Shown here in pieces: positions 1 through 64,000 of a stretch of 64,000 nt of DNA (positions are counted from its first letter, which is position 1; the number at the start of each line of letters is the position of its first letter). A program made the position numbers and the translations under genes. The stretch lies in assembly GCA_963789635.1 (NCBI GenBank), contig CAWBLF010000003.1, forward strand, positions 140,364 to 204,363, given 5' to 3'. The stretch comes from an uncultured bacterium. Lineage in GTDB: Bacteria; Patescibacteriota; Minisyncoccia; Phycocordibacterales; Zambryskibacteraceae. The notes under the pieces were generated by a model. It did no database searches, was not told where the DNA came from, and saw nothing but the letters and a program-made list of their open reading frames with translations.

Positions 1-846
1 CGTGATGACAAGAAAGCCATCATTATCGACGGCAAAGAAGTGCTTTTTGTCAGTGAAAAAGACCCGGCAAACCTTCCTTGGAAAAGTTTGAATATAGATG
101 TTGTAGTCGAATCTACCGGTTTCTTTACCACATATCAGGGAGCAAAAGCTCATATTGACGCGGGTGCGCGCAAGGTAGTCATATCTGCTCCGGTGAAAGG
201 TGACCCTGTGCCGGGCATAGAAGGAGCTACAGTACTAATGGGAGTTAACGAAGAAAAACTTGGAACCTGCGTTATCAGTTCCAATGCTTCATGTACGACA
301 AATGCTTCGAGTCCTCTCATCGCCATCCTTGACGAATCGATTGGTATTGAAAAAGCTATTTTGAATACCGTTCACGGCTACACGGCATCACAATCACTGG
401 TTGATGGGCCATCGAAGAAAGATCGTCGTGAAGGACGCGCCGCTGCCCAAAACATCGTGCCCTCTTCCACTGGCGCGGCTATAGCCGTGACTCAAGCATT
501 TACCAAACTCAAAGGTTTGTTTGACGGAGTTTCAATGAGAGTGCCGGTCATCGCCGGTTCCATTGTTGATGTCACCTTTATTGCCAAGAGAGATACCACA
601 GCACAGGAGGTGAACGCAATACTCAAAAAAGCTTCCGGAGAAAGTCGTTGGAAAGGTGTTTTTTCCGTGACGGAAGAAGATTTGGTTTCCACAGACATTC
701 TCGGCTCGCATTTTGCTTCAATTGCCGACCTACAATTTACCCGTGTCGTAGGAGGCAATCTTGTCAAAGTTTTGGCATGGTACGACAACGAAATGGGATA
801 CACATATACACTTGTAGATCATGTGATTAAAACTGGAAGAAAATAA
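1..846 (+). CDS. gap: glyceraldehyde-3-phosphate dehydrogenase (type I), C-terminal part; 5' end lies upstream of the window
   Basis: Frame 1 is open from base 1. The translation carries the active-site motif SNASCTTN and the C-terminal motif WYDNEMGY. TAA stop at 844-846. Confidence 0.92.
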   Translation, partial: RDDKKAIIIDGKEVLFVSEKDPANLPWKSLNIDVVVESTGFFTTYQGAKAHIDAGARKVVISAPVKGDPVPGIEGATVLMGVNEEKLGTCVISSNASCTTNASSPLIAILDESIGIEKAILNTVHGYTASQSLVDGPSKKDRREGRAAAQNIVPSSTGAAIAVTQAFTKLKGLFDGVSMRVPVIAGSIVDVTFIAKRDTTAQEVNAILKKASGESRWKGVFSVTEEDLVSTDILGSHFASIADLQFTRVVGGNLVKVLAWYDNEMGYTYTLVDHVIKTGRK

Positions 847-864
847 AATAAGAAATGATAAATA
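846..864. repeat. left arm of a 19-bp perfect inverted repeat bracketing the four-helix-bundle gene (aaataagaaatgataaata)
   Basis: Exact reverse complement of 1248-1266. Begins at the last base of the gap stop codon. Confidence 0.9.
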
Positions 865-1236
865 ATGGATAACCCAAGACGAACCCATTTTAGATTCCTT
901 GATTGGTCAGTTTATAAAGACGCAAAACTTTTACATAAAAGTGTTTTAAAAGTTGTTGAAGGAATACCAAAAGAGTATAAGTACAATATTGGTGATCAAT
1001 TGCTTAAATGTAGTCTTTCAGTTGCATTGAATATTGCAGAAGGCTCTGGTAAACATTCAAATAAGGATTTGAATAGGTTTATAAACATTGCGCTCGGTTC
1101 ACTCTATGAAACCGTTGCTGCAATTGATATTTTGGAGGATATGAAGCTTGTCAAAACCAATGAACGTGAAGAAATCAGGATATTGTGCATTTCCATATCG
1201 AATCAGCTCGGCGGTTTAAAGAAAAAACTGGTATAA
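865..1236 (+). CDS. four-helix-bundle protein (23S rRNA intervening-sequence protein / S23p / Avd-like family)
   Basis: 123-aa ORF. Family hallmarks are present: NIAEGSGKHSNKD, then F..IALGSLYE. Similar in layout to the second copy at 32994-33368. Confidence 0.85.
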   Translation: MDNPRRTHFRFLDWSVYKDAKLLHKSVLKVVEGIPKEYKYNIGDQLLKCSLSVALNIAEGSGKHSNKDLNRFINIALGSLYETVAAIDILEDMKLVKTNEREEIRILCISISNQLGGLKKKLV

Positions 1237-1247
1237 TTTGAGTGCCG

Positions 1248-1266
1248 TATTTATCATTTCTTATTT
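1248..1266. repeat. right arm of the 19-bp perfect inverted repeat (tatttatcatttcttattt)
   Basis: Exact reverse complement of 846-864. Ends 16 nt upstream of the rpiB ATG. Confidence 0.9.
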
Positions 1267-1282
1267 CTCATTTACTACTACC

Positions 1283-1756
1283 ATGCGCATTTTCATAGGC
1301 ACTGACCATGCCGGTCTAGCTCAAAAGGAAAAAATAATTGAATACCTGCAAGGTGCTGGCTATGAGGTTGTAGACAAAGGGGCATTTGAATACGACGAAG
1401 GTGACGACTATCCCGATTTTGTCATTCCGGTGGCTCGTGAAGTATCACGCAACCCGGCTAACTCCAAAGGGGTAATTCTCGGCGGTTCCGGACAGGGAGA
1501 AGCAATGACCGCAAATCGTTTTCCCAATGTTCGTGCCGCACTTTTTTATGCTTCGGCAATGTCCCTCACCAGTAATGTCACCAACTTGCAACTTTCACGA
1601 GAGCACAATGATGCGAATATTCTTGCTATTGGTTCACGATTCGTGACGGATGATCAGGCCGTCGATGCAGTCCGTGAATGGCTTGACACACCGTTCTCAA
1701 ATGTTGAGCGTCACAAGAGAAGAATATTAAAAATGGATCGCTCTGCGCACGACTAG
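1283..1756 (+). CDS. rpiB: ribose-5-phosphate isomerase B (RpiB/LacA/LacB family)
   Basis: MRIFIGTDHAG start motif and GGSGQGEAMTANR. I chose the internal ATG at 1283 because the upstream part of the tracked ORF is inverted-repeat sequence. Confidence 0.85.
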   Translation: MRIFIGTDHAGLAQKEKIIEYLQGAGYEVVDKGAFEYDEGDDYPDFVIPVAREVSRNPANSKGVILGGSGQGEAMTANRFPNVRAALFYASAMSLTSNVTNLQLSREHNDANILAIGSRFVTDDQAVDAVREWLDTPFSNVERHKRRILKMDRSAHD

Positions 1757-1865
1757 TCCCATTAGAAGTCCGCCACCATGATAAAAACAAAGACAGGAGA
1801 GGCTGATGGCGAGCGTAACAAACAAAACATAATGTTTATACTTACTATTTTAGACTTCTAATAGG

Positions 1866-2600
1866 ATGATTGAAATCATTCCGGCAATTATTCCAAAAAG
1901 TTTTGAGGATTTAAACGAGCATCTGGGGCTTGTGGCAGGATTAGTGCCGCTTGTCCAAATTGATATTACGGACGGAAAGTTTACTTCCTCAAAATCTTGG
2001 CCATATATAAAAAATCCGGATCCTGACTTTGTAAAAATTATTCGTGAAGAAGAGAGTTTCCCGTATTGGGAAGAGTTGGAATTTGAGTTTCATCTTATGG
2101 TGGCAAATCCACAGGATTATGTTCAAGAATGGATTTCTGCTGGCGCACAAAGAATCATCGTCCATTATGAGTCTTTTGCCGGCACCAATGAAGCAAAAGC
2201 CTTTGCGGATAAATTTCAAAAAGAATTTGGAAAGAACGGATCCACCATAGGGACAGAACTTGGTATCGCTTTGGATATGAAGACCGATACATCTGTTTTA
2301 GATTCAATTATTGAGAAATTTGATTATGTGCAATTTATGGGTATAGACCATGATGGTGAGCAAGGTGTCGCTTTCGATGAAAAAGTTCTGGACAAAATCC
2401 GTTCACTGCGTTCTTTTTCACCAAAATTACCCATAAGTGTGGATGGCGGGGTCACCCTGGATAACGCACCTAGGCTTATTGAAGCCGGAGCCACACGTCT
2501 TGTCATCGGCTCGGCAATCTTTCAGAGTGATGATATTCCGGGAACCATCGAAGACTTTGAAAGTATTGGCAATGATACCGAGGCAGGCCTTGAGGCATAG
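1866..2600 (+). CDS. rpe: ribulose-phosphate 3-epimerase family protein (divergent)
   Basis: TIM-barrel epimerase-like pattern: DITDGKF, HLMV, VH.E, VDGGV, GSAIF. Sits in a pentose-phosphate gene context. Confidence 0.6.
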   Translation: MIEIIPAIIPKSFEDLNEHLGLVAGLVPLVQIDITDGKFTSSKSWPYIKNPDPDFVKIIREEESFPYWEELEFEFHLMVANPQDYVQEWISAGAQRIIVHYESFAGTNEAKAFADKFQKEFGKNGSTIGTELGIALDMKTDTSVLDSIIEKFDYVQFMGIDHDGEQGVAFDEKVLDKIRSLRSFSPKLPISVDGGVTLDNAPRLIEAGATRLVIGSAIFQSDDIPGTIEDFESIGNDTEAGLEA

Positions 2601-2672
2601 CCTCGGCATGGTTGTTATCGAGGCTTAGCCTTGAGAATTGAAACTAAGGCTAAGCCCTCGGTAACCATATGT
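2583..2672. repeat. CGAGG/CCTCG-core modular palindromic repeat cluster (copy region R1)
   Basis: gaggcatagcctcgg ... cgaggcttagccttgagaattgaaactaaggctaagccctcgg. The middle part is the reverse complement of the module ccttagtttcaa(a)ttctcaaggctaagcctcg seen at 26729 and 31639. Overlaps the rpe stop codon. Confidence 0.8.
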
Positions 2673-2720
2673 ATTTCATCCTAGGCAACCTTCGTTATGT
2701 TACAATAATGTCATAAATCT

Positions 2721-3590
2721 ATGGCGAATTTGGATGACTCAAAAATAAAAGAGCTCGAAGTCACCGCGAACAATATTCGTGAATCGATAATAGAAATGCT
2801 TCTCGAAGCGAAAAGCGGGCATACTGCCGGTCCCCTAGGTATGGCGGATATTTTCACATACCTTTATTTTTACGGACTGAAGCATGACCCCAAGAACCCT
2901 TTTTGGCCGGAGCGCGACAGACTGATCCTTTCCAACGGTCATATTTGTCCGGTGCTTTATGCCACTATGGCGCACGCAGGGTATTTTTCGGTGGACGAAC
3001 TGAAAACCTTGCGCAAATTTGGTACACGCCTACAAGGCCATCCGCATCGTGAATGGCTTCCTATACTCGAAACTTCTTCTGGTCCACTCGGTGAGGGATT
3101 GTCACAGGCGGTTGGTATGGCGCTTGCGGATAGGATTGACAATGGCACCTCATCGGGCAAGTTCTTTTATTGTTTGATGGGGGACGGCGAGCTTGACGAG
3201 GGCGTAAACTGGGAAGCTATGATGCTGGCCGGCAAAGAAAAAATTCATAACCTTATTGCGGTGGTGGATCGCAATAATATTCAGATTGACGGTTTTACAG
3301 AAAATATTATGCCTCTTGATTCACTCAAGGCGAAGTGGGAAGCCTTCAATTGGCACGTGGTGGAATGTTCAGGGCATGATTTTCGTGCTATAGACGAAGC
3401 TTTTGCCGAAGCGAAAGGAGTTTTTGAAAGACCGTCGGTCATCATTGCACACAATATTCCGGGCAAAGGGGTGAAAGAGTTTGAACGCAGATTTGAATGG
3501 CATGGAAAACCACCCAATAAGGAGGAAGCGGATATGGCCTTGCGTGAATTGCGCACTTTGGGCGGAAAAATAATGAGCGAGCATCAATAA
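2721..3590 (+). CDS. tkt: transketolase, N-terminal (thiamine-diphosphate binding) subunit
   Basis: 289 aa with GHP, GDGELDEG and N..IAVVDRN motifs. Followed by the C-terminal subunit gene. Confidence 0.9.
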   Translation: MANLDDSKIKELEVTANNIRESIIEMLLEAKSGHTAGPLGMADIFTYLYFYGLKHDPKNPFWPERDRLILSNGHICPVLYATMAHAGYFSVDELKTLRKFGTRLQGHPHREWLPILETSSGPLGEGLSQAVGMALADRIDNGTSSGKFFYCLMGDGELDEGVNWEAMMLAGKEKIHNLIAVVDRNNIQIDGFTENIMPLDSLKAKWEAFNWHVVECSGHDFRAIDEAFAEAKGVFERPSVIIAHNIPGKGVKEFERRFEWHGKPPNKEEADMALRELRTLGGKIMSEHQ

Positions 3591-3605
3591 TTTTCAAAAG
3601 ATAAA

Positions 3606-4613
3606 GTGTTAAATAAAGATTTAAAATTAAATACAAAGATTTTCACCGCAGATGTGGAACAAATTCCGATCCGCAAAGGTTTTGGCGAGGGTCTGGCTAT
3701 TGCGGGAGAACAAAATGTAAATGTGGTCGGACTTTGCGCTGACCTGACCGAATCTACCCAGATGTATATGTTTAAAGACAAGTTTCCTGAAAGATTTATT
3801 GAAATTGGTGTTGCAGAGCAAAATTTGGCCGGAGTGGCGAGTGGTATGGCAGCGATGGGGAAAATCCCATTCATTACATCGTACGCAATGTTTTCTCCTG
3901 GAAGAAATTGGGAACAAATCAGAACGACTATTGCCTACAACAATCGTCCCGTAAAAATTGCCGGCTCACACGCTGGCGTGTCTGTGGGTCCCGATGGAGG
4001 AACGCACCAAGCCATTGAAGATATCGCTATAACCCGTGTCATACCGCGTATGGTCGTCATTTCTCCATGTGATGCCACAGAGGCCAAGAAAGCGACAATT
4101 GCCCTCGCCAAGACAGACACACCCGTATATCTTCGTCTTGCCCGTGAGAAGACTCCGGTGATGACCACCGAAGACACCCCATTTGAAATCGGCAAGGCGC
4201 AAATTTTCTGGGATTCATCACTTGGAAGCCGAGCTTCCAAGTTGGAAGTGACTATCATTGCCACTGGCGCGTTGGTTTACAAAGCTCTTCTAGCAGCTAA
4301 AAAATTGGAAGCGGAAGGAATCGGTTCAATAGTTATAAATCTGGCAACTATCAAACCACTTGATGAAGAAACTATTTTGACTGCCGTGAAGCGTGCTTCG
4401 AGTGTGGTAACGGTAGAGGAGCATCAAATAATCGGCGGTATGGGTTCAGCGATTGCCGAGTTGCTCGCCCAAAAATTTCCAGCACCCCAAGAATTTATTG
4501 GTGTCCACGATCAATTTGGTCAATCTGGAAACATGGACGAACTTATTGAACACTATGGTCTTGATGACAAATCAATTGTTGAAGCGGTAAAAAAAGTAAT
4601 CAGTAGACAGTAG
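3606..4613 (+). CDS. tkt: transketolase, C-terminal (pyrimidine-binding plus C-terminal domain) subunit
   Basis: 335 aa with IEIGVAEQN and GPDGGTHQAIEDIA motifs. GTG start. Confidence 0.9.
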   Translation: MLNKDLKLNTKIFTADVEQIPIRKGFGEGLAIAGEQNVNVVGLCADLTESTQMYMFKDKFPERFIEIGVAEQNLAGVASGMAAMGKIPFITSYAMFSPGRNWEQIRTTIAYNNRPVKIAGSHAGVSVGPDGGTHQAIEDIAITRVIPRMVVISPCDATEAKKATIALAKTDTPVYLRLAREKTPVMTTEDTPFEIGKAQIFWDSSLGSRASKLEVTIIATGALVYKALLAAKKLEAEGIGSIVINLATIKPLDEETILTAVKRASSVVTVEEHQIIGGMGSAIAELLAQKFPAPQEFIGVHDQFGQSGNMDELIEHYGLDDKSIVEAVKKVISRQ

Positions 4614-4635
4614 CAAACAACAATGAAATCAAAAG

Positions 4636-4712
4636 GTCAGACCTTGACTTCCCGAGGCATTAGCCTTAAGAGGACTTACCAAGGCTAAGCCTCAAGGCCG
4701 AACCTTTCAATC
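4636..4712. repeat. CGAGG/CCTCG-core modular repeat cluster (R2)
   Basis: aaggtcagacctt ... cccgaggcattagccttaag aggacttaccaaggctaagcctcaagg. Shares the aggctaagcct and gaggcattagcctta modules with the other regions. Confidence 0.7.
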
Positions 4713-4721
4713 CTTAATTCC

Positions 4722-4949
4722 ATGAAACTCAAACCAGGAATTTACAAACACGCGAAGTCTGGGAATGAATACCGCGTTATCGATGTTGCAAAGCATTCCG
4801 AAACGCTTGAAGATATGGTGGTCTATGAAGCTTTATACAAAAACGAGCTGTCAAAACTTTGGGTTCGCCCACTAAGTATGTTTACCGAAGAAGTCGAAAT
4901 CGACGGCTCAAAGACTCCCCGTTTTGTTTTCCTCCGTGATTCAAACTAA
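4722..4949 (+). CDS. DUF1653-like small protein
   Basis: 75 aa. The pattern G.YKH.K.G..Y.V...A.HSET.E..VVY.ALY is typical of DUF1653. Confidence 0.65.
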   Translation: MKLKPGIYKHAKSGNEYRVIDVAKHSETLEDMVVYEALYKNELSKLWVRPLSMFTEEVEIDGSKTPRFVFLRDSN

Positions 4950-4966
4950 CTTCTAACCTCTAACTT

Positions 4967-5965
4967 CTAGCTTAGCAATTTCGGTCTATAGCTTTCCGGT
5001 GCTTCTTTCAATAGTTTTTCCAAATCGGGTCTTGTAAGGAGACCTTTTTGCGCACCGACTTGCTGGACCACGGACATTGAGTTAATCGGTCCCCATGACA
5101 GAGCTTGCGGAATACTCAAATCTAGAGCCAAGGCGACAACGAAAGTTGAAGCAAAGGCATCACCCGCTCCAGTGCGGTCATATGGAGGTTTCGGGTCGGG
5201 GTACGTAGGCATAAACCAGGTTTCCATATCATCAAATGCATAAGCACCGTTTGATCCGTCGGTAATAACAACGATTTTTGGTCCGAGCGCGGCAATCTTC
5301 GGTAGAAGCTCCACCGCTTCAATATCTTCTTCAATCCCCAGGATTCTGCGGGCCTCTTCCACGTTGCAGAAAAAAACTTCTGTGCGTTTGTAAAGTTCTG
5401 CCAGTTCCGAAAGAGGGAATCCCATCTGAAATGTCCCGGGTTGAAAAGCAAGTTTGATGTCGGGATGCTGTTTTAGATATTCCACAAGCTCTTTGTGGTA
5501 TGGGAGAGAGTTTGGGGCAAGTGAAGACAGATATACCCATTTCGGATTGCCAAAATCCGGCAACGAGTAGTTGTATTCCTGATGTTTTACCAGAATGGTG
5601 CGGTCGGCTTCGTACCAAAGCACATAGTGATAATTGGTCTCCATATTTTCATTTGTTTTGACAAACTCCGTCGATACAGAATTCCCTTTGAGTGCCTCCA
5701 GACACTCCTTGCCGTTTGTATCATCGCCGATGTTTGCCACCAAGGCCGAAGAGAGACCAAGACGGGAGGCCGATACAGCGGCGTTGGCCGAATTGCCCAC
5801 CGCTCGTATGACGTCAACCGACTCGTAAGGCACCTTGTCGCCAAAACGCAAAGAAATGAGGCACTTCTCATGGTTTATATCGCAATTGACGCTTGCGTCT
5901 TTGATGCGAATAAATGCGTCGGTAACCATGTCGCCGATAGCGACAAAATCAAAATTATTATTCAT
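4967..5965 (-). CDS. PfkB-family carbohydrate/nucleoside kinase
   Basis: 332 aa. N-terminal AIGD..TD and the C-terminal PfkB signature DRTGAGDAF. Confidence 0.8.
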   Translation of the reverse strand: MNNNFDFVAIGDMVTDAFIRIKDASVNCDINHEKCLISLRFGDKVPYESVDVIRAVGNSANAAVSASRLGLSSALVANIGDDTNGKECLEALKGNSVSTEFVKTNENMETNYHYVLWYEADRTILVKHQEYNYSLPDFGNPKWVYLSSLAPNSLPYHKELVEYLKQHPDIKLAFQPGTFQMGFPLSELAELYKRTEVFFCNVEEARRILGIEEDIEAVELLPKIAALGPKIVVITDGSNGAYAFDDMETWFMPTYPDPKPPYDRTGAGDAFASTFVVALALDLSIPQALSWGPINSMSVVQQVGAQKGLLTRPDLEKLLKEAPESYRPKLLS

Positions 5966-6014
5966 GAGATAAGTATAGCAAAAATTTTTAATGCGAGAAC
6001 TTAACTATATTGAG

Positions 6015-6032
6015 GCATTAGCCTTAAAATCT
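6015..6032. repeat. single repeat module (ttgaggcattagccttaa) in the divergent pfkB/fba spacer
   Basis: Same gaggcattagcctta module as at 4653-4670. Confidence 0.5.
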
Positions 6033-6066
6033 TTATTCACTATTCCTTATTCGGAAAATTTGGTCA

Positions 6067-6075
6067 TGGTATAAT
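6067..6075 (+). promoter_or_regulatory. extended -10 promoter element (TGgTATAAT) of fba; the transcript is probably leaderless
   Basis: TATAAT at 6070-6075 lies 6 nt upstream of the ATG at 6082. No Shine-Dalgarno sequence in between. Confidence 0.5.
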
Positions 6076-6081
6076 TGCTGT

Positions 6082-6951
6082 ATGAAAACACTCAGAGAAT
6101 ACGTAACCGAAGCTGAAGGAAATAAGGTAGCCATAGGTCATTTCAATATCTCAAACATAGAAGGATTCTGGGCAATAGTACGCGCTGCCAAAGCCCTTTC
6201 TCTGCCGGTCATCATCGGGGTTTCTGAAGGCGAGCGCGATTTTATCGGCGTCAAACAAGTGCGGGCTTTGGTCACAGCCACAAAAAAAGAGCTAGATATG
6301 CCCATATTTCTCAACGCCGATCACACCTATTCTTTTGAAAGGGTAAAAGAAGCAGTGGATGCCGGTTTTGATTCGGTTATTTTTGACGGAGCCAAACTTA
6401 GTCTCGAAGAAAACATAGCGCAAACCAGGGAATGTGTGGAATATGCCAAGTCTCAAAATCCGGATATTCTCGTGGAAGGAGAGCTGGGTTATATCGGCCA
6501 ATCATCCAAACTTCTTGATGCGATTCCGGAGGGTGTGAATTTAAATCCGAGCGCTCTCACATCTCCGGAGCACGCAAAAGAGTTTGTAGACGCCACCGGT
6601 ATCGATATGTTGGCTCCTGCTGTCGGCAATTTTCACGGAATGTTGAAGGTGGGCAACGATCCTCGTCTGGACATTCCACTAGTCAAAGCTATTCGCGATG
6701 CGGTGGGTATTCCGCTCGTGCTTCACGGAGGTTCGGGAAATGTCGCAGAGGATTTCACCGACTCCATAAAGGCGGGGATTGCTATTGTGCACATCAATAC
6801 CGAGATTCGTGTGGCATACAGAGATGCTTTACGACTTGAACTTCAAGAAAACCCGGATGAAGTGGCTCCTTACAAAATAATGAAGCCTTCAGTTTTGGCC
6901 ATGCAAAAAGTGGTAGAGGGAAAATTAAAATTGTTTAACAATATCGCATGA
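6082..6951 (+). CDS. fba: class II fructose-1,6-bisphosphate aldolase
   Basis: 289 aa with GHFN, LNADHT and LVLHGGSG motifs. The TGA stop overlaps the next ATG (ATGA). Confidence 0.9.
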   Translation: MKTLREYVTEAEGNKVAIGHFNISNIEGFWAIVRAAKALSLPVIIGVSEGERDFIGVKQVRALVTATKKELDMPIFLNADHTYSFERVKEAVDAGFDSVIFDGAKLSLEENIAQTRECVEYAKSQNPDILVEGELGYIGQSSKLLDAIPEGVNLNPSALTSPEHAKEFVDATGIDMLAPAVGNFHGMLKVGNDPRLDIPLVKAIRDAVGIPLVLHGGSGNVAEDFTDSIKAGIAIVHINTEIRVAYRDALRLELQENPDEVAPYKIMKPSVLAMQKVVEGKLKLFNNIA

Positions 6952-7268
6952 TTATTTGGCCTTTTTTCATCGCGCTACTCATAGCATTTGAGCTTGTCGC
7001 AGATTTTTTTGCAAAGGAGTACTCACTAAGTGGTGGTTCCATTTTTTGGTTGGCGGCAATTGCCAGTTATATTATCGCCAATATTTTTTGGCTCACAGCG
7101 ATGAAAGACGGTTCAGGCTTAATTCGTGGAGCAAATATTTTTTCAGTGGGTAGTGCAATTATGGCGACACTTCTTGGATATTATTTTTTCCAAGAGAAAA
7201 TATCAAACTTACAGTTCGTTGGTGTTGTTATGGGTATTTTTGCACTCATTTTAATTTTTTCAAAATAA
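6948..7268 (+). CDS. small multi-pass membrane protein, SMR/DMT-like (EamA or ArnE/F-like)
   Basis: 106 aa with about four hydrophobic helices. Start codon overlaps the fba stop. Confidence 0.5.
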   Translation: MIIWPFFIALLIAFELVADFFAKEYSLSGGSIFWLAAIASYIIANIFWLTAMKDGSGLIRGANIFSVGSAIMATLLGYYFFQEKISNLQFVGVVMGIFALILIFSK

Positions 7269-7271
7269 ATT

Positions 7272-8945
7272 ATGTACGAAGATCTAAAATCAAAAATTTC
7301 CGGGGAACTAATGACCGATGATGCCACACTGGCCAAATACAGTCACGACGCCAGTCTGCTCGAAGTCAGGCCCAAAGCGGTAGTCCATCCCAAAGACGCA
7401 AGTGACATCAAAGCTGTAGTCAAATATGTCGCGGAACACAAGCAGTCTGACCCATCGATTTCTGTAACGGCGCGAGCGGCTGGAAGTTGTATGGCCGGGG
7501 GATCGTTAAATGAATCAATCATTCTTGATATTACTACTCATATGCAGGGAATCTTGGGTTTTGAAGGAGAATCGGCTCGTATATTGCCGGGAACTTTTTA
7601 CCGTGATTTTGAAAAAGAAACACTTGCCCGCAATCTTTTATTACCTTGCTTTACCGCTTCCAAAAATCTCAATACATTGGGAGGAATGATCGGCAACAAT
7701 AGCGCCGGTGAAAAAACATTGCGATATGGCAAAACGGAAGATTATTTGATGGAAACAAAGACGGTTTTTGCCGATGGCAATGAATACATGGTCAAACCAC
7801 TTTCAAAGGGTGAGCTTGAAGCCAAAATCACTCAAGGTGATTACGAAGGAAATATTTACAAAGGAATTTGGGAATTAATTGATAAAAACAAAGATGTGAT
7901 AATGGCAGGCAAGCCTAACGTCTCAAAAAACTCAGCAGGTTATTATATTTGGAATGTCGTAGCTTCTGACGAAGAAAGAAGCGGAGATCCTGAGCAAGGC
8001 GAAGGACGGGAAAAATTCTTTGATCTCAACAAGTTGATTGTGGGTTCTCAAGGCACACTAGGCATAGTGACCGAGGCAAAACTAGGTCTAGTGCCGGTAA
8101 AAAACGAAACAAAACTATTTGTCATATTCCTGCCATCGCTTGATAGGGTCAGCGAAGTGGTAAACAAAGTTCTCCCTCTGGATCCGGAAACCATCGAGTC
8201 ATACGACGATGCCACTATGAAGCTCGCCGTAAAGTTTTTCCCGGAAATGGTAAAGACAATGAAGGCCAGCTTTCTCAAAATGATGTGGGAATTTATTCCC
8301 GAGGCGGAGATGATTGTAACCGGAGGAATTCCAAAACTTATTTTACTAGTGGAATTTACTGAAACTTCTATGTCGGAAGTGGATAGAAAAATCGCCGATC
8401 TTTCTGAAAGAGTAAAACATTTTGGTTTCAAGACGCACATAGTGGAATCAAAAGACGAAGCTGAAAAATATTGGGCAATTCGTCGTGAAAGTTTCAATTT
8501 ATTACGAAACCACGTTCATGGTCGTCGTACTGCACCGTTTGTAGACGATGTCATAGTCAAACCGGAGTTTATGCCGGAGTTTTTGCCTAAGATGAGGGCT
8601 ATTTTGGACAGCTACAAACTGACCTATACTATTGCCGGTCATGCCGGAAATGGTAATTTCCACATTATTCCACTTATGGACATGCACGATGCCCACAATG
8701 TAGATGTCATTATGGAGGTGGGGGAGAAGGTATACGATCTAATTGCGCAGTATCACGGTTCTATCACCGCTGAGCACAACGACGGTATTGTCCGCACTCC
8801 ATACCTGCACAAAATGTATAGTCCACAAATTTTGGATATTTTTAAGCAAATCAAAAATATTTTCGATCCCGATAATATTTTTAACCCTGGCAAAAAAGTA
8901 AACGGGTCATTGGAATATTTTAAAAGTCATATAGCTAGAGAGTAG
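7272..8945 (+). CDS. FAD-binding oxidoreductase (GlcD / D-lactate dehydrogenase-like)
   Basis: 557 aa. The N-terminal FAD-binding PCMH-type pattern and the C-terminal HAGNGNFH and AEHNDG motifs are typical of FAD-linked oxidases. Confidence 0.75.
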   Translation: MYEDLKSKISGELMTDDATLAKYSHDASLLEVRPKAVVHPKDASDIKAVVKYVAEHKQSDPSISVTARAAGSCMAGGSLNESIILDITTHMQGILGFEGESARILPGTFYRDFEKETLARNLLLPCFTASKNLNTLGGMIGNNSAGEKTLRYGKTEDYLMETKTVFADGNEYMVKPLSKGELEAKITQGDYEGNIYKGIWELIDKNKDVIMAGKPNVSKNSAGYYIWNVVASDEERSGDPEQGEGREKFFDLNKLIVGSQGTLGIVTEAKLGLVPVKNETKLFVIFLPSLDRVSEVVNKVLPLDPETIESYDDATMKLAVKFFPEMVKTMKASFLKMMWEFIPEAEMIVTGGIPKLILLVEFTETSMSEVDRKIADLSERVKHFGFKTHIVESKDEAEKYWAIRRESFNLLRNHVHGRRTAPFVDDVIVKPEFMPEFLPKMRAILDSYKLTYTIAGHAGNGNFHIIPLMDMHDAHNVDVIMEVGEKVYDLIAQYHGSITAEHNDGIVRTPYLHKMYSPQILDIFKQIKNIFDPDNIFNPGKKVNGSLEYFKSHIARE

Positions 8946-9042
8946 GAAGCTAGTCGGTACAGATACGTTGTTTTGCCTATACATCGAGGGCATTAGACTG
9001 TTACTTTAATTTGATAAAAAGACCACTTTGTCAATATCTGGC

Positions 9043-9070
9043 TTGCTTTTTTTAACAAACCTCATATAAT
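9043..9070 (+). promoter_or_regulatory. sigma-70-like promoter of rplY (TTGCTT - 16 nt - TATAAT)
   Basis: The -10 box at 9065-9070 overlaps the first ATG (9069) and lies 7 nt upstream of the ATG at 9078. This suggests a leaderless mRNA starting at 9078. Confidence 0.5.
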
Positions 9071-9077
9071 GGCGCCT

Positions 9078-9755
9078 ATGTTGTCACTACAAATAAACAA
9101 ACGCGATAAGTTGGAAGACTTGTCAGCAATGCGAAAAAACGGGGTAATGCCGGCTGTTTTTTACGGCAAAAAGGAACCTTCAACACCTATTTCCATTGCA
9201 AATAAGGATTTCTTAAAGGTCTGGAAAGAAGCGGGAGAGTCCTCGGTGGTTTCTTTGGCATACGACGGCGGTTCGGTGGATGCGCTCATTCACGCAGTTG
9301 ATTTTGATGCGGTTACAGGAGTGCCGATTCACGCCGATTTTTATGTCTTTGAGAAAGGCCGCAAACTTGAAGTTTCCGTTCCTTTGGAATTTACAGGTAT
9401 TTCTCCGGCCATAAAAGATCTCGGCGGTCTTTTGGTCAAAGTTATGCATGAAGTGAAGATTGAGGCATTGCCAGCGGATCTTCCTCACAGTGTTTCGGTG
9501 GACATCTCATCTCTCATAGAAATTGGTAGTCAAATTCTGGCTAAGGATATCAAACTTGGATCAGGGGTTAGTTTAATGGAAAATCTTGAAGAGGTAGTAG
9601 CACTTGTTTCTGCTCCAAAAGAAGAAGAGCCTGAAGAAGTAGCCCCTGTAGACTTGTCTGCTATTGAGGTAGAAAAGAAGGGTAAGGAAGCCAAGGAAGG
9701 TGAGGCGGAAGAAGCGCCAGCTGGCGAAGCAAAGGCGGAAGAAGTGGCGAAATAA
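9078..9755 (+). CDS. rplY: 50S ribosomal protein L25 / general stress protein Ctc, with an acidic/lysine-rich C-terminal tail
   Basis: The patterns G.MPAV.YG and H.VDFD..TG.PIHADF are typical of L25/Ctc. The start may be 9069 instead. Confidence 0.85.
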   Translation: MLSLQINKRDKLEDLSAMRKNGVMPAVFYGKKEPSTPISIANKDFLKVWKEAGESSVVSLAYDGGSVDALIHAVDFDAVTGVPIHADFYVFEKGRKLEVSVPLEFTGISPAIKDLGGLLVKVMHEVKIEALPADLPHSVSVDISSLIEIGSQILAKDIKLGSGVSLMENLEEVVALVSAPKEEEPEEVAPVDLSAIEVEKKGKEAKEGEAEEAPAGEAKAEEVAK

Positions 9756-9810
9756 AAGCGGCATTTAATAACGCTTGTTCTATAAATATTTCTTAATAAT
9801 TTTGTTAGTT

Positions 9811-9848
9811 TGCACAAAAAAGACGGACTATTCCGTCTTTTTTGTGCA
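9811..9848. terminator. 17-bp perfect-stem hairpin downstream of rplY
   Basis: tgcacaaaaaagacgga / ctat / tccgtcttttttgtgca. A- and T-runs are built into the stem, so it could terminate in both directions. Confidence 0.6.
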
Positions 9849-9906
9849 CGCATAATTATTGTCACTTTATATTTTGGTCAAAATGAGTTAAAATTGATAC
9901 TGACTC

Positions 9907-11310
9907 ATGAAAATTTCAGTGTATTCTAAACAGCTGTATTTGGTGCGCTCTTTTTTTGTTTTTCTTTTAATCTTGGGCATTTCTGCGCCCCATACTACCT
10001 TTGCGCAAACTACATCTTTGAGCAATGAGAGCCAGGCTCAGCTACAGGCGGATTATGATGCTCTTCAACAGGAAATTGCTAGATGGCAGGGCATTTTGGA
10101 TGAAACCAAGGCCAAAGCCAGTGGTATCAAAGGGGATATAAGCGTACTGACTGCACAAATAAATGTAGCCGAATCAACCATCAAGGCTAAAAATATTGCC
10201 ATAGCCCAACTGGCTAGCCAAATAAATATAAAAAAACAAACGTTGAGCGATTTGCAAAACAAGATTGATCAGGGGAAAGAATCTTTGGCGCAAATTATAC
10301 GCAAGACCAATGAGCTCGATGCATTTACGTTGCCTGAAGTCATACTCGGTGACCAAAACTTGTCGGACTTCTACGATGACATCAATACGTTCGATTCGGT
10401 CAATCGCTCATTGCAGATATATTTTACGGAAATACAACAAGCTCAAGCTGATACCACCAAGGCCGCTGCAGAATTGGACAGCCAAAAAAATGCCCAAACT
10501 GATGCAAAGTATATTGTGCAAACTCAAGAGAAAGCGGTAGCGCAAAGCCAGGCTGAGAAAAAACAGCTACTTGCTGTCACTCAGACTCAAGCAGCAGGTT
10601 ATCAGGCCATTGTCGCCGATAGACAAGCAAAGGCGGCGGCGATACGCGCGGCACTTTTCAAATTGCGTGACGCGCAAGGTATACAGTTTAGTGACGCTTT
10701 GGCTTACGCGAATGCTGTATCACAAAAAACCGGTGTTCGCCCGGCACTTATTCTCGCCATTTTGACTCAGGAGTCTGATCTCGGGAAAAATCAGGGGTCG
10801 TGTCTCATAACTGATCTCAATACCGGTAATGGAGTGGGTAAAAACAGTGGTACTCCATTTCAAAAAGTTATGAAAGCTCCAAACGATACAGTACCTTTTC
10901 AGGCAATTACAGCCAGATTGGGTCTCAATTGGCAATTGCAGGCTGTGTCGTGTCCACCATCATACACTTGGTATCCAACGCGAGGTTATGGCGGAGCAAT
11001 GGGACCTTCGCAATTTATTCCTTCCACTTGGGAACTTTTCAAAAACAGGATAGGAGCAATGCTCGGAATACAGCCTGACGCGGCCGACCCGTGGAACCCG
11101 GAAGATGCATTTATGGCCACAGGATTATATCTTTCAGATTTGGGAGCAGTTAACGGGAGCTATACATCAGAATACAACGCGGCTTGCAAATATTATTCGG
11201 GTTCGGTATGCAGGCCGGGACGCAAACCCCCCAATGTATTTTACGGCACGTCTGTTATGGCCGCGGCTGAAACGATTCAGAATAATATTGATTACCTAAA
11301 CGGGGTTTAG
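9907..11310 (+). CDS. secreted coiled-coil protein with a C-terminal lytic transglycosylase-like domain
   Basis: N-terminal signal/TM segment, about 230 aa Q/A-rich coiled coil, then TQESDLG and [13 protein letters not shown] motifs of MltB/SLT-like muramidases. Confidence 0.65.
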
Positions 11311-11319
11311 CCGGGAATC

Positions 11320-11347
11320 TTGCAAAAAATCCGGTTTCTGGTATATT
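11320..11347 (+). promoter_or_regulatory. sigma-70-like promoter of rpmE (TTGCAA - 16 nt - TATATT)
   Basis: The -10 box ends 9 nt upstream of the ATG at 11357. No SD sequence. Confidence 0.45.
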
Positions 11348-11356
11348 CATAGGCCT

Positions 11357-11575
11357 ATGAAAGCAGATATTCATCCAAAATATTTTCCAAACGCCACAGT
11401 TACCTGTGCTTGTGGAAACACATTTAAAATCGGCTCAACCAAAGAAAATATAGAGGTCGAAATTTGTTCTGCCTGTCATCCGTTTTATACTGGAAATGAC
11501 AAGGTCTTGGATACCGCCGGCCGTGTAGAAAAGTTCAAAGCAAAGCGCGCTGGAGCGAAAGCAAAGAAGAAGTAA
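11357..11575 (+). CDS. rpmE: 50S ribosomal protein L31
   Basis: MKADIHP start, and CxC ... [10 protein letters not shown] zinc-ribbon motifs. Confidence 0.95.
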
Positions 11576-11590
11576 CGAATAGCAATTGAC

Positions 11591-11643
11591 TCATAACTTG
11601 CAACAAATAACGCAGTAAGTTGTTTGGAGTTATGGGTTTTTTG
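11591..11643 (+). terminator. rho-independent terminator after rpmE
   Basis: ctcataact...agttatggg stem with an inner aacaa/ttgtt helix, followed by a tttttt run. Confidence 0.6.
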
Positions 11644-11673
11644 TTATAAGTTTAATGTTATCTGCTACCTGTT

Positions 11674-12653
11674 ATGGACCTAACAAAATACAAAGAAAAT
11701 CAAAAGACAAGCTATTTGGCACAGCTTCTGGAGGAGCTTCTTAAAAAAGAAAGTGATCTTTTGGCGTTGGCGGAAAGTGATGTGACCATGAAGGAAATGG
11801 CGGATGAAGAGCTCAAACATATTGTCGAGGAAAAACAAAATCTTATTGCTCAAATGGATAACATTTTGACGGTTGAAGAGAAGAAGAGTCCCGCGACGGC
11901 GGGGCAAACGAGGTCATTCTCGAGGTGCGTGCCGGTGCTGGCGGGGAAGAGGCGGCTCTTTTTGCTGAGATGTTGGCTATTATGTATCAAAAATATTCCG
12001 AAACCAAAGGTTGGAGTTTCAAAATACTAGATTTGTCAAAGAGTTCGCTTGGCGGTTACAAGGAAGGTTCTTTTGAAATTCACGGCAAAGGTGTTTATCA
12101 AGAACTTCGTTATGAGACGGGTGTCCATCGCATCCAGCGTGTCCCCGAAACTGAGAAAAGCGGACGGGTCCACACTTCTACCGCTTCTGTGGCGATATTG
12201 CCAATTCGCAAAAAGGTGAAATTTGAAATCAACCCGGCCGATTTGGAGATCGAAACATCGCGTTCGGGCGGAAAGGGCGGGCAGAATGTCAATAAGGTTG
12301 AAACTGCGGTAAGAATTGTGCACATACCTACTGGGCTCGATGTTCGTTCCACCAACCAACGCAGTCAGGGTGCCAACAAGGAAAAAGCGATGGAGATTTT
12401 GACCGCAAAACTCGCGGCTTTAGAAGAGGAAAGAGAAGAAAAGAAGCATTCGGCGGAGCGCAAAAGCCAAATCGGAACTGGTGATCGTTCCGAAAAGATT
12501 CGCACCTACAACATCCTTCAGGACCGTATTACCGATCACCGTCTCAAAGAGTCGTGGCATAATATTCCCCTTATTTTGGGAGGAAAATTGGACCCGATTA
12601 TTGCTGCTTTGCAGGCAAGAAAGGCCGAAGAGGAAGATGGTCAGCCGGTGTAA
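11674..12653 (+). CDS. prfA: peptide chain release factor 1, interrupted by an apparent 1-nt deletion (-1 frame change) near 11890-11892
   Basis: N-terminal 72 codons are in frame 1. The rest is in frame 3 from about 11892: NEVILEVRAGAGGEEAALFA, RVPETEKSGRVHTS, GGQNVNK, GTGDRSEKIRTYN. Adding one C to the CCC at 11890-11892 restores ...EEKKSPRDGGANEVILEV... Confidence 0.85.
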
Positions 12654-12712
12654 GCAGTTGCGAAAAAGGCCATGATTTGCTAGTATTTCACCTTGCGTAT
12701 AGAACAAAATTA

Positions 12713-13462
12713 ATGCCAATTACGGAAAAAAAGACAAGTAATAAGACCCCGATTGACTCCCTATTTGCAGTGGGGGCCCATTTCGGTCTTATCCGTTCCC
12801 GCAGACACCCGTCAACCAAAGGTTATATTTTTGGTGTAAAAAATAAAGTTGAGATTTTTGACCTTGAAAAGACAGCCGAAAGTCTGCAGAAAGCCAAAGA
12901 TTTTATTAAAAATCAGACCAGTCAGGGTGGAATCATTCTATTTGTTGGAGGAAAGAACGAAGCTCGAGCATCTATCCTATCCGGTGCCCAGAGTGCCGGA
13001 CAACCGGTAGTAGCCGGTCGTTGGTTGGGGGGGACACTTACCAATTTCCCCGAAATCAAGAAGCGCATTGCCAGACTTGAGGACCTCACCTCTCAACGTG
13101 AAAAAGGTGAACTAGCCAAATACACCAAAAAAGAGAGATTGCTTATAGACCGAGAAATCGTCAAGCTAGAACATTCTTTTGGAGGTATTTCATCCATGAG
13201 ATTTGCTCCAAAGGCGCTTTTTGTCATTGACCCGAAGCGCGAGTATATTGCGGTGGCTGAAGCAAAGAAGCTAAACATTCCGGTAGTAGCGCTTGCAAGC
13301 TCCGACTGCGATATCCGTGGCATTGATTACCCAATTCCGGGTAACGACGCGTCTCAAAAAAGCATTGAATATTTTGTAAACCAAATTGTAGATGCGATTT
13401 TGGAAGGTAAGAGAATCGCTACCACCGCACCGGCAGTTTCCGATACACCAAAGCAAGGTTAG
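12713..13462 (+). CDS. rpsB: 30S ribosomal protein S2
   Basis: GAHFG...R.HP, GG.ILFVG and W.GG.LTN motifs. I chose the internal ATG at 12713. Confidence 0.9.
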   Translation: MPITEKKTSNKTPIDSLFAVGAHFGLIRSRRHPSTKGYIFGVKNKVEIFDLEKTAESLQKAKDFIKNQTSQGGIILFVGGKNEARASILSGAQSAGQPVVAGRWLGGTLTNFPEIKKRIARLEDLTSQREKGELAKYTKKERLLIDREIVKLEHSFGGISSMRFAPKALFVIDPKREYIAVAEAKKLNIPVVALASSDCDIRGIDYPIPGNDASQKSIEYFVNQIVDAILEGKRIATTAPAVSDTPKQG

Positions 13463-13502
13463 TTTTTATTGTTTATTTTATTTAATTTGATCTTTATTTT
13501 TT

Positions 13503-14084
13503 ATGGTTACAACTGACCAAGTCAAAAAGCTCCGCGACCGAACAGGTCTGTCTGTTATGCAATGCAGAAAAGCGCTTGAAGAAGCGGGAGGTGATATGGA
13601 AAAAGCAGTGGTTATTCTCCAAAAGAAGAGTGGGGATGTCGCTTCAAAGAAATCAGACCGCACCCTCGGTTCTGGCACTGTGCAGTCATATATTCATGGC
13701 GGTTCTGTCGGCGCTATCGTCGAACTGTCGTGCGAGACTGATTTTGTCGCAAAAAACGAAGAGTTTAAGGCAATTGCATATGATATTGCGATGCAAGTCG
13801 CCGCTACGGACCCATTATTTTTAAAGATGGAAGACGTGACGGAAGAAGCCAAGGCCACGGCGTCGGAAGTTTTTGCCGATGAAGCCAAAGATAAACCGAA
13901 AGAACTTAGGGCAAAGATAGTTGAAGGTAAACTCAATGCCTATTTTGGTGAACAAACGCTAATGGAGCAACCTTTTATCAAGAACCCTGAACTGAAAATA
14001 AAAGACCTTATCACAGGAGCTGTGCAGAAGTTTGGCGAACGAATAGAAATTCGTCGATTCGTCCGATTTTCAACAAAATCATAA
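13503..14084 (+). CDS. tsf: translation elongation factor Ts (short form)
   Basis: The N-terminal UBA-like motif VKKLRDRTGLSVMQCRKALEEAGGDMEKA, and the core ELSCETDFVAKN. Confidence 0.9.
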   Translation: MVTTDQVKKLRDRTGLSVMQCRKALEEAGGDMEKAVVILQKKSGDVASKKSDRTLGSGTVQSYIHGGSVGAIVELSCETDFVAKNEEFKAIAYDIAMQVAATDPLFLKMEDVTEEAKATASEVFADEAKDKPKELRAKIVEGKLNAYFGEQTLMEQPFIKNPELKIKDLITGAVQKFGERIEIRRFVRFSTKS

Positions 14085-14094
14085 ATACCTACAT

Positions 14095-14481
14095 ATGTTT
14101 ACAGTTACCTTTGTTATTTCATTCGTATGCATTGTCTATCTGCTACTTGTAAAAATATACGAACTCAAAACTAACCGTGTGACGTCAATGACGAGAAGGC
14201 TCTCTGGTTATGACAAAAAAGTGATGGCGCATTGGGAAGAATTGATGAAGCACTTCACGCATCATAAAGACAGAGCCAAGACACTTGTGGATACTGGAAT
14301 ACGCACAAAATCAAAAGAACTTACTACTCTGGTCAAAGGAGCGACACGTGACGCGTATAAATTAATAATTCCCGACGTGCGAGGAAAAAGAGTTTTTAAG
14401 AGTGATAAGCAAGCTTCGGAATTTCTAAAGAACATAAGTTATCACAAAGAACAAAACGGTCACGGCAGTATAGAAGGGTAG
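14095..14481 (+). CDS. hypothetical protein with an N-terminal transmembrane helix
   Basis: 128-aa ORF in a tight operon-like position after tsf. No family recognised. Confidence 0.4.
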   Translation: MFTVTFVISFVCIVYLLLVKIYELKTNRVTSMTRRLSGYDKKVMAHWEELMKHFTHHKDRAKTLVDTGIRTKSKELTTLVKGATRDAYKLIIPDVRGKRVFKSDKQASEFLKNISYHKEQNGHGSIEG

Positions 14482-14523
14482 GAGATATCTGTGATAGAGT
14501 TGTTAAAATTCGAAAGTAGTTAT

Positions 14524-14568
14524 GCCACCTTAGCTGTTTTGGTAGGTATGAGTATTATGAAAAACGTG
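14524..14568 (+). pseudogene. degenerate copy of the tRNA-Thr 5' half
   Basis: gccaccttagctgttttggtag matches tRNA positions 1-22 (gccgccttagctcagttggtag) at 18 of 22. Similarity decays after that. Confidence 0.45.
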
Positions 14569-14624
14569 ATAATGTTGTAAAAATCTTTTATTTTGTTGCT
14601 TGTTATATGTTGTAAGTTAAATTT

Positions 14625-14700
14625 GCCGCCTTAGCTCAGTTGGTAGAGCAACACTTTTGTAAAGTGAAGGTCCTCGGTTCGAGTCCGAGAGGTGGCTCCA
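14625..14700 (+). tRNA. tRNA-Thr (anticodon UGU), CCA encoded
   Basis: Hand-folded cloverleaf. Acceptor stem GCCGCCT/AGGTGGC with one G-U pair. D arm GCTC-AGTTGGTA-GAGC. Anticodon loop ttTGTaa, anticodon at 14658-14660. T arm CTCGG-TTCGAGT-CCGAG. Discriminator T followed by CCA. Confidence 0.9.
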
Positions 14701-14735
14701 AAACAAAAAAACTCCCTGTGGAAGTTTTTTTGTTT
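14701..14735. terminator. A/T-rich hairpin immediately after the tRNA
   Basis: aaacaaaaaaact / agtttttttgttt arms around ccctgtgga. Confidence 0.4.
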
Positions 14736-14864
14736 TGCCATCTCAGCAAGACAGTCAATACTGTCTTGCGTTCGGACTCGAAAGTCGGAGACATATTTCT
14801 TCAGCAGAAGAAATAGTTGAGACGGGGTCGCGAAATTTTGCTGTGATGACAAGCAAAATATTCG

Positions 14865-14888
14865 TGGCCGAATCCGAGAGGTAGCTCA
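14865..14888 (+). repeat. degenerate direct copy of the tRNA-Thr 3' end (possible att-type footprint)
   Basis: cgaatccgagaggtagctca compared with tRNA cgagtccgagaggtggctcca: a 10-nt exact core plus flanks, 17 of 19 matching. Confidence 0.45.
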
Positions 14889-14912
14889 ATAAAGCAAACT
14901 GCTTTAATTGGA

Positions 14913-15611
14913 TTATTTTTGGGTGCTTGTCGCCGATGTAGAGGTGGCATTCTTGGCAGCGTTTTCCTTCTTCCAAACGGCAATTTGCGGTATGGCCTTG
15001 CTTATATCATCTATACTTTGAAACCCATAAAATGTATTATCGTCAATGATAAGGGCAGGTAAATTATTTTCTATCTTATTTATTGAAATCAGTGTTTTAA
15101 TGGCGGAAAGATCAAGATTGTAGTCAAACGAATAAACTCTAAGTTGAGGGTAATCTTCTCTTAGTTTTGTAAGTACGTATCCTTGTTTTTCGCAGTCGGC
15201 ACAGTCTTTACTATAGAAATACAATATAAAAGCATTTTCAGTGCCGCATTTTTGGCTGACCTGCCTCATTAGCAGGAAGTCTTTAATTTCAAGCAAAGAA
15301 TAATATTGTTTGAGGGCCACTACTTGGCTGTCATTTGGACTCCTTGTTTGTTCTTCGTAAGAAAGTTTGTCCCCCAAAGTACCCAGCTCTTCGGAAACAC
15401 TGGTGGGGCCCAATTCTTTGCAGGAAAACTCTTGCAAAAGGGCCGTTTGCACTTCTGAAGCAAGTATATTTGTAGATATTTGATCTTGGATGGACTGGAG
15501 CTCGTCAATTTTCTTTTGGCCGAGCCAGTTTGCCACGAACAAAGCGGTAAAGAAAATTACGGCAGTAATCAAAAAAGCCACAACATATTTTTTTGTATCA
15601 ATTGTTTGCAT
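14913..15611 (-). CDS. membrane-anchored thioredoxin-fold protein (CxxC)
   Basis: N-terminal TM helix. CADC motif within a FYSKDCADCEKQ context typical of thioredoxin-like proteins. Confidence 0.5.
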   Translation of the reverse strand: MQTIDTKKYVVAFLITAVIFFTALFVANWLGQKKIDELQSIQDQISTNILASEVQTALLQEFSCKELGPTSVSEELGTLGDKLSYEEQTRSPNDSQVVALKQYYSLLEIKDFLLMRQVSQKCGTENAFILYFYSKDCADCEKQGYVLTKLREDYPQLRVYSFDYNLDLSAIKTLISINKIENNLPALIIDDNTFYGFQSIDDISKAIPQIAVWKKENAAKNATSTSATSTQK

Positions 15612-15616
15612 AAAAA

Positions 15617-16867
15617 TTATCTCCAGGAAACCTTCTTTGAAAAGACGGTGTTATATATGGCTTTTACGAGCCAGAACGGTACGATGAAACTATATATCGG
15701 AATAAAATAAATAAGATCAAATGACAAACGGAGTCTGCCTTCGGTGATGACTCGGGAAAGCACAATTATGCTCATTGAAAGAAATCCTACAACCAGAGCC
15801 AAAATAACAATTGAGTTGATATTTGTAAAGAAAAAATCAAATTTTAAAAAATTATTTGTACCGAAATCAAGGCCGATTGCTTGGTATCTTTGAAACTCAT
15901 TCATCATTTTTAAAATAAAATCAAAAAGAAAGGCTCCGGTAGAATATATAGCAAAGATGATTGTCAATACGGCTACAGGCAAGGTCAGGAGCCCCAAAGT
16001 GCCGTATTCCTTCTTGAAAAACAAAGATCGGTAGTCAATCGAATTATTTATAAAACCATAAGTCCATCTTACCCTTTGACGGTAAAGCGCTTTTACATTT
16101 TTTGGAGCCACCGTGTGCACCATAGCGTCGTGAGCGTTGACGATTTTGTAATGATTTTTCTGCATACGGAGAGCATATTCCAGGTCTTCGGTGTGGTAGG
16201 CTTCACGATAACCGCCCAGTTTTCTGAATACTTCAGTGCGAAAAATTGAAAATGGTCCAGGAGTCACCCGCAAAGAGCCAAGATATGAAAGCATTTTACA
16301 AATAAATATTCCCCAAACGTATTCTACTGCTTGGACGGTTTGGATGATGTTTTTTGGTTTGTAGACTGCTATTGCCGGAGTAACCGCCATAACATCTTTT
16401 TCTTCGAAATGTTTTATTATGCGCGAAAGAGTTTCCGGTTCGACAAAGGAATCTGCGTCCAAACACCCGACAAAATCGCTGGTTGTCCTTTCCAGAGCGT
16501 AATTCAAAGCTGTGTATTTACCGCCATTTTCTTTTGAGTATATTTCAATCTGAGGATTCTTCTCAAATTGTTTTAAGACATTCATTGTGCCATCGGTACT
16601 TCCGTCGTTGACGATAATAATTTTAAGTTTGTCCTTAGGGTAATTGAGAGCCAATATGGAAAAAAGAGTGTTTGTTACAGTCTTTTCTTCGTTGTAGCAT
16701 GGCACAATGATAGTGACAGACGGCCACCAATCGGCTCTTTTTATCCGTTTTTTTTCTGCAATCATGTGCTCCCGCTTTTCCAAGTAGGTTATGATTAAAA
16801 ACACTTCAAAAAAAAGTGAAATAAACAGGGCAATATAAATGAAAGTGTTTCCGAGGGCTGGGAGCAT
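15617..16867 (-). CDS. family 2 glycosyltransferase, membrane-integrated, processive type
   Basis: IIVPCYNEE, NDGSTDGT, LDADS and the QRVRWTYG (QxxRW) motif, with flanking TM helices. Confidence 0.85.
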   Translation of the reverse strand: MLPALGNTFIYIALFISLFFEVFLIITYLEKREHMIAEKKRIKRADWWPSVTIIVPCYNEEKTVTNTLFSILALNYPKDKLKIIIVNDGSTDGTMNVLKQFEKNPQIEIYSKENGGKYTALNYALERTTSDFVGCLDADSFVEPETLSRIIKHFEEKDVMAVTPAIAVYKPKNIIQTVQAVEYVWGIFICKMLSYLGSLRVTPGPFSIFRTEVFRKLGGYREAYHTEDLEYALRMQKNHYKIVNAHDAMVHTVAPKNVKALYRQRVRWTYGFINNSIDYRSLFFKKEYGTLGLLTLPVAVLTIIFAIYSTGAFLFDFILKMMNEFQRYQAIGLDFGTNNFLKFDFFFTNINSIVILALVVGFLSMSIIVLSRVITEGRLRLSFDLIYFIPIYSFIVPFWLVKAIYNTVFSKKVSWR

Positions 16868-16928
16868 TTTCTGTAATAGTAGCTGATATTACTTTAATTT
16901 GTTCATTATTTCAAGTGGTTTTACGATT

Positions 16929-16956
16929 TTGAAACAAGGCGTCACTCCGCTATAAT
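16929..16956 (+). promoter_or_regulatory. near-consensus sigma-70 promoter of pheS (TTGAAA - 16 nt - TATAAT); leaderless
   Basis: The -10 box ends 6 nt upstream of the ATG at 16963. No SD sequence. Confidence 0.55.
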
Positions 16957-16962
16957 GACATT

Positions 16963-17712
16963 ATGAAAGGACATCTTCACCCCATTTCTCACATTGTACA
17001 GAGGACTGAAAGCATTTTTCATGAGCTTGGCTTTACCGTGGCTACCGGGCCGGAAATTGAGACAGAACACTACAATTTTGATGCTCTCAATATTCCGCCT
17101 CACCATCCAGCCCGTGATATGTGGGATACCTTTTGGATAAAGACGCGGACAGGCGCAGAACAAACACAGACAGGTGCGGAAAAAATTCAGCATAGTTCTG
17201 CGTCAGTTCCGCATAGTTCCGCGTTGCTTCGGACCCACACTTCTCCGGTCCAGGTTCGTTATGCGGAATCTCACAAACCCCCGATTCGGATTATTGTTCC
17301 CGGCAAGACTTTTCGCCATGAGGCGACAGACTCTACCCATGAGGCGCAGTTTTACCAGCTTGAGGGTTTGATGATCGAAGAAGGTGTATCGTTGGCCAAT
17401 CTAAAATACGTATTGGAGTATTATTTTGAAAAGTTATTTGGCGAGAAAACTCCAGTAAGGTTTCGTCCTAGTTTTTTCCCTTTTACTGAACCGTCCGTAG
17501 AGATAGATATGTATTACAAGGGGAAATGGCTTGAGATTATGGGGGCGGGAATGGTTCACCCCAAAGTGCTTTCCAATATGGGTATAGATTCCCGCAAATT
17601 CAAAGGTTTTGCTTTTGGTGGAGGTATAGATCGCTTGGCAATGCTTAAGTTTGGCATCCCAGATGTTCGCATGCTGTATCAGGGCGATTTGCGTCTAATA
17701 AACCAATTTTAA
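16963..17712 (+). CDS. pheS: phenylalanine--tRNA ligase alpha subunit (catalytic core only, no N-terminal coiled coil)
   Basis: HPARDMWDTF, LLRTHTSPVQ, FRPSFFPFTEPS and GGGIDRLAM motifs. Contains a 4 x 7-aa repeat insertion. Confidence 0.9.
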   Translation: MKGHLHPISHIVQRTESIFHELGFTVATGPEIETEHYNFDALNIPPHHPARDMWDTFWIKTRTGAEQTQTGAEKIQHSSASVPHSSALLRTHTSPVQVRYAESHKPPIRIIVPGKTFRHEATDSTHEAQFYQLEGLMIEEGVSLANLKYVLEYYFEKLFGEKTPVRFRPSFFPFTEPSVEIDMYYKGKWLEIMGAGMVHPKVLSNMGIDSRKFKGFAFGGGIDRLAMLKFGIPDVRMLYQGDLRLINQF

Positions 17713-17717
17713 CTACA

Positions 17718-18494
17718 ATGAAAGAGCACATGCAAAATGAAAATAGTGATATTGGACCAAAAGTAGATTTGAGAACTGTTTATGATGAAGACGCGAAAAT
17801 TGCGGAAATAGAAAAACGTGAAAATTTTCTTCGCACGGTTGGTTTTTCTGATGAGGAGATTATGAGGTTAAAGGATAATAGGCCGACATTATATGATATT
17901 GTCAATGTTCAAAATACTTTGGATTCGTTGAAACAAATCGGTTTTACCAATCCCGAAAAGATGATCACCAGTTTACCAGCTATTTTGGGCTACAACATCG
18001 AGAACATCAAACAAAAAATCGATGACCTCAAGGTTCTCGGTTTTACCAATCCCGAAAAGATGATCACCAGTTTATCAGCTATTTTGGGCTACAACATCGA
18101 GAACATCGAAAGGAAAATAAGCGCTTTGGAAACAATTTTTAAACTTTACAGTATAAGAGTTGATGTCAAAGAATTTATTGAAAAAGATTTGTTAATATTG
18201 GGTGCAAAAATTGATAAGGTATGGATTATAGCAAGGGCGTTACGTAATCTTGGTATGAATCCAAGTGATATAAACAATGTGTTTCTTTCACGATTACGAT
18301 CATCCAATATAACAGATACCACGGCGGCTCTTACGACCTTGTTGGCGGAGATGAAAAAGGACGTTATTCCAGCGGAAATATTCAAAGCTATTCGTGTTGC
18401 CAAAAAATTGCCTAAAGATGAAAAACAACAGATTATTGAGTCACAGAAAAGTTCTAAGTTGGCAAGACGATACAAACGAGGATATGGCAGTTAG
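17718..18494 (+). CDS. mTERF-like helical repeat protein (hypothetical)
   Basis: Repeats of the form LGFTNPEKMITSLPAILGYNIENIKQKIDDL resemble the mTERF motif (GFs..ei..ii...P.iLg.s.e.nl..ki..L). This is a motif-level call only. Confidence 0.5.
   Translation: MKEHMQNENSDIGPKVDLRTVYDEDAKIAEIEKRENFLRTVGFSDEEIMRLKDNRPTLYDIVNVQNTLDSLKQIGFTNPEKMITSLPAILGYNIENIKQKIDDLKVLGFTNPEKMITSLSAILGYNIENIERKISALETIFKLYSIRVDVKEFIEKDLLILGAKIDKVWIIARALRNLGMNPSDINNVFLSRLRSSNITDTTAALTTLLAEMKKDVIPAEIFKAIRVAKKLPKDEKQQIIESQKSSKLARRYKRGYGS
17949..18118 (+). repeat. 99-bp-period tandem duplication inside the mTERF-like gene
   Basis: 71 nt at 17949-18019 recur at 18048-18118 with one mismatch (tttaccagc versus tttatcagc). 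Confidence 0.9.
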
Positions 18495-18506
18495 CATTTT
18501 AATGCA

Positions 18507-20897
18507 ATGAAAATATCATACGCATGGCTACAGGATTACTTTGAAAAACCGCTTCCAACTCCGGAAAAAATTTCGGATCTTTTGACTGAGCACGCGTTTG
18601 AAGTGGAATCAATAGACAAAGTGGCTGGCGACAGGGTGCTTGACGTCAAGGTGTTGCCCGACAGGAGTCATGATTGTCTTTGCCATATTGGCATTGCCAG
18701 AGAAGTGGCGCTTCTTGCCAATATCAATCTAAAACCAACTGTCAACAATTCGGAATTGCTTTCAGTGCCCGAATCAAATGTTTTGCGAGTAGAAGTGGAT
18801 GATTCACACCTTTGTAAACGTTTTACCGCGCTTGTAATTGAAAATATAGAAGTAAAGGAAAGTCCAGGTTGGCTCAAAGATCGTCTCAAAGCTATCGGCC
18901 AGCGATCTATAAACAACGTGGTGGATGTCACAAACTATGTGATGTTTGCCATTGGTCAACCGCTCCACGCCTACGACCGTGAACTTTTGAAGGAAGCTGA
19001 TGGTGGATGGAAAATTGTAGTGAGAAAGGCCAATGAAGGTGAGACGCTTTTGGCTCTGGATAACAAAGAATACAGTCTTAGAGGGGGAGAATTGACCATT
19101 GTTGACGGTAATACCGATGGGGTGTTGGGCATTGCGGGCATCAAAGGGGGAAAGGCAAGTGAAATTTCCAAACATACCAAAAACATTATTCTCGAATCCG
19201 CTAATTTTGAACCGGTAAATATTCGCAAGACAGCAAAAGCAATCGGACTTCGCACCGATGCATCCATCCGTTTTGAAAATGAAATCACACCAGAACTTAC
19301 TGTGCTTGCGTTAAAAATAGCTGCGGACCTTCTTTTGGAAATTGCAAATACGGAAGAAACACGGATTGAAGGAATGGTCGATATTTACCCGCGCAAGGCA
19401 TCGTTATTTAAAGTGGGTGTTTCACTTTCTGAAATTCAAAATATTTTGGGTATGGGTATTTCTCAAAAAGAAGTTGAAGATATATTTAAAAGGCGTGGCT
19501 ACACGTGGAGTATGGTTAATCCGCGAGAAATCATATTGACTCTGGCCAGACAGTTGGTGGGAGTGCCATATAAATACGCTTCCAGTGTTCTATATGATGC
19601 ACCCAGAACTTTCGATTGTTCTTCCTTTATCAATTATCTGTATGTGCAATCCGGAGTGGCGTTGCCTAGGATTACCGCGGACCAGTTTGTATTTGGGCAG
19701 TCCATTGAAAAAGATGAACTAAAACCCGGTGATTTGATTTTTTCCCAGTCATCTTCCTCCGATGAAGAAAAGGAATTTACTTTTATAGCCACCGGTGAAA
19801 AAATGCGACAAAAGGTAAAACACACAAAGACATTTGAATTTCTCCCCGGTACCGATGTGCCAGGCGGGGTTGATCACCTTGGCCTTTACGCGGGTGACAA
19901 CAAAGTGATTCATTCATCAAGTGCAAGCCGGGGTGTGGTAGAGGAGTCGCTCGGAGAAACAAAAGCTTTCCAAAATATAGTAGGTTATCGAAGGATGCTT
20001 CAAAGCGAAGAATCCAGATTTGTCGTTGTCGTGCCGGCTGAACGATTGGATTTGCGAATCAAGGAAGATTTGATTGAGGAGATCGGAAGGATTTACGGAT
20101 ATGATAATCTAAAGTCAAAACCTATAAAACTATTCGAAGAAAACGTCGCTGTAAACAAAAAAGAGTATTGGGTAAATTCTTTCAAGAAATTTTTTGTTGA
20201 CGAAGGTTTTTCCGAAGTTATTACATATGCATTTCGCAACAAAGGGGAAGTGGAACTTGCTAACCCCATAGCCAAGGACAAACCATACTTAAGAGCAAAT
20301 CTAAGCGAAGGTTTGTCGGAAGCTCTTGAGTCCAACTCTCACAATATGGAACTTCTGGGTCTTACAGAAGTGAATATTTTTGAAATAGGAAATATTTTTA
20401 CCAAAAAACACGAATATACTTCACTGGCTTTTTCTTCCAACAATCCTGATAAAATCAAAAAAAATATTTTTGAAAAATTTGGTTTTGAAATATCATTTGT
20501 TAGCAACGGTAAAATTTATGAAACAGATTTTGATAAAGTTTTGGAAGAACTTCCTGAATCAAGTAAACCTTTTGAGTATTCCGAAAATGATAATTTAAGT
20601 TTTGTGCCATTTTCGCAATACCCGTTTGTTCTGCGAGACCTAGCGGTGTTTGTGCCGGAAGGAAATAACCAAAACGAAATCATCGACACGGTAAAAGCCG
20701 AGTCATCGGGTTTACTGGTATCTCATCGTCTTTTCGATACGTTTACCAAAGAGTTTCCGGATGGCAAGAAGACTTCTTTTGCGTACAGGTTGGTATTTCA
20801 GTCAAAGGAGAAAACGTTGACCGATGATGAAGTCAACCCGATCATGGAAAAAACAGCCAAAATTTTGAGCAAAAAAGAAGGTTGGCAAGTGAGGTGA
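18507..20897 (+). CDS. pheT: phenylalanine--tRNA ligase beta subunit carrying an inserted NlpC/P60 domain
   Basis: B1 start MKISYAWLQDY, then B3/4, B5, DLIEEIGRIYGYDN, and a C-terminal FDX-ACB-like end. An NlpC/P60-like segment lies at about 19518-20012. Confidence 0.9.
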   Translation: MKISYAWLQDYFEKPLPTPEKISDLLTEHAFEVESIDKVAGDRVLDVKVLPDRSHDCLCHIGIAREVALLANINLKPTVNNSELLSVPESNVLRVEVDDSHLCKRFTALVIENIEVKESPGWLKDRLKAIGQRSINNVVDVTNYVMFAIGQPLHAYDRELLKEADGGWKIVVRKANEGETLLALDNKEYSLRGGELTIVDGNTDGVLGIAGIKGGKASEISKHTKNIILESANFEPVNIRKTAKAIGLRTDASIRFENEITPELTVLALKIAADLLLEIANTEETRIEGMVDIYPRKASLFKVGVSLSEIQNILGMGISQKEVEDIFKRRGYTWSMVNPREIILTLARQLVGVPYKYASSVLYDAPRTFDCSSFINYLYVQSGVALPRITADQFVFGQSIEKDELKPGDLIFSQSSSSDEEKEFTFIATGEKMRQKVKHTKTFEFLPGTDVPGGVDHLGLYAGDNKVIHSSSASRGVVEESLGETKAFQNIVGYRRMLQSEESRFVVVVPAERLDLRIKEDLIEEIGRIYGYDNLKSKPIKLFEENVAVNKKEYWVNSFKKFFVDEGFSEVITYAFRNKGEVELANPIAKDKPYLRANLSEGLSEALESNSHNMELLGLTEVNIFEIGNIFTKKHEYTSLAFSSNNPDKIKKNIFEKFGFEISFVSNGKIYETDFDKVLEELPESSKPFEYSENDNLSFVPFSQYPFVLRDLAVFVPEGNNQNEIIDTVKAESSGLLVSHRLFDTFTKEFPDGKKTSFAYRLVFQSKEKTLTDDEVNPIMEKTAKILSKKEGWQVR

Positions 20898-21099
20898 TCT
20901 CTCGGTTGGACTCTCTAACCCAAACTCATAAGATCAGTTTTTCATGTTCGGGAAATAGGCCTAAATTTAAAGATTTTATACCATATTTTATCCACTTTTG
21001 GACCTTTCTTTTTGCCGTCCTTTTTGCTAAAATATGCTTGTAAAAGTTAGATTTTTTAAAGGTTTCGATGCCTCAAAAAAGAGGCAAATTTGTTTCTAT

Positions 21100-23202
21100 A
21101 TGGCTACTCCCAAAAAAGAAGAAAAAACCCCAAAAACCAATGGTTACAGTGCTTCAGACATTACCGTTTTGGAGGGCCTTGAACCAGTAAGGAAGCGACC
21201 GGGAATGTATATTGGTACTACGGGGCCAGATGGTCTGCACCACCTCATTACAGAGGTTTTTGACAACTCTCGCGACGAAGCGATGGGTGGTTTTGCCAAT
21301 GACATCGAGGTGGCCCTTTTGCCAGGCAACCAAGTGCGAGTAGTAGACAATGGCCGAGGTATTCCTGTCGACGTACATAAGCAGACCAAAGTTTCAGCTC
21401 TTGAAACTATTATGACCACCCTCCATGCAGGAGGAAAATTTGGTGGGGAAAATAGTGGCTACAAAGTATCAGGCGGTCTTCACGGCGTGGGCGCATCTGT
21501 GGTGAACGCACTTTCTGTTTATACCAAAGCCGAAGTTTATCGAGATGGAGGTAAGTATGTGCAGGAATACAGTAAAGGAAAAAGAAAAGCTGCAGTAAAA
21601 AAGGTTGAATCATCAAAGTTGAACGGTACCATCATTACGTTTCAGCCAGACCAGGAAATTTTCCCAGACACCACTTTTGAATTTGGCCGCATAGTGAACC
21701 ACCTTCGTCAGCAGGCCTATCTTGTAAAAGGACTGCGAATTACCGCCATTGACGCGCGTGAATACAAAGGAAAAATAAATACGGATAATGTTTTCTTCCT
21801 CAAGGAACTCGGGCTAGAAGTGCCGTCCATGTCATTTTATTTTGAAGGAGGGTTGCTCTCTCTTGTGAAATTTTACAATCAAACCCAGAAGCCTATCCAT
21901 AAAAATATTTTTTATGTTGAAAAGAAAAATGAAAACTATGAATCCGTAGAAGTTTCTCTCCAGTATGTAGATGACATTGTTTCCCGTGTTGTGCCTTTTG
22001 CCAACAATATTTATAACTCTGAAGGGGGCACTCACGTCACCGGATTTAAAACGGCGCTCACACGCTCACTCAATGCCTACGCGCGCAAAAATAATCTTAT
22101 AAAAGAAAGTGAAGACAACTTTACCGGTGAAGATGTATTGGAAGGTCTGACGGCGGTCATATCGGTCAAAATCCGGGAAGTCCAGTTTGAAGGACAGACA
22201 AAAGCCAAACTTGGGACTGTGGAAGCAAGGGGATTGGTAGAAAGCGTCTTTGGTGACGCGTTTTCGGCCTTTCTAGAGGAAAATCCTGATGATGGTAGAG
22301 CTATCATAAACAAGGTGGTTTTGGCCCTAAAGGCTCGCAAAGCAGCCAAGGCGGCCAAAGACTCTGTCCTTCGCAAAGGTGCTCTTGAGGGGATGACACT
22401 CCCGGGCAAGCTTGCTGATTGCCAATCCAAGTCTGCAGAAGAATCGGAACTATTTATCGTTGAGGGAGATTCTGCCGGGGGCACTGCAAAGATGGGACGC
22501 GATCGCCGAATCCAGGCAGTGCTTCCTCTCCGCGGAAAAATACTAAACATAGAACGCGCTCGTCTCGACCGTATGCTCGGAAGCGAACAAATCAAAAATC
22601 TTGTTGTGGCACTAGGCACCGCCATAGGTGATACTTTTGATATTTCAAAATTGAGATACCACAAAATTATCATTGCCACAGATGCCGACGTTGATGGCGC
22701 TCACATCCGCACGCTCCTTCTTACATTGCTTTACAGATTTTTCCGACCGCTTATTGATTCGGGCCATATCTATATCGCCCAACCGCCACTTTATAAAATT
22801 AAAAAAGGAAAAGAAATTTTCTACGCATACTCTGATGAGGAAAAAGCAAAGATAATCGGAAAAGACGCAGGTTTGGCGGAGATTGAAGAAAGTTCCGAAT
22901 CCGTATCTGGTGAAGATGAAGAGAAGTCGCTGGGCGAAGGCGAGGAAGATGCTGAGCATAGCAGTGCGAATGTAAAGAAAGGAACTAGGATATCCATCCA
23001 GCGCTACAAAGGTCTTGGAGAAATGAATTCGGAAGAACTGTGGGAGACCACCATGGACCCGGCAAGAAGAATTTTGAAACAAGTGAATGTAGAAGATGCC
23101 CGTGAGGCGGACAAAATTTTTGACACGCTTATGGGGTCGGATGTTCCATCTCGAAAATCTTTCATCCAATCCAACGCCAAGCTTGCGAATTTGGATATAT
23201 AG
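21100..23202 (+). CDS. gyrB: DNA gyrase subunit B
   Basis: VLEGLEPVRKRPGMYIG, GGLHGVGASVVNALS, EGDSAGG, PLRGKILN and QRYKGLGEM motifs. I chose the ATG at 21100. Confidence 0.95.
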   Translation: MATPKKEEKTPKTNGYSASDITVLEGLEPVRKRPGMYIGTTGPDGLHHLITEVFDNSRDEAMGGFANDIEVALLPGNQVRVVDNGRGIPVDVHKQTKVSALETIMTTLHAGGKFGGENSGYKVSGGLHGVGASVVNALSVYTKAEVYRDGGKYVQEYSKGKRKAAVKKVESSKLNGTIITFQPDQEIFPDTTFEFGRIVNHLRQQAYLVKGLRITAIDAREYKGKINTDNVFFLKELGLEVPSMSFYFEGGLLSLVKFYNQTQKPIHKNIFYVEKKNENYESVEVSLQYVDDIVSRVVPFANNIYNSEGGTHVTGFKTALTRSLNAYARKNNLIKESEDNFTGEDVLEGLTAVISVKIREVQFEGQTKAKLGTVEARGLVESVFGDAFSAFLEENPDDGRAIINKVVLALKARKAAKAAKDSVLRKGALEGMTLPGKLADCQSKSAEESELFIVEGDSAGGTAKMGRDRRIQAVLPLRGKILNIERARLDRMLGSEQIKNLVVALGTAIGDTFDISKLRYHKIIIATDADVDGAHIRTLLLTLLYRFFRPLIDSGHIYIAQPPLYKIKKGKEIFYAYSDEEKAKIIGKDAGLAEIEESSESVSGEDEEKSLGEGEEDAEHSSANVKKGTRISIQRYKGLGEMNSEELWETTMDPARRILKQVNVEDAREADKIFDTLMGSDVPSRKSFIQSNAKLANLDI

Positions 23203-23213
23203 TTAAAACAAAA

Positions 23214-23241
23214 ATCTGCCGAACTAATAAGCTCGGCAGAT
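23214..23241 (-). terminator. rho-independent terminator oriented for a minus-strand transcript (may also stop gyrB)
   Basis: atctgccgaac/gctcggcagat stem. The T-run (tttttgtttt) follows the stem only on the minus strand. Confidence 0.6.
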
Positions 23242-23249
23242 GTGGTTCA

Positions 23250-23497
23250 ACCGTCAATCCCGACCCACTTAAGGTCGCGGAAAAGATCCGGTTTCAGGTC
23301 GAAGAACGTTTTTCCTTGGGTGGCTTTTATGCAACAACTTTCACACTCGTCCAATCTTGAGGAGTGCAAGGGTAAGGAGATGTTACCCCTCAATGAGAAT
23401 TGTTTCCAAAGAGAAAATCTTTTTCTTTTTTCTTGGCCCTACAATGAACATGTCGTTTTACCTGAGGCGATAAAACAGTTCATGGTTGGGATGACCT
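23250..23497 (-). ncRNA. candidate structured non-coding RNA of unknown class
   Basis: About 250 nt with no credible ORF. Ends pair: 23484-23495 with 23253-23265. Internal hairpins at 23444-23483 and 23368-23390. Followed by a terminator oriented for the minus strand. Confidence 0.3.
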
Positions 23498-23560
23498 TTC
23501 AGTAAAAATTTTTCAAATATTAGTATTCTCAAATAAAAATTAAAAAAATATAAATTAAAA

Positions 23561-23604
23561 ATGTATTACTTCCACTACAGTATACTGTAGTGGAAGTAAT
23601 ACAT
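23561..23604. promoter_or_regulatory. 44-bp perfect palindrome (atgtattacttccactacagta|tactgtagtggaagtaatacat); candidate operator and/or terminator
   Basis: Perfect dyad verified base by base. Shares the 20-bp core cactacagtatactgtagtg with 24049-24090. Lies 32 nt downstream of the HTH gene stop. Confidence 0.6.
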
Positions 23605-23636
23605 CATGTAAGTAGGTAAACTTTAAATTTATTAAA

Positions 23637-24032
23637 TTAGAAAATTTTTAGATTTTTGTGAGGTCTTCTAACTCGCGGAGGAAGTATTCCATACAGCAAT
23701 CTTTCAATTTCGTCAGCCAACTTGCCTTTTTTGGAGATTATTGAAATGGTTTCTTTGTATTTTCCAGCATCCATTGCAAGTGAGAATTTTGCGATAGTGG
23801 TTGGGCTAAGATGAATAATTTCAGAGATATTTTCGAAGGATATGTTCTTTTCCAGCATATAAATCATTGTGATTCTCTTTGCAAACATGATTTTTTCTGT
23901 TTTCGTGAATAACTCTTTCATTACCGAAAGGGAACGTGAACGGTCATCTGCCTCTTGAAATGTCTTGGCAAATTGAGTCATTATTTTGTTGAAAACTTGC
24001 TGGTCTATTTTCTTTTGAGATATATGTGGCAT
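23637..24032 (-). CDS. TrpR-like (YerC/YecD family) helix-turn-helix protein
   Basis: 131 aa. The pattern L.T..E..M.AKR......L.......I......S..TI is typical of Trp-repressor-related YerC/YecD proteins. Confidence 0.6.
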   Translation of the reverse strand: MPHISQKKIDQQVFNKIMTQFAKTFQEADDRSRSLSVMKELFTKTEKIMFAKRITMIYMLEKNISFENISEIIHLSPTTIAKFSLAMDAGKYKETISIISKKGKLADEIERLLYGILPPRVRRPHKNLKIF

Positions 24033-24048
24033 GTTTTTGTTACGAGTG

Positions 24049-24090
24049 ACTATATATTACACTACAGTATACTGTAGTGTAATATATAGT
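24049..24090. promoter_or_regulatory. 42-bp perfect palindrome (actatatattacactacagta|tactgtagtgtaatatatagt); candidate operator of the HTH gene
   Basis: Perfect dyad verified base by base. Lies 16 nt upstream of the HTH start codon. Same 20-bp core as 23561-23604. Confidence 0.6.
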
Positions 24091-24129
24091 GTCAAAGCTA
24101 AATACTGCTGGAATTTTTGCAAAAGTTAT

Positions 24130-24765
24130 TTAAAACTCTTTGGTTTCGCCATCGGCAATGGTGACGAAATTGATGCCGACTTTGTCCAAAATCATGGCTA
24201 CCATTCCGGCAAATCGGACAGGGTCTTTGTACATAGCGTCGTGGACGCCAAAGGCAATTTTAGGATTGATAGTTCTGGCGTATTCTATTGCATCGGAAAT
24301 TTTCATCCAAGGTCCTGCGACTGGAAGAGCCAGAATATCTACCGGAATTCCTGGGTCGTAGAAAGCATCACCTGGGTAAAATAGTTTTTCACCTATCATA
24401 TAGCCTGTATTTTCCACGGGAGGAATGGTTATGTAAATTTCCGCGTGAGTGTCTCCGTAGCCTTGTATCAGTATTCCACCGACATCCGTTTCATCTTTGT
24501 GAGCCACAATTTCAAATGGAATGCTCTCCTTTGCCAAGAGTGTGGATACAGCAGTATTTGTGATAACACGGGCAGACGGATTGTTCGCCAGTACTTTTTT
24601 TAAGGAATCTATATGAAAATGGTCGGCATGCTCGTGAGTAATAAGCACCGCCGAAATGCCAGTGACCTCGTTTTGCCCCGTAGTAAAGTTTCCCGGGTCT
24701 GTGAGCAGTTTCACTCCTTTGTCTTCAATGACCAGACAACAATGTCCAATTTTAGTTATGCGCAT
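24130..24765 (-). CDS. MBL-fold metallo-hydrolase
   Basis: 211 aa with the HEHADH motif (LITHEHADHF) and downstream H/D ligands. Its ATG overlaps the thrS stop (TAATG). Confidence 0.8.
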   Translation of the reverse strand: MRITKIGHCCLVIEDKGVKLLTDPGNFTTGQNEVTGISAVLITHEHADHFHIDSLKKVLANNPSARVITNTAVSTLLAKESIPFEIVAHKDETDVGGILIQGYGDTHAEIYITIPPVENTGYMIGEKLFYPGDAFYDPGIPVDILALPVAGPWMKISDAIEYARTINPKIAFGVHDAMYKDPVRFAGMVAMILDKVGINFVTIADGETKEF

Positions 24766-26507
24766 TATTTTTTATTATTTATTTCTTCTTTAAGTTTCTT
24801 TAGAAAATCATCCAAGCTCATGGTTTCCTGTTTGCCGGTGTCACGTGACTCCACGGTGACGGTCTTTGCTTCTACTTCTTTGTCGCCAATGACAATCCAG
24901 TAAGGTATTTTGTTGTTTTTGGCATCGCGAACCTTGCCACCAAGATTTTCATCGGCGTCGTCAAAGACGGCGCGAATACCGCTTTCTCTAAGTGTTTCAA
25001 AAACTTTTTTACCATACTCATTGTGATTCATTCGAACAGGAATAATTTTCACATGCACTGGGGCAAGCCAAAGAGGGAAGGCTCCGGCATAGTGTTCAAT
25101 CAAGATACCAAGGAATCTCTCCGGGGAACCGACGATGGCGCGGTGAATCATCACTGGAGTCTTCTCCGATCCATCGGAGTCGGTATATTTGAGCCCAAAT
25201 CTTTCAGGCATAATAAAATCTAGTTGAATGGTAGAGATCTGCCATTCACGGCCGAGTGAATCTTTGGAAATCAAGTCCATTTTTGGTCCATAGATGGCAG
25301 CTTCACCTTCCGCTCTTATGTAATCGATTTTGTTTTCGACAAGAAGATCTTCAAGAATTTTTTGTGATTTTTCCCAAACCTTTGGTTCTCCAAGATATTT
25401 GTCCGGTTTTTTCGGGTCCCAAAGAGACAGTCTGATTGAATATTTCATGCCGTAAGTTTCCATAGCTTTTTTCACAATACCCAAGACGGCAAGGAACTCA
25501 TCTTTGATTTGGTCTTCTCTGCAGAAGCAATGTCCGTCATCTTGGGCAAAAGCACGTAGGCGGGTGAGACCGTTCAATTCTCCCGGTTTTTCATCTCTAT
25601 ACAGATTGGCAAAGTCGGCAATCCTCACCGGTAAATCTCTGTAGCTTCTTGGCTTTGAAGCATATACCTGGGTGTGGTGCGGACAGTTCATCGGCTTCAA
25701 GTAGTACTCTTCTTTTGTGTAATTGGAAACGACACGGAACATATCTTCCTTGTATTTATCATAATGACCTGAAACCTTGAATAGCTCCGCTTTATTGATG
25801 TTTGGAGTATGAACTTCTTCATAACCAATAGCCGTCTGCAGTTCATTTGAGTATTTTATAATCTCGCGTCTTACAGTAGTGCCTTTTGGGGTATAAATGG
25901 GAAGACCTGGGCCAACGAGCTCGGAAAAAATAAATAAGTCTAGTTCCTTCCCGAGTTTTCTGTGGTCTCTCTTCTTAGCTTCCTCTTGCTGTTTTTCGTA
26001 TTCAACCAATTCTTCCTTAGTGTTGAAAGCCAGACCATAAATACGAGTGAGCATTTTGTTATTCTCGTCACCACGCCAGTATGCCCCGGCTAGTCGCGTC
26101 AATTTGAAGGCGTCCATGGAAACATCTTTCATGTTTTCCACATGTCCGCCACGGCAGAGGTCTGTAAATTTGCCGGAAGTATAAAAAGTTATCGGTTCTC
26201 CTTTTGATAAAATTTCATCAATTAGTTCAAGCTTGTACGGATTGTGTTTAAAAAATTTCTTTGCTTCTTCTGGTGAAACATCTTTTTTTTCAAAGCTTGT
26301 CCAAGTGTTGGAAAGTTTTTTCATTTTCTTTTCTATGTCTTTGAGCGCGTTGTCCGGCAGGGGAGAAGAGAATTCAAAATCATAATAAAAGCCGTTATCA
26401 ATGGCTGGGCCGATAGAATTTAGAGTATCAGGGTAAAGATCTAGCACGGCAGCCGCCAAAAGGTGGGCTAGGGAGTGACGTAGATGTTCTAGTTTTATGT
26501 CAGACAT
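24765..26507 (-). CDS. thrS: threonine--tRNA ligase (no N-terminal TGS domain)
   Basis: LRHS.AHLLA start of the second additional domain, class II core motifs (FRDE..G...GL.R...F.QDD.H, HRA..GS.ERF), and a C-terminal anticodon-binding domain. Confidence 0.95.
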   Translation of the reverse strand: MSDIKLEHLRHSLAHLLAAAVLDLYPDTLNSIGPAIDNGFYYDFEFSSPLPDNALKDIEKKMKKLSNTWTSFEKKDVSPEEAKKFFKHNPYKLELIDEILSKGEPITFYTSGKFTDLCRGGHVENMKDVSMDAFKLTRLAGAYWRGDENNKMLTRIYGLAFNTKEELVEYEKQQEEAKKRDHRKLGKELDLFIFSELVGPGLPIYTPKGTTVRREIIKYSNELQTAIGYEEVHTPNINKAELFKVSGHYDKYKEDMFRVVSNYTKEEYYLKPMNCPHHTQVYASKPRSYRDLPVRIADFANLYRDEKPGELNGLTRLRAFAQDDGHCFCREDQIKDEFLAVLGIVKKAMETYGMKYSIRLSLWDPKKPDKYLGEPKVWEKSQKILEDLLVENKIDYIRAEGEAAIYGPKMDLISKDSLGREWQISTIQLDFIMPERFGLKYTDSDGSEKTPVMIHRAIVGSPERFLGILIEHYAGAFPLWLAPVHVKIIPVRMNHNEYGKKVFETLRESGIRAVFDDADENLGGKVRDAKNNKIPYWIVIGDKEVEAKTVTVESRDTGKQETMSLDDFLKKLKEEINNKK

Positions 26508-26559
26508 GGCCTAAATATAACAGAAAATAGATTTTTTGAAAAAGAAAAATAGTTTCATA

Positions 26560-26990
26560 AAGGCTAAGTCTCGAATGTGATTATGATTGTAAATTCCCGA
26601 GGAATCGCCCTAAAATAGGTCACCGAGGACTTAGCAAAAGTATTTTTCTGGTGAAAAATCTTTTTCCCATACCTCGTCCCGCCTTTGCGGGACTCCGGTC
26701 TTGCGAAGCTCCAAGTATTCGCTTCTCACCTTAGTTTCAAATTCTCAAGGCTAAGCCTCGATGCCTTAGGTCACTGACGATAAATTCCCGAGGAATCGCC
26801 TAAATACAGGCCCTCTAATTGTGTATCCGAATAGGTCACCGAGGACTTAGCCTTAGTTTCAAATTCTCAAGGCTAAGCCTCGATGCCTTAGGTCACTGAC
26901 GATAAATTCCCGAGGAATCGCCCTAAAATAGGTCACCGAGGACTTTAAGCCTCGATGCCTAAAGGCAAGGCGAAACCTCGAGAATTTACA
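26560..26990. repeat. largest array of the CGAGG/CCTCG-core modular repeats (R4), including one 151-bp element and a 72-bp unit repeated at 122-bp period
   Basis: Modules taggtcaccgaggactta, aaattcccgaggaatcgcc, ccttagtttcaaattctcaaggctaagcctcgatgcctta and ggcgaaacctcgagaattt, in several copies. 26729-26800 equals 26851-26922. Confidence 0.9.
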
Positions 26991-29900
26991 AGGCTTTGGC
27001 CTTTTCGGCGATGAGACTGATGTCACCGTTTCTTTTGGAAATTTTGGCAAAAATACCAATGCATTTTTCCTTTTGAAAAAGATCTTTAAATTCGACCAAT
27101 GTGCGCGGGAAGACGACCAACTCTATTGATCCTGTCATATCAGTAAAACGAGTAAACAGCATACGTTCGTTGTTTTTGGTAACGACATCTCGCACTTCTT
27201 CCACAAACCCTGCTATGGCCACGCTGGCTCCCTCACGAGGACTTGCCAGCACCTCTGCAATTGTCACTCCCTTGCCTTTAATTTTTTCTTGATATTTGTC
27301 CAATGGATGGCCGGAGATATAAAGGCCAAGCAGTTCTTTTTCCCAGGCCAGTTTGTCTTCGTTGGTGGCCGGTGGCGTAGGGCGGAGAGAAATGTCAGGA
27401 GCAGATTTTTCTCCCGCAATACCAAACAAAGAATCTTGATTTTTCGGACCCTGCATTCTTTCTTTGTGATATTCCAAAAGGAATTCCAAGTTGCCAAGAA
27501 GCGAACCGCGTTCGCCCAGGTCATCCATGGCGCCACATTTGATAAGCGCTTCAAAAGATTTTTTATTTAAATTGCGATCCTTGATGCGGTCCAAAAAATC
27601 TGCAAGTGAAGAAAATTGTCCATTCTTTTTGCGTTCTTTGACAATATAATCCGCTATGCCTTCACCAAAATTCTTGATGGTAGTTAATCCAAAACGGATT
27701 TTGTCTTCTTCGCCTTCCTTGCGGACCACCGAAAATCCCTGATAACTTTCGTTTACAGACGGAGGAAGAACAGGAATCTTCATACGCTTGCATTCGTTTA
27801 TGAATTCACCAATTTTTTCAATGTTTCCGGAATCAGCCGTCAGAACTGCGGACATATAAATAGCGGGATGATGTGCTTTGAGATAAGCGGTCTGATAGGC
27901 CACGAGGCCATACGAAGCCGCGTGAGCCTTGTTGAAACCGTATCCTTGAAATGGCTCAAAAAGTTTCCACATTTCTTCCGCTTTTGCTTTTGAAAGACCG
28001 CCATGTTTTATGCATCCATCTACGAAAATAATGTGTTGTTTGGCCATTTCTTTCGGAATCTTTTTACCAACGGCTTTGCGAAATTTATCCACTTCACCCC
28101 AAGTGTATCCGGCGACATTGATAGCGGTCATAAGCAAATCATCCTGGTAAACTAGCACTCCATAAGTGGGGGCCAAGAAATCTTTCATTTTTGGGTGTTT
28201 GTAAATTATCGGCTTTAATCCGTGCTTGCGGGCAATATATTCATTTATATTGTCCATTGGTCCCGGACGGTAAAGCGCTACCATGACATTGATGTCGTCA
28301 ATGGTTGTGGGTTTTAGGTCTGTCAGATAACGCGTCATCCCGTCGCCGTTTAATTGGAACAAACCTTCTGTTTCTCCGCGCGACAAAAGTTCAAAAGTTT
28401 TTTTGTCATCAAGAGGAATTTTTGTGATATCCAATACGGCGTTTTCGATTGCTTCAATGCGCTCGATCGTATCTGCGATGATGGAAAGATTTTTGATTCC
28501 CAAAAAGTCAAATTTCAACAAGCCCGCTTCTTCAATGGAATGCATATCATATTGGGTGATGATTTTTCCTTCTTCTTTTGAATCAAGCTGAAGCGGTGTG
28601 TAGTTCGTAAGCGCCGTTGGAGCGATGACGACGCCGGCGGCATGGACAGAGATGTGTCGGGCGCATCCTTCAATTTTTTTAGCTAAATTTATTATTTCCT
28701 TTGTGTCGGTTTCGGTGTCGTAAGCCGCTTTGAGTTCTGGCACCAGTTCAAAGGCATGATCTATGGTCATGGGGAATCCTTGTGAACCCATTGGAATAAG
28801 TTTGGCGATTCTGTCTCCTATGGTGTAAGAGTAGCCGAGAGCGCGGGTAACATCGCGTACGGCCCCACGCGCCATCATTGTGCCGAAAGTTCCCACTTGC
28901 GCCACTTTGTCTACTCCATATTTTTGTCTGGCATATTCTATTACCTCGTCGCGACGGTCGTCGGCCAGGTCAAGGTCAATATCGGGAGGGGACGGGCGTT
29001 CGGGATTGAGGAATCTCTCAAAAGGAAGATTGTATGTAATTGGGTTCACCGTAGTGATACCGGTCAGAAAGCTGATCATAGAGCCGGCCGCTGAACCTCT
29101 GGTGTTTGTGAGGATTTTGTTTTCATGAGCAAAGCGAATAAGGTCTGCGACAACAAGAAAATATGGTTCATAACCCTTGGCGCCTATAATTTCCAGTTCA
29201 TAATCTATTCGTTTTTGAATTTCTACGGAATTTTCTATGCCGTGAGTTATCAGTCCTTCCATTGCCAATCGCCGTAGCTCTGCCGCGGATGTTAATCCCG
29301 ACTCTACCGTGAATGAAGGAAAAACCCATTTTCCAAGATTCAGCTTAAGATCACATCGGTCAATAATTTTCTGAACGTTTGCGAGAGCTTCCGGTAAATC
29401 GGCAAAAAGTTCGTTGGCTCTTTGTTGGTTGATAAATGAAAAATCTTCATTTTGTTCGGTATCGGCGCGTTCGCGAATGCCCCCATTCTGAATGGAGAGA
29501 AGTGTTTCCCTTGCGGTTTTATCTTCCGGGTCCAGGTAGTACACATCGTGGGCCGCCACAATGGGAACATTTTGTTTGTCGGCAAAAGCGACAAGTGCTT
29601 TCATTCGTCCCTCATGGCCTTCTATTTCATGGTGGTGTGTAACTTCAATAAAAAAATCGTCACCAAATATCCTTTTGTACCATTTTGTTATCTCTATGGC
29701 TTTGTCAGGTTCACTGCCTCGTAAAATACTGGCAATTTCTCCTGAAAAAGAAGGTGAAATGCATATGAGCCCTTCGGAATATCTTTCCAAAATTTCTTTG
29801 TCGATTCTGGGTTTGTAATAAAAACCTTCAAGATGAGCCTTTGTGACAAGAGCAATTAAATTTTTGTAACCGGTTTCATTTTTCGCCAATAGAATCAGTC

Positions 29901-30171
29901 TGTGTCTGACGTTGTCTATTGCAGCTTGTTTATCCGTTCGACTTCGCAATGCGACATAGGCGTCTACACCGAGTATCGGCTTAATTTCTGCATCCAGACA
30001 TTGTTTGTAGAATTCTATGGCGCCATACATATTGCCATTGTCTGTCAAAGCTATGGCCTTCATATTTTCTTTCTTTGCTCGAGAAACAAGTTCTGGGATT
30101 TTTGGCAAAGCATTTAGCAGGCTGTAATGACTATGAACATGCAGATGAGAAAAAGGCTTCATGGCAGGCAT
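26986..30171 (-). CDS. dnaE: DNA polymerase III alpha subunit
   Basis: 1061 aa. N-terminal PHP domain (HLHVHSHYSLL), a polymerase core and a C-terminal OB fold. Confidence 0.95.
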   Translation of the reverse strand: MPAMKPFSHLHVHSHYSLLNALPKIPELVSRAKKENMKAIALTDNGNMYGAIEFYKQCLDAEIKPILGVDAYVALRSRTDKQAAIDNVRHRLILLAKNETGYKNLIALVTKAHLEGFYYKPRIDKEILERYSEGLICISPSFSGEIASILRGSEPDKAIEITKWYKRIFGDDFFIEVTHHHEIEGHEGRMKALVAFADKQNVPIVAAHDVYYLDPEDKTARETLLSIQNGGIRERADTEQNEDFSFINQQRANELFADLPEALANVQKIIDRCDLKLNLGKWVFPSFTVESGLTSAAELRRLAMEGLITHGIENSVEIQKRIDYELEIIGAKGYEPYFLVVADLIRFAHENKILTNTRGSAAGSMISFLTGITTVNPITYNLPFERFLNPERPSPPDIDLDLADDRRDEVIEYARQKYGVDKVAQVGTFGTMMARGAVRDVTRALGYSYTIGDRIAKLIPMGSQGFPMTIDHAFELVPELKAAYDTETDTKEIINLAKKIEGCARHISVHAAGVVIAPTALTNYTPLQLDSKEEGKIITQYDMHSIEEAGLLKFDFLGIKNLSIIADTIERIEAIENAVLDITKIPLDDKKTFELLSRGETEGLFQLNGDGMTRYLTDLKPTTIDDINVMVALYRPGPMDNINEYIARKHGLKPIIYKHPKMKDFLAPTYGVLVYQDDLLMTAINVAGYTWGEVDKFRKAVGKKIPKEMAKQHIIFVDGCIKHGGLSKAKAEEMWKLFEPFQGYGFNKAHAASYGLVAYQTAYLKAHHPAIYMSAVLTADSGNIEKIGEFINECKRMKIPVLPPSVNESYQGFSVVRKEGEEDKIRFGLTTIKNFGEGIADYIVKERKKNGQFSSLADFLDRIKDRNLNKKSFEALIKCGAMDDLGERGSLLGNLEFLLEYHKERMQGPKNQDSLFGIAGEKSAPDISLRPTPPATNEDKLAWEKELLGLYISGHPLDKYQEKIKGKGVTIAEVLASPREGASVAIAGFVEEVRDVVTKNNERMLFTRFTDMTGSIELVVFPRTLVEFKDLFQKEKCIGIFAKISKRNGDISLIAEKAKAL

Positions 30172-30316
30172 TATACCTCATCGGGTGGTGAAAGTTTCAT
30201 TGACGGTGAATATATTCAATTATCTGTTTATAATTTTGAAAAATTGAGTCTATGGTGCTTGATTTCACCGCTTTTATTGAAACAAGATTACCAATTTGGA
30301 GTATAATAAAGTGGAG

Positions 30317-30865
30317 ATGAAATACCATAAAAATCATTACGGTTTTACTCTTGTTGAGCTTCTTGTCGTTTGTGCCATTATCGCCATTCTTGTCGCTGTT
30401 ATTATTCCAAGCATCAATCAATCGCGTGCGCGAGGTCGTGACGCTCAAGTCCGCGCTCAAGTTCAGACAATAAAACTGGCGCTTGCCAGAGCGGCGGCCG
30501 CAAATGTCAGCGAGACATATCCGGGCACAGTCGGCACTTGGTATTGTCTGACTACCACCACTGGGGCTTGCTCCAACTCTTCGTTGAACGCTAATGAGTC
30601 AAATACTTTAAACACCCAGCTCCTTCCATATTTTCCCGGTAATGTTTACCCGCAGGCTCAGGGTGCCGTATCTGGGCAATATCGTTACAATGCTTATGTG
30701 TACAACCCGTATGATGCCGGCATAAAAATTCCCGGATACAATGGTCCGATTTTGCTTTGGTGGCAAGAAAAAACTATACAACCAGCTGATTGTAACGGTA
30801 CTATTTTTGTAGGAACCGGAGTGGATGCAGGATTGAACTATTGCTACGAAAGACTTGCTCAATGA
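30317..30865 (+). CDS. type IV pilin / pseudopilin with a prepilin-type N-terminal cleavage-methylation motif
   Basis: MKYHKNHYG|FTLVELLVVCAIIAILVAVIIPS. GGAG lies 1 nt upstream of the ATG at 30317. Confidence 0.8.
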   Translation: MKYHKNHYGFTLVELLVVCAIIAILVAVIIPSINQSRARGRDAQVRAQVQTIKLALARAAAANVSETYPGTVGTWYCLTTTTGACSNSSLNANESNTLNTQLLPYFPGNVYPQAQGAVSGQYRYNAYVYNPYDAGIKIPGYNGPILLWWQEKTIQPADCNGTIFVGTGVDAGLNYCYERLAQ

Positions 30866-31458
30866 GGCAAAACTACGCAAGCGTGAATGGAATTTTGGGA
30901 ATTGATGAGGCGGGCAGAGGGCCATTGGCCGGGCCTGTCGCGGTCGGGGCTGTATATATTCGACCAAAAGCAAAATTATCGTTTTGCGGTTTGAAAGATT
31001 CCAAACAACTTTCGGCTATTGCAAGAGAAGGATGGTTCAACAAAATAAAAAAGTGGCAAAAGGAAAACAAATTGCGATATTCAGTATCCCTTGTTTCCCA
31101 TTCCGTCATCGATAGGGAAGGCGTAGTTTCGGCCATTGATCTGGGTATTAATAGGTGCTTAAAAAAAATTATTGTCCCGCCAAACAAAACTCAGGTGATG
31201 CTCGACGGCGGGTTGGGAGCTCCAACACGATTTATTAATCAAAAAACAATTATTCGGGGCGATGAAAAAATCGCCGTTATTGCATTGGCTTCAATAGTGG
31301 CAAAAGTGACAAGAGACAGACATATGGAAAGAATGTCACTAAAATATCCGAAATATGGTTTTGAAATCCATAAAGGATATGGCACATTGAAGCACAGGAG
31401 GGCAATCAAGAAGTTCGGTCACTCCCGGATTCATAGAAAAACTTTCACGGTTTCCTAG
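30862..31458 (+). CDS. rnhB: ribonuclease HII
   Basis: GIDEAGRGPLAGPV, DSK.L and KGYG motifs. Its ATG overlaps the pilin TGA (ATGA). Confidence 0.9.
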   Translation: MRQNYASVNGILGIDEAGRGPLAGPVAVGAVYIRPKAKLSFCGLKDSKQLSAIAREGWFNKIKKWQKENKLRYSVSLVSHSVIDREGVVSAIDLGINRCLKKIIVPPNKTQVMLDGGLGAPTRFINQKTIIRGDEKIAVIALASIVAKVTRDRHMERMSLKYPKYGFEIHKGYGTLKHRRAIKKFGHSRIHRKTFTVS

Positions 31459-31478
31459 GTTTAATCTTTTAACTTTTT

Positions 31479-31752
31479 TGGTCACCGATTTAATTCCCGA
31501 GCAATCGCCTTAATACAGACAATTTTAGGTCACCGAGGACTTAGCAAAAGTATTTTTCTGGTGAAAAATCTTTTTCCCATACCTCGTCCCGCCTTTGCGG
31601 GACTCCGGTCTTGCGAAGCTCCAAGTATTCGCTTCTCACCTTAGTTTCAAATTCTCAAGGCTAAGCCTCGATGCCTAAAATACAGGCCCTCAAGGCTAAG
31701 CCTCGATATCTAAATGCAAGGCGAAACCTCGAGAATTTAAGGCTGAGCCTAG
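31479..31752. repeat. CGAGG/CCTCG-core modular repeat cluster (R5) containing the second 151-bp element
   Basis: 31526-31676 is identical to 26616-26766. Flanked by aattcccgagcaatcgcc, tacaggccctcaaggctaagcctcgat and ggcgaaacctcgagaatttaaggc modules. Confidence 0.9.
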
Positions 31753-31802
31753 AATACATTGTAACTTGTGTTTTCTGGCTCATCAGGTATACTCAATTCA
31801 CT

Positions 31803-32027
31803 ATGGTTGTACGAATGCGACACACGAGATCTCACACGGGAAACCGTAGATCTCATCACAGAATAGCTACCGTCAGGGTAACCAAGGACGAAAGTGGCAC
31901 AGCCCACGTTCGTCATCGTATGAACCCAACGACGGGTAAATATCGTGGCCGTATGGTCACGGACGTTATAAGTATCAAAGCGAAAAAGGCGGCAAAACAA
32001 AAGGCAAAAGCTTCGTCAGTAAAATAA
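31803..32027 (+). CDS. rpmF: 50S ribosomal protein L32
   Basis: MVVRMRHTRSHTGNRRSHH N-terminus typical of L32. The upstream part of the tracked ORF is repeat sequence. TATACT at 31788-31793 lies 9 nt upstream of the ATG. Confidence 0.85.
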   Translation: MVVRMRHTRSHTGNRRSHHRIATVRVTKDESGTAHVRHRMNPTTGKYRGRMVTDVISIKAKKAAKQKAKASSVK

Positions 32028-32049
32028 TTTTTTGTAGTTTCTTCGCCAT

Positions 32050-32964
32050 ATGGCAAACCGGCACCTTGCAAGATCAGTGGTAATGCAGACACTCTTCGAA
32101 TGGGACTTCGCAAAACGATCCCGTGAAGAGGCATTTGGCATACTCAAACGAAACAAAGATGAGTTTGCTCCAGGGGTTACCGAAACATCCTTTATGGACG
32201 GTCTTTTGGAATCCGTTTTGGACAAGCAAAAGGACATTGACAGCATCATTACCAAAGCGGCACCCGATTGGCCAATTGAAAAAATATCAGTGATTGATCG
32301 CAATATTTTGCGATTGGGTCTTTCGGAATTGCTCTTCTCCGACGCAGAACAAGTGCCACCAAAAGTGGCTATCAACGAAGCCATTGAGCTAGCAAAATCA
32401 TTCGGTGGAGAAACATCGGGTAAATTTGTAAACGGAGTCCTCGGCGCAGTCTACAAAGAAATGGGGGAACCCGGCAAAGACGAAGTTTCCACCAAGAAAA
32501 AAACAATCAAGAATATTCCAGATGACAAGCTGACCATCGAAGACCTAGGTGGGGCTCTGGTTTATTCTATTTATGAAGGTGTCATATATTTGGCTTTGGT
32601 TCATGATGTCTTCGGTCACTGGACTCTTTCAAAAGGAAAGCTGGAAAATGGCGAGTCGGTGAAAGACGGGACAACACGAGAGATAAAAGAAGAGATTGGT
32701 ATTGATATAAATATTGAAGAAGATTTGGGGACAAACGAATACATTGCATTTCATCCGGAGAAAGGTAAGCTGAAAAAAAGAGTTCATTACTTTCTTGCAA
32801 AAGCGGACTTTCAGCCACTGACACTTGAAGCTCACGAGTCTCGTGGCGGATTGACTGACGCGCAATGGTTCCCGGTAGAAAAAATCGGCGAACTCAATTT
32901 TTATGACGATATCATGCCGTTGGTGACCAAAGGCATTGAAATGATGGGAAAGAAGGAAGTTTAA
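32050..32964 (+). CDS. nusB: NusB antitermination factor fused to a C-terminal NUDIX hydrolase domain
   Basis: The first ~145 aa carry NusB motifs (R..A.Q.LF..DF, DRNILRLG..EL, INEAIELAK.FG). The C-terminal part carries a Nudix box, GKLENGESVKDGTTREIKEEIGI. Confidence 0.8.
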   Translation: MANRHLARSVVMQTLFEWDFAKRSREEAFGILKRNKDEFAPGVTETSFMDGLLESVLDKQKDIDSIITKAAPDWPIEKISVIDRNILRLGLSELLFSDAEQVPPKVAINEAIELAKSFGGETSGKFVNGVLGAVYKEMGEPGKDEVSTKKKTIKNIPDDKLTIEDLGGALVYSIYEGVIYLALVHDVFGHWTLSKGKLENGESVKDGTTREIKEEIGIDINIEEDLGTNEYIAFHPEKGKLKKRVHYFLAKADFQPLTLEAHESRGGLTDAQWFPVEKIGELNFYDDIMPLVTKGIEMMGKKEV

Positions 32965-32993
32965 AAGTTTTGAAGTTTGTAAGTTTTTAAGTT
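32964..32993. repeat. left arm of an imperfect 30-nt inverted repeat bracketing the second four-helix-bundle gene
   Basis: aaagttttgaagtttgtaagtttttaagtt pairs with 33346-33375 at 26 Watson-Crick pairs plus 1 G-U out of 30. Begins at the last base of the nusB stop codon. Confidence 0.8.
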
Positions 32994-33368
32994 ATGGCCA
33001 CAAGACTAGAGAATCTAAAAATATATCAGATGGCGCGTGAGCTGGAACTTCGGGTTTTTGAATTAACGAAAAGTTTTCCAACCGCAGAAAATTTTAGAAG
33101 CATAGATCAATTGCGCCGTTCGTCTTCATCTGTTACCAATAACATTGCTGAATCTTATAACAAGAAGTCAATAAAGGATAAAATAAGAATTATTAATGAT
33201 ATTGTTAAGGGTGAAGCAAACGAAACAAGGTCTAATCTTGAAATGTTTCAAGAAAAGAAGTTTTTCAAAGACCAAAATCTGATTGATAGATACACAGAAC
33301 TCATAAAAGCAGTCAGCGGATATATAGCATTTCTCAAAACTTCTCAACTTAACAACTTATCAACTTAA
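32994..33368 (+). CDS. four-helix-bundle protein (23S rRNA intervening-sequence protein / S23p / Avd-like family)
   Basis: 124 aa with L.IYQ.A.EL...V..LT..FP and DQLRRSSSSV.NNIAE motifs. Confidence 0.85.
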   Translation: MATRLENLKIYQMARELELRVFELTKSFPTAENFRSIDQLRRSSSSVTNNIAESYNKKSIKDKIRIINDIVKGEANETRSNLEMFQEKKFFKDQNLIDRYTELIKAVSGYIAFLKTSQLNNLST

Positions 33369-33375
33369 AAACTTT
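33346..33375. repeat. right arm of the inverted repeat bracketing the second four-helix-bundle gene
   Basis: aacttaacaacttatcaacttaaaaacttt. Overlaps the ORF's 3' end and stops 3 nt before the rnc ATG. Confidence 0.8.
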
Positions 33376-33378
33376 TTT

Positions 33379-34075
33379 ATGGACGGTTTTAATCAATTTG
33401 AAGAACGAATAGGTGTGATTTTCGAAAATAAAAACTTGCTCAAGCAGGCGTTTGTTCATCGTTCATATTTAAATGAAAACAAAGAATTTCCTCTAGGCCA
33501 CAATGAACGTCTGGAGTTCCTCGGAGACGCAGTTCTTGAACTGGTGATTACCGACTATCTTTACACCAAATACCCCGAGAAAAACGAAGGAGATATGACA
33601 TCGCTTCGCTCTGCCTTGGTCAACGCCACCGCTCTTCATAAAGTGGGTGCCAGATATTGGTATCAATGACCTACTTCTGCTCTCCCGAGGTGAATCTAAG
33701 GACCTTGGGCGTGCTCGTCAGTACATTCTTGCCAATACAATGGAGGCATTGATTGGCGCCATTTACCTTGACCGTGGATATGATATGGCCAAGAAATTTA
33801 TTTATGAATTCATAACTCCGCTTTTGGACAAAGTGATTGAAGACGAAAGCTGGATTGACTCCAAGAGTTTATTCCAAGAAAAAGCCCAAGATCATGCAGG
33901 GGTAACTCCCGCATATCAAACCTTGAAAGAAACTGGTCCCGACCACGACAAGCATTTCACAGTCGGCGTGTATTTGAAAAATGAACTCATTGCTCAAGGC
34001 GAAGGGGATTCCAAACAGGAAGCGGAGCAGGCAGCAGCTCACAATGCTCTCAAGGCAAAAGGTTGGAATAATTGA
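33379..34075 (+). CDS. rnc: ribonuclease III, interrupted by an apparent 1-nt insertion (+1 frame change) near 33650-33652
   Basis: Frame 1 gives NERLEFLGDAVLEL ... LRSALVNATALHKVGA. Frame 2 continues DIGINDLLLLSRGE ... MEALIGAIYLD plus a C-terminal dsRBD. Removing one base from gcca restores VGADIGIN. Confidence 0.85.
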
Positions 34076-34161
34076 TTTTCTCAATAACAGAATCCACATT
34101 ATATTTTAAGCGCTAAATAGTGCTATAATTTTATATATAAATTTTAGTCGACCGACATTCC

Positions 34162-36432
34162 ATGCTGCTTAAATCTATAGAAATATCCGGATTCAAGTCT
34201 TTTGCCAAGAAAGATTCTCTCACATTCAATACGCCAATTTCGGCAATTGTCGGTCCAAACGGTAGTGGAAAGTCCAACGTTGCCGAGGCATTTCGCTTCG
34301 TGCTAGGCGAGCAATCTATCAAGAGTCTTCGCGGTAAAAAGGGTGAAGACCTTATATTCAATGGTGCCGGGGAAGGGGCAAGGGCCAACAGAGCTTCGGT
34401 CAAGGTGACATTTGATAATTCCCAGAAAATTTTTGCTTTGGATTTTCCAGAGGTGCAGATAGAGCGTGTGGTTCATCGTGATGGCATCAATGAATATTTG
34501 ATAAACGGCTCACAAGTGCGTTTGCGCGACATCATTGAGCTTCTAGCGGGGGCGCACATAGGCTCATCCGGTCATCACATAATTTCTCAAGGTGAAGCAG
34601 ACAGAATTCTCAATAGCTCTCTGCGTGAACGCAGGGCGATGCTCGAAGACGCTCTTGGTCTAAAAATCTATCAATATAAGCGGGCAGAGAGTGAGCGTAA
34701 ACTAGATAAGACATTAGAAAATATTCAGTCTGTCGAAAGTCTACGCAAGGAAATTGCTCCACATCTTCGTTTTCTGAAAAAACAAGTTGAGAAGATGGAA
34801 AAAGCAGTGAGTATGAAGGATGAACTCAAGAACCTTTCTCGCGAATATCTCAAACGTGAGGATACTTTCATACAAGATTCAAAAAAAGCCATTATGGATG
34901 AACGGAAGCCTCTTTCCGACAAAAAATCCAACCTTGAGAGTGAAATGGCCAAGGCCAAAGAAGTATTGGAGTCGTCGAAGAACAAAGACGAAAAAAGTGA
35001 CAAAATAATTGCGCTTGAGACAAGTATTCGCGATGCGCGAAGCGAGAAAGACCGATTACTCCAAGAGATGGGCAAACTTGAAGGAGAGATTGCATCCGAG
35101 CGCAGAATTCTTGCCAAGCAGAAAGAGATTCTTTCTTCAAATGAACACAAGACGGTTGCGCTTCGAGATGTGGAAGATCTTGTTAAGAAGATAGACGTGT
35201 CAATTGTAGAAGCCGAAAAGAGTGTTGATATTTCTTTTGTAAAAAACACGCTCAACATTTTGCGTTCCACCCTGAATGATTTTATTGGCAGTAAAAAAGA
35301 GGAGACCAATGACACGGTTGTGAAAGAATCAGAAGCCGCTCTTGTTGCACTCGGTAAGACAAAGACGGAAACTGAAACAAAACTTTCAGTAATCAAGACA
35401 AAGGAAGAAGAGCTTCAAAGAGAGTATCAAAGTCTTCAAAAAGACATAGAAAAAGCCAAGGATTCTAGCCGTGATGCGGAAAAAGCACTGTTTCGCATAA
35501 TGTCAGAACAAAACGAGGTATCGGGAGCATTGGCGCTCTTACTTGCACGTGAAGAGGGTCTGCGTACTGTAGAAGAAGATTTCAAAAGGGAACTGGAAGA
35601 GTGCGCAATGCTTGCGGGGAGAGGGGTGTTGGACTTTAAATCCTTCGCTCTCGCTCAGGACAAACCCCCCGAGGTCACGAGAGGTTCGCAGGAAGAACGC
35701 AGACGAAATATTGAGAAAATCAAGATTCGTCTTGAAGAGGCAGGACTTTCTGGAAGTGGAGAAATAATGAAAGAGTTTCAGGAAACATCGGAGCGCGATG
35801 CATTTTTGGAACGGGAGCTGACAGATCTTGATAAATCAGCAGAATCTCTCCACCAGCTTATCGTGGAGCTGGGCGAAAAACTTGATATTGAATTTAAGGA
35901 AGGAATAACAAAAATTAATAAACAATTTGGCGAATTTTTTGCGTTGATGTTTGGTGGAGGCAAAGCCATACTCAATGTCATCAAAGAAAAAAAGAGAATA
36001 AAGAAAGAGACAGACGATCTACTACTGACAACTGACAATGAACAAGAAGAAGAAATAGTTGAGGACGAGGCAACCGAAGATGGCATAGATATTGAAGTGT
36101 CGTTGCCAAGGAAGAAAATCAAAGGATTGGCCATGCTTTCTGGTGGGGAGAGAGCTCTCACATCTATAGCGCTTCTTTTTGCAATATCGCAAGTAAATCC
36201 ACCGCCATTTATCATTCTTGATGAAACGGATGCGGCGCTCGATGAGGCAAATTCCAGAAAATACGGCGATATGGTGGAAAACTTGGCCAAATATTCTCAA
36301 CTAATTTTGATTACGCACAATCGCGAGACGATGTCGCGAGCAGGTGTGATTTATGGAGTGACCATGGGAAGTGCTGGGGTTTCCAAAATTCTTTCTATTC
36401 AATTTGAAGAGGCGGTAGAAGTGGCCAAGTAG
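34162..36432 (+). CDS. smc: SMC-family chromosome partition ATPase, unusually short (756 aa), no recognisable hinge
   Basis: Walker A GPNGSGKSN, signature LSGGERALT, Walker B FIILDETDAALD. A long coiled coil lies between the head halves. Confidence 0.8.
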   Translation: MLLKSIEISGFKSFAKKDSLTFNTPISAIVGPNGSGKSNVAEAFRFVLGEQSIKSLRGKKGEDLIFNGAGEGARANRASVKVTFDNSQKIFALDFPEVQIERVVHRDGINEYLINGSQVRLRDIIELLAGAHIGSSGHHIISQGEADRILNSSLRERRAMLEDALGLKIYQYKRAESERKLDKTLENIQSVESLRKEIAPHLRFLKKQVEKMEKAVSMKDELKNLSREYLKREDTFIQDSKKAIMDERKPLSDKKSNLESEMAKAKEVLESSKNKDEKSDKIIALETSIRDARSEKDRLLQEMGKLEGEIASERRILAKQKEILSSNEHKTVALRDVEDLVKKIDVSIVEAEKSVDISFVKNTLNILRSTLNDFIGSKKEETNDTVVKESEAALVALGKTKTETETKLSVIKTKEEELQREYQSLQKDIEKAKDSSRDAEKALFRIMSEQNEVSGALALLLAREEGLRTVEEDFKRELEECAMLAGRGVLDFKSFALAQDKPPEVTRGSQEERRRNIEKIKIRLEEAGLSGSGEIMKEFQETSERDAFLERELTDLDKSAESLHQLIVELGEKLDIEFKEGITKINKQFGEFFALMFGGGKAILNVIKEKKRIKKETDDLLLTTDNEQEEEIVEDEATEDGIDIEVSLPRKKIKGLAMLSGGERALTSIALLFAISQVNPPPFIILDETDAALDEANSRKYGDMVENLAKYSQLILITHNRETMSRAGVIYGVTMGSAGVSKILSIQFEEAVEVAK

Positions 36433-36440
36433 GTCGACAA

Positions 36441-36590
36441 TAGGTCACCGAGGACTTAAATTCCCAAGGAATTGCTTTAATACAGGCCCTCAATTTTAGG
36501 TCACCGAGGACTTAAATTCCCGAGGAATCGCCTTAATACAGGCCCTCAAGGCGAAACCTCGAGAATTTAAGGCTAAGCCTCGATGCCTTA
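36441..36590. repeat. CGAGG/CCTCG-core repeats (R6): one half element (36441-36493) plus one full 95-nt nested hairpin element (36496-36590)
   Basis: ttaggtcaccgaggactta-aattcccgaggaatcgcc-ttaatacaggccctcaa-ggcgaaacctcgagaatt-taaggctaagcctcgatgcctta. Confidence 0.9.
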
Positions 36591-36648
36591 ATTATCCTTC
36601 ACAAAGCTCAGGATTAAGAAAAATATAGTCACTTCGCTCCTTATTTTT

Positions 36649-38574
36649 CTAAACAAAAACAAAATCAAGAATTCTTTTGTCCAAATCTGCGGCAATTAAT
36701 TTTATGCGGACTTTATCGCCCAGAGTGTATTTCTTTTTGGTTGCAGTACCTACCACCGCATAGTTCTTTTGGTCTAGAACATAATTGTCATCGGTCATAT
36801 TGCGGAATCGCACCATTCCCTCGGCTTTGGTTTCAGTTTCTTCCACATAGACGCCCCACTCTGACACACCGGAAATAGTAGCGTCAAATTCCTTGCCTAT
36901 GTTGCCAAGCATAAACTCAACTTGTTTGTATTTGATTGAAGCGCGTTCTGCATCAGAAGCGGCAATTTCTTTTTGCGTTGCATCATCTGCCATTCGCTGG
37001 TAGGTAGCCATTTCGTCGGGATCAACTTTACCTTTATTTAGAAATCTGTAGAGCAATCTATGCACAAGTAAGTCTGGATATCTGCGAATGGGTGAAGTGA
37101 AGTGAGTGTAGTAGGTGAAGCCCAGACCAAAGTGGCCAATATTGCGAGTAGAATAAACCGCTTTCGCCATTGAGCGAATAGCCGCTGTTTTGATAAGAGA
37201 TTCCTCCGGCTTTCCCTCCACTTGCTTAAGCAGTTTGTTCATATCAGCAGCCGTGATTTCGCCATCTTCGGCATCAAGGTCGTAGCCAAGTGCTTTGATA
37301 AAAACCCCCAAGTTCATTATTTTTTCTTTATCAGGCTCATCGTGAATACGATAAATAAAAGGACTTTTTGATTTGGTATTTTCAATTTCTTTATACATAT
37401 ATTCCGCTACCGAGCGGTTGGCCAAAAGCATATATTCTTCAATCATCTTGTTCGTATCCTGACGGATTTTTTTGTAAACACGAATGGGCTTGCCATCGGC
37501 ATCCAGTTCAAACTTCACCTCGTCGGTTTCAAACTCAATGGCGCCGTTTTCAAATTTTTCTGCCTGAAGTTTCTTTCCAATTTGATTCATTATATTTAAC
37601 TCGTCATAGTAGAGACCTTTCTTGGCATCTAGAATAGCTTGCGCTTCTTCGTATGAAAATCTTTTATCAGAGTGTATGACTGTCTTGCCGTACCACCTGT
37701 CGTGAACCTTTCCATTGTCATCAATGACAACAACAGTGGAGAAAGTAAAGCGTTCAACATCTTCATTCAAACTGCATAAGTCATTGGACAAAATTTCCGG
37801 CAACATCGGAATAGTGCGGTCCACAAGATAGACAGATGTTCCACGTTTGCGAGCCTCTTTGTCCAGAATTGTGCCTGGTGTGACGTAGTGAGATACATCG
37901 GCTATATGTATTCCAATTTCATATTTGCCATCAGATAATTTCTTGAAAGACAAAGCGTCATCAAAGTCTTTGGCATCTGCCGGGTCGATGGTGAAAGTAA
38001 GGGTATCACGGAAGTCTTTGCGTTTGGCAACCTCGTTTGCCCAGTCGGCTTGTTTTTCCTTGGCAATGCGCGCAGCGTCCTCTTCTACTTCTTTAGGAAA
38101 TTCATCTTCGAATCCTCGTTCAAGGATGATGGCTTCCATTTCCACATTGTGGATACCTTTACGCCCGAGTACCTTAACGACCTTACCCTCCGGACTTTTC
38201 ATGGGGTCTTTCCAGCTGGTCATTTCCACCTGAACTTTATCTCCGTCCTTGGCTCCTTTGGAGTTTGAAACGTGCACAAATATGTCTTTGTACATACGCC
38301 TGTCGTCGGGTTTGAGAAAAAAGAAATCTTTTGTTTGCGTCAAAGTTCCTACAAACTGTATTTTGGCGCGCTTGATTATTTTTATGACCTCTCCTTGTCG
38401 TCTTATATTCTCCTGAACAGGCAAAATTTTTATCTCCACCTCATCATTATTTAATGCGGTTTTGAGGAGCGGTGTTTGAATTTCTATATCATTGGGTAAT
38501 CCTTCCACAGTGAAATAGCCGACTCCTCGGCCACTGACAGTTATTGATCCCGTGTATGTCTTTTTTTCCTCCAT
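36649..38574 (-). CDS. rnr: ribonuclease R (RNB-family 3'-5' exoribonuclease)
   Basis: 641 aa. Cold-shock/OB N-terminus, RNB core (DP.DAKDFDDALS, RSMAKAVYS, GHFGLG...YTHFTSPIRRYPDL) and a C-terminal S1 domain. Confidence 0.9.
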   Translation of the reverse strand: MEEKKTYTGSITVSGRGVGYFTVEGLPNDIEIQTPLLKTALNNDEVEIKILPVQENIRRQGEVIKIIKRAKIQFVGTLTQTKDFFFLKPDDRRMYKDIFVHVSNSKGAKDGDKVQVEMTSWKDPMKSPEGKVVKVLGRKGIHNVEMEAIILERGFEDEFPKEVEEDAARIAKEKQADWANEVAKRKDFRDTLTFTIDPADAKDFDDALSFKKLSDGKYEIGIHIADVSHYVTPGTILDKEARKRGTSVYLVDRTIPMLPEILSNDLCSLNEDVERFTFSTVVVIDDNGKVHDRWYGKTVIHSDKRFSYEEAQAILDAKKGLYYDELNIMNQIGKKLQAEKFENGAIEFETDEVKFELDADGKPIRVYKKIRQDTNKMIEEYMLLANRSVAEYMYKEIENTKSKSPFIYRIHDEPDKEKIMNLGVFIKALGYDLDAEDGEITAADMNKLLKQVEGKPEESLIKTAAIRSMAKAVYSTRNIGHFGLGFTYYTHFTSPIRRYPDLLVHRLLYRFLNKGKVDPDEMATYQRMADDATQKEIAASDAERASIKYKQVEFMLGNIGKEFDATISGVSEWGVYVEETETKAEGMVRFRNMTDDNYVLDQKNYAVVGTATKKKYTLGDKVRIKLIAADLDKRILDFVFV

Positions 38575-38623
38575 TAAGAAATTTTGTCTAATATATCAGA
38601 AAACCTGATACTTCGCATCTTAG

Positions 38624-38652
38624 TTGACCACGTTTGGCTATTCTGTTAATAT
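38624..38652 (+). promoter_or_regulatory. sigma-70-like promoter of rpsP (TTGACC - 17 nt - TAATAT)
   Basis: The -10 box ends 9 nt upstream of the ATG at 38662. No SD sequence. Confidence 0.55.
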
Positions 38653-38661
38653 GTGCACCAC

Positions 38662-39138
38662 ATGTTAAAGATTCGATTACAGAGGGTGGGACGCAAACAC
38701 GAACCGACGTTTCGTGTCGTTTTGACTGACTCAAAAAATAGCACCAAGAGTGGGCGTTTTCATGAAGTTCTTGGCTCTTATGACCCTCGTAAAAAGACTG
38801 AAGTTTTTGAGGGAGAACGTATCAAAGAATGGATGGGGAAGGGTGCTAAAGTTTCCGGTACTGTGCACAATCTCCTTGTTTCTCACAAAATAATTTCAGG
38901 GAAGAAAATAAACGTTCTTCCTAAGAAGTCACCGATATCAAAAGTCAAAGTTGCAGATGAAGTTCAGGCAGTTGATAAGGTGGCCGTAGACAAGGGGGAA
39001 ACTGAAGCCATCGCGAAAGAAGTCGTAGCGGAGGCAGCGCCATCGGAAGTTACGGCAGAGCCGGTAGCCAATCCTGAAATAAAAGACGAAGTTGTTCCAG
39101 CTCCAGAGCTTCCGGTTACTCCCGAAGGAACTGAATAG
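38662..39138 (+). CDS. rpsP: 30S ribosomal protein S16 with a long acidic/proline-rich C-terminal extension
   Basis: MLKIRLQRVGRKHEPTFRVV start, and YDPR. Confidence 0.9.
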   Translation: MLKIRLQRVGRKHEPTFRVVLTDSKNSTKSGRFHEVLGSYDPRKKTEVFEGERIKEWMGKGAKVSGTVHNLLVSHKIISGKKINVLPKKSPISKVKVADEVQAVDKVAVDKGETEAIAKEVVAEAAPSEVTAEPVANPEIKDEVVPAPELPVTPEGTE

Positions 39139-39146
39139 ATTATCGG

Positions 39147-39385
39147 TAGGTCACAGAACAACGCAAAATTAAATTTTAGGTCACCATTAAATTCCCGATT
39201 AGGTCACCGAGGACTTAAATTCCCGAGGAATCGCCTTAATACAGGCCCTCAAGGCGAAACCTCGAGAATTTAAAGCTAAGCCTCGATGCCTTAGGTCACT
39301 GACAATAAATTCCCGAGGAATCGCCTTAATACAGACAATTTTAGGTCACCGACTTAGTTTCAAATTCTCAAGGCTAAGTCTCGGA
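39147..39385. repeat. CGAGG/CCTCG-core repeats (R7): several partial modules plus one full 95-nt element (39199-39293)
   Basis: 39199-39293 differs from 36496-36590 at one base. Additional taggtcac starts at 39147, 39177, 39292 and 39342. Confidence 0.9.
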
Positions 39386-39479
39386 TTCAGCTCAATTTTT
39401 GTTTGATATTTTGGCTAAATATATTTATACTAAAGTTGTACAGACAGAATGATTAATAATAGATAACGCGCGACACAAT

Positions 39480-39818
39480 ATGGAAAAAGATGTACTTTTT
39501 TTGGAACAGGTGGTTAAAGCATTGGTAGATTATCCTGATGATGTGAAGATTAACAGAGCGGTAGATGAAATGGGGGTGTTGATCACTCTCGATGTGAACT
39601 CTGCAGATATGGGCAAAATTATCGGTCGTTCCGGTAATACCGCCAAAGCTATTCGTACTCTACTTAGAGTAGTGGGTATGAAGAACAACGCAAGGGTTAA
39701 CTTAAAAATCAACGAGCCAGAGGGAGGAAGGGGTCCTGGTATGGGAAGTGGTGTCGGAACCGGCAGTTCTTCTCAAATGAAAGATTTTGATCAGGCTGTT
39801 GAGGATTTGAATCTTTAG
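39480..39818 (+). CDS. KH-domain RNA-binding protein (UPF0109 / KhpA-like) with a glycine-rich tail
   Basis: The motif V...D.GK.IGR.G.TA.AIRT.L, in the conserved position after rpsP. Confidence 0.8.
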   Translation: MEKDVLFLEQVVKALVDYPDDVKINRAVDEMGVLITLDVNSADMGKIIGRSGNTAKAIRTLLRVVGMKNNARVNLKINEPEGGRGPGMGSGVGTGSSSQMKDFDQAVEDLNL

Positions 39819-39851
39819 CCAACAATTAGTTCGAATAGTAGGCGCGAAAAA

Positions 39852-39886
39852 CGTCACGGACCTAAACTGAGTCCGTGACGTTTTGA
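39852..39886 (+). terminator. rho-independent terminator after the KH-domain gene
   Basis: cgtcacggac / ctaaactga / gtccgtgacg, followed by ttttgattt. Confidence 0.75.
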
Positions 39887-40132
39887 TTTCTAGTGCTAGT
39901 ACCTTTTCCCTCTGTGTCTAAACCAGTATCTCATGTGCGCGCGTTTTTTTGTGCGCTTGATATGCCATTTGCGATGGCAGGAAGTAATACGAACCTTAGA
40001 AATCTTATTGAGTCTCAATGTTACTCCATGAAAGAGTGAACAAGGTCATCCAATTTCCAACTACGAATATAGAGCCGTTTCTATTTAGAAATTATCATTG
40101 CAAATACCGACTGTCAATGATATTTTGTTTTA

Positions 40133-40786
40133 ATGAATTTTCACGTCATCACACTTTTTCCAAAGTCTTTTGAATCTTATATCGGCGAATCTATAATCAA
40201 GCGCGCCATAGAAGACAAAAAAATAAAAATAAAATTTTATAATCCGCGTGATTTTACTCTGGATAAACATACCCGAGTGGACAGGCCACCTTTTGGTGGG
40301 GGCCCCGGGATGGTCATACAAGCGCTACCTGTAATCAAGGCAATTGCAAAAGCAAAGGGTAAAAATAAAAAAGTAAAAATTATTTTCTTGAATCCAGAAG
40401 GTAAGCAATTTACCAATGCCTACGCTTCTAAAACGGTAAAAATTTATAATGATGTGATAATTCTATGTGGCCGATATGAGGGAATAGATGCAAGAGTCAA
40501 GAAGGTTTTTAAAACGGATGACATCTCCATAGGACCTTTTGTGCTCACCGGAGGAGAATTGCCGGCAATGTTAATTATAGATTGTATGGCACGACAGGTA
40601 AGGGGGGTTCTTGGAAATTTTGATTCTTTGGAAGAAAGGCGTGTATCGACTTCAGAGGTATATACACGGCCGGAGGTTTTTGAATATAAGGGTAAAAAGT
40701 ACCGCGCACCCAAGGTCTTGTTGTCAGGGCACCAAGCGAAAATAGAGGAGTGGAAAAAACGACAAAAAAATAAAACTGACTTGTAA
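40133..40786 (+). CDS. trmD: tRNA (guanine37-N1)-methyltransferase
   Basis: ITLFP..F, VD..P.GGGPGMV, CGRYEGID.R and LTGGELPA motifs. Confidence 0.9.
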   Translation: MNFHVITLFPKSFESYIGESIIKRAIEDKKIKIKFYNPRDFTLDKHTRVDRPPFGGGPGMVIQALPVIKAIAKAKGKNKKVKIIFLNPEGKQFTNAYASKTVKIYNDVIILCGRYEGIDARVKKVFKTDDISIGPFVLTGGELPAMLIIDCMARQVRGVLGNFDSLEERRVSTSEVYTRPEVFEYKGKKYRAPKVLLSGHQAKIEEWKKRQKNKTDL

Positions 40787-40834
40787 TTTTGCGAACGAAG
40801 TGTAGATTGTTGGCAGACCATTTTCTTTGGAGGA

Positions 40835-41215
40835 GTGATGTCTTACTCAAATCCGACCCGAGCAGCGAAAAAGCTTGTCAAGGAACACCCGGACGAAGTT
40901 CTCGATGTGCTCCTTGAACACCCGTTCTGGCCTGCGCAGATTAAACCGGACATTCTCTACACAAGGCGCAGCGACGATACTGATGGGTATGATAATACTA
41001 TTGCTGTCGACATCGGTAGCGGTATTCGTGCAGGGGATGCCTATGTAGAAGTGCAATCGAAGTTTGATCCTGACAGCATTACGATTGGGGTGCACTGTTT
41101 CCGAAGTGGTATTGGTGGCGGAGGGAGTCCCAGGGTCCGAAACGCCCTTCTCTTTCTCGCCCTAGCCATTGAACTCGACAACCGTGACTATCCTCAAAAT
41201 GCTACCCCAACCTAA
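40835..41215 (+). CDS. hypothetical protein (orphan, locally G+C-rich)
   Basis: 126-aa ORF. A hand count of its first 100 nt gives 53 G+C, clearly above the neighbouring trmD. No family recognised. A hairpin aatgctacccc/ggggtagcatt spans its stop codon. Confidence 0.4.
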   Translation: MMSYSNPTRAAKKLVKEHPDEVLDVLLEHPFWPAQIKPDILYTRRSDDTDGYDNTIAVDIGSGIRAGDAYVEVQSKFDPDSITIGVHCFRSGIGGGGSPRVRNALLFLALAIELDNRDYPQNATPT

Positions 41216-41534
41216 GGGGTAGCATTTTCATTGGGTCTGGATTACGAAATTGTGTTAACCAGAAGCAAGGTAGGTATGGCTGTGGATAACCTCTTGACTC
41301 ATAGCAAACGGCGAGTACAATGACCACCACTTCGGCAAGATTGAGTTATGGCTATAAAACGAAGTTAACAGTTGCGAGTTAACGCCCTTCGACAGGTTCT
41401 CCTCGAACCTCTCTCAGGACAAGTTTTTAATTCTTGCTCACTAAGATTTAACAGTTTCATATTTTTATTAGTACCTCTGGAAACAGAGACGGAATTTTGT
41501 TGTTTATTCTTTTTTATAAATATAAAGCACTACC

Positions 41535-44500
41535 ATGCAAACAAAAACTGCAAAGCGAGAGAAAAAGTATTTTAGCAAGTTTAGAGAGCCTCTCACGCAA
41601 ATTCCGAATCTGGTGACGCCCCAGATAGAATCATTTGAATGGCTAAAGAAGGAAGGTTTGAAAGAAGTGTTTCAAGAATTTTCTTCAATCAAAGACTTTT
41701 CTGAAAAAAAGTTTACTTTGGATTTTGTCAGTTTTGAACTTTCCGAACCGAAATACGATGAGTATTATGCCAAGGAAAATAAACTTTCTTATGAAGCGCC
41801 TCTCAAGGTAAAAGTCCGTCTTGAAAACCATATAGTAAAAAGCATCAAAGAGCAGGAAATCTTTATGGCTGATTTTCCTCTTATGACATCGCACGGAACT
41901 TTTGTGATTTCGGGTATTGAGCGTGTCGTGGTGCCACAACTCGCCAGAACATTCGGTATCTCATTTACCCTTCAGGAAATTCGCGGGCGTAGACTTTTTG
42001 GAGCAAAAATTATCCCATCCAGGGGCGCTTGGATTGAAATTGAGACAGACGCAGAAGGCACTATTTTTGTGCGTATAGACAAAAAACGCAAGTTTCCGGT
42101 GACCACGCTCTTGCGCGCATTTGGCGTAAAAAACGACAAGGAGATTTTGGATTTGTTTGCAAAAGTTGAAGGCGCCAAACCGATGATTGAAAAGACTCTT
42201 GCAAAAGACCACACAAAGTCGCCGGATGATGCTTATGTCGATATTCACAAAAAGCTACGCGATGGCGACTTGGCTACAGCAGAAAACGCGAAAGAATTTT
42301 TTGAATCAATCTTCGGCACGGAGCGTTATGACCTTTCAAAAGTGGGTAGATTCCGCTTCAACAACCGTTTTGATAAATCTATGACCGACAAGGAGATGGA
42401 TCGTCGCACTCTCTCGCTCGATGATTTGGTAACTATTGTTTCTCACACGATTCACCTCAATGTCACTCCCGGTTCTGATTCAGACGATATTGACCACCTC
42501 GGTAGTCGCCGAGTGCGATTCGTCGGAGAAATGTTTCAGCAGAAGATCCGTGTCGGTATGTCGCAGATTAAGCGAAATGTACAAAACCGCATGTCTACTG
42601 TAGATACCGATGTCACGTTGCCTGTGAATTTCATCAGTCCCAAACCATTGCAGGCCAGAATGAAGGAGTTTTTTACCACAAACCAACTCTCACAGTTTAT
42701 GGCCCAAGAAAATGCTTTGCAGGAAATTGAACACCTCCGTACTTTGTCGGCATTGGGTGCAGGAGGTCTCAACCGCGCCCGCGCCGGATTTGAAGTTCGC
42801 GACGTGCACCCGTCTCATTACGGCCGTCTTTGCCCGATTCAAACACCGGAAGGTCCAAACATTGGTCTTATTTTGCGCTTGGCCACTTATGCTCGCATAA
42901 ACCACTTCGGCATGATAGAAACTCCGTACGCAAAAGTGAAAAACGGAAAATTGACCGGAGAAATTGAATTTTTAAACGCCCTTGAAGAAGAAAAATTCTA
43001 TATCACACACGCGGCTACTCCTTATGACGCTGACGGAAAAATCACCTTGGAAGAAGTGGAGGTTCGTTTTGAAGGGAAACCAACATCAATAGAAAAAGGG
43101 AAGGTGGATTATATGGATGTCGCCGCCAACCAAGCATTTTCTATCGCCCCTTCAATGATTCCTTTTTTGAATCACGATGACGCAAGCCGAGCTCTTATGG
43201 GATCGAACATGCAACGCCAGGCGACCCCATGCATTATCCCCGAAGCTCCGCTAGTGGCTACCGGTATTGAAGGGGCGGCTGTTCGTGACACGGGTAGACT
43301 TATCGTGGCGACAGAAGCCGGCACGGTGACGCATTTGGATGGTAGGAGAATTTGCGTGAAGAACGACAAGGGTAAAGAAAAAGAATATAAACTTGTGACT
43401 TTTTCAAGAACAAATGGATTCACGGTATTTCACCAACGTCCGTCTGTGGAGCTTGGAGACCACGTAAAAAAGGGTCAGGTATTGGCCGATACTTCTACAT
43501 CTGAGCACGGTGAAATGGCAATCGGGCAAAACATACTGGTTGCCTTTATGAGTTGGTCCGGGTCAAACTATGAAGACGCAATTATTGTGTCGGAGCGTTT
43601 GGTAAAAGAAAGTAAATTTACATCAATCCATCTTGAAGAATTTGTGGTTAATGTGCGGGAAACCAAACTCGGTCCGGAAGTCACGACTTGTGATATTCCA
43701 AATGTCGGAGAGGCAAAACTTCGCAACTTGGCGGAAGACGGCATTGTCCGTGTGGGAGCGGAAGTTCGTTCCGGAGATATTCTTGTCGGAAAGATTACTC
43801 CGAAGGGAGAAACCCAACTTACTCCCGAAGAAAGACTTCTTCGATCTCTCTTTGGTGAGAAAGCTCGTGATGTCAAAGATACCTCAAAACGTATGGAGGG
43901 AGGCAAGCGGGGCAGAGTGATTTCTGTTCAAATTTTCTCGCGTGAGAAAGGAGACAAACTTGAGAGTGGAATAATTAAACGCATACACATTGAGGTAGCA
44001 CAGTTGCGCACTGTCTCCGTGGGGGACAAATTGGCAGGACGACACGGCAACAAAGGAGTCATTTCTCGCATCCTGCCGGAAGAAGATATGCCGTATATGG
44101 CCGACGGGACTCCGATTGATATTATTTTGACACCCTTGGGTGTGCCGTCCCGCATGAACCTTGGACAGATTCTTGAAATGCACCTTGGTTTGGCGGCGCA
44201 CACTCTAAACTACCAAGCGATCGTTCCTCCTTTTATGGGAGCGACCGATACCGAAATAAAAGAAGAACTTGTAAAAGCGGGTTTCGCATCCGACGGCAAA
44301 ATGACTTTGTACGACGGCAGAACCGGACAGGAATTTAATCAAAAAGTGGCAGTCGGATATATGTATATATTGAAACTTCACCATATGGTGGAAGACAAGA
44401 TTCATATGCGTTCCATTGGGCCGTATTCTCTTATCACTCAGCAACCGCTAGGAGGCAAGGCTCAGGGAGGAGGTCAACGATTTGGAGAAATGGAAGTGTG

Positions 44501-44735
44501 GGCGCTTCTCGGTCATGGCGCGGCATACACGTTGCGTGAAATGCTCACCATTAAGTCAGACGATATTTTGGGACGATCGGCAGCTTTTGATGCCATTGTA
44601 AAAGGTGAAAAGATAACTCAACTCAATACACCGGCGTCGTTTAGCGTGCTTCTAAACAATTTGCGAGGTTTGGCTCTTGATGTTCAGTTGGAAGAAGGAT
44701 CTGGGTCGACAGACGAAGAAGAATCAGAAGGTTAA
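41535..44735 (+). CDS. rpoB: DNA-directed RNA polymerase beta subunit
   Basis: 1066 aa with GSNMQRQA, NYEDAI, GDKLAGRHGNKGV and QRFGEMEVWAL motifs. Confidence 0.97.
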   Translation: MQTKTAKREKKYFSKFREPLTQIPNLVTPQIESFEWLKKEGLKEVFQEFSSIKDFSEKKFTLDFVSFELSEPKYDEYYAKENKLSYEAPLKVKVRLENHIVKSIKEQEIFMADFPLMTSHGTFVISGIERVVVPQLARTFGISFTLQEIRGRRLFGAKIIPSRGAWIEIETDAEGTIFVRIDKKRKFPVTTLLRAFGVKNDKEILDLFAKVEGAKPMIEKTLAKDHTKSPDDAYVDIHKKLRDGDLATAENAKEFFESIFGTERYDLSKVGRFRFNNRFDKSMTDKEMDRRTLSLDDLVTIVSHTIHLNVTPGSDSDDIDHLGSRRVRFVGEMFQQKIRVGMSQIKRNVQNRMSTVDTDVTLPVNFISPKPLQARMKEFFTTNQLSQFMAQENALQEIEHLRTLSALGAGGLNRARAGFEVRDVHPSHYGRLCPIQTPEGPNIGLILRLATYARINHFGMIETPYAKVKNGKLTGEIEFLNALEEEKFYITHAATPYDADGKITLEEVEVRFEGKPTSIEKGKVDYMDVAANQAFSIAPSMIPFLNHDDASRALMGSNMQRQATPCIIPEAPLVATGIEGAAVRDTGRLIVATEAGTVTHLDGRRICVKNDKGKEKEYKLVTFSRTNGFTVFHQRPSVELGDHVKKGQVLADTSTSEHGEMAIGQNILVAFMSWSGSNYEDAIIVSERLVKESKFTSIHLEEFVVNVRETKLGPEVTTCDIPNVGEAKLRNLAEDGIVRVGAEVRSGDILVGKITPKGETQLTPEERLLRSLFGEKARDVKDTSKRMEGGKRGRVISVQIFSREKGDKLESGIIKRIHIEVAQLRTVSVGDKLAGRHGNKGVISRILPEEDMPYMADGTPIDIILTPLGVPSRMNLGQILEMHLGLAAHTLNYQAIVPPFMGATDTEIKEELVKAGFASDGKMTLYDGRTGQEFNQKVAVGYMYILKLHHMVEDKIHMRSIGPYSLITQQPLGGKAQGGGQRFGEMEVWALLGHGAAYTLREMLTIKSDDILGRSAAFDAIVKGEKITQLNTPASFSVLLNNLRGLALDVQLEEGSGSTDEEESEG

Positions 44736-44767
44736 TTCATATTTATTTAAATTTTTAAATTATCACT

Positions 44768-47700
44768 ATGGAAACAAAATACACAGAAAGAAACAAGGAA
44801 CGCCAAGCAAGTGCTTTTGGCGCGCCTCGTGGTCCACGGGGGAAAAATATGAGTGCTGTTCCTTTTGATTCGATCAGTATGAAGCTTGCAAGTCCTGAAC
44901 GTATCAAGGAATGGTCTTCAGGAGAAGTCACCAAACCTGAGACTATCAACTATCGCACCCAACGCAGTGAGCGAAACGGTTTGTTTGACGAAAAAATATT
45001 CGGTCCGGACAAGGATTACGAGTGTTATTGCGGTAAATACAGAGGTATTCGCTACAAGGGTATCATTTGTGAAAAATGCGGAGTGGAGATAACTCGTTCT
45101 ATCGTTCGTCGTGAACGTATGGGCCACATTGAACTTGCCACTCCCGTGTCGCATATTTGGTTTTTGAAATCAATGCCATCAAGACTTTCCCTTATAATGG
45201 GTATTCCTTCTGCCGATCTTGAAAAAGTAATTTATTTTGCCGGTTACATCATCACCGGAGTTTCCGAAGCAGAAAAAACCAGAATTCTTAAAGATCTTGA
45301 TTCGGAATACAAAACAAAAATTAAAAATCTTCAGGATGAGAAGTCCAAAGAAGCGCTCAAGGAATTGATGACCAGCGCCAAGCGCGATATTGAGTCTATT
45401 GTTGTTGGCAAGGTATTGGATGAAGTCCTATATCACGCGTATTCAATGAAATATTCCACTTTGTTTGAGGCGGGGATTGGCGCTGAAGCAATTTATGACA
45501 TTCTCAAAAATGTAGATTTGCAGAAGTTGTTGGTAAAACTAAACGAAAGTACCGAGAAAGCAAGCGCGCTTGAGACTCCCAAACTCAACAAACGAATCAG
45601 TCTTGTTCAACAAATGATAAAAAGTGGGGTTCGTCCGGAATGGATGTTCTTGACCCGTATTCCGGTAATTCCTCCAGCCCTAAGACCGATGGTGCCTCTA
45701 GATGGCGGTCGCTATGCCACTTCCGATGTCAACGATCTATATCGTCGCGTTATCAACCGTAACAATCGTTTGAAAAAACTAAAAGATATTTTTGCGCCGG
45801 ATGTCATTCTTAGAAATGAAAAAAGAATTCTGCAGGAAGCAGTAGATGCTCTCATCGACAACTCTATTCGTCATGGAGGCGCGGCAGGGTCTCAGGGCAA
45901 TCAACTTCAACGAAGACCCCTAAAATCGCTATCAGACAATCTCAAAGGTAAGCGAGGTCTGTTTAGACAAAACTTGCTTGGTAAACGAGTGGACTATTCC
46001 GGCAGATCCGTGATTGTCGTAGGTCCAGAACTTCTCATTCATGAATGCGGGCTACCAAAACACATGGCACTTGAATTGTTTAAGCCGTTTGTCATATCTT
46101 CACTTCTAAAAAAGGAGTTGGCATACAACATACGCGGTGCCAGTCGTCTTATCGAAGACGGAATTCCCGAAGTTTGGGCAATTCTCGAAGAGGTGATCAA
46201 AGGCAAATATGTTCTATTGAATCGCGCGCCGACTCTTCACCGCCTAGGTATTCAGGCCTTTAAACCGGTTTTGATTGAAGGTAATGCCATCCAAGTGCAC
46301 CCGCTTGTTTGTACCGCATTCAACGCCGATTTCGACGGTGACCAAATGGCCGTGCATGTTCCACTTTCCGAGGAAGCCCAGATGGAAGCAAAGGAAATTA
46401 TGGCCTCCGATAAAAATATATTGAAACCCGGAAATGGAGAACCGACAGTTGTGGCAAAAATGCTTGATATCGTTCTCGGATGTTATTGGATGACCAAGCT
46501 TGTGGAAGGTGAAAAAGGCGAGGGTAAATTCTTCAGTTCGCCGAATAGTGCCATAACAGCTTTTGATTTTGGAGAAGTGGGTCTGAGGGCTTCAATCAAA
46601 GTCATCGGGACCGATAGCTTGAAATACAAACAATTTGAAGGAAAATTATTTGAGACGACTGTTGGTCGGCTATTTTTCAACAGTGTTTTGCCTTCTGATT
46701 ATCCGTATATCAACGATGTCATTGAACGTAAAAAAATGGGGGTGTTGGTTGATGATCTTATTGAACGATACGGTGTGAATAATGTCCCGTCTATTCTCGA
46801 CAAAATCAAGGCATTCGGTTTCAAATACACCACTTATTCGGGAATTACCTGGGGCATCGATGATGTGAAGATTCCACAAGGCAAAGATCCGATCATCAAA
46901 GGGGCTAAAGAGAAGTCGGAGGAAGTAACCAAACAGTTCAACATGGGTCTACTTTCCGAAGAGGAACGTTTGAGAAAACACATTGAGGTTTGGCATGAAG
47001 CCAAAAGTGAGGTGGAAAAGCTTGTCCCAGACACCCTTAATCCAAATAGTTCAGTCTTTGACATGCTCAAGTCAGGCGCCAGAGGATCGGTGTCACAGCT
47101 TACCCAAATGGCCGGTATGAAAGGTTTGATTACAAATACCTCAGGAGAAACTATAGAATTTCCGATTGTTTCTTGCTCGAAAGAAGGTTTGACTCCTCTT
47201 GAATATTTCATCACCACTCACGGTTCTCGTAAGGGTCTTACCGACACCGCTCTCAATACAGCCAAAGCCGGGTATCTGACTCGCCGACTGTTCGACGTAG
47301 CTCAAGACGCTATTATTACCGAAGAAGATTGTGGCACCAAAGATTTTATCGTAATTAGCAAAATCAACGCGGTAGGGCTTGAGACATCACTGGCAAAAAA
47401 TATCAATGGTCGCTTCTTGGCTGCCGACGTTACTGCAGAGGATGGCGAAGTGCTTTTCAAAAAAGGCCATCTGGTTACCAAAAAGGATTCACAACTTATC
47501 GAGTCAAAAAATGTAAATAACGTTTCTGTCCGTTCACCACTTACCTGTAAAACTCTTCAGGGAGTGTGCGTGAAGTGCTATGGTTTGGATTTGGGCAAAC
47601 ACACCGTTATCGATGTGGGAGAAGCGGTAGGAACTGTAGCGGCACAAGCCATCGGAGAACCAGGGGTACAGCTCACAATGAGAACTTTCCACGCCGGTGG

Positions 47701-48466
47701 TACCGCGTCTGTCGGAGGGGATATTACCTCAGGTCTTCCTCGTGTGGAAGAAGTGTTTGAAAATCGTACTCCAAAGAACCCGGCTATTGTTTCTCATGTC
47801 GATGGTACGGTGACGGATATTATTAAAGAGGGATCGGATAAGACGATTGTTATTTTGCCGGATGAGAAATCAAAAGTTAAGGATAAGGTTGAATATTCTG
47901 TAAATGCCGCGCGCATGATTCTCATCAAGAAGGGAGATTCGGTCAAATGTGGAGAACTCCTGACTGACGGATCTGCTGATGTGGACGAACTCTTCAAATA
48001 TGCAGGGAAAGAAGTCGCTCAGAATTATATTATTCGTGAAATCTCCAAGCCTTACGAGCTACAAGGAGAAGCGGTGTCGCGAAAACACATCGAGGTTATC
48101 GTAAAGCAAATGTTTTCTCGCAGTAAAGTGAAAAATGCCGGAAGCAGTGGTCTTGTGCACGGTGATGTGGTAGACGCGTTGGAATTGATAAAGACTCAAG
48201 AAGAGGCCAAAGAGAGCGGAAAGGAAGCAATCACAGTGGAACCCACCCTTATGGGAATTACGGAAGTATCCCTTTCACGAAAGAGTTTCCTTTCGGCCGC
48301 ATCGTTTCAACACACTACACGTGTTCTCATCGCCTCCGCGATTAGAGGTGTAAACGACAAACTTGTAGGTCTCAAAGAAAACGTTATTGTCGGACGTCTT
48401 ATTCCGGCAGGTACTGGTTTCAAAGGAAGTGAAAAATTTGAGATGATAGAAAGAATGGAAAAGTAG
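44768..48466 (+). CDS. rpoC: DNA-directed RNA polymerase beta' subunit
   Basis: 1232 aa. Zinc motif CYCGKY...C.KCGVE, catalytic [14 protein letters not shown], and the trigger loop/bridge helix region. The start could be the internal ATG at 44846. Confidence 0.97.
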
Positions 48467-48532
48467 AAGAAGAGGTTTCTCGGTCGCTGTTTTGGTTTTT
48501 TGGAAAATTGGATATTAATAATTTTCTTAAAA

Positions 48533-50296
48533 ATGTCCTCATCTTCATCTTCTGTAGAAAAAATAAAGGAAAAACTTGACATTGTAGATGTCGTCGGCTC
48601 ATACATAAAACTCGACAAAGCCGGCGCGAGCTACAAAGGAAAGTGTCCATTTCACAACGAAAAAACCCCGTCCTTTTTTGTTTCGCCTTCACGAGGAACC
48701 TATTATTGTTTCGGTTGTGGCGCCAAGGGAGATATCTTTACGTTTGTGGAAGAATTTGAAGGCCTTGATTTTGTCGGTGCTTTGAAACTTCTTGCCACCC
48801 GAGCGGGTGTGACTTTGGAAGATTTTCCGAAGAAAGACGGCGACCTAAAAGAAAAACTTTTTGCGATTTTGGATGAAGCAACCAAATTCTTTGAAAACGG
48901 TCTCAAGGGAGCGACGGATATCCGCAAATATTTGCATAAACGCGGGTTATCCGATGAAACAATCGCGTCTTGGAGAATCGGGTATGTGGCAAAAGATTGG
49001 AGACTTTTGTATACTCACCTAAAAGAAAAAGGGATATCCGATGCCGATATGCTTTCTGTCGGTTTAATCAAAAAAACCGACAAGACAGTGGAAAGTGGAG
49101 CGGGATATTATGATGTTTTCAGAGGGAGGATTATGTTCCCAATATTTGATACTTCGGGAAGGGTCATTGCCTTCAGCGGAAGGATAGTGGAAGATGACCC
49201 AAACGCGCCGAAATATCTTAATAGTCCGGAGACATCGCTTTTCAATAAATCAGAAACATTATATGGACTCGATAGAGCAAAATTGGCCATTCGTAAAAAG
49301 GATTATTCCATACTTGTGGAAGGCCAGCTCGATATTCTGATGTGTCACCAATCCGGCTTTGATAACACAGTAGCTTCGTCTGGTACGGCAATTACAGCTA
49401 AACATTTGGAAAAATTAAAACGTCTTTCCAATAGAATTATTCTTGCTTTTGATTCGGATAAGGCCGGTTTTGCCGCCGCCAACAAAAGCTCAGTTTTGGC
49501 TCTTTCTCTTGGTATGGAAGTAAAAATTGCGGAAATGCCCAAGGGCAGTGATCCGGCTGAACTAATCTTAAGTGATGTTTCATTGTGGAAGGAGTCTTTG
49601 CGCGGAAGTAAACACCTAATTGATTTCTATATGGACAGGCTTATAAGCGCAAATACCGATAAACGAGCGTTGGCGAAAGAAATTGAAAAAAAAGTTTTAC
49701 CTTATATAGCCCTCCTAAGTAGCGCGATTGAACAATCACACTTTGTCAGTCAGGTTTCCAAAAAAGCTGGTATAAGGGAAGAGGCCATTTGGAATGATCT
49801 CAAGGTTTTGCCGAAAGGTTTGCCGGATATGAGCAACACGGAATCCGACAAAAAAATAATTGTGGATGCGGAAGTATCCGTAAGAAAGAATTATATAGAT
49901 CGGCACCTTGCAGGTATTTTGTATTGGCAACAGAACGAAAAAGAAGCCTCTAGTAAAAAAATTATCAATAAAATCATTGATGAACTCACCAGAATTAAAG
50001 GAGATGGGTATCAGAAAGAACTTTTAAAAAAATTTAACGACAAAAAGGATGAGCTTATTTTTGAAGTTGAATCTTATTATCAATCACCAAAAATGCTTGA
50101 GACCGGATTGAACGAGCTATTGGAGAATTTTGAAGAAGATAGTTTGCGCGACGAATTTGTAGAAGCAATGGGGGAACTAGAGATGGCAGAAAAATCACAC
50201 GACGGGAAAAAAGCGGAGGTTTTGCTAGCAAAATGCCAAGTTATATCGACCAAACTTGCAGAATTATCAAAAGAGCGCGCGAAGGAGGCATTGTAG
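48533..50296 (+). CDS. dnaG: DNA primase
   Basis: Zinc ribbon CPFHNEKTPSF...CFGCG and a TOPRIM region EGQLD...D.D.AG. I chose the ATG at 48533. Confidence 0.9.
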   Translation: MSSSSSSVEKIKEKLDIVDVVGSYIKLDKAGASYKGKCPFHNEKTPSFFVSPSRGTYYCFGCGAKGDIFTFVEEFEGLDFVGALKLLATRAGVTLEDFPKKDGDLKEKLFAILDEATKFFENGLKGATDIRKYLHKRGLSDETIASWRIGYVAKDWRLLYTHLKEKGISDADMLSVGLIKKTDKTVESGAGYYDVFRGRIMFPIFDTSGRVIAFSGRIVEDDPNAPKYLNSPETSLFNKSETLYGLDRAKLAIRKKDYSILVEGQLDILMCHQSGFDNTVASSGTAITAKHLEKLKRLSNRIILAFDSDKAGFAAANKSSVLALSLGMEVKIAEMPKGSDPAELILSDVSLWKESLRGSKHLIDFYMDRLISANTDKRALAKEIEKKVLPYIALLSSAIEQSHFVSQVSKKAGIREEAIWNDLKVLPKGLPDMSNTESDKKIIVDAEVSVRKNYIDRHLAGILYWQQNEKEASSKKIINKIIDELTRIKGDGYQKELLKKFNDKKDELIFEVESYYQSPKMLETGLNELLENFEEDSLRDEFVEAMGELEMAEKSHDGKKAEVLLAKCQVISTKLAELSKERAKEAL

Positions 50297-50333
50297 ACAA
50301 GCAATTATTATTTTGTACAATTAACCCACTTTT

Positions 50334-51581
50334 ATGACAAAAAAAACAAAAAAAATCACAAAAAAGAGTCGAGCCTCCAGGAGAGCAAGCAATGAGAAGG
50401 CGCGAGCGCTCAAGTTGGCCAGAACGGTAAAACCAAAAGGAAACAAAATTTTGAGAAAAGGCGTTAAAGGCAAACCCCAATCAAAGAGAAATCAAAAAAA
50501 ACTTGAAGAAATCGAGGTCAAGACACAGCGACTACTTGAGCGTGGCCGAGCCCGGGGTTTTGTAACTTATGATGAAATCCTCAAGGAATTTCCGACAATT
50601 GAAGACAACATCATTCTCCTTGAAGAATTGTATGAAAAGCTAAACACCGCAGGAACCGATATTTTGGAAGGGGGAGGGTTGCTCGACGTGCCACACGAGG
50701 AAGAAAAACTTCCGGGCAAAAAATATGAATATGGAAAAAGCGAATCATCATATGATTCCATCCAAATGTATCTCAAGGAAATCGGTCAGTATCCTCTTAT
50801 TTCCGGAGGGATGGAAAAGGAGTTGGCAAAACGCATTGAAGCCGGAGATATAGAAGCCAAAAATTTATTGGCAAGAGCTAATCTTCGTTTGGTAGTTTCA
50901 ATCGCCAAGAAATACGTCGGTCGCAGTCCAGACCTGACACTTCTAGACCTGATTCAAGAAGGGAATCTGGGTCTCTTCAAGGCGGTAGACAAGTTTGACT
51001 GGACCAAAGGATATAAGTTTTCCACTTACGCTACGTGGTGGATTCGCCAAGCCATTACCCGCGCCTTGGCCGATCAATCTCGCACAATTCGTGTACCGGT
51101 ACACATGGTGGAAACAATTGCCAAATACAAACAAGTGGTTCGCAGGCTAACGCAGGATCTTGGTCGTGACCCACTGCCCGAAGAAATTGCCACGGAAATG
51201 AATCTCGATGTGGAGAAAATTTATAATATTGAAAAAATTGATCAAGGCACCGTGTCATTAGAAAGCCCGGTAGGGGATGAGGGTGACGATGGCAAGAGTA
51301 AGTTGGGAGATTTTCTTGCTGATGACAAGATATTATCGCCGGACAAAGAATCTTCGCAACGCATTATTGCCGATCAAGTGAGAGAAATATTAAATGATTT
51401 GCCGGTCAAAGAAAGAAAGATTCTTGAAATGCGCCACGGTCTGATAGATGGTTTTACTCATACCCTTGAAGAAGTGGGCAAAGTTTTTGGCGTCACTCGT
51501 GAACGTATCAGACAGATAGAAGCCAAGGCTCATGAGAAAATCCGCCAACACGAAAAGATAAACAGACTGAGTAATTATTAA
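50334..51581 (+). CDS. rpoD: RNA polymerase primary sigma factor (sigma-70 family) with a basic N-terminal extension
   Basis: Region 2 DLIQEGN.GL..AV.KFD...[16 protein letters not shown], region 3, and region 4 [17 protein letters not shown]. Confidence 0.92.
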
Positions 51582-51585
51582 AAGT

Positions 51586-51613
51586 CAGGACGCCCGTTGA
51601 GGCGTCCTGTTTG
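51586..51613. terminator. bidirectional terminator hairpin between the convergent rpoD and 51638-52036 genes
   Basis: caggacgcc / cgttga / ggcgtcctg. tttgt follows on the plus strand and actttt on the minus strand. Confidence 0.7.
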
Positions 51614-51637
51614 TAAACTGACGTGTTGCCAAGATTG

Positions 51638-52036
51638 TCAGCATACCCTGATTACTCTTTGGTCTGGGCTCAACTTGAGTTTTATCGGATTATTGGGTTG
51701 GAGTTCATTGAAGGCTACTCCTTTTCCATTGGCCCACGTAATGATTCTGGTCGGTTTTTCACCTACTGTCGTCTCACTAGTGCTAACATCAGGCCACAAG
51801 ATAAATATGTCGTTTTCCTTCAATTCCGTGACGGTAAGGTAGCCGATGGGTGTAACTTCTTCGTGGTGACCGATAAAATGCAGTCGGCCACCTTTGTCGA
51901 TTGCATTTAACCCGAACATAGCGTCGTTCTCACCATCTGGTGTGTTATCCTCCAACACTTTTTTGACCTTATGCAAATCGTGCCCGTCGTGGATGAACCT
52001 ATCTCCAATAGCAAGTTCGTGGAATTTCATGTTCAT
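51638..52036 (-). CDS. hypothetical protein (orphan)
   Basis: 132-aa ORF on the opposite strand between rpoD and the helicase gene. No family recognised. Confidence 0.4.
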   Translation of the reverse strand: MNMKFHELAIGDRFIHDGHDLHKVKKVLEDNTPDGENDAMFGLNAIDKGGRLHFIGHHEEVTPIGYLTVTELKENDIFILWPDVSTSETTVGEKPTRIITWANGKGVAFNELQPNNPIKLKLSPDQRVIRVC

Positions 52037-52149
52037 CCCTCCGTGAGAGATTTTGTTTGTACTGTCCTTGTTTTAATATACAACTATGACTATGTAATAT
52101 CAAATTCAACACTATGGTTTGAAATTGAAAGTTTTGCTGTCGTGTTACA

Positions 52150-55100
52150 ATGTCCCAAATGATATCCCAGGCATTCAAAAAGGCATATAAAAATCTAAAT
52201 AAGGAACAAAAAGTGGCCGTAGATACGATTGAAGGGCCGGTAATGGTCATCGCCGGGCCGGGGACAGGTAAGACTTCCATACTGACACTTAGAATTGCAA
52301 ATATTTTGCAAAAAACCGACACTCCGGCCAGTGGCATTTTGGCGCTTACTTTTACGGACTCAGGCGTTCACTCGATGAGAAGAAAACTTGTCGGATACAT
52401 AGGTCCGTCGGCATACCGTGTCCACATCTATACCTTTCATAGTTTTGCCCAAGAAATTATTTCAAGATATCCGGAATATTTTCCTCGCATTATTGGCGGT
52501 GTTGTGGCGGGGGATAGCGAGAGATATCGTATTCTTGAAGAGGCAATTTTGTCCAAACCTTTCGAAATTATCAAACCGTTTGGCAAACCGGCACTGTACG
52601 TCCGCCCAGCTCTAAAGGCTATTGAAGATCTGAAGCGTGACGGTGTCAACGCGAGCATGTTTGAAGATATTTTGACAAAGGAAGAGAAAGATATTCTTTC
52701 AAGTAGTGATTTAAAGCACACTAAAGGCCGATTTAAAGGCAGTATCAAAAGAGAATATTCCGAAGCGTTGCGTAATAATGCAAAAAATAAAGAATTGGCG
52801 GAGCTGTATGACGAATATGAGAAGGCTCTTCACGAGCAGGGTTTGTATGATTATGCCGATATGCTTCTTGAGTTAGTGGGTTCGCTTGAGAAGCATCCGG
52901 ATCTTTTGCGAACTTTACAGGAAGAATACCTTTATGTATTGGCTGACGAGCATCAGGACGCAAACAATTCACAAAACAGAATTTTGGAATTGCTATCCGA
53001 CTATCGTGACACGCAAAACTTATTCATAGTCGGAGACGAAAAGCAGGCAATCTACAGGTTTCAGGGAGCATCGCTTGAAAATTTTTTGTATTTTCAAAAA
53101 AAATATCGTAACGCCACTGTAGTATTTTTGGACAGTAATTATCGTTCCACTCAAACAATTTTGGACGCATCGCACGAATTGATGATCTCTTCTGGTACTG
53201 ATCCGAAACTACGACCAAGACTAAAAAGTACCATGAAAAATGGCTCAACAGAGCCACCAATCAGCATTATCGATTTTGAAACCCGTGCGGATGAAGAAAT
53301 TGGAATTGCAAATGATATAAAATTAGCGATTAGTAGTGGCACGTTACCAACCGAAATTGCGGTACTTGCTCGCACCAATGCGGAAATTGTCTCTATAGGA
53401 AGGGCACTCGAAGAAATGTCCATACCAGCCACCCTTTTTACCGATGACGATGTCCTCTCCGACAGAGAAATTGCTAAATTGCTTCACCTTTTTCGTTCTA
53501 TTGTGTCCCCAGATAATGACGAACTGGTTGGTAGTGTGTTGTTTGTAGATTTTCTGGGCATTCATCCTGTCGATGCGGTGAAAATCAACAGATATGCCTT
53601 TGAACACCGCGTTTCTCCACTGGAATTGCTATCGAGCGACAAACTATCTAACGAACTTACTGACCCAAAGGCAGTCAAAAGTTTTATAAAACACTTTACA
53701 AATTGGATAATCAAGGCAAGAAATGAAAGCGCTATTGACTTGTTCCTTACAGTGATAAGCGAAACGGGGTTTCAAGAATATTTGTTAAAGAAAAAAGAAT
53801 CTTTGGAAAAAATTGAAAAATTAGCAAAGCTTTATGATGAAATGAATGTCTTTTTGACCGCGCACAAAGAAGCGACCCTAAAAGATTTTATGGATTCTCT
53901 GGATTTGCTAGTCAAACACGGTGGGTCCATTTCATTTTCACGACGGTCACTGGGTGCACAAGGAGTGTCCGTAATGACCGCTCATAAGTCAAAAGGTTTG
54001 GAATGGCAGAGAGTATATATAGCCAACGTTTCCGATACCGTCTGGGGCAATCGCCGAAGTGTGGGGAAATTTCGGTTGCCGGAACCATTCGACGGAGCCG
54101 AAGAAAGTGAACGCAATGAAGACGAAAGAAGACTTTTCTATGTTGCAATGACACGAGCAAAGGAGTATGTAATCATCACTTACGCAAAAACTGATGCCAG
54201 AGGAAAAGACAAGCTTATTTCGCAATTTGCCGAAGAACTGCCTTCCTCGCTTGTAATAAAGAAGTCAGGAGAATCCTCATCAAGTAACGATCGCATTTCA
54301 CGAGCGACAGCAGTTCATGACAGTGACGCTAGAACTGTTTTTGACAAGGAATACTTGCAAAAAATATTTTTGGACCAAGGGTTAAACGCTACAGCTCTAA
54401 ATAATTATCTTGATTGCCCCTGGAAGTATTTTTTTAAAAACCTGGTGCGTTTGCCCGATGCGCCGGAGCCATATTTGCACTATGGAAATGCTGTTCACTC
54501 GGCGCTCAAAGCTATGGGGGATTCAAAACGGGATGGCAAGAAGTTTACCGAAAAGGATTTTTTGAAAGTATTTGTAAGTGATCTGCATAGACAACCACTT
54601 TCAAAAAGTGATTTGGATTTTTGCATAAAAAGAGGTAAGAAAAATCTGCCAATCTATTTTAGAGCAAGAAATAAGGAGTGGCACAAAAACTCTTTTACTG
54701 AATATGCCATTGAGGGCGCGCACATTACTTTACCGGATAATGTCGAAATACTTTTGCGAGGAAGATTGGATAAATTGGAGATTTTGGAGGGCAATAAAGT
54801 CAATGTGGTTGATTACAAGACGGGTGGTTACAAGAGCAGAAACGAAATATTGGGTTTGACGCAAAGTTCTGACGGCAATATCAAACGTCAATTGGATTTT
54901 TACCGTTTATTGCTGTCGCTTCATGATCAACGCCGACCGGGGGAAGCCGGTCATTCCGATAAATATGAAATGGTAAGTGGCACCATTGAGTTTGTGGAAC
55001 CGGATGAAAAAGACAGACTTCATAGTGAAGTTTTTTTGATGACCGATGAAGATGGAATGAAAATCAAGGAAGAGGCGGTTAGAGTGGCGCAAGAAATTCT

Positions 55101-55176
55101 TTCGTTTTCGTTTTGGAATCAGTTTTGTGACGACCCTAAGTGCGAATACTGTGCATTAAGAAAGGCTATGGCATAG
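52150..55176 (+). CDS. UvrD/PcrA-type superfamily 1 helicase fused to a C-terminal PD-(D/E)XK (RecB/Cas4-like) nuclease domain
   Basis: Helicase motifs AGPGTGKT, DEHQD, VGDEKQAIYRFQGA, MTAHKSKGLE and YVAMTRAK. The C-terminus has GRLDKLE...VVDYKTG plus Cys residues (LDCPWKYF; FCDDPKCEYC). Confidence 0.8.
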   Translation: MSQMISQAFKKAYKNLNKEQKVAVDTIEGPVMVIAGPGTGKTSILTLRIANILQKTDTPASGILALTFTDSGVHSMRRKLVGYIGPSAYRVHIYTFHSFAQEIISRYPEYFPRIIGGVVAGDSERYRILEEAILSKPFEIIKPFGKPALYVRPALKAIEDLKRDGVNASMFEDILTKEEKDILSSSDLKHTKGRFKGSIKREYSEALRNNAKNKELAELYDEYEKALHEQGLYDYADMLLELVGSLEKHPDLLRTLQEEYLYVLADEHQDANNSQNRILELLSDYRDTQNLFIVGDEKQAIYRFQGASLENFLYFQKKYRNATVVFLDSNYRSTQTILDASHELMISSGTDPKLRPRLKSTMKNGSTEPPISIIDFETRADEEIGIANDIKLAISSGTLPTEIAVLARTNAEIVSIGRALEEMSIPATLFTDDDVLSDREIAKLLHLFRSIVSPDNDELVGSVLFVDFLGIHPVDAVKINRYAFEHRVSPLELLSSDKLSNELTDPKAVKSFIKHFTNWIIKARNESAIDLFLTVISETGFQEYLLKKKESLEKIEKLAKLYDEMNVFLTAHKEATLKDFMDSLDLLVKHGGSISFSRRSLGAQGVSVMTAHKSKGLEWQRVYIANVSDTVWGNRRSVGKFRLPEPFDGAEESERNEDERRLFYVAMTRAKEYVIITYAKTDARGKDKLISQFAEELPSSLVIKKSGESSSSNDRISRATAVHDSDARTVFDKEYLQKIFLDQGLNATALNNYLDCPWKYFFKNLVRLPDAPEPYLHYGNAVHSALKAMGDSKRDGKKFTEKDFLKVFVSDLHRQPLSKSDLDFCIKRGKKNLPIYFRARNKEWHKNSFTEYAIEGAHITLPDNVEILLRGRLDKLEILEGNKVNVVDYKTGGYKSRNEILGLTQSSDGNIKRQLDFYRLLLSLHDQRRPGEAGHSDKYEMVSGTIEFVEPDEKDRLHSEVFLMTDEDGMKIKEEAVRVAQEILSFSFWNQFCDDPKCEYCALRKAMA

Positions 55177-55184
55177 GATTGCTG

Positions 55185-55997
55185 TCATTGCTTCATACTT
55201 TGAAGATTGTTGTTTAGGTTGCTCATTTCAGGCGAAATATGGTTTAGTGCTCCGTCTATCAGTGATTTGAGGACATCGTATGACTCTGCGCCGGCAAAAG
55301 ATATTTTTTCTCCATTGGGGCCAAGAAGTACGCTAAATGGAGTGCCTTGCGCGCCGGCATTTACCGCGTCCAGCGATTCGGAAGTTATTAGGTCAACGTA
55401 CTTATCTGCCGATAAACAAGTATTGAATGAATTTACATTGAGGTCGATGTCCTTTGCAATAATAGGAAGTTGGGCAGGGTCCAGAGTGTCATTTGAGCCA
55501 GTGCGGTTAAAAATCTGGTCCGTGTATTCCCAGAACTTGGCATTGCCACCAAACTCGTTGGCGCACTCCATAGCTTCCACTTCATTGGTGGCTTTTTTAT
55601 GGAGTGATGGAATGGGGTATTCACGATAAATCCATGCCACTTGACCGGTTTTTCCGTAATGGTCGATTATTTGACGCATGGTCGCATAAAATTCCTTGCA
55701 AAAAGGACATTCAGGGTCAGAGAATTCAATGATTTTTATGGGAGCGTTTGGGTTACCTAGTATATGGTCGGTGGCTGTTACCGGCTTTACATTGATTTCG
55801 TTGATTGAGCCAGTACCGGAATTAATACCCGATAATTGAATTGTTGGCGGAGTATTTTTTGAAAAATAAATACCAGCGCCAATCATAATCAAAGAAATAA
55901 TGATTGAAAACACAATAGTCAAATAATTTTGTCCGTGTGGCCAGTATTTTTTCGGTACATTCTGCTCGTATTGTGTCTGGTCTTTGGGAGGCAGCAT
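55185..55997 (-). CDS. membrane-anchored DsbA-family thiol:disulfide oxidoreductase
   Basis: An N-terminal TM helix, then FSDPECPFCKEF (CxxC) in a thioredoxin fold. Confidence 0.7.
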   Translation of the reverse strand: MLPPKDQTQYEQNVPKKYWPHGQNYLTIVFSIIISLIMIGAGIYFSKNTPPTIQLSGINSGTGSINEINVKPVTATDHILGNPNAPIKIIEFSDPECPFCKEFYATMRQIIDHYGKTGQVAWIYREYPIPSLHKKATNEVEAMECANEFGGNAKFWEYTDQIFNRTGSNDTLDPAQLPIIAKDIDLNVNSFNTCLSADKYVDLITSESLDAVNAGAQGTPFSVLLGPNGEKISFAGAESYDVLKSLIDGALNHISPEMSNLNNNLQSMKQ

Positions 55998-56014
55998 GAT
56001 TGATTTTTTGAGAT

Positions 56015-57901
56015 TTATAGCAAACTCTCAGGGTCAACTTTTATTAAAACTTGAGGTGGTAAAATCTTGGTTTTTTCCAAAAAATTCGTGTTTGGCCAAT
56101 CCGAGGGTTTGAACTTAAATAGCAAGTGGCTGACAACATTTCCCTTGGGACTTTGGTAAGTGCTTTCAAACAATATAGGGTCAAATTCTTCAAATATTAC
56201 CTTTAGTCGTTCGGCTTCATTTTCAATCGCGGAGCGTTTGCCTTCGATAGTGAACTTTACAAATATTGAAAATGGCGGATAGCCAAATCGTTCGCGGTCA
56301 TTGATTTCATCACGATAAAAATCTATGAGATTGCCTTTGAGAGCGTAATCAAAAAGTTTTTCTTTGGCGTTTCTAGTTTGTATTAAAAATGCCTTTTCGG
56401 TCTTTGAACGCATTGATATTAGTAAATAAAAAATTTTTTCTTTAATTCGAAAATCCGGTAGCGCAAACAACGCGTCTATAGAGGCTACAGCTATATTTTC
56501 AATAGGTTCGGTCAAGTACGTTAACGCAAGTTCTGTCCCTATAAGCACAGACCCCGGCGTGTTTTTGAATTTTTGAATAATTTCTAGCGCTTTTTTATCT
56601 GTTTTGACATTATCCTTGTCCATTTGGAATAACTGGACATCTGGGAAATGCTTTGTAATTTCATTTGCGACTCCGTCGAGGCCGACACCAAATGTTTTTA
56701 ATTTCCAACTTTGACAGTGGGTGCAACGCACAGAAGACGATGTCTCGGTGCCGCACTTGTTGCACAGAAACAGATTTTCATCTTTTTTTTGGTAGAGAGT
56801 TACGGGCGCGCCACAATTCTTGCAAGTCACCACTTGGCCACAGTCGCCACAGACAGTTATCGGTGCCAATCCTTTGCGCGCGCAATAAATGAATAAATTT
56901 TCACTTTCGGTTTTTGTTTTGTCTATAAGGGCTTCAAGTTCTGGAGACATTATTTTGAAATTTTCTTCAAATTTTCCTTTGGGTAGTTTCATGTCGACTA
57001 GCAGACATTCCGCCGTGGAAAGCATACGAAACTTTAGTGGAAACAGTTCGGCGTATTCATCATGTTTTTGGCGCCACTGCGTTTCTACAGAAAGCACCAA
57101 ATCGCCCAGTATCAGTTTTATACCGTTTTTTTTGGCAAAAAACTGGACAAAGATTTTCAAATCTATGTACGGTCGAGTGAGTGTCCGCCACGAACGAGAA
57201 TTCTCGCGATCGATAACAAAGGTATGCACATCATTTCTCAAGATTGAAATAAAGGGAGGAGTGCCGATGATAAGAAGCGGGTGGGTCTCGTCGTTTATTC
57301 TACCAACAGCCTCTTTGAATTCTTTTTTTGTAAGTTCGCTATGTAGCGTAATTGTGTATTGTTCGATTCCTTTTTCCAAAAAACTTTTTGTTCGTTTTAT
57401 ATCTTCTATTGTCGGCAAACAAAAAAAGACGGATGACTGTCTGGCAAATTCGCTTCGCACGACTCCTTTGTAGTGAGCAAGTCGTTCCAAATCGTTATCT
57501 TGAATGACCATTTGCTCCTTCGGTAATTCGGATTTTTTTATGTTTTTGTTTTTTGTTATAACATCGCTTGAATCGATAATCTGTTTGGATACGACTGACT
57601 GAAGGACCGCGCCGGTCGTAGTGGCAAAAAATTTTGCCGTATCGATGGCGCTTTCAAGAAATTCCGACGGTAGAAAATTTTGGTTTATGACCCGTCCAAT
57701 TTTTTTCAGAGCATAACTTTGAGACTTTATCTCACTTTTGCTTAAATTTACATCGTGAATATCGATGACTATGGCGTGCACAGTTTTTTTGCGAAGTGGA
57801 ATGGAGACAAGAGCTCCCAAGGCAATGTCACCTGGTCCAAAATAGGTCAAAGTTTCCTTGCCAATACCACGGGCTATTGGGATAACGGTGTATATATGCA
57901 T
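56015..57901 (-). CDS. priA: primosomal protein N' (PriA)-like, with degenerate Walker A and Walker B motifs
   Basis: PriA N-terminal 3'-DNA-binding-like region, a Cys-rich zinc motif (CGDCG..V.C.NCG...LCNKCG...C..C), and a C-terminal domain. GVVRSEF sits where GxTGSGKT is expected, and DRENSRSW where DEEH is expected. Confidence 0.7.
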   Translation of the reverse strand: MHIYTVIPIARGIGKETLTYFGPGDIALGALVSIPLRKKTVHAIVIDIHDVNLSKSEIKSQSYALKKIGRVINQNFLPSEFLESAIDTAKFFATTTGAVLQSVVSKQIIDSSDVITKNKNIKKSELPKEQMVIQDNDLERLAHYKGVVRSEFARQSSVFFCLPTIEDIKRTKSFLEKGIEQYTITLHSELTKKEFKEAVGRINDETHPLLIIGTPPFISILRNDVHTFVIDRENSRSWRTLTRPYIDLKIFVQFFAKKNGIKLILGDLVLSVETQWRQKHDEYAELFPLKFRMLSTAECLLVDMKLPKGKFEENFKIMSPELEALIDKTKTESENLFIYCARKGLAPITVCGDCGQVVTCKNCGAPVTLYQKKDENLFLCNKCGTETSSSVRCTHCQSWKLKTFGVGLDGVANEITKHFPDVQLFQMDKDNVKTDKKALEIIQKFKNTPGSVLIGTELALTYLTEPIENIAVASIDALFALPDFRIKEKIFYLLISMRSKTEKAFLIQTRNAKEKLFDYALKGNLIDFYRDEINDRERFGYPPFSIFVKFTIEGKRSAIENEAERLKVIFEEFDPILFESTYQSPKGNVVSHLLFKFKPSDWPNTNFLEKTKILPPQVLIKVDPESLL

Positions 57902-57976
57902 TGGTCTATCATAAAGGAAAAAATTACATTTTGCCCAAATGTTTTGCCGAAATCAGTATTGGGCAGATTTTTGTAG

Positions 57977-58207
57977 CTAGAAACTGAGGTGAAAGATTGC
58001 CCCCTGCGAGTCTACGACCATTGTGTGGCTACTATCTAGAATAAATTGAGGCATAGTGGCGTGATATATCGGTTGAAAATTCTGTATATCTGCATGGTTT
58101 AGTTCGATGGCATTTATGCTGGAATCATTTGCAAAAACAACCACGTCATCGTATCCGGGCAGGAAGTCTAGAGAACGAATCTTGTAACGTGAAGATACGA
58201 CTACCAT
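57977..58207 (-). CDS. hypothetical protein; probably the C-terminal part of the 58230-58772 gene (apparent frameshift)
   Basis: Its reading frame stays open upstream into the 3' end of the preceding ORF. Confidence 0.35.
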   Translation of the reverse strand: MVVVSSRYKIRSLDFLPGYDDVVVFANDSSINAIELNHADIQNFQPIYHATMPQFILDSSHTMVVDSQGAIFHLSF

Positions 58208-58229
58208 TCGGCTGTTGCAAACACCTAAA

Positions 58230-58772
58230 TTACAAAAATAATAGGGAATTTTTGCCGGATCTCCCCAACCATTCGGCCAAAACGAGATTTTGGACAGCCC
58301 AGAGGGCCATATTGCCGTCTTTTGATTGAATTACCGATTTATCGGAAAGAACATTGAGGGATTTGAATTGTTTTACATAGGTTTTATATTCATCGCTACT
58401 GCTTGCGACATCACTGCGAATCGGTGATATCAGAATTGAAAAACTTTGTAAGGTAGTGGATGAATGGGGAGTGGTGTCAATTGTTTTTACCCAAGGCCAA
58501 TAGCCGTCTTTGGTGACTGAAAACTGATGAGGTGTCTGGGTAAGTTTGTTGAAAACAAAACCCTCATCATCTGCAGAAGTATTATGGAGGACAAGATTGT
58601 CTACGACAATTTGTGAATTTGCGTATTCAGCCGAAATAGTGACGCTTCCGCCGTTTGGATCCGTCGGTAGAGAATTGTGCGGTTTGCTACGGATTATGGC
58701 CACCAAAGCGACAACACAAAACAGAATAATGACCCCAATTATAATACGAGTATTTAAGGAGAGGTTTTGCAT
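58230..58772 (-). CDS. hypothetical membrane-anchored protein with a PEGA-like beta domain
   Basis: An N-terminal TM helix, then a segment IVVDN....T......F..L....H.F.V.KDGYWPW resembling PEGA domains. Confidence 0.4.
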   Translation of the reverse strand: MQNLSLNTRIIIGVIILFCVVALVAIIRSKPHNSLPTDPNGGSVTISAEYANSQIVVDNLVLHNTSADDEGFVFNKLTQTPHQFSVTKDGYWPWVKTIDTTPHSSTTLQSFSILISPIRSDVASSSDEYKTYVKQFKSLNVLSDKSVIQSKDGNMALWAVQNLVLAEWLGRSGKNSLLFL

Positions 58773-58961
58773 ATCAATAAATGTATCACAATCTGGATTA
58801 GAGGAGTCAATATTTATACTGATATTCCATTGTTATATGAAACTTGTATAAATTATTGCACAAAGTATAAATTTGACCATAGTTGCTATTTTCATTGATA
58901 TTTAAATTAACTTTGATTTTTGCTTTCGAAACATATAAGCTACCTTGTATATATATCGGCC

Positions 58962-59975
58962 ATGTCTATTTTTAGCAAAAAACTGGGTATTGATTTGGGC
59001 ACAACTTCCGTACTTGTTTATGTACCGGGTCAAGGAATCGTGCTCAATGAGCCGTCGGTTGTTGCCATTTCGGAGGAGGGCAACAAAATATTGGCTATTG
59101 GTCTTGAAGCCAAGAAAATGATCGGCAAAACACCTGAGTCCATAGTGGCTTACAGACCGATGAAAGATGGAGTCATAGCTGATTATCGTGTCACTGAAGC
59201 CATGCTCCGATACTACATTTCAAGGGCGCTTGGAAAATGGAACTTTGCCAAACCAGAAGTTCTGATTTCTGTTCCAGCCGGAGTTACATCCACTGAGCGA
59301 CGAGCGGTGGTGGAAGCGGCAATAAAGGCGGGAGCAAAAAACGCTTACGTCGTAAAAGAGCCCATTCTCGCGGCCATTGGCGCCGGTATCCCGATTCATG
59401 AGCCCATAGGGCATATGATTGTGGATATTGGAGGTGGTACCACCGACGTCGCCGTCATTTCGCTCGGCGGTATTGTGGCTTCTACTTCGGTAAAATGCGC
59501 CGGTAACAGGATAGACAGCGCCATATCTGACTACATCAAAAAAACTTTTAATCTTGCGATAGGTGACAAGACTGCAGAAGAAATAAAAATAAATATCGGT
59601 TCAGCTATACCCCTGGATGAGGAGCTCACTATTACAATCAAAGGACGTGATTATGTGCTCGGTCTTCCTCGTTCAGTGGAAATAAAAACAAATGAAATTA
59701 CAAAAGCAATCAGCAAAGAACTTCGTGAAATGATCAAAGCGATAAAAGATGTGTTGCAAGAAACACCACCCGAACTCTCCTCGGATATTATAGATCGAGG
59801 CATCATCATGACCGGAGGATCTTCGCAACTTCGTAATTTTCCGGAACTTGTATTTCGTAGAACGGGGGTAAAGGCGGTTTTGGCCAAGGATGCTATCTAC
59901 TGCGTTGCGCAAGGGACGGGTATTGCCCTTGAGCATTTGGATACATACAAAAAAACTATTTTGGCAAAACGCTAG
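58962..59975 (+). CDS. mreB: rod shape-determining actin homologue MreB
   Basis: GIDLGTTS, EP.AAAIGAG, DIGGGTTD and GGSSQLR motifs. Confidence 0.95.
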   Translation: MSIFSKKLGIDLGTTSVLVYVPGQGIVLNEPSVVAISEEGNKILAIGLEAKKMIGKTPESIVAYRPMKDGVIADYRVTEAMLRYYISRALGKWNFAKPEVLISVPAGVTSTERRAVVEAAIKAGAKNAYVVKEPILAAIGAGIPIHEPIGHMIVDIGGGTTDVAVISLGGIVASTSVKCAGNRIDSAISDYIKKTFNLAIGDKTAEEIKINIGSAIPLDEELTITIKGRDYVLGLPRSVEIKTNEITKAISKELREMIKAIKDVLQETPPELSSDIIDRGIIMTGGSSQLRNFPELVFRRTGVKAVLAKDAIYCVAQGTGIALEHLDTYKKTILAKR

Positions 59976-59992
59976 TATGTATAATATAAGCT

Positions 59993-60679
59993 ATGGATAT
60001 TGGTTCCAAAATTGACTCCAAAAATATTCACCACTCCTATCTTTTGGTAGGAGATACAGGAACAATAGAGTCTGAACTCATAAACTTTATAGAAAATAAT
60101 CTTAATTTTCCTATACTCGCCAATCCCGATTTTTGGTTGGCACGTTTTGAGACATTCTCCATTGATGATGCAAGGAAGCTTTCGGAGCTTCATCTGCGCA
60201 AGCCTTTTTCGGCCGAAAGAAAAATATTTATCGCCACTGTTTCGGATATTACTGTGGAGGCACAAAACGCACTGCTGAAGCTTTTTGAAGAACCAATACA
60301 AGGAAATTATTTTTTTCTTATTACAAACGAAGAAAAGAATATTTTACCGACCCTGCGTTCACGGATGGCGTATTTGAACATGCGCGAAGTTTCAAATAAA
60401 GAAGATGATTCCTTCGGAAGGAAATTTTTAAAAAGTAATATTGCAGATCGAATGATACTAATTTCAAAAATTGTTGAAGACAAAGATAAAAACGAGGCAA
60501 AAAAATTAATCCGTTCGGTCATTGGCGCCATTCGCGACGAGTACAAAGATGAAAAAAGTTTGATTCGCATGGTTCCTGTTTTGGAAGACCTCATTCGTTC
60601 TGATGATTATCTTTCCGACAGGTCACCGTCAATAAAAATGATTCTTGAACATATGGCGCATATTGTCCCGCAACTTTGA
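59993..60679 (+). CDS. holB: DNA polymerase III delta'-like clamp-loader subunit (short)
   Basis: HSYLLVG start, AQNALLK.FEEP, and LPTLRSR (SRC) motifs. No Walker A lysine. Confidence 0.65.
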   Translation: MDIGSKIDSKNIHHSYLLVGDTGTIESELINFIENNLNFPILANPDFWLARFETFSIDDARKLSELHLRKPFSAERKIFIATVSDITVEAQNALLKLFEEPIQGNYFFLITNEEKNILPTLRSRMAYLNMREVSNKEDDSFGRKFLKSNIADRMILISKIVEDKDKNEAKKLIRSVIGAIRDEYKDEKSLIRMVPVLEDLIRSDDYLSDRSPSIKMILEHMAHIVPQL

Positions 60680-60722
60680 CTTAGACATCGGATGTCCAAG
60701 TGTTTGTGATATAATTTTGCCG

Positions 60723-61253
60723 ATGTTACTTATTACACACGGGGTTGTCGGCGGGGCACTGGCAAGCGGTCTGCACTTAAATTCTCCAACTGCATTTGTA
60801 GTTGGTGTGGCCAGTCACTATCTGTTAGATATGATTCCTCATTGGAATTATGGGATGCATTCCGGAACAAAAAGTACTGACAAGCGCCATTTGAACGGAA
60901 CAATAACGTTTGGAAAGTTGTTTTTAATCGATTTGCTGAAAATAATTCCAGATTTTCTGCTCGGAGTCTTATTACCGCTTTATTTTTTTGTAACCCATGA
61001 CGTCTTCTCGGCGGCCAGTTTTCAAACAATTCTTGCCAGTCCGGTAACGTGGGGGATAGCCGGTGGTATGTTTCCGGACTTTTTGCAACTTGTTTATTAC
61101 AGGACAAAACGTGAACCGTTTACAAGTATTCAAAAATTTCACGTGTTTGCTCATGCTTCGGAACATAAAATATTGGACAAGGATAGGTCGCTGTGGTGGG
61201 CAGTTCCAGAGTTGGCTATCGCCGTCATTTGTCTAGTATTTCTCGGTCATTGA
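60723..61253 (+). CDS. membrane protein, possibly a YdjM/DUF457-like membrane-bound metal-dependent hydrolase
   Basis: Multi-TM protein with H-rich motifs (ITHG, SHYLLDMIPHW). Weak family call. Confidence 0.4.
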   Translation: MLLITHGVVGGALASGLHLNSPTAFVVGVASHYLLDMIPHWNYGMHSGTKSTDKRHLNGTITFGKLFLIDLLKIIPDFLLGVLLPLYFFVTHDVFSAASFQTILASPVTWGIAGGMFPDFLQLVYYRTKREPFTSIQKFHVFAHASEHKILDKDRSLWWAVPELAIAVICLVFLGH

Positions 61254-61283
61254 TTAGAGATTATTTTTTGTTAGAATGAGCTC

Positions 61284-61835
61284 ATGGCTTACAACTTTTC
61301 ACCATTAAAACAGAAAATTACCGAGACCGAAGATTGGCTCAAAAAGGAATTTTCACAAATTCGCACCGGAAGGGCCACTCCTATCATACTTGACGCTGTC
61401 ACGGTGGACTCTTATGGTTCACAAATGTCAATCAAAGAAATGGCAAGTATTACCATTGAAGATCCAAAGACTATTCGCGTAGTACCTTGGGATCAGAGTC
61501 AGATCAAGGCGATAGAGAAAGGAATTACCAGTTCCAATCTCGGTCTTTCCGTTTCAACCGATGAGAAAGGACTACGGGTCATATTTCCGGAGCTTACGAC
61601 GGAACGCAGAGCGCAACTTGCAAAGGTCGCAAAGCAAAAGCATGAGGAAGCGCGAGTGTCTTTGCGCAAAGAGCGGGAGCTCCGGCGTGATGACATCGTC
61701 AGTCAGGAAAAAAAAGGAGCGATCAGCGAGGATGATAAATTCCGTCTGAATGAAGAACTTCAGAAGATGATTGACGAATCAAATCGAAAATTGGACGATT
61801 TGATGACCCGAAAGGAAAAGGAGATTATAGAGTAA
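61284..61835 (+). CDS. frr: ribosome recycling factor
   Basis: 183 aa with IRTGRATP..LD.V.V..YG and LT.ERR..L.K motifs. Confidence 0.95.
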   Translation: MAYNFSPLKQKITETEDWLKKEFSQIRTGRATPIILDAVTVDSYGSQMSIKEMASITIEDPKTIRVVPWDQSQIKAIEKGITSSNLGLSVSTDEKGLRVIFPELTTERRAQLAKVAKQKHEEARVSLRKERELRRDDIVSQEKKGAISEDDKFRLNEELQKMIDESNRKLDDLMTRKEKEIIE

Positions 61836-61912
61836 TCTACATTATCAACAATTTATGAGTATACTACTCATAGCTCTAATAATAGCGGTGTTTGTTTTCT
61901 TTCAGAATTAGA

Positions 61913-63004
61913 ATGAACGTAATTATATTTATAGTAATTTTGGCGATACTCATTCTCGTTCACGAGTTTGGACATTTTATCGTTGCTAAAAAATCGGGAA
62001 TCAAGGTTAGTGAATTTGGCTTGGGTTTTCCTCCAAGACTATGGGGAATTCAAAAAGGAGAAACACTGTATTCCATAAATGCCATACCGTTTGGAGGTTT
62101 TGTTAAAATTTTTGGCGAAGATCCAAATGAAGAGTCAATCAACGGTCCAGATAGCTCGAGAAGTATCATTCACAAACCACGCCTAATTCAAGCGGCGGTA
62201 CTGGTAGCAGGCGTGTCTTTCAATATACTTTTTGCCTGGCTTTTGATTTCCTCCGGTTACATAATCGGGCTTCCAACACCGACAAACTATGATGGACCGG
62301 GAATAGTAGAAAATCCGCACATAGTCGTGACCGCTCTGACACCCGGATCGCCGGCTTCTACCGCTGGCGTAAAAGTGGGCGATACAATAGTGGGTATTTC
62401 GTCCGGCAAGCTTACGACAAAATCAATTACTCCGGAAATTCTTTCAAATTTTGTTGAAGCACAGGGAACAAATCATATTATTTTAAATGTTGATCGTGGC
62501 GCGGAGCCCCTATCTTTTGATATAGTGCCGGCGCCCGGGGTGGTGGCTGGCAAGCTTGCTATCGGAATTAGTATGGAAAATATAGGTATCCTGCACTTAC
62601 CGTTTTATTTGGCACTTTGGGAAGGAGCGAAGACTACTTGGGAAACATTGGTCGTGACAACCGTCGGACTTTTGTCTTTCCTGGGCACCGCATTTCACGG
62701 GCACGCCAATCTTTCGGAAATTACCGGTCCGGTGGGAATCGTCAGTTTGGTCGGTGATGTAGCCCATTTGGGTTTTGTGTATCTTATTTCCTTTACGGCT
62801 ATTATTTCCATAAATCTTGCCGTAATCAATCTTTTGCCATTTCCCGCGCTCGATGGCGGAAGATTGGTAGTCGTCTTCATCGAAGCCATACGACGAAAAT
62901 CTATTTCTCCAAAAATAATAAATGTTGTAAACAGTGTCGGTTTTGTGCTTCTGATTATCCTCATGCTGGTTGTCACGGTTCACGATATTTGGAAATTCTT
63001 TTAG
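61913..63004 (+). CDS. rseP: RIP metalloprotease RseP (M50 site-2 protease) with a PDZ domain
   Basis: HEFGHF zinc motif in TM1, a central PDZ-like segment, and a C-terminal NLLPFPALDGG motif. Confidence 0.85.
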   Translation: MNVIIFIVILAILILVHEFGHFIVAKKSGIKVSEFGLGFPPRLWGIQKGETLYSINAIPFGGFVKIFGEDPNEESINGPDSSRSIIHKPRLIQAAVLVAGVSFNILFAWLLISSGYIIGLPTPTNYDGPGIVENPHIVVTALTPGSPASTAGVKVGDTIVGISSGKLTTKSITPEILSNFVEAQGTNHIILNVDRGAEPLSFDIVPAPGVVAGKLAIGISMENIGILHLPFYLALWEGAKTTWETLVVTTVGLLSFLGTAFHGHANLSEITGPVGIVSLVGDVAHLGFVYLISFTAIISINLAVINLLPFPALDGGRLVVVFIEAIRRKSISPKIINVVNSVGFVLLIILMLVVTVHDIWKFF

Positions 63005-63116
63005 ATTTTGTTTGGCGTGAAAATTAATATATTTGGTCACTATTTAAAGTAGTGTCAAGTTTTAAAATTAACCCAAAAAGCTTTTACTTAACCGCTTTTA
63101 TTTGTATAATGCCCGA

Positions 63117-64000
63117 ATGCTACAGAGTGAACTCTTTACAAAAACACGCAGGGAAGCGCCCAAAGACGAAGTGGCCAAAAATGCCGAGCTACTCATACGC
63201 GCCGGTTATATCCATAAGGAAATGGCCGGTGTCTATGCCTATCTTCCATTGGGATTGAGAGTCCAAAATAAGATAAAAGATATTGTTCGCGAAGAAATGA
63301 ACAACATTGGCGGTCAGGAGATCATTATGACAGCGCTTCAGCGTAAGGAGCTATGGCAACAGACGAAGCGTTGGGACGATGAGGCGGTAGATATTTGGTT
63401 TAAATCAAGTTTAAAAACCGGAGCGGAAGTCGGATTTGGATGGTCACACGAAGAGCCGATAGCCGATATGATGAAGAATTATGTTTCTAGTTTTCGCGAT
63501 CTACCTGTTTTTGTTTATCAATTTCAAACAAAGTTGCGCAACGAACTGAGAGTAAAGAGCGGTATCATGCGTGGCCGAGAGTTTGTAATGAAAGATATGT
63601 ATTCATTTTGTATTGGAGAAGAAGATCATACAAAATTTTACAACGAGACGATTGACGCATATATGCGAGTATACAACCGAGTCGGAATAGGAGATGACAC
63701 TTTTGTGACGTTTGCATCCGGAGGGGCTTTCACCCAGTTTAGTCATGAATTCCAGACTTTGGTGGAAACCGGAGAAGATACCATATATTTGAATAGAGAA
63801 AAGAAAATTGCAATTAACAATGATGTTTTGAATGATGAGACGTTAAACAAACTAGGGATTACCCGCAAAGATTTGGAAGAAGTGCACACCTCGGAGGTTG
63901 GAAACATTTTTAATTTTGGCACACGAAAATCTGAAGAGTTGGGGCTTTATTTTTCTGACGAAAAAGGGAAAAAGATTCCGGTTTGGATGGGTTCATACGG
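63117..64000 (+). CDS. proS: proline--tRNA ligase, N-terminal part (continues beyond the window)
   Basis: Not in the ORF track because no stop falls within the window. Frame 3 from the ATG at 63117 gives MLQSELFTKTRREAPKDEVAKNAELLIRAGYI...YAYLPLGLRV...FRNE.R...G..R.REF.MKD.YSF. Confidence 0.9.
   Translation, partial: MLQSELFTKTRREAPKDEVAKNAELLIRAGYIHKEMAGVYAYLPLGLRVQNKIKDIVREEMNNIGGQEIIMTALQRKELWQQTKRWDDEAVDIWFKSSLKTGAEVGFGWSHEEPIADMMKNYVSSFRDLPVFVYQFQTKLRNELRVKSGIMRGREFVMKDMYSFCIGEEDHTKFYNETIDAYMRVYNRVGIGDDTFVTFASGGAFTQFSHEFQTLVETGEDTIYLNREKKIAINNDVLNDETLNKLGITRKDLEEVHTSEVGNIFNFGTRKSEELGLYFSDEKGKKIPVWMGSY

Follow-up and report, generated by a model that had tools for sequence, protein, structure and literature searches.

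PF05635/TIGR02436 is a very large, functionally uncharacterised protein family and the parent of Avd, a protein of diversity-generating retroelements (DGRs). Its members are abundant in Patescibacteria, cyanobacteria and Bacteroidota and have been reported 'inside' cas operons; we know of no catalytic activity for PF05635. Among the closest described systems is the intervening sequence (IVS) found in rRNA; for the Candidate Phyla Radiation (CPR), rRNA insertions that contain PF05635 are listed in PMC11270868. In Coxiella burnetii, a 428 nt IVS in the 23S rRNA carries a PF05635 ('S23p') ORF in the loop of a 28-bp terminal stem, with tandem GACAGAT heptamers before the ATG, and RNase III cuts mid-stem in vitro, as mapped by RACE (PMC4990558). 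Heptameric repeats have been described separately in other bacteria: GGGAATC in Xanthomonas, GGGGAYT ('STRR' type) in Nostoc and TAACTGA in Beggiatoaceae and cyanobacteria (PMC4692102, PMC4679880).

In the window (the whole 64-kb stretch of DNA analysed here), a 421 nt element at 846-1266, cassette 1, occupies the entire spacer between gap and rpiB, which is followed by rpe and then tkt (Table 1). The arms of the element, AAATAAGAAATGATAAATA and its 100% complementary partner, are 19 nt long and lie 383 nt apart, and the left arm is composed of ~7-nt units (AATAAGA/AATGATA/AATA...). Since the gap ORF ends at 846, with its TAA stop codon at 844-846, the left arm begins at the final base of that codon; it ends immediately 5′ of the cargo ATG (865). 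The right arm ends 16 nt before the rpiB ATG (1283), a start that is backed by the orthologue in the related locus L137, which begins there too, and by a Pfam match beginning at residue 3. A first-pass annotation of this DNA had described a perfect 19-nt inverted repeat around a 123-aa ORF with these two boundaries, inserted exactly between gap and rpiB. The coordinates and the exact complementarity were reproduced, and a comparison of related junctions, which the annotation had proposed, revealed both presence and absence: in L137, whose rpiB is 92% identical, the gap-rpiB junction is empty, with just 8 nt. The annotation overlooked the tandem-heptamer construction of the arms and the existence of ORF-less hairpins, both considered below.

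Table 1 Features of the two PF05635 cassettes, neighbouring genes and a lone heptamer array, in window coordinates
Feature	Position	Strand	Remarks
gap 3′ part (glyceraldehyde-3-phosphate dehydrogenase), upstream host gene	1..846	+	Pfam Gp_dh_C E 9e-51; ORF 40..846
Cassette 1 left (5′) arm	846..864	+	79% purine; abuts ORF start codon
Cassette 1 cargo, 123-aa PF05635/TIGR02436 four-helix-bundle gene	865..1236	+	
Cassette 1 right (3′) arm	1248..1266	+	Exact reverse complement of 846-864
rpiB (ribose-5-phosphate isomerase B), downstream host gene	1283..1756	+	Pfam LacAB_rpiB E 8.5e-40; orthologue alignment
Lone array, four CTAACTT-type heptamers	4946..4973	+	3′ end of small ORF
Cassette 2 left arm	32957..32993	+	Five AAGTTTNN octamer units
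Cassette 2 cargo, second PF05635 gene, 124 aa	32994..33368	+	
Cassette 2 right arm	33336..33376	+	AACTT-type units
rnc (RNase III)	33379..34075	+	Directly 3′ of cassette 2

The parallel that the first-pass annotation drew with stem-bounded rRNA intervening sequences excised by RNase III is well founded in anatomy. Like the IVSs of Coxiella burnetii and Leptospira, cassette 1 is a 0.4-kb element (421 nt, compared with 428 nt in Coxiella) of patchy distribution, whose terminal inverted repeats would close a 20-30-bp stem (19/19 pairs, ~25 in the predicted fold) around a PF05635 ORF with tandem heptamers right before its ATG (PMC4990558). The host differs, however: cassette 1 lies in a protein-coding operon rather than an rRNA helix, and an Rfam search of the window found only one tRNA and no rRNA. 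Furthermore, purifying selection acts on the cassette 1 ORF, while that of Coxiella is in decay and apparently goes untranslated, and RNase III cleavage, demonstrated for Coxiella, is predicted by analogy for the cassette 1 stem. On balance, we favour the reading of 846-1266 as an IVS-type cassette in the mRNA operon gap-rpiB-rpe-tkt, with a stem that would act as a looping-out or RNase III site.

The region is A/T-rich and the arms are 11% G+C, which might point to a chance dyad or an intrinsic terminator. Either explanation is extremely improbable. The inverted repeat scores 19, a value matched in 0 of 3000 shuffles of the two 120-nt flank windows (mean of the null 7.7, maximum 16.5). When a pseudo-gene was slid across the entire window (2532 positions), only three places scored at least 17: cassette 1, a second PF05635 cassette and a palindrome pair at 23.6 kb. 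The cassette 1 19-mer has no further copy in the window with up to 3 mismatches allowed. The widely separated arms form no G+C-rich stem and are not accompanied by a T-run, and a scan of 680-1900 for intrinsic terminators found none. Chance and termination are thus refuted by the shuffles, the terminator scan and the recurrence of the arrangement at the second PF05635 gene and at most relatives (see below).

The cassette 1 ORF matches PF05635 23S_rRNA_IVP (E 2e-25, 89.4 bits against a cut-off of 33.8) and TIGR02436 (E 3e-25, 88.7 bits against a cut-off of 24). An AlphaFold (AF2) monomer model (pLDDT 93.9) comprises four long helices in the up-down four-helix-bundle fold of XCC0516 and BT_0352, and Foldseek superposed it on XCC0516 (2GSC; TM 0.88/0.92), 2RLD (TM 0.79/0.90) and bAvd (4DWL; TM 0.75/0.86). 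These strong profile matches and superpositions bear out the assignment to the four-helix-bundle family, and the Avd-like fold, that had been proposed from the letters alone. Cassette 1 shares with Avd (4DWL, 8UB7) this fold and, at the profile level, a weak resemblance (to PF22296 in relatives; to NF033474 with E 0.002), but its protein scores 18 bits with NF033474 against an equivalog cut-off of 80. The locus also differs from a DGR in having no adjacent reverse transcriptase or template/variable repeats, the neighbours being gap, rpiB, rpe and tkt. The conserved family motif RxxxSxxxNxxE (PMC3936711) is present as K48-S52-N56-E59, with K replacing R. An alignment of 34 relatives shows no variation at S52 or E59, while R48 and N56 are each kept in at least 90%.

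Cassette 2 has arms in an equivalent relative position around a protein that is 28-29% identical to that of cassette 1. Its left arm begins within the final codons of a nusB-NUDIX gene and reaches the ATG of the ORF; the right arm overlaps the final ORF codons and stops 2 nt short of the start codon of rnc. The inverted repeat is 31 nt long and unrelated in sequence to the cassette 1 arms. Substitutions in the cassette 2 arms preserve pairing. The arms differ from those of the related locus L148 at 11 positions and both versions still pair (-23 and -29 kcal/mol), whereas an equal number of random substitutions gave -14.7 ± 3.5 kcal/mol (p about 0.001 in one direction and 0.08 in the other). 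This test of compensatory change covers cassette 2 alone; the contig holding the cassette 1 orthologue, L081, stops before the left arm.

Beyond the window, a flanking inverted repeat (threshold score at least 12) was present at 23 of 33 (70%) non-redundant PF05635 genes and at 12 of 225 (5%) control genes (Fisher 1e-16). The sample consisted of Patescibacteria and IMG/VR contigs, with loci obtained from an IMG/VR scan and exact-protein look-ups (a single-protein metagenome scan gave 4 loci) and controls drawn from the surveyed loci. Several of the control positives adjoin PF05635 genes, and one proved to be a member of the family overlooked by the HMM. In a separate check, 4 of 6 PF05635 genes on cyanobacterial plasmids had a flanking inverted repeat. 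The first-pass annotation had named a lack of such repeats at other four-helix-bundle genes of the lineage, combined with transcripts showing no processing at the stem, as what would refute its proposal; for the repeats the reverse was observed, in this survey and for both such genes of the window. PF05635 genes without inverted repeats had no adjoining reverse transcriptase, which leaves unsupported the idea that they are DGR avd genes.

The surveyed arms are periodic, with a period of 7 in 45 of 56 arms and 8 in 8 of 56, and contain 3-5 units each. The sequence of the heptamer unit differs from cassette to cassette, and a search of the units for a shared conserved core found none. As the units are unrelated between cassettes, it is complementarity that is conserved, not sequence. 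The 5′ arm is purine-rich in 22 of 28 cases. We rejected this as an orientation signal: because an inverted repeat reads alike on both strands, it cannot split RNA from DNA models. Taken together, these sequence patterns suggest that PF05635 members are usually self-contained cassettes closed by a heptamer-built stem, and not ordinary operon genes; the design recurs in the majority of the family in several bacterial phyla.

Several observations bear on how such a cassette might behave in a transcript. The genes from gap to tkt lie on one strand with spacers of at most 18 nt apart from the cassette, and a scan found no promoter-like or terminator-like sites between gap and rpiB. For 836-1282, the MFE and centroid folds each contain the long-range stem of cassette 1, lengthened outwards by ~6 extra pairs to about 25. 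The duplex, at about -23 kcal/mol and with 19 perfect A/U-rich pairs, lies at the lower end of the range for RNase III substrates. We infer that cassette 1 is co-transcribed with gap and rpiB and that the stem forms in vivo. Within the polycistronic transcript, the arms would pair to give a stem of ~19-25 bp, whose base would link the gap stop codon with a site 16 nt 5′ of the rpiB start. Pairing would loop out the 0.4-kb insert and offer RNase III a double-stranded substrate, cleavage of which would leave gap, cassette and rpiB on messages of their own. This architecture probably allows the insert to be taken out of the transcript, by looping or by cleavage. RNase III is known to process long mRNA stems, intercistronic or ahead of rnc, in the phage T7 early region and the E. 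coli rnc leader, and cassette 2 likewise lies directly upstream of rnc; unlike the cassettes, those stems are local hairpins with no gene in the loop. The rnc gene is present in the lineage, and a relative encodes an intact RNase III (P0244). In the present assembly rnc is split into two ORFs by a 1-nt insertion at about 33640, a frameshift that counts against the RNase III model.

The same geometry could instead form a bridge for translation, with the stem joining the gap stop and the rpiB start so that ribosomes cross the helix base and coupling is kept with no cleavage. The base of the cassette 1 stem does run from the gap stop to just before rpiB, where L137 has its short empty spacer, and cassette 2 stretches from the nusB-NUDIX stop almost to rnc. 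We regard this as very improbable. The argument is purely one of geometry, and Patescibacteria genomes are so compact that a spacer is filled by whatever is inserted; elsewhere, 20-60 nt separate the arms from the ORF, with the neighbours farther away, and such a bridge is without precedent in the PF05635 family.

Returning to the RNA-processing reading, the mismatches in 28 stems (35 G.U and 28 A.C) show no wobble bias, the usual signature of a one-strand RNA helix; as a test for an RNA-level helix the counts are uninformative. Sense and antisense duplex energies did not differ (Wilcoxon p 0.18). Also against this reading, about half of the cassettes in the IMG/VR set run opposite to the genes on either side (15 opposite/opposite versus 11 same/same). 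The lack of wobble asymmetry, with an orientation to neighbours that looks random, is compatible with a DNA-level element, in which a mobile or recombinogenic unit would have the heptamer arrays as its termini and form a hairpin or cruciform, any RNA effects being secondary. The PF05635 protein would be its partner, and ORF-less hairpins its non-autonomous derivatives, as REPINs are to RAYT. Such hairpins exist: the gap-rpiB junction of L003 holds an ORF-less heptamer hairpin (39 nt, 90%), and others lie beside PF05635 cassettes in L095, L113, L086 and L030. Of the extra heptamer arrays, 18 of 27 have a 7-mer in common with the PF05635 arms found at that locus, compared with 4.5% across loci, and 33 of 70 period-7 arrays flank PF05635 genes, in stretches that make up 5% of the sequence. 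That a heptamer recurs in ORF-less hairpins close by calls for DNA-level propagation, which the RNA-processing model leaves unexplained and which counts against it. Patchy occupancy with a clean empty site also fits a DNA element, as do arms that hold other cargo (two genes in L083, a DUF932 gene in L108).

Despite these points, we judge a DNA-level element unlikely. The arms of the two cassettes in this genome are unrelated, so there is no common terminus for a transposase to recognise, and no transposase, recombinase or reverse transcriptase was found near the cassettes. With a single-copy 19-mer in addition, the cassettes do not resemble a transposon or MITE. No target-site duplication is visible between filled and empty sites, and none is resolvable because the spacer has diverged between them. 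The divergence of the two window cassettes keeps pace with that of the genes around them, which implies long vertical residence, and nothing suggests recent movement. The analogy with REPIN-RAYT extends, in related loci, to a single-copy gene between inverted short repeats that are also found as ORF-less hairpins; the PF05635 protein, however, is not a RAYT, which is a Y1 transposase with known chemistry, whereas PF05635 has none known, and REP sequences are conserved within a genome while the two cassettes here use different units. The portable cassette suggested in the first-pass annotation therefore stands in part: it is supported by the many unrelated contexts and variable presence of the cassettes, but not by their co-divergence with the flanks or by any transposition signature.

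The cassette ORFs show the marks of constraint. The dN/dS of the cassette 2 ORF is 0.074 against L148, and the cassette 1 ORF has a dN of 0.18 against its L081 orthologue (75% amino acid identity), below the 0.24 of rpiB. These comparisons indicate that the ORFs are functional and under purifying selection. We make no claim that gap-rpiB is an insertion hotspot, because ~2 of ~43 rpiB-anchored junctions with a PF05635 cassette or heptamer hairpin is near background density (2 PF05635 genes per 64-kb window); the remaining occupied gap-rpiB junctions came from the protein-based search, outside this unbiased set. Two other insertions serve as natural negative controls. The junction of L001, L002 and L027 is occupied by a 100-aa 'MxxYNKLVRDRIPE' gene that lacks an inverted repeat and any Pfam/NCBIfam match, and no comparable inverted repeat was found in a ~700-nt insertion in L138.

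The strict 7-nt period and the 3-5 units per arm could also reflect arrays of binding sites for the PF05635 protein on RNA or DNA, for instance in autoregulation or packaging, with complementarity arising from use of one unit on both sides. Relatives of the protein are pentamers that bind nucleic acid in the DGR ribonucleoprotein (2GSC, 4DWL, 8UB7), each of the paralogues in the window has its own unit, and in Xanthomonas a 4-unit GGGAATC-type array overlaps the start codon of XCC0516, itself a PF05635 gene (PMC4692102 supplement). We nevertheless consider this explanation quite unlikely. The heptamers share no conserved core, hairpins lacking an ORF persist where there is no protein gene close by, and an inverted partner is unnecessary for binding, yet inversion is the rule and pairing survives substitution.

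The published heptamers resemble the arms in being tandem 7-nt units, typically in ~4 copies between co-oriented genes, in forming frequent convergent pairs able to make hairpins, and in being transcribed. In the window, by contrast, the units are rich in A/T and a gene lies between the paired arrays; the papers interpret the published repeats as G-quadruplex or regulatory motifs and draw no connection to PF05635 genes (PMC4692102, PMC4679880). Our search, with incomplete coverage of the literature, found no report that ties inverted heptamers to the PF05635 genes they flank in places other than rRNA. As a speculation in which we place low confidence, PF05635 genes and inverted heptamer arrays may constitute one widespread class of element, gene-carrying and ORF-less, within rRNA and mRNA transcription units. 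Classical rRNA IVSs would be its rRNA-resident subset and the long-noted excess of bacterial heptamer repeats (Xanthomonas GGGAATC, cyanobacterial STRR, TAACTGA) its footprint, with the protein recognising or propagating cognate hairpins in a RAYT/REPIN-like manner. If PF05635 members are indeed usually self-contained, stem-closed cassettes, the scattered positions of these genes between unrelated genes would be explained, with no shared function with the neighbours required, and rRNA IVSs would join a much broader phenomenon. This would also provide a concrete RNA-processing role for RNase III in minimal-genome organisms and a handle on the unexplained excess of bacterial heptameric repeats.

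Inverted units together with ORF-less hairpins of like unit were seen in related loci; in the window, the only counterpart is the lone array (Table 1). A search for its partner arm found none. The reverse complement of its unit, AAGTTAG, is similar to the cassette 2 unit, and the array may be the remnant of an arm.

The perfect 19-bp inverted repeat that the first-pass annotation reported around a 123-aa ORF, exactly between gap and rpiB, was reproduced at the same coordinates (cassette 1). Its left arm reads AAATAAGAAATGATAAATA and its right arm is the exact reverse complement; no other copy of the 19-mer was found within the window with up to three mismatches allowed. In both the MFE and centroid predicted folds of positions 836-1282 the stem closes the entire ORF, with about six extra pairs.

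Positions of the two PF05635 cassettes and adjoining genes
Feature	Position	Strand	Remarks
gap ORF	end at 846	+	upstream gene of cassette 1
Left arm, cassette 1	846-864	+	shares its first base with the end of the gap stop codon; ATG at 865 directly 3′
PF05635 ORF, cassette 1	865-1236	+	123 aa
Right arm, cassette 1	1248-1266	+	16 nt between arm end and rpiB ATG
rpiB	ATG at 1283	+	followed by rpe and tkt, all + strand
PF05635 gene, cassette 2	32994-33368		between nusB-NUDIX fusion and rnc

Profile searches matched the ORF to PF05635 (E 2e-25) and TIGR02436 (E 3e-25), and its AlphaFold model is a four-helix bundle (pLDDT 93.9), confirming its assignment to the family of proteins from 23S rRNA intervening sequences (IVS). 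The family motif R/K-xxx-S-xxx-N-xx-E is present, and the model superposes on XCC0516, a PF05635 protein with a solved structure (2GSC, TM 0.88), and on BT_0352 (2RLD). The suggested likeness to the Avd fold also held, with a looser superposition on bAvd (4DWL, TM 0.75); the protein scores far under the cut-off of the DGR Avd equivalog. Against the orthologue in the related contig L081, dN is 0.18 for the cassette-1 gene and higher, 0.24, for rpiB; dN/dS of the cassette-2 gene against the relative L148 is 0.074. The cassette-1 gene is not decaying.

PF05635 genes were gathered by an rpiB-anchored scan of genome representatives, a metagenome scan, an IMG/VR scan with the family alignment and exact-protein look-ups, and each gene was scored by the best ungapped inverted repeat between its start and stop regions. 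In this survey, of a kind the first-pass annotation had proposed, scores of at least 12 were reached by 23/33 dereplicated PF05635 genes vs 12/225 other genes of the same loci (Fisher 1e-16). Several of these control positives adjoin PF05635 genes, and one (3984-4373 on contig L105) is a PF05635 gene that the survey HMM missed. Among named cyanobacterial plasmids, 4/6 PF05635 genes have flanking inverted repeats, with 35-nt arms of AGTCAGG units in Nostoc punctiforme and 34-nt TAGGGAG arms on N. edaphicum plasmid pNe_5 (1400-1888). Inverted-repeat bracketing is the rule for PF05635 genes rather than a single case. The cassette-1 repeat is not a product of chance, an explanation countered both by this shared arrangement and by flank-window shuffles, 0/3000 of which reached the observed score. 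Sliding a 372-nt pseudo-gene over the whole window gave scores of at least 17 at only three places: cassette 1, cassette 2 and an unrelated palindrome pair near 23.6 kb that is not heptamer-built.

The pNe_5 cassette lies antisense between two ribonucleotide reductase subunit genes. On L105, the missed gene has heptamer arms and lies 3′ of a 1297-aa Eco57I-type methylase ORF (63-3956), which a PF05635-like ORF (2971-3327) overlaps in another frame.

The best internal period of the arms is exactly 7 in 45/56 and 8 in 8/56, cassette 1 having period 7 and cassette 2 period 8. Each cassette has a different unit (AGTGGGA, GGAAGAA, TTACAAC, GTAAGGN, AGGGTGT, AAGGCAG, ACGTTGA and others), with no core common to different cassettes, and the 5′ arm is purine-rich in 22/28 cassettes, on either strand. 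Complementarity and periodicity, not sequence, are conserved. Nearly half of the period-7 arrays (33/70) fall within the 5% of sequence that flanks PF05635 genes. Many of the remainder are ORF-less hairpins, and 18/27 remaining arrays have a 7-mer in common with PF05635 arms at the same locus, vs 4.5% across loci. One such hairpin (39 nt, 90% complementary, 123-nt loop) occupies the gap-rpiB junction of the Saccharibacteria contig L003. Arms may also enclose additional genes: a 102-aa gene together with the PF05635 gene in L083, the former missing from its close relatives L084 and L085, and a DUF932 gene (350 aa) within long inverted AGGCAGG arrays (3336-3377/4459-4575) in L108. The DUF932 gene lies directly 3′ of a PF05635 gene without a repeat pair of its own. 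At window 4946-4973, four CTAACTT-type heptamers form a lone array that overlaps the end of a small ORF, stop codon included; a search for a partner arm found none.

Cassette 2 has an unrelated 31-nt inverted repeat (87% complementarity, AAGTTTNN units) reaching from the stop codon of the upstream gene to within 2 nt of the rnc start. Its arms differ from those of L148 at 11 positions and the duplex is equally or more stable, whereas the same number of random substitutions would markedly weaken it, evidence that pairing is under selection. Upstream, NusB and NUDIX hydrolase domains share a single ORF (32050-32964), a fusion kept in the related contigs L148-L150. The RNase III gene rnc (33379-34075) is split into overlapping ORFs (33379-33669 and 33647-34075) by one extra A after GCC (...KVGA, then RYWYQ and a stop). 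The split reflects an assembly error, or else rnc is a true pseudogene here; in close relatives the gene is intact and its product is 231 aa long (...KVGADIGINDLL...).

Comparison of the gap-rpiB junction, also suggested at first pass, found cassette 1 absent from L137 (rpiB 92% identical; spacer 8 nt vs 436 nt in the window) and an orthologous cassette in the more distant L081 (rpiB 74%). L137 and L148/L149 probably derive from one genome, which still carries cassette 2. Nucleotide identity to L081 is 71% for the cassette and 67% for rpiB; to L148 it is 85.6% for the cassette and 82% and 86.8% for the flanking genes. Because cassettes and flanking genes are similarly conserved, both window cassettes are long-standing residents that have descended together with the genes around them, and the simplest account of the empty L137 junction is a clean loss.

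A ~100-aa family (MxxYNKLVRDRIPE...) without Pfam or NCBIfam matches recurs at this junction (L001 5638-5940, L002 5675-5980, L027 5632-5946), and its L083 member (3684-3992) shares one stem with the PF05635 gene. Deletion of that member in L084 may have been mediated by GC(A/G)AAAAAT, a string common to its 3′ end and the left arm. By a ~700-nt insertion at the gap-rpiB junction (2271-3000), holding two paralogous small membrane-protein genes, L138 differs from L140 and L147, whose rpiB protein is identical. Flanking repeats are absent around the L001, L002 and L027 genes and the L138 insertion, which act as natural controls.

Cassette 1 has the same anatomy as the Coxiella burnetii 23S rRNA IVS, a 428-nt element with a 28-bp stem from terminal inverted repeats, an S23p (PF05635) ORF in the loop and 2-3 tandem GACAGAT heptamers directly 5′ of the ATG; the Coxiella stem is cut in its middle by RNase III in vitro, with RACE-mapped ends (PMC4990558). 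Unlike that IVS, cassette 1 is not in rRNA, and so falls outside the strict class; all other testable IVS features match. In the Candidate Phyla Radiation, rRNA insertions can likewise contain PF05635 ORFs (PMC11270868), and genes of this family have been seen between cas genes (PMC3936711). Heptameric repeats are over-represented in many bacteria and have been described in Xanthomonas, Nostoc and Beggiatoaceae, with no link made to PF05635 (PMC4692102, PMC4679880). Xanthomonas heptamers often form convergent pairs between co-oriented genes, and a 4-unit array covers the start codon of XCC0516 (PMC4692102, supplement). The searchable literature appears to hold no description of the family-wide inverted-heptamer architecture or its ORF-less relatives, which bring several open questions within reach of testing.

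Of the readings considered, an IVS-type cassette within an mRNA operon has the best support, from family precedent, stem lengths, selection for pairing, operon context and rnc in the lineage; a sequence scan of the operon context gave no promoter or terminator signal. The arms would pair in the transcript, looping out the insert and offering RNase III a double-stranded RNA of about two helical turns; the cut would yield separate gap, cassette and rpiB messages. The original interpretation is partly supported: the IVS anatomy stands and the repeats recur across the family, with cleavage a prediction. Weaknesses of this reading are the absence of wobble bias in the stems, the frameshifted rnc of this assembly and, outside Patescibacteria, cassettes that are antisense to their neighbours as often as sense. 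A further weakness is that the same units turn up again in ORF-less hairpins, which requires a DNA-level step. Rival readings are a DNA-level mobile or REPIN-like element, protein-binding arrays and a translational bridge.

Two further repeats lie elsewhere in the window. The pair near 23.6 kb consists of perfect ~44-nt palindromes (23561-23604 and 24049-24090, core ACTACAGTATACTGTAGT) flanking a minus-strand 131-aa gene (23637-24032) with a weak, Trp-repressor-like Pfam match, and looks like operator or terminator sites. A 42-nt inverted repeat (26587-26628/26950-26991, 71% complementary) surrounds 321 nt of gene-free sequence that separates two minus-strand genes; the region has no Rfam match and may be a structured RNA.

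Follow-up and report, generated by a model that had tools for sequence, protein, structure and literature searches.

What kind of element occupies the spacers between genes in a compact bacterial genome? This question is raised by a 64-kb stretch of DNA (called the window here), part of a 269-kb contig of a MAG that belongs to the Paceibacteria (CPR) and is close to "Ca. Zambryskibacteria". CPR/Patescibacteria are ultra-small bacteria whose genomes are usually regarded as streamlined. An initial annotation reported that seven spacers are filled with six short repeat modules, and each of these spacers does contain the described modules. All seven sites lie within 0–40 kb, and the copy counts given below for this genome cover the 64 kb of the window. 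The gene names assigned at that time also hold, with Pfam confirming rpe, a split tkt, dnaE, rnhB, smc, rpsP, and an mTERF domain.

The repeats are genuine and far exceed chance expectation. The 18-mer TAGGTCACCGAGGACTTA (module A) has seven matches with two or fewer mismatches, whereas 0.00 are expected from 100 shuffles. Similarly, AGGTCAC has 16 matches versus 4.2 ± 1.7 expected from shuffles. The pentamers CGAGG and CCTCG are located in intergenic DNA in 33 of 93 instances, and intergenic DNA makes up 11% of the window. The explanation that we favor, and that we consider fairly probable, is that these sequences are lineage-restricted, REP/BIME-like imperfect palindromes, and that single hairpins at gene 3′ ends have grown into mosaics in this genome.

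Two paralogous hairpins underlie the repeat modules

Exact or near-exact copies of all six modules are present (seven of A, seven to eight of B, five of C, four of D, four of E, and six of F), but the natural units are two hairpins. Each module is an arm or a loop of one of two paralogous hairpins of ∼45–50 nt, called H1 (modules A-E-F) and H2 (modules B-C-D). Both have 14–15-bp stems and the common architecture CCGAGG-nn-TnnGCCTT / 13–17-nt loop / AAGGCnAA-n-CCTCG. The basic hairpin (∼45–50 nt) reads CCGAGG-nn-TTAGCCTT / AGTTTCAAATTCTC / AAGGCTAA-g-CCTCG, with TAGGTCAC or (C)CGAGG at the start of the units. As had been proposed, modules are mutual inverted repeats, with B and D complementary at 16 of 19 positions. 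The claim that every module carries CGAGG or its complement is incorrect for C and E, which are hairpin loops and lack both motifs. H2 also occurs nested in the loop of H1, and this arrangement forms a 95-nt unit.

A covariance model built from nine hairpins identifies 12 copies at E < 1e-6, and each of them lies either in the window or in one of two related genomes, R1 and R2. The copies in relatives that the initial annotation had suggested looking for do exist. The same search returned zero family copies between ∼39.4 and 64 kb of the window, and zero in 78 kb from the more distant Paceibacteria L052–L055. No Rfam family matches the repeats, and tRNA-Thr alone reaches its gathering score. 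When positions 26400–39600 were compared with Rfam, the matches at E ≤ 5 were chance hits to miRNA and sRNA models far below threshold. Exact-word scans of 185,579 species genomes, JGI metagenome contigs, and viral contigs were all negative.

On either strand, hairpins have predicted folding energies between −20 and −33 kcal/mol, and the 95-nt unit reaches values down to −51 kcal/mol. There is no consistent sense-strand bias in RNA folding energy. Although 87.7% of stem cells are paired, covariation is weak. Double changes are present at three stem pairs, and this number is equalled by 12 of 500 shuffles. Because there is no consistent sense-strand folding bias and covariation is weak, these data do not support selection on RNA structure.

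Hairpins and arrays follow gene 3′ ends

Where a transcription unit ends, the basic element follows the stop codon by a few bases. As originally noted, six of the seven sites are at gene 3′ ends, with the first repeat base between 25 nt before and 21 nt after the stop codon. Copies are confined to spacers except where they extend into the final codons of rpe and dnaE, and the orientation of the hairpins relative to transcription is variable.

A mini hairpin, CCGAGGC...GCCTCGG (2575–2609), overlaps the last rpe codons and the stop codon; it is recognized by sequence and fold, and gives a weak covariance-model match of 13.6 bits. Farther downstream from rpe is a complete single H1 in reverse orientation (2615–2664, − strand; 74.3 bits, E 1.6e-16; fold −29 kcal/mol). 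Between the convergent tktC and pfkB genes, an H1 (4649–4698; 59.3 bits) is nested in an outer stem, AAAGGT..CCTTGA / TCAAGG..ACCTTT (4630–4712, + strand), and the full-length site folds at −38.9 kcal/mol on the − strand. The spacer at 6015–6032 contains one arm, but it is only a half-site relic. This left arm, TTGAGGCATTAGCCTTAA (6011–6032, + strand), resides in the divergent pfkB/fba promoter region, has about 17 of 20 bases in common with 4652–4671 as judged by eye, and has no covariance-model match.

Larger arrays occupy four other spacers, and all module copies between 26560 and 39385 are on the + strand. The largest array (26560–26990) extends from the dnaE stop to the thrS start in the order F′-B-A-[X]-E-F-A′-B-C-A-E-F-A′-B-A-F″-D. 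It includes a 122-nt tandem duplication (26729–26850 and 26851–26972, 95% identity) and one intact H1 (26836–26886), and a module D overlaps the dnaE stop codon. Insert X (26634–26729) is a 96-nt segment without modules, located between A and E, that carries the perfect hairpin GTCCCGC-CTTT-GCGGGAC. Its second copy (31544–31639) is identical and resides in the array between rnhB and rpmF (31479–31752, + strand), which has the order A′-B′-A-[X]-E-F-C-F-D plus a tail. Neither blastn nor tblastx matches insert X to any locus, and Rfam has no match to it.

The array between the convergent smc and rnr genes (36441–36590, + strand) includes a 56-nt tandem repeat (1.9 copies) and terminates in the nested 95-nt unit A[B-C-D]F (36496–36590), with H2 at 36517–36565. 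The array from rpsP to a khpA-like KH gene (39147–39390, + strand) starts with three truncated TAGGTCAC heads and continues with a nested 95-nt unit (39199–39293), then A′-B-C′, and a 5′-truncated H1 whose right arm and flank exactly equal the R1 orthologue CCGAGGCATTAGCCTTAGTTTCAAATTCTCAAGGCTAAGTCTCGGATTCAGC. A conserved promoter-like site (39403–39431) follows this array. The two copies of the 95-nt unit are 99% identical, a block of 151 nt is shared at 100% identity by 26616–26766 and 31526–31676, and 45 nt at 98% identity are also common to separate loci. We also observed that a 118-residue "L32" open reading frame starts inside an array, so such repeats can mislead ORF callers.

Repeats of this type could be assembly artefacts created by chimeric joins or collapsed repeats. 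Two contigs from the Logan assembly of the same run (ERR12035936) are 100% identical to the window over 24061–26619 and 26916–31532, and both end inside arrays, as might be expected for such errors. An artefact is also suggested by the splitting of rnc and a release-factor gene in the window. However, the unique gene–repeat junctions are reproduced at 100% by this independent assembly. Moreover, the family also occupies these sites in two sister species, whose assemblies are separate and come from other samples, and synteny with the relatives holds across every array. We therefore consider an artefact highly improbable. The Logan contigs confirm the gene–repeat junctions, and the internal order of the arrays comes from one assembly only. 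The split rnc and release-factor genes indicate that some sequence errors are possible.

Two other array types were considered. An array of DNA-uptake sequences would be consistent with the pilin gene at 30296–30865 and with the dependence on DNA uptake that is presumed for CPR bacteria. However, uptake sequences are spread through coding DNA, whereas these repeats are limited to seven spacers, with none in 24 kb of the window. Guide-RNA arrays, either TIGR-like or CRISPR-like, are suggested by the fact that TIGR arrays with short alternating repeats are found in CPR bacteria (PMC12045711). TIGR-Tas systems alternate two 8–12-nt repeats with a period of 36 nt, have variable spacers of 9 nt, and lie next to a Tas gene with a Nop domain (PMC12045711). 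Here, variable 9-nt spacers, a 36-nt period, and a Tas gene with a Nop domain are all lacking, and the arrays are found at many housekeeping loci. Array anatomy effectively refutes both the guide-RNA and the uptake readings, which retain almost no probability.

Sister species carry single hairpins at the same sites

R2 is the nearest sampled relative, with ∼85% DNA identity to the window, and R1 is ∼69–84% identical; flanking genes are only about 69–90% identical to those of the sister species. R2 has hairpins at all four spacers orthologous to the arrays. Its 120-nt dnaE-thrS spacer carries one hairpin and then a run of eight T residues, single H1 copies are present at rnhB-rpmF and smc-rnr, and rpsP-KH has two mini CCGAGG hairpins. 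R1 has a hairpin at three of the four sites. These include a D-like hairpin plus one H1 at dnaE-thrS, and a single H1 at smc-rnr that is in the opposite orientation. At rnhB-rpmF, R1 instead has a four-gene island and no hairpin. The more distant L052 has zero family copies and carries hairpin-plus-T-tract terminators at orthologous positions.

Thus, the family is lineage restricted, and the arrays expanded at sites that already held hairpins. Given the single hairpins at these sites in R2 and R1, the 150–480-nt arrays are recent expansions. This origin was not foreseen in the initial annotation. Since every array is on a hairpin site of the relatives and no insertion at a naive site was seen, mobility to new sites is not supported.

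These same observations are compatible with a second explanation, wherein the elements are purely functional, immobile 3′-end hairpins (terminators, attenuators, or RNA-stability elements). Selection would maintain a single ancestral hairpin at each operon end, concerted evolution by ectopic gene conversion would make the loci similar, and arrays would result from replication slippage at palindromes. No target-site duplication or transposase was seen, the R2 dnaE copy precedes eight T residues, the stem of the tktC/pfkB copy ends in TTTTGATTT on the − strand, and L052 has terminators at the same places. However, independent terminators would not have common arms and loops across loci and species. 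Most copies lack a U-tract, in contrast to canonical U-tract terminators elsewhere in the window (9810–9850, 14701–14735, 39845–39890, and 51586–51612), and a terminator scan found only two marginal sites inside the arrays. The R2 dnaE copy alone has the run of eight T residues. The role as canonical terminators offered in the initial annotation is thus not supported. In addition, orientation relative to transcription varies, R1 lacks a hairpin at rnhB-rpmF, and several hundred extra bases bring no obvious gain to a compact genome. We judge this explanation to be somewhat unlikely, although it carries appreciable weight.

The mTERF-like protein is a doubtful partner

The arrays also might be DNA-binding sites where the mTERF-like protein encoded at 17718–18494 terminates or blocks transcription. 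The protein has a genuine mTERF domain (Pfam E 5e-11) and near-identical 33-residue tandem repeats, as in a modular nucleic-acid binder. Both arrays and gene are present here, and R1 has no arrays and no such gene at the corresponding locus. The association fails elsewhere. R1 keeps the basic hairpins although it has no mTERF gene between pheS and pheT, whereas L055 has the gene (pheS-mTERF-pheT, 52% identity) and zero family copies. Homologues are sporadic (48 matches in 5.8 billion proteins), and on the fetched contigs they adjoin aminoacyl-tRNA synthetase genes, which hints at a different role. Co-occurrence is known from one genome. The link to this protein, offered as speculation in the initial annotation, is therefore very unlikely.

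A model for the growth of arrays

We regard the family as a new addition to the REP/BIME-like class that is confined to one lineage. Its anatomy, its phyletic distribution, and the growth of arrays at earlier hairpin sites are shown directly by the sequences, and from these we infer its function and means of spread as follows. Sites with single hairpins may have grown into 150–480-nt mosaics via three processes. In nesting, the paralogous H2 (B-C-D) would have taken the place of the H1 loop to give the 95-nt unit, and elsewhere H1 itself would have come to lie between outer stems. Local tandem duplication would account for the 56-nt and 122-nt periods. Finally, copying between sites, by gene conversion or by hairpin-targeted non-autonomous transposition, could have produced the 98%–100% identical blocks at different loci. 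Transcripts of either orientation are predicted to form very stable 3′ stem-loops, which might mark or protect transcript ends and insulate neighboring units. The elements may partly replace the ordinary terminators seen at the same positions in the more distant relative.

A bolder proposal is that the arrays are a new kind of self-nesting mobile DNA that enters the single-stranded apexes of existing hairpins, either terminators or earlier copies, by means of a putative CPR enzyme, or are cognate sites of the mTERF-like protein. If either were true, this genome would have caught the system in mid-burst. We consider this quite improbable.

REP-like repeats are under-described in this phylum, and full-text searching of the literature turned up no account of REP- or MITE-like repeats in CPR/Patescibacteria. 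The ordinary terminator in a distant relative, the single hairpin in two sisters, and the nested mosaics described here form a three-step before-and-after series, which is useful material on the origin of BIME-like mosaics. There is also a practical consequence, since such repeats break short-read assemblies of these MAGs.

Comparison with known systems

Like intrinsic terminators, the elements are positioned at operon ends and have G+C-containing stem-loops, and the distant relative has true terminators there. They differ in that most copies have no U-tract, and in their common arms and loops across loci.

Several features resemble those of MITEs, among them the Correia elements of Neisseria, Streptococcus BOX/RUP, and Rickettsia RPEs. 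Imperfect terminal inverted repeats are found on the 95-nt unit, its near-identical copies reside at separate loci, and the modularity is like that of BOX (boxA/B/C-style). However, no target-site duplication was seen at the junctions read (36488–36496/36591–36597 and 39193–39199/39294–39300), no parent IS was found, and the family sequence is dissimilar to those of Correia, BOX/RUP, and RPEs. Also unlike MITEs, copies are outside coding regions (except the last codons of rpe and dnaE) and at hairpin sites of the relatives. Membership in the MITE or Correia elements is therefore not supported.

IS1397/ISKpn1-type elements reportedly insert into REP loops. The nesting of H2 in H1, and of H1 in an outer stem, looks like insertion at a palindrome apex, but no IS or transposase is present, and template switching at palindromes could equally produce nesting.

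The closest match is to the REP and BIME sequences of Enterobacteria and Pseudomonas. A REP is an imperfect extragenic palindrome of ∼20–45 nt with a GTAG-type head and tens to hundreds of dispersed copies, and a cognate RAYT gene typically is flanked by REPs. BIMEs are alternating palindromic units with a small set of conserved linker motifs. The present family has no GTAG-type head. No RAYT or other transposase or recombinase gene was found by Pfam among the window ORFs or in the fetched loci of relatives, and no RAYT (Y1 HUH, PF01797) was present among genes called in the R1, R2, L052, and L053 loci, whose genomes are incomplete. Clusters in the window are nested or tandem in one orientation, whereas BIMEs alternate head-to-head and tail-to-tail. 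Further differences are the conserved loop sequence and the host, a CPR bacterium with a compact genome. Nevertheless, the resemblance noted in the initial annotation is supported. H1 and H2 are short, imperfect, extragenic palindromes, usually found right after stop codons. As with REPs and BIMEs, the sequence is species- or genus-specific, copies occur as singles or as mosaic clusters made from few motif types, and stable 3′ stem-loops are predicted in the mRNA. The family thus opens no new class of system, but provides a new example of the REP/BIME kind.

Organization of the repeat family

Reading of the sequence confirmed that palindromic repeats occupy the seven spacers reported in the initial annotation. 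When up to four mismatches are allowed, the six repeat modules (A through F) recur from 26560 to 39385, on the + strand without exception, and the same scan reveals degenerate or reversed module copies at 2583-2672 and 4636-4712. The site at 6015-6032 does carry repeat sequence, but it is a single hairpin arm in a divergent promoter region rather than a complete element. As proposed, a gene 3′ end precedes six of the seven sites, with the first repeat base located between 25 nt before and 21 nt after the stop codon. The flanking gene assignments (rpe, split tktN/tktC, pfkB, thrS, dnaE, rnhB, smc, RNase R, rpsP, and the khpA-like KH-protein gene) were all supported by Pfam.

The 18-mer TAGGTCACCGAGGACTTA occurs seven times with at most two mismatches, against an expectation of 0.00 from 100 dinucleotide-preserving shuffles. 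Its head, AGGTCAC, is present 16 times (4.2 ± 1.7 expected), and 13 of these copies are inside arrays, which are the nested mosaics that fill four spacers (26560-26990, 31479-31752, 36441-36590, and 39147-39390). Pentamers of the CGAGG/CCTCG type are clustered in the repeat-bearing spacers, and 33 of 93 fall within the intergenic 11% of the window. The claim that every module carries this core does not hold, since modules C and E lack it.

A repeat search identified three longer duplications: a 151-nt block with 100% identity (26616-26766 and 31526-31676), a 45-nt block with 98% identity (31492-31536 and 39308-39352), and a 95-nt unit with 99% identity (36496-36590 and 39199-39293). Tandem periods of 122 nt and 56 nt are also present. 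Because such blocks are 98%-100% identical, while the flanking genes are only about 69%-90% identical to those of sister species, copying between sites has been recent. Two arrays share a segment, called insert X, of 96 nt that contains no module and lies between A and E (26634-26729 and 31544-31639; 100% identical). Within it, GTCCCGC CTTT GCGGGAC forms a perfect hairpin of 7 bp, and the − strand has a frame that is open for 32 codons up to a stop inside module A. Neither the insert nor its frame has a match among all fetched loci (blastn, tblastx) or in Rfam.

Two paralogous hairpins

Together, modules A through F make up two paralogous hairpins of ~45-50 nt, of which they form the arms and loops. 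H1 is formed by the 3′ half of A, E, and the 5′ half of F (cCGAGGAcTTAGCCTT / AGTTTCAAATTCTC / AAGGCTAAgCCTCG), and H2 by B, C, and D (CCGAGGAATCGCCTT / AATACAGGCCCTC / AAGGCGAAACCTCG). Both hairpins have a CGAGG/CCTCG outer box, a GCCTT/AAGGC inner box, and a loop of 13-14 nt between the inner boxes. The 95-nt unit has the form A[B-C-D]F, in which H2 takes the place of the H1 loop. At 4630-4712, H1 is enclosed by outer stems (AAAGGT...ACCTTT), and the copy between smc and rnr in the sister species R1 is likewise flanked by outer arms, with 13 complementary bases as read. Many units start with TAGGTCAC, and truncated heads are found at 39147, 39177, 26767, 26889, and 39292.

Calculated on both strands, fold energies range from −20 to −33 kcal/mol per hairpin and reach −51 kcal/mol for the 95-nt unit. 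Within arrays, the − strand fold is always more stable, regardless of the direction of transcription. As a test of a role at the RNA level, the stabilities of sense- and antisense-strand RNAs were compared, and no consistent sense bias was found. In the stems, 87.7% of cells are paired. Three pairs are doubly changed, a number reached by 12 of 500 shuffles in a family with little sequence variation. These pairing counts lend weak support to possible maintenance of the stem.

Most copies lack a U-tract, which argues against the possibility that the hairpins are canonical terminators. Clear terminators are present elsewhere in the window, for example after rplY, tRNA-Thr, the KH-protein gene, and rpoD. 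A relationship to TIGR-Tas or CRISPR-like arrays was rejected on anatomy, as the repeats have neither variable spacers nor a 36-nt period and no gene with a Nop domain was found.

Orthologous sites in sister species

By its RNase R homologues, the window belongs to the Patescibacteria/Paceibacteria, close to "Ca. Zambryskibacteria". Two sister species permit a site-by-site comparison of four spacers: dnaE-thrS, rnhB-rpmF, smc-rnr, and rpsP-KH. The first, R1 (contig loci L045-L047, L050, and L051), has a ThrS protein 93% identical to that of the window and aligned gene segments with about 69%-84% DNA identity. The second, R2 (L049 and L059), shares 94% (RNase R) and 95% (ThrS) protein identity and about 85% DNA identity over rnr.

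In R2, a single hairpin is found at dnaE-thrS, where it is followed by T8, and also at rnhB-rpmF and smc-rnr, while rpsP-KH holds two mini CCGAGG...CCTCGG hairpins. Three of the R2 spacers are shorter than those of the window, with 120 nt at dnaE-thrS (478 nt in the window), 141 nt at smc-rnr (216 nt), and 147 nt at rpsP-KH (341 nt). R1 has one H1 plus a D-like hairpin at dnaE-thrS, one H1 in opposite orientation at smc-rnr, and one H1 at rpsP-KH. At rnhB-rpmF, R1 lacks the hairpin and has a four-gene island. No compared site bears a copy in the window while being hairpin-free in both R1 and R2. The last, truncated H1 of the window at rpsP-KH agrees fully with the R1 orthologue in its right arm and flank (CTTAGTTTCAAATTCTCAAGGCTAAGTCTCGGATTCAGC), which indicates that the array was added 5′ of an inherited hairpin. 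The arrays are therefore specific to this genome, where the family has expanded into nested and tandem mosaics at sites that were already occupied.

The existence of the arrays is not an assembly artefact, because gene-repeat junctions are reproduced independently and the family is found at the same sites in the sister-species assemblies. An independent Logan assembly matches window positions 24061-26619 and 26916-31532 with 100% identity. Its contigs extend 60-110 nt into the arrays and then break at repeated k-mers, so that the internal order of each array comes from one assembly.

Several other features of these spacers were observed. The R1 island (L045 1779-4593, compared with window 31459-31800) encodes an HTH_20 protein and three hypothetical proteins. 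Since R1 has extra genes where the window and R2 have the repeat alone, the rnhB-rpmF spacer is a hotspot of gene gain or loss. The window, R1, and R2 share a conserved stretch of 40 nt in front of thrS (window 26508-26560, L045 9960-10000, L059 3050-3086). This region includes a −10-like TATATT whose end is about 7 nt from the ATG, a position which suggests that the thrS mRNA may be leaderless or nearly so. The position of the window's array, ahead of this conserved stretch, is taken in R1 by a 66-residue ORF and a terminator-like hairpin.

Distribution of the family

Since a loose regular expression proved too unspecific, the family was described by a covariance model derived from nine hairpins. 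This model retrieves 12 copies at E < 1e-6, every one of them in the window, R1, or R2. No copies were found beyond 39.4 kb of the window or in the 78 kb covered by L052-L055, which come from four Paceibacteria that are more distantly related. In L052, whose RNase R is 80% identical, textbook hairpin-plus-T-tract terminators are present at three of the same positions.

Exact-word scans were also conducted. The 18-mer of module B gave 18 single matches among 185,579 species-representative genomes, the 17-mer of module A gave 24 in JGI metagenome contigs, and two patterns gave 0 and 3 in viral contigs. None of the matched loci has a second module, and therefore these matches are attributed to chance and both the source genome and its repeat family are absent from the scanned collections. 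Rfam returned nothing at gathering score or permissive thresholds, and a full-text literature search retrieved nothing that describes repeats of the REP or MITE kind in CPR bacteria (Patescibacteria). The restriction of copies to the window, R1, and R2 indicates that the family arose in a narrow clade, normally with one copy per site.

Two of the distant loci bear unrelated intergenic repeat families of their own, consisting of 74-120-nt inverted-repeat elements and AAATCTCAAATCT hairpins (L055 986-1107 / 5848-6054 and 1846-1922 / 4871-4959; L054 269-341 / 944-1016). Palindromic repeats peculiar to single species may be a common feature of the class Paceibacteria.

The mTERF-domain gene

The product of 17718-18494 is a genuine mTERF-domain protein according to Pfam. 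Its gene lies between pheS and pheT and encodes near-identical 33-residue (99-nt) tandem repeats. Detectable homologues are rare, numbering 48 among 5.8 billion proteins. The two closest homologue contigs, L054 and L055, carry none of the present repeats. In L055, the gene (6831-7982) has six 99-nt repeats and occupies the same position between pheS and pheT, whereas in L054 (10001-11170) it adjoins leuS. Conversely, R1 has family hairpins and no mTERF gene between pheS and pheT. With the gene found without the repeats in L055 and the hairpins found without the gene in R1, there is no signal of co-occurrence, and the link proposed in the initial annotation is speculation. The aminoacyl-tRNA synthetase neighbors and fast-evolving repeats suggest that the protein could be a modular nucleic-acid binder.

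The pheT gene itself (18507-20897) contains an inserted NlpC/P60 peptidase domain at residues 352-415, as it does in R1.

Other features of the window

The TrpR-like gene (23637-24032, − strand) has long perfect palindromes on either side (23561-23604 and 24049-24090) with the core CACTACAGTATACTGTAGTG. R1 also has palindromes at both of these positions (L045 12429-12458 and 12945-12979), but with another sequence, TTTATCATATATGATAAA. These pairs look like putative operators that co-evolve with the repressor.

The coding sequence of RNase III is broken into two ORFs that overlap and differ in frame (33379-33669 / 33647-34075), and rnc is one intact 231-residue gene in both R1 and R2. A peptide-chain release-factor gene is likewise divided between two overlapping frames (11674-12030 / 11925-12653), with a break near codon 100 and no CTTTGAC-type prfB shift site around the stop of the first ORF. 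Either real frameshifts or indels introduced by assembly may account for these splits.

Between nusB and rnc, a 23S_rRNA_IVP-family gene (32956-33374) has short, AAGTT-rich inverted repeats on both sides. The gene occurs in the window and R1 (L045 94-517) and is missing from R2 (L049 6645-6814), which is the behavior of a small insertable cassette. A second gene of this family is located at 865-1236.

Possible mechanisms and relation to known repeats

The repeats form a family of palindromes that is dispersed, specific to one lineage, and located at gene 3′ ends. In enterobacteria, REP elements form stable stem-loops at transcript 3′ ends and have a marking, protecting, or insulating role. By likeness to REP, the copies described here would form stable 3′ stem-loops in transcripts that mark, protect, or insulate transcript ends. 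Their spread might have occurred through ectopic gene conversion and palindrome-templated rearrangement. Alternatively, a non-autonomous mechanism that targets hairpins could spread the family, with an enzyme that would be encoded outside the sequence in view. The nesting fits insertion at hairpin apices, but template switching can also produce it. No transposase was found in the window or fetched loci.

The initial annotation likened the repeats to REP/BIME, Correia, or MITE-type elements. No target-site duplication was seen at the unit junctions that were read, and of these comparisons the one with the REP/BIME-like class stands. The repeats are not a new kind of system; they belong to the REP/BIME-like class as a new member, restricted to one clade, that has been expanded and nested in a CPR genome.

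Follow-up and report, generated by a model that had tools for sequence, protein, structure and literature searches.

A TrpR-like regulator gene of the Parcubacteria bracketed by two copies of its predicted operator

The locus described here lies in a 64-kb window, a term by which we denote the whole stretch of DNA that was analysed, and consists of a gene for a 131-residue protein with a helix-turn-helix (HTH) motif and of two perfect palindromes that bracket it (Table 1). Its neighbours in the window are thrS, an MBL-fold gene and gyrB. Since the HTH gene is encoded on the minus strand, its upstream side is occupied by the 42-bp dyad, 16 nt 5' of the ATG and between the HTH gene and the MBL-fold gene, and its downstream side by the 44-bp dyad, 32 nt 3' of the stop codon. 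The arms are 21 nt long upstream (24049–24069 and 24070–24090) and 22 nt long downstream (23561–23582 and 23583–23604); in both cases complementarity is 100% and the spacer is 0 nt. A 20-bp core, CACTACAGTATACTGTAGTG, is common to the two palindromes, and the outer arms differ in sequence between them, each being perfectly symmetric. When up to 3 mismatches were allowed, CACTACAGTATACTGTAGTG was found in the 64-kb window at 23573–23592 and 24060–24079 only, and it had 0 occurrences in 100 shuffles of the sequence. Given the composition of the window (42% G+C), 2e-8 perfect palindromes with 21-nt arms and no spacer are expected, and the longest arm among the other perfect palindromes in the 64 kb measures 8 nt. 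A chance origin of both palindromes is excluded. The first-pass annotation had reported two perfect dyads of 42–44 bp without a spacer, a shared 20-bp core with differing outer arms, the distances of 16 and 32 nt and the rarity of dyads of this length; all of this was recovered, the dyads at exactly the same coordinates.

Table 1. Features at the bracketed locus (positions refer to the window; the slash marks the dyad axis).
Feature	Position	Strand	Remarks
Gene for 131-aa TrpR-family HTH protein	23637..24032	minus	assigned by profile and fold
MBL-fold gene	24130..24765	minus	
Upstream operator (putative), 42-bp perfect palindrome	24049..24090		core 24060-24079, centre 24069/24070
Downstream operator (putative), 44-bp perfect palindrome	23561..23604		core 23573-23592, centre 23582/23583
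-35-like hexamer TTGACA	24090..24095	minus	abuts/overlaps outer end of upstream palindrome
-10-like hexamer TATACT	24066..24071	minus	centre of upstream palindrome
T-rich tail TTTTAATTTA	23551..23560	minus	directly 3' of downstream hairpin
Adjacent non-coding structured stretch	23205..23550	minus	outside conserved module; terminator-like hairpin 23214-23241 and T-tract at its end

Both palindromes fold as long RNA hairpins (−25 and −30 kcal/mol), the downstream one giving, on the minus strand, a hairpin of 20 pairs at −30 kcal/mol. The non-coding stretch of about 340 nt that adjoins it is structured (MFE z = −3.26); it matched no Rfam family and had no counterpart in 96 related loci (L001–L096). 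A GC-rich stretch of about 300 nt upstream of the gene in locus L001 was considered as a further RNA association and rejected, as it is unlike both the stretch in the window and the other loci; it matched nothing in Rfam either.

Taken by itself, the window protein gave a weak match to PF01371 (Trp_repressor) of 22.6 bits, short of the gathering score (27), and had no match in NCBIfam. The AlphaFold (AF2) monomer model is all-alpha with seven helices (pLDDT 86.8), and when it was compared with the PDB using Foldseek, the top 25 matches were all TrpR or HisR chains, with TM scores (target) of 0.62–0.78. A profile built from five sequences was then searched against a library clustered at 50% identity, which returned 1852 clusters at E ≤ 1e-3, of which 844 reached E ≤ 1e-10; among the best 150 of the 1852, almost every one is 113–160 aa long. 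PF01371 was matched by 78 of 81 family members (E ≤ 0.01; best E 4.7e-12), and with the family profile E-values were about 2e-6 for the solved TrpR-like/HisR structures 3g1c, 3kor and 3frw, and 0.02 for E. coli TrpR. With these Pfam matches and structure matches, homology is secure at the level of the family. The relatives are named 'Trp family transcriptional regulator' or 'YerC' in the databases, where their lineages fall in the Parcubacteria group (Paceibacterota, Nomurabacteria, Zambryskibacteria, Minisyncoccia). Judged by sequence and modelled fold, the window protein is thus best assigned as a divergent member of the Trp repressor family, within a large CPR/Parcubacteria branch. Pfam, family profile and fold matches hence agree with the earlier description of a TrpR-like HTH gene.

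The alignment also places the residues that matter for function. Two invariant residues of the family, T43 and R53, align with T44 and R54 of E. coli TrpR, which we take to be residues of the co-repressor pocket. Their conservation at these positions suggests a small-molecule ligand, and a small-molecule co-repressor is plausible for this TrpR-like family. The recognition helix of the window protein (S76-P77-T78-T79-I80-A81-K82) aligns onto G78-I79-A80-T81-I82-T83-R84 of TrpR, so that residue 78 (Thr, Ser or Ala) corresponds to A80, the invariant T79 to T81 and K/R82 to R84. In TrpR, A80, T81 and R84 are DNA-contacting residues (PMC9413887). The window protein departs from TrpR and HisR in being about 30 aa longer, with two extra C-terminal helices predicted at 93–116 in the AF2 model. 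The invariant start of the family, MPH(I/V)S, and its basic C-terminal tail of the PPRxGRGRW type, degenerate in the window protein, likewise set it apart.

For comparison of the surrounding DNA, 6 genome loci, 80 metagenome loci, the loci fetched earlier and the window were combined, giving 80 distinct proteins. Dyads adjoined the gene in all four close homologues found first (4/4), their core varying by locus; examples of the core are CACTCCAGTATACTGGAGTG in L001, TCACTTGCATATATGCAAGTGA in L007, TTAATACAGTATACTGTATTAA in L008 and CACTACATTATAATGTAGTG in L010. In loci with both flanks available (n=75), the 160 nt before the ATG were compared with the 170 nt after the stop codon. Agreement at 15 or more of 16 nt between the two was seen in 69/75 loci; shuffled flanks gave 0/75, and flanks taken from another locus 9/75. 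A dyad centred on TA/TA was called on both sides of the gene in at least 67 of 77 loci, with median distances of 30 bp from the upstream dyad centre to the ATG and of 32 bp from the stop codon to the downstream centre; several of the ten uncalled loci are visibly paired and were missed by the automatic centring. The pair is present irrespective of the adjoining genes: with a divergent upstream gene in 15/16 loci and a co-directional one in 41/50, with a convergent downstream gene in 35/42 that had both flanks and a co-directional one in 18/20. The downstream neighbour is convergent in 43/63 loci.

The family consensus of the dyad is roughly AATyTaCTAC-NN-TA/TA-NN-GTAGtArATT, and a second flavour, CCTTAAC-TATCATA/TATGATA-CTAAGG, also occurs. 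Across the family the perfect arm has a median of 6 nt and a maximum of 24 nt, which puts the 42- and 44-bp palindromes of the window at the long end. In a subfamily of 141-aa proteins the half-sites show a conserved asymmetry, by which pairing is broken identically in both copies. Asymmetric sites occur in direct as well as in inverted orientation. Gene neighbourhoods vary between clades and are stable within them: the order thrS to HTH gene, convergent with gyrB-pheT-pheS, is found in the window, L018, L019, L027, L083, L100 and L101, and the gap between the HTH gene and gyrB in the relatives with this synteny is only 63–90 nt. The site-gene-site bracket is a family trait, kept whatever the neighbouring genes are, and gene and sites are passed on together as one module across a large Parcubacteria/CPR family. 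The comparison with relatives proposed in the first-pass annotation did not refute its operator model: gene and dyads co-occur, and the dyads stand next to the related HTH genes.

Two features of the neighbourhood had raised the idea of an association with a replication origin (dnaN/dnaA), namely that the proteins of the upstream neighbours clustered at about 370 and 465 aa and that a DnaA-box-like TTATCCACA lies beside some of the sites. All-against-all BLAST of these neighbours identified ThrRS, RseP-like, GAPDH, transketolase, Fpg and SMC, i.e. other genes, and the idea was rejected.

Residues of the protein were next set against bases of the dyad, by scoring all pairs of protein column and DNA position, the half-site position being counted outward from the dyad centre. 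Residue 78 and half-site position 4 stood out by far, with a z-score of 23.5, the maximum over all pairs. Residue 78, second in the recognition helix, corresponds to Ala80 of TrpR, and the loci divide into Thr with A (27), Ser with G (24) and Ala with C (7), so that the pairing rule is satisfied in 58/65 loci; by individual half-site it holds in 107/120 cases for Thr, 96/108 for Ser and 26/32 for Ala. Fitch parsimony on a neighbour-joining tree required at least 15 changes in residue 78 and at least 14 in base 4, and residue and base switch inside several clades whose members are 70–80% identical. With some 15 independent switches, some of them within clades, the co-variation does not go back to a single coincidence that was inherited. 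The window obeys this rule, with T78 and an A at position 4 of the half-site CACTACAGTA, and its closest clade is an exception zone, with Val in L018 and Ala in L019. The dyad centre is invariably TA/TA. The co-variation of residue 78 with base 4 indicates that the dyads are the protein's own operators, and it is the strongest computational support for regarding both dyads of the window as predicted operators of the encoded TrpR-like protein. It also locates the predicted contact at the residue that corresponds to Ala80 in TrpR. A weaker co-variation links residues 127–129 of the C-terminal tail with the outer positions 9–11; a contact between the tail and these outer half-site positions is only a lead.

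Promoter-like and terminator-like signals were found in the window. The best promoter-like site in 23100–24300 is a sigma70-like TTGACA-18-TATACT, which matches at 11 of 12 positions, and its −10 coincides with the centre of the upstream dyad; autorepression is implied by this overlap. In this respect the autoregulated repressor put forward in the first-pass annotation gains support, by an inferred step. On the strand of the gene the downstream dyad scores as a terminator, 20 pairs being followed by TTTTAATTTA. With this T-rich tail immediately after the hairpin, the downstream copy is terminator-like, and the upstream dyad does not have the format of hairpin plus T-tract. The earlier wording that the second dyad might 'terminate into' the adjoining stretch is thus a fair one for this window.

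These signals do not extend over the family. When a −35 at 16–18 bp from the dyad centre was looked for family-wide, the upstream sites scored no better than downstream and reversed controls. A family-wide overlap with the promoter was therefore rejected, and the overlap holds for this window and perhaps for its clade only. Similarly, a run of at least 4 T near the downstream copy is present in only 17/65 family loci; as most downstream copies have no T-tract and enrichment is insufficient, a general terminator function of the downstream dyads was rejected also.

Further targets were sought around the gene. With up to 4 mismatches in 16 allowed, the 64-kb window contained no additional operator site, and within ±10 kb in L098–L101 the bracket was all that appeared. 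In 189 kb of ±1.5-kb flanks there was one site only at more than 250 bp from the gene, and extra clusters of sites were seen in L097 only among the loci examined. Neither trp genes nor other targets turned up near the gene, and none of the loci examined showed his genes. A small dispersed regulon may exist elsewhere in the genomes.

If the dyads had nothing to do with the protein, they could be plain structural hairpins that serve the flanking genes by intrinsic termination or by stabilising RNA. Their long folds, the T-tract of the downstream one and the outer arms, which keep symmetry but not sequence between the copies as expected of selection on structure, would fit this. The same cannot be said of the core, which is common to both copies, is conserved across loci whose proteins are 30–60% identical, co-varies with a residue of the recognition helix and has an invariable TA/TA where the loop of the hairpin would be. 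Moreover, the upstream copy is present in 15 of the 16 loci with a divergent gene, where there is nothing to terminate, most copies are without a T-tract, and the half-site asymmetry of the 141-aa subfamily breaks pairing alike in both copies. We therefore regard plain hairpins as very improbable. Still more remote is the notion of a small mobile cassette, with the HTH gene as its cargo and the dyads as its ends, in the role of terminal repeats or recombination sites. A small gene between matching repeats does resemble a minimal insertion sequence, and gene neighbourhoods vary between clades, but the protein, an all-alpha TrpR fold, contains no catalytic domain, no locus seen has more than one copy of the gene, synteny is kept inside clades (the thrS-HTH order convergent with gyrB-pheTS recurring in the window, L100 and L101), the outer edges show no target-site duplication, and asymmetric sites are found in direct and inverted orientation. 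No relatives of the family were found on IMG/VR contigs, which speaks against the cassette as well, and a phage origin was rejected on this ground.

More closely argued is the role of the downstream copy. The first-pass annotation had assigned it to the control of the RNA locus behind it, as an operator or gate: the stretch at 23205–23550 is co-directional, begins right after the dyad, is structured and ends in a terminator of its own, and a bound repressor or a hairpin would control read-through into it. This did not hold up against the relatives, nearly all of which have the second dyad whatever lies beyond. The predominance of convergent downstream neighbours (43/63), the 63–90 nt to which the space is reduced in the thrS-HTH-gyrB relatives, the restriction of the stretch to the window, with neither a homologue in the related loci nor an Rfam match, and the failure to find a promoter-like site between dyad and stretch all make an RNA gate improbable. 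A DNA loop is the better placed alternative, although we consider it unlikely too. In such a loop the repressor dimer on one dyad would touch the dimer on the other, the extra C-terminal helices perhaps forming the contact, and the two would enclose the whole gene in about 0.45–0.56 kb of DNA for tighter autorepression, the hairpin and terminator properties being secondary. The downstream copy is indeed conserved regardless of what lies beyond it, the two copies within a locus stay near-identical, and the extra length of the protein with its predicted helices could provide a contact surface. The closest relative, L097 (59% identity), adds to this. Three operators, 54–55 bp apart, precede its gene, three more copies precede the upstream unit, and downstream there is one copy only, at a distance of 3.9 kb, past two further co-directional genes (one for an LCAT/DUF7379 protein, the other for a small membrane protein) and hence at the far end of a three-gene unit, as contact between promoter and end predicts. 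This layout also counts for a role at the unit boundary. Against the loop stands the spacing: centre-to-centre distances range over 431–559 bp without helical phasing across the family, which gives no support to a phase-dependent loop, though phasing is weak evidence at this length. Tetramerisation of the repressor would be a supposition, and TrpR-family proteins are not known to loop DNA. The second operator may be kept as a unit boundary, a roadblock or a loop.

In the window and in about seven other loci the perfect palindrome runs on well past the sequence common to both copies, and each copy has an extension of its own. Symmetry that is kept without sequence points to selection on a hairpin or cruciform, or to 'perfecting' by template switching, rather than to protein contacts. 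Template-switch perfecting of quasi-palindromes is a possible source of such symmetry. The binding of one protein alone does not explain outer arms that differ and are each perfectly symmetric.

From these comparisons we infer binding, repression, any co-repressor and the role of the downstream copy alike, and arrive at a likely reading: a TrpR-family repressor autoregulated through the upstream dyad, with a second operator at the 3' boundary of its transcription unit, the whole forming a co-drifting module. The 131-aa protein would be a dimeric TrpR-family repressor and both palindromes its cognate operators. A dimer bound to the upstream palindrome would cover the −10 of the gene's own promoter, resulting in negative autoregulation. 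The downstream dyad would be the second operator copy, at the 3' boundary of the unit; in the transcript of this window its 20-pair hairpin and T-tract would act as a terminator, and repressor bound there could also serve as a roadblock, touch the upstream site, or do both. Each dyad would accordingly be put to dual use, with the core of 16–20 bp as operator and, in this window, the downstream copy also ending the transcript. Residue 78 would read base pair 4 of each half-site, and recognition helix and operator would drift together.

Known systems offer parallels for parts of this arrangement. The protein probably works like an autoregulated repressor of the TrpR/HisR type. The operator of E. 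coli trpR overlaps its own promoter, and the gene is negatively autoregulated; the upstream operator of the window likewise overlaps the promoter of its gene. TrpR shares with the window protein the Pfam family and the fold, the alignment of its contact and pocket positions (see above) and a palindromic operator of about 20 bp. Differences lie in the operator sequence (CACTACAGTA/TACTGTAGTG in the window vs TGTAcTnGTnnACnAgTACA for TrpR), the second operator past the stop codon and the host lineage, CPR. The trp-operator-like format that the first-pass annotation had seen in the dyads is in keeping with the 20-bp palindromes of TrpR-family operators (PMC9413887). By profile, the nearest structures that have been solved (3g1c, 3kor, 3frw) are those of the HisR (YerC/YecD) branch. 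HisR motifs are 20-bp palindromic and lineage-specific, and an upstream site of the regulator's own gene occurs in about half of the genomes (PMC9413887). The window gene is not a HisR orthologue, as both motif and gene context differ: HisR has the motif cacTTTAnnnnnnTAAAgtg and a regulon of his genes and transporters, whereas the core here is CACTACAGTATACTGTAGTG, the motif is CTAC-NN-TATA-NN-GTAG-like, the neighbours are thrS, the MBL-fold gene and gyrB, and his genes were seen in none of the loci examined. A downstream copy has not been reported for hisR.

A second operator for the same repressor, downstream or on the far side, is familiar from lac O1/O2, gal OE/OI and the OL-OR pair of lambda CI, which flanks cI-rex. 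The lac, gal and lambda repressors have known tetramerisation or octamerisation surfaces, whereas looping in the present family is conjecture and the spacing is without phasing; unlike in those systems, the pair here encloses the repressor gene itself, and does so as a family-wide rule. Inverted-repeat operators inside or at the end of transcription units are known from HrcA-CIRCE and from the 'stoperators' of mycobacteriophage L5. The likeness, a protein site on DNA with a possible hairpin or roadblock, is a lead only. The proteins come from unrelated families, the CIRCE repeat is interrupted by a 9-nt spacer, and the stoperators are 13-mers without symmetry.

Our literature searches found no work linking the Trp repressor with regulation in CPR or Patescibacteria, full-text searches found none describing an operator before the ATG and another after the stop codon for TrpR or HisR, and work on flanking operators with looping concerned the classical systems only. 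New here are the family-wide operator-gene-operator layout, the rule connecting residue 78 with base 4 and the CPR lineage. CPR/Patescibacteria are not growable alone and encode few regulators, and to our knowledge almost nothing is known of their transcription control. For a large family, with 844 clusters below E = 1e-10 in the 50%-identity library, there is now a predicted pair of protein and operator in every genome, together with a simple rule of one residue and one base pair, by which Thr, Ser or Ala at 78 goes with A, G or C at position 4. A bolder and doubtful, if possible, extension is that the TrpR-like protein marks both ends of its unit, as a loop of about 0.5 kb or as a protein-dependent boundary or terminator, in a self-bracketing CPR architecture with a residue-78 code and mostly only two high-affinity sites. 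The boundary reading is set in genomes with intergenic gaps of 60–100 nt, and if the downstream copy is a loop anchor or a protein-dependent boundary, it would represent a new kind of gene insulation in very compact genomes.

Among the relatives, the HTH gene directly follows thrS and runs towards gyrB in convergent orientation. In the window, the positions directly outside the two palindromes that bracket the HTH gene are taken by an MBL-fold hydrolase gene and by a non-coding stretch (coordinates are listed in the table below), as if two insertions had taken place, both at palindrome edges.

The non-coding stretch has a hairpin with a T-tract at its end and, with z = −3.26, folds better than its shuffled versions. 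By eye, its G+C is apparently above that of its surroundings. An Rfam search with it gave no match, and no counterpart was found in 96 related loci. Because no promoter-like site was found ahead of it, the HTH transcript may extend into the stretch at its 3' end by read-through. Elsewhere in the window, an 18-nt inverted repeat lies immediately after a tRNA gene and probably serves as its terminator.

Coordinates of the window features discussed here
Feature	Position	Strand	Remark
MBL-fold hydrolase gene	24130-24765	minus	
Non-coding stretch, ~340 nt	23205-23550	minus	between downstream dyad and gyrB
Hairpin and T-tract	23214-23241		
tRNA gene	14625-14697		66 bits
Inverted repeat	14699-14737		

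Predicted targets beyond the regulator gene were found only in L097, the locus of the closest relative, among the loci seen. This locus, which lies on the same contig as the related loci L001 and L017, carries seven predicted cognate operators within 20 kb (7792-7980, 9846-9970 and 14270-14285). Three precede a 366-aa gene, spaced 91 and 82 bp. A further three, spaced 54–55 bp, are found ahead of the HTH gene, and the last lies beyond a 3-gene unit composed of the HTH gene, LCAT/DUF7379 (1085 aa) and a 128-aa membrane protein. Just upstream of the three predicted operators ahead of the HTH gene lies a GC-rich stretch of ~300 nt (L001 3490-3800, equivalent to L097 9490-9800). It is preceded by a promoter-like site, TTGACA...TAGTAT, and followed by a hairpin terminator. 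No Rfam family scored above threshold for this stretch, the best being c-di-GMP-II (23 bits; cut-off 53.5), and comparison with the non-coding stretch of the window revealed no similarity.

Other relatives show unusual dyads or flanks. In L060, composite nested dyads (CTACAGTATATTATAGTATAATATACTGTAG) flank the gene on both sides, around 900-930 and 1440-1470, each resembling a pair of overlapping operators. In this protein, residue 78, the second of the recognition helix, is Met. In the 141-aa subfamily (L032, L042 and L096), a DnaA-box-like TTATCCACA, or a sequence close to it, sits right at the edge of the upstream operator, about 20–30 nt upstream of the dyad centre; this element may be no more than the subfamily's −35 region. 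A ~680-nt gap, which by eye apparently contains tRNA genes, separates rbfA from the HTH gene in L102 (9320-9900), where the upstream operator is found 89 bp before the ATG, compared with a family median of 30.

The first residues of the HTH family, Met-Pro-His-(Ile/Val)-Ser, show no or almost no variation (alignment A2/A3), which is unusual for an N-terminus. The predicted family operator is A/T-rich at its centre (TA/TA, the slash marking the dyad axis) and in its outer flanks (AATTT), and the C-terminal PPRxGRGRW tail of the family resembles an AT-hook-like minor-groove arm.

Follow-up and report, generated by a model that had tools for sequence, protein, structure and literature searches.

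What are the two non-coding 151-bp sequences that recur on either side of dnaE in an uncultured bacterium of the candidate phyla radiation, and how did they come to be the same? We analyzed a 64,000-nt stretch of contig CAWBLF010000003.1 (hereafter the window), for which an original prediction had proposed MITE-like elements made identical by recent transposition or gene conversion, or else a strongly constrained RNA. The answer that we favor, with a probability of about 0.6, is that the 151-mer is nested non-autonomous mobile DNA, i.e., the core of a mini-element that integrates in tRNA T loops, embedded in a REP/MITE-like hairpin and recently copied.

A nested unit in mosaic intergenic arrays

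The two copies, at 26616-26766 and 31526-31676 (both plus strand), agreed at all 151 positions and run in direct orientation, with their starts 4910 bp apart, and their borders were sharp, the match continuing for 0 bases beyond the ends on either side. Copy 1 lies between thrS and dnaE (both minus strand) and copy 2 between rnhB and rpmF (both plus strand), antisense and sense, respectively, to the neighboring genes. Between them are the genes originally named, encoding DnaE (26986-30171, minus), a prepilin-type N_methyl protein (30296-30865, plus), and RNase HII (30841-31458, plus). The imperfect terminal inverted repeats are genuine and pair as an outer stem in both RNA and DNA folds, and the folds of the 151-mer were more stable than all 200 shuffles, whether as RNA (z = -4.8 for the plus strand and -5.5 for the minus strand) or as DNA (150 of the 151 bases, 26617-26766; z = -5.1). 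The MITE-like layout (short, non-coding, with imperfect inverted ends) was borne out; no target-site duplication was found at the borders of the 151-mers, and neither has a tRNA gene or a flanking direct repeat beside it.

The 151-mer is a nested unit, a 57-nt hairpin repeat with a 94-nt insert, rather than a single element. An empty unit that had escaped the original prediction (26832-26888, plus) equals the 151-mer minus this core, the 20 bases at its start and the 37 at its end matching both core flanks exactly. In the folds of copy 1, the left arm "A" (TAGGTCACCGAGGACTTAGC, 26616-26635; the same 20 nt also open the empty unit at 26832) is base-paired to the right arm, and the rest of the hairpin, a loop and then the right arm GCTAAGCCTCGATGCCT, follows the core at 26730-26766, equal to 26852-26888 of the empty unit. 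The core itself spans 26636-26729 in copy 1 and 31546-31639 in copy 2; it therefore occupies two hairpins and is missing from an identical third. A DNA hairpin (-12.7 kcal/mol, z = -4.3) is also formed by the 57 nt at 26836-26892, which are shifted by 4 nt relative to the empty unit. Core sub-patterns of 23, 30, and 40 nt, with up to 3 mismatches tolerated, matched only within the two 151-mers (0 matches in 100 shuffles). A relative with 85% DnaE identity shares the gene order of the window, and its orthologous thrS-dnaE spacer carries an empty hairpin, reading ...CATTAGC directly followed by CTTAGTTTCAAAGCCTCAAGGCTAAG...; its hairpins lack the core, and the covariance model R1 (below) found none in 69.5 kb of relatives' sequence, made up of two overlapping copies of this relative's 23-kb locus and the locus of a 70% relative.

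Both copies sit within mosaic arrays of ~20-nt modules, also overlooked originally. The array around copy 1 (26560-26990, plus) is built of modules A (AGGTCACCGAGGACTT), B (AAATTCCCGAGGAATCGCC), B' (GGCGAAACCTCGAGAATTT), and A' (AAGGCTAAGCCTCGATGCCT), and that around copy 2 spans 31478-31760 (plus). Two further plus-strand arrays hold 95-nt hairpins that are 99% identical to one another, at 36496-36590 (A-B-loop-B'-A', DNA fold z = -5.1; array 36430-36592) and at 39199-39293 (array 39146-39385, which also contains, at about 39340-39385, a unit resembling the 57-mer but with its left arm truncated), while a diverged, coreless hairpin of the 57-mer type lies in inverted orientation at 2613-2665 (minus; repeat I1). 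In the window these short palindromic modules are strictly intergenic, and all GGTCAC-bearing ones (14/14) are on the plus strand. The arrays are far bigger than those in the orthologous spacers of the 85% relative and must therefore have expanded recently. Because other array units are also 95-99% alike, the 100% identity of the 151-mers is not exceptional here, and the evidence agrees with the broader proposal that a mobile repeat was recently copied or converted.

Helices and compensatory changes in the 94-nt core

R1, a model trained on five sequences, scored the copy 1 core, itself part of the training set, at 81.9 bits (E = 1.4e-17). Its first hairpin, hp1 (AAAAG-T-ATTTTTC / GAAAAAT-CTTTT), pairs 26636-26648 with 26653-26664 around a bulged T at 26641 and shows compensatory changes in at least seven sequences. 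A 3-bp helix (26671-26673 with 26697-26699) encloses hp2 (26676-26682 with 26687-26693), the predicted 7-bp GC hairpin, which is genuine and which elsewhere in the family is swapped for unrelated stems between conserved linkers (GGCA/TGCC, AACTATTTCTTC/GAAGAAATATGTC, and ACGGTTTCGCC/GGCGAAAC-AT-CGT). The last hairpin, hp3 (26705-26709 with 26721-26725), is better drawn in a register other than the proposed one: GCGAA/TTCGC leaves only 3-4 bp in two relatives from the unrelated assembly L011, and GAAGC/GCTTC suits the window and both relatives better, with loops of 3 to 11 nt. The core ends in CTCAC(C) at its 3' side.

In a plain MAFFT alignment, hp1 and the 3-bp helix were 94% paired, against 76% in shuffles and 31-51% in slid controls, and both sides changed in 12 of 17 pairs, a count equaled by none of 500 shuffles; in the model-fitted alignment this held for 18 of 24 pairs. 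Two hairpins, hp1 and hp2, are backed by compensatory changes; the closing helix originally put forward (ggtgaaaa/ttctcacc) is unsupported, as "ggtgaaaa" is the loop plus the 3' strand of hp1 and the helix is weaker in the closest relatives. The helices are 90% Watson-Crick, and G.U pairs number 9 on the motif strand versus 6 equivalents on the other, i.e., there is no strand signal; such helices would suit hairpins of DNA no less well than the strongly constrained RNA that had been suggested. The window cores carry degenerate forms of the canonical 5' GTCAC (GCAAAAG) and of the CCCCGC linker (CCCATAC), and they may be inactive relics held identical by conversion.

A gene-less family beside tRNA genes

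The 94-nt core belongs to a wider family, apparently an undescribed one of tiny gene-less elements in Paceibacteria. The motif CTCGTCCCGC-N4-GCGGGACTCCGG occurs in MAGs of Paceibacterota and Kaiserbacteria as well as at 13 metagenome loci, and R1 picked up 11 further copies at E <= 2.4e-4 (16 matches in total, window 14781-14868 among them), the untrained matches falling in Paceibacterota and Kaiserbacteria contigs; since members were retrieved by the exact hp2 pattern, this sample is small and biased. The hp3 segment of the window is identical over 34/34 nt to L011 1877-1910, and the L011 cores likewise lie inside inverted-repeat hairpins.

The family is linked to tRNA genes in constant orientation, with direct repeats and replacement of the tRNA 3' end. 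Eleven of the 16 R1 matches lie 60-700 nt downstream of a tRNA gene, seven such genes being involved (Leu, Trp, Lys, Arg, Leu, Gly, and Thr), and the match is antisense to the tRNA at 7/7 tRNA-linked loci; weaker matches follow tRNA-Leu(CAA) and tRNA-Cys. Each tRNA-linked copy has, between tRNA and motif, a hairpin that resembles a terminator and carries A and T tracts. The tRNA 3' end recurs in direct repeats of 15, 22, and at least 30 bp, where 30 bp was the upper limit of the search (about 37 bp as read in L002). Their first base is T-loop position C56 in L002, L003, L004, and the window, the four loci where a repeat from position 56 is clear, and T54 in L006, whose displaced repeat is without the final 8 nt of the tRNA; none of at least 11 nt was found at L005 or L013. 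L003 carries a tandem array of at least three units, each closed by a tRNA-Trp fragment.

The window has its own tRNA-linked member, a diverged core relative not noticed originally, which lies downstream of and antisense to tRNA-Thr(TGT) (14625-14700, plus). This element (14771-14888, minus) comprises, in order, GGCCAC, hp1, GACCCCGTCTC, hp2 (the AACTATTTCTTC/GAAGAAATATGTC variant), TCCGAC, and TTTCGAGTCCGAAC, and includes a displaced tRNA 3' fragment, CGAATCCGAGAGGTAGCTCA, at 14869-14888. R1, untrained on this copy, matched 14781-14866 with filters off (E = 2e-4) and 14781-14868 with default filters (E = 2.6e-6). The tRNA-Thr of the window equals that of the relative through T-loop position 58 and differs from position 59 on (G59, encoded CCA), and the displaced copy retains the relative's version (A59 and ...CTCA). 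Behind the same tRNA-Thr, element content differs in the 85% relative, and the locus of a more distant relative is without an element.

No coding gene lies within the element, no protein is common to the family loci, and neither an integrase nor a transposase turned up anywhere in cis; the 54 non-overlapping window ORFs of at least 80 aa that were scanned contained no recombinase domain, and part of a large serine recombinase was present near L011a only. Searches gave no phage or plasmid match.

Proposed mechanism, rival readings, and known systems

In the reading that we favor, the outer layer would be a 57-nt REP/MITE-like palindromic repeat present in several intergenic regions in the genus, and the inner layer a core of three hairpins with conserved single-stranded linkers, from a family of gene-less Paceibacteria mini-elements of about 150-200 bp each. 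The usual home of this family would be the 3' side of tRNA genes, entered by site-specific recombination within the T loop, where the mini-element would supply its own tRNA 3' end and terminator hairpin and displace the old 3' fragment outward; repeated integration would build tandem arrays. In this genome, one core would have lodged in the stem of a 57-nt hairpin, and the composite would very recently have reached a second hairpin by copying or conversion, hence the perfect identity with sharp borders. Mobility would depend on an enzyme acting in trans, most likely a tyrosine-type integrase or another structure-reading recombinase, and this enzyme would recognize the scaffold of hairpins, in which a bulged T and an A.C mismatch are conserved, perhaps in the form of folded single-stranded DNA. 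Against the mini-element reading, excising a double-stranded circle of ~160 bp is mechanically demanding, and sequence-covarying stems are unlike the protein-bound arm sites of classical attP; further, as the 151-mers have no adjacent tRNA or direct repeat, the T-loop mechanism leaves the entry of the core into the 57-mer unexplained.

We consider it unlikely that the core instead encodes a small structured RNA or acts as an RNA in cis, with the repeats as copies of that gene. The tRNA-linked form would then be transcribed antisense to the tRNA up to a shared bidirectional terminator and would include a stretch that mimics or complements the tRNA 3' end, which would suggest a role in tRNA metabolism or regulation. 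Covarying hairpins with conserved single-stranded linkers are a typical functional-RNA pattern, and the intervening terminator-like hairpin, the constant orientation to the tRNA, and fold energies well under those of shuffles all suit it; yet no Rfam family approached its threshold, promoter- and terminator-like sites were no more frequent than in shuffles, the largely Watson-Crick helices carry no strand signal, and the two copies differ in orientation to the surrounding genes. Tandem arrays, displaced tRNA fragments, and the variable or missing elements behind tRNA-Thr in the relatives likewise fit insertion rather than a conserved gene.

Slightly less likely is a reading of the repeats as static structural DNA akin to REP/BIME elements (e.g., stabilizing mRNA ends or binding nucleoid or topoisomerase proteins) that gene conversion keeps identical, with the core an old immobile passenger. 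The strictly intergenic mosaic of palindromic modules, the uniform strand of the GGTCAC modules, the 95-99% identity of neighboring units, the degenerate linkers of the window copies, and the absent target duplication would be expected of such DNA, but the arrays have expanded relative to the 85% relative, the core is present in two hairpins and missing from the identical third, and neither the REP hallmark GTAG nor a RAYT gene was seen. An assembly artefact, the core truly lying in one of three identical hairpin arms and threaded into a second by the assembler, seems very improbable: although 151 nt plus repeated flanking modules amount to about the length of one short read, the sequence on either side of each copy is unique, gene order is as in two relatives, the contig carrying them is 269 kb long, and cores inside hairpins recur in L011. 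In sample ERR12035936, the breaks between independent k=31 Logan contigs coincide with the borders of the repeat (L001 stops at 26619, L019 covers 26916-31532, and L020 begins at 31647), so that site occupancy cannot be confirmed from them.

Several known systems resemble parts of the favored composite. Williams (2002) and the Islander database reportedly describe tRNA-targeting islands that use tyrosine integrases, with a T-loop sublocation, and integrase-less derivatives (CIMEs). Like these, the core family inserts at the 3' part of tRNA genes, restores the tRNA with element-borne sequence, leaves the displaced 3' fragment as a direct repeat from the T loop, accretes in tandem, and keeps a fixed orientation; unlike them, it is gene-free at only about 150-200 bp, has a covarying hairpin scaffold in place of protein-binding arm repeats, and has no integrase nearby, and the two 151-mers lie away from tRNA genes. 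REP/BIME/REPIN elements of proteobacteria are mobilised by RAYT. The window repeats share with them short imperfect intergenic palindromes, mosaic arrays in alternating orientation, and many near-identical copies that break assemblies, but differ in their module signature (CGAGG/CCTCG, with no GTAG head), the CPR host, the lack of a visible RAYT gene, and one unit with a foreign 94-nt structured insert. The 151-mer is MITE-like also in its several copies and non-autonomy, but it shows no target-site duplication and its inverted ends are those of a pre-existing hairpin repeat, not of the insert; we know of no related transposase or IS ends.

Folded single-stranded DNA recombination sites include integron attC, IS200/IS605 ends with their PATE derivatives, and CTX-phage attP. 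As in these, the core stems keep pairing rather than sequence, in nearly all Watson-Crick form and without a strand signal, with a conserved extrahelical base (the bulged T of hp1) and a conserved mismatch, and an inverted target copy could rebuild a target-like duplex once folded. The core lacks the attC consensus GTTRRRY, however, IS200/IS605 elements leave no 13-37 bp repeat, and the family is without a demonstrated IntI, TnpA, or Xer link. TIGR arrays (TIGR-Tas) alternate two 8-12-nt repeats with 9-nt variable spacers, yield 36-nt RNAs from their units, and adjoin a Nop-domain gene (PMC12045711). The window arrays have no TIGR period, unique spacers, or Nop or Cas gene; their likeness to TIGR and CRISPR arrays lies in being short-repeat arrays in a CPR genome, and hp2 superficially resembles the hairpin of a CRISPR repeat.

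Two identical repeats nested in mosaic arrays

The two 151-mers (copy 1, 26616-26766; copy 2, 31526-31676) match at 151/151 positions in direct orientation with starts 4910 bp apart, in agreement with the original prediction, and their identity stops sharply at each border, with an extension of 0 nt beyond it. Sub-patterns from the interior occur at only these two sites with 3 mismatches tolerated, and at none in shuffled sequence. The proposed imperfect inverted ends are real, with TAGGTCACCGAGGACTTAGC pairing with GCTAAGCCTCGATGCCTA in the folds, and the 151-mer folds far more strongly than shuffles do, whether treated as RNA or as DNA. DnaE, a prepilin-type protein, and RNase HII do lie between the copies, as had been read from the sequence, with ThrRS and a NusB-NUDIX protein on the outside. 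The source contig is 269 kb long, and small proteins together with the best-named relatives of DnaE (Zambryskibacteria, Taylorbacteria, Kaiserbacteria, and Paceibacterota) assign the organism to the Paceibacteria (CPR). A pair of identical intergenic repeats is, as such, an ordinary finding. As in MITEs, the 151 nt are non-coding, holding no credible ORF, and exist in several copies, two of them complete and others empty or partial; the target-site duplication of a MITE was not found, there being no direct repeat in the flanks of either copy 1 (...cctaaaa / taggtcac) or copy 2 (...caatttt / aaaataca). Independent k=31 contigs from the same sample end exactly at the repeat borders, as expected of repeats, and because they are broken there they cannot tell a core in both hairpins from a core in one. 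A gross assembly artefact is disfavored by the unique sequence flanking the copies and by the conservation of gene order.

The 151-mer is itself nested. A 57-nt unit at 26832-26888 consists of exactly its first 20 and last 37 bases without the 94-nt interior (the core), and forms a hairpin (CGAGG-ACTTAGCCTT / AAGGCTAAG-CCTCG). Similar core-less hairpins lie in the window at 2613-2665 (inverted) and at about 39340-39385, as well as in the orthologous thrS-dnaE spacer and the smc-rnr spacer of a relative that has the same gene order and whose DnaE is 85% identical (hereafter, the 85% relative), and in both genomes the core-less hairpins have the uninterrupted junction TTAGC/CTTAG.

Both 151-mers are embedded in mosaic arrays built from modules of ~20 nt (AGGTCACCGAGGACTT, AAATTCCCGAGGAATCGCC, and their inverted partners), and these arrays are far smaller in the 85% relative. 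Two 95-nt hairpins of the module order A-B-loop-B'-A' (36496-36590 and 39199-39293) are 99% identical to each other. Like REP/BIME repeats, the mosaics are intergenic imperfect palindromes in arrays of alternating orientation (26560-26990 and elsewhere). Modules bearing GGTCAC are all on the plus strand (14/14, from the arrays at 26560-26990, 31478-31760, 36430-36592, and 39146-39385), and GC skew is positive over almost the entire window, which suggests that module orientation is linked to the direction of replication. On the opposite strand, modules B and B' (e.g., 26590-26609 and 26968-26988) have the format CGAWW-CCTCG-7 nt-A, resembling the T-loop, T-stem, and acceptor 3' end of a tRNA; the format also comes near a displaced tRNA-Trp fragment of metagenome locus L003, with CGAGGAATCG common to both. 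As a lead drawn from these likenesses, the mosaics may have descended from tRNA-type attachment sites. The rnhB-rpmF spacer of the window (31459-31800) contains only copy 2 and its mosaic array, and the same interval of the 85% relative (L022 5336-8271) has four extra genes, encoding an HTH_20 protein and three proteins of unknown function; a gene block has been gained or lost at this repeat site.

A family of structured cores

We retrieved relatives of the core by an exact-pattern scan of metagenomes using its GC-rich hairpin (hp2) and flanks, with the loop left free, which yielded 13 loci, so that the family sample is small and depends on a single exact pattern. Among species-representative genomes, this pattern matched two Paceibacterota MAGs and one Kaiserbacteria MAG, plus a chance match in Streptomyces. 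Members have a common order in the orientation of the motif: GGTCAC, a first hairpin (hp1), the linker G(A/G)CCCCGCCTC, hp2, TCCGGC, and a variable segment, within which GGTCAC, hp1, GACCCCGCCTC, hp2, and TCCGGC form the conserved scaffold. The stem of hp1 varies, and a bulged T and an A.C mismatch near its base are kept in most members. The linkers of the 151-mer cores are degenerate, module order differs in the members at L005 and L011, and the 34-nt segment of the third hairpin (hp3) in the window is identical to L011 1877-1910.

A covariance model of the core (R1), trained on five sequences, recovered eleven further copies outside its training set at E <= 2.4e-4, a value to be taken as rough for a home-made model. 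One of these untrained matches lies inside the window on the minus strand (14781-14868). Another R1 match, at 11886-11905, runs antisense within a release-factor coding region and was rejected as chance.

Covariation supports the fold. In a plain MAFFT alignment, hp1 and a 3-bp helix were 94% paired versus 76% in shuffles, and 12/17 pairs were altered on both sides; no shuffle matched this, and slid controls gave 31-51%. In a model-fitted alignment, structure-biased by construction, 18/24 pairs were altered on both sides. The 3-bp helix is GCC/GGC, replaced by ACC/GGT in the window and by GTC/GAC behind tRNA-Thr, and in some members hp2 has been swapped for unrelated stems with the linkers unchanged. 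Against this family, the fold first put forward for the core fared unevenly: its GC hairpin is hp2 of the family, and its third hairpin exists but in a better register (GAAGC/GCTTC) that fits all three closest sequences, whereas its closing helix is unsupported because it was composed of the loop and 3' strand of hp1. Helices are 90% Watson-Crick, wobble pairs number 9 on the motif strand versus 6 on the other, and calling the strand from G.U versus A.C counts gave no signal. Promoter and terminator scans were not above shuffles, strand-specific signs of RNA were not seen, and hairpins at the DNA level are at least as likely as RNA.

Signature of probable integration at tRNA genes

Members of the family are linked to tRNA genes. 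Eleven of 16 significant R1 matches lie 60-700 nt downstream of a tRNA, at seven genes (Leu-TAA twice, Trp, Lys, Arg, Gly, and Thr), all on the strand opposite to the tRNA, with weaker matches behind tRNA-Leu(CAA) and tRNA-Cys. At these seven loci, including tRNA-Thr of the window, the element sits at the 3' end of an intact tRNA, and a terminator-like hairpin always separates tRNA from motif. The 151-mers themselves are not so placed, the nearest tRNA being 12 kb off.

Beyond the motif, the tRNA 3' end recurs as a direct repeat, with lengths of 15 bp, 22 bp, and, at the upper limit of the search, at least 30 bp. The repeat starts at C56 of the T loop in four cases (L002, L003, L004, and the window) and at T54 in L006; this displaced 3' fragment with its crossover in the T loop is a mark of tRNA-targeting elements. 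At L005 and L013, no direct repeat of at least 11 nt was found. An inverted copy of the same tRNA segment follows TCCGGC directly. Units also occur in tandem in L003, with at least three behind tRNA-Trp and two behind tRNA-Leu. The clearest case is the tRNA-Thr of the window, which equals that of the 85% relative through T-loop position 58 and diverges thereafter, and the displaced fragment at 14869-14888 retains the version of the relative; hence the element supplied the 3' end now in place, in the manner of integrase-type attP x attB recombination. At the same tRNA, the 85% relative has other modules (hp1, a 'Y' module, and an hp3-type 'X' module) and lacks hp2, and a more distant relative has no modules there. 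Separately, the tRNA-Pro of L011 (11392-11491) has a perfect 22-bp leader/trailer inverted repeat that prolongs the acceptor stem and may be a processing stem.

Origin, known systems, and neighboring genes

The 151-mer is best read as mobile DNA that is nested and non-autonomous. The core of a mini-element that integrates at tRNA T loops would have lodged in the stem of a genus-specific REP/MITE-like hairpin, and the composite would have been copied to, or converted at, a second hairpin very recently. What weakens this reading is that the 151-mers have neither a neighboring tRNA nor a target duplication and that their linkers are degenerate. A site-specific recombinase, by default guess a tyrosine integrase, probably mobilized the elements in trans, and we infer that the hairpin scaffold is what such an enzyme recognizes, possibly as folded single-stranded DNA. 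The elements, at 150-200 bp without an ORF, lack the integrase gene of classical tRNA-targeting elements, and a scan of 54 non-overlapping ORFs of the window, each at least 80 aa long, detected no domain of a recombinase or transposase. Proteins common to the family loci were likewise not found. ORFs flanking family elements are housekeeping genes, barring a C-terminal fragment of a large serine recombinase (L011 73-891, plus strand) with a Zn_ribbon_recom domain, ~0.8 kb from the family member L011a and the sole recombinase-like sequence seen near any member.

Several known systems share some of these features and differ in others. REP/BIME repeats are marked by a GTAG head and a RAYT (TnpA_REP) gene, whereas the modules here carry CGAGG/CCTCG and GGTCAC without GTAG, and no Y1 transposase (RAYT) was found in the window. 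With its bulged T, A.C mismatch, and covarying stems, hp1 invites comparison with sites used as folded single-stranded DNA (attC and the ends of IS200/IS605). In those systems, attC carries R'/R'' boxes of the form GTTRRRY, IS200/IS605 elements insert at a fixed tetra- or pentanucleotide target without leaving a repeat, and each has a cognate IntI or TnpA; here, in contrast, GTTRRRY boxes were not seen, the tRNA sites do carry long repeats, and neither IntI nor TnpA was found in the window. The bridge or seek RNA of IS110/IS1111 is a structured non-coding end beside a DEDD recombinase gene, with a 2-nt core repeat only, unlike the present elements, which have long direct repeats at tRNA sites and no adjacent ORF that we could find. 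A tRNA-primed retroelement with a primer-binding site is ruled out by the direct repeats, because in L002 and L003 these match genomic sequence past the tRNA and not the mature CCA end. The linkers had suggested a hammerhead, twister, or HDV-like ribozyme, for which neither conserved cores nor an Rfam signal was seen. TIGR arrays combine two alternating 8-12-nt repeats, 9-nt variable spacers, and an adjacent Nop-domain Tas gene (PMC12045711). The architecture here rules out a TIGR or CRISPR array, with no TIGR period and no unique spacers, and no Nop domain was found in window ORFs.

Database searches gave no existing name for the family. Only the tRNA attained its gathering threshold in Rfam 15, from which the family is absent, and scans by E-value, run on four loci as well as on the tRNA-Thr element and the region of the 151-mer, returned only noise that stayed well short of gathering scores. 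Searching GTDB representative genomes for an exact 23-mer gave 0 matches, as did the hp2 pattern in viral contigs; the linker pattern hit at least 120 viral loci, and R1 on 80 of them gave only chance matches in GC-rich coding sequence, none adjoining a tRNA. The 151-mer had no BLASTN match in collections of phages and plasmids, and our literature searches found no description of such elements. What appears to be new is gene-less, structured elements of ~150 bp at CPR tRNA T loops that carry a target-mirroring segment; their class is familiar, that of miniature elements that are non-autonomous and either integrative or REP-like.

The swappable segment repeats, in inverted form, the neighbor of the insertion: for the most part the T loop and 3' strand of a tRNA (six different ones), in others the tRNA terminus, and in the window a hairpin arm. 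The scaffold and this segment could be the working part of a novel type of programmable site-specific mobile element of CPR bacteria whose target is set by the sequence of the element and not by a protein, a reading we consider unlikely, at a probability of roughly 0.15; that the family reflects a new targeting mechanism is in any case the minority view. Recombination would then be structure-guided or guided by RNA or single-stranded DNA, a short element-carried sequence specifying the target, in a logic analogous to IS110 bridge RNAs and folded attC/CTX sites with unrelated sequence. CPR/Patescibacteria have tiny genomes and are usually called poor in mobile DNA. In them, a gene-less family of ~150 bp appears to rewrite tRNA 3' ends, to pile up in tandem, and to seed REP-like mosaics, at which short-read assemblies break. 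Were a recombinase acting in trans to use the scaffold as its substrate, these bacteria would harbor an unrecognized recombination system, the specificity of which its target-matching segment would make directly testable. R1 can be used to annotate these repeats in Paceibacteria MAGs and to flag sites at risk in assembly.

Genes elsewhere in the window have features of their own. RNase III (33379-34075, plus strand), a single 231-aa gene in the 85% relative, is represented here by two ORFs that overlap (33379-33669 and 33647-34075), and a frameshift, pseudogene formation, or an error of sequencing may account for this. The release-factor gene (11311-12653; PCRF and RF-1 domains) is called from profile position 106 only, with 614 nt upstream of the called ORF carrying no gene call and the genes of relatives encoding 322-323 aa, the likely explanation being either the +1 frameshift programmed in prfB or a wrongly called start. 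Between pheS and pheT, an ORF with an mTERF domain (17718-18494, plus strand) contains an internal 99-nt tandem repeat (17938-18118, 94% identical) and is missing in the 85% relative, where pheT follows pheS directly. PheT (18507-20897, plus strand) has an NlpC/P60 peptidase domain inserted between B3_4 and B5, an insertion also present in relatives (L022 and L023). Finally, two PF05635 genes (23S rRNA intervening-sequence protein, an Avd-like four-helix bundle) lie at 865-1236 and 32994-33368, the latter conserved in the relative.
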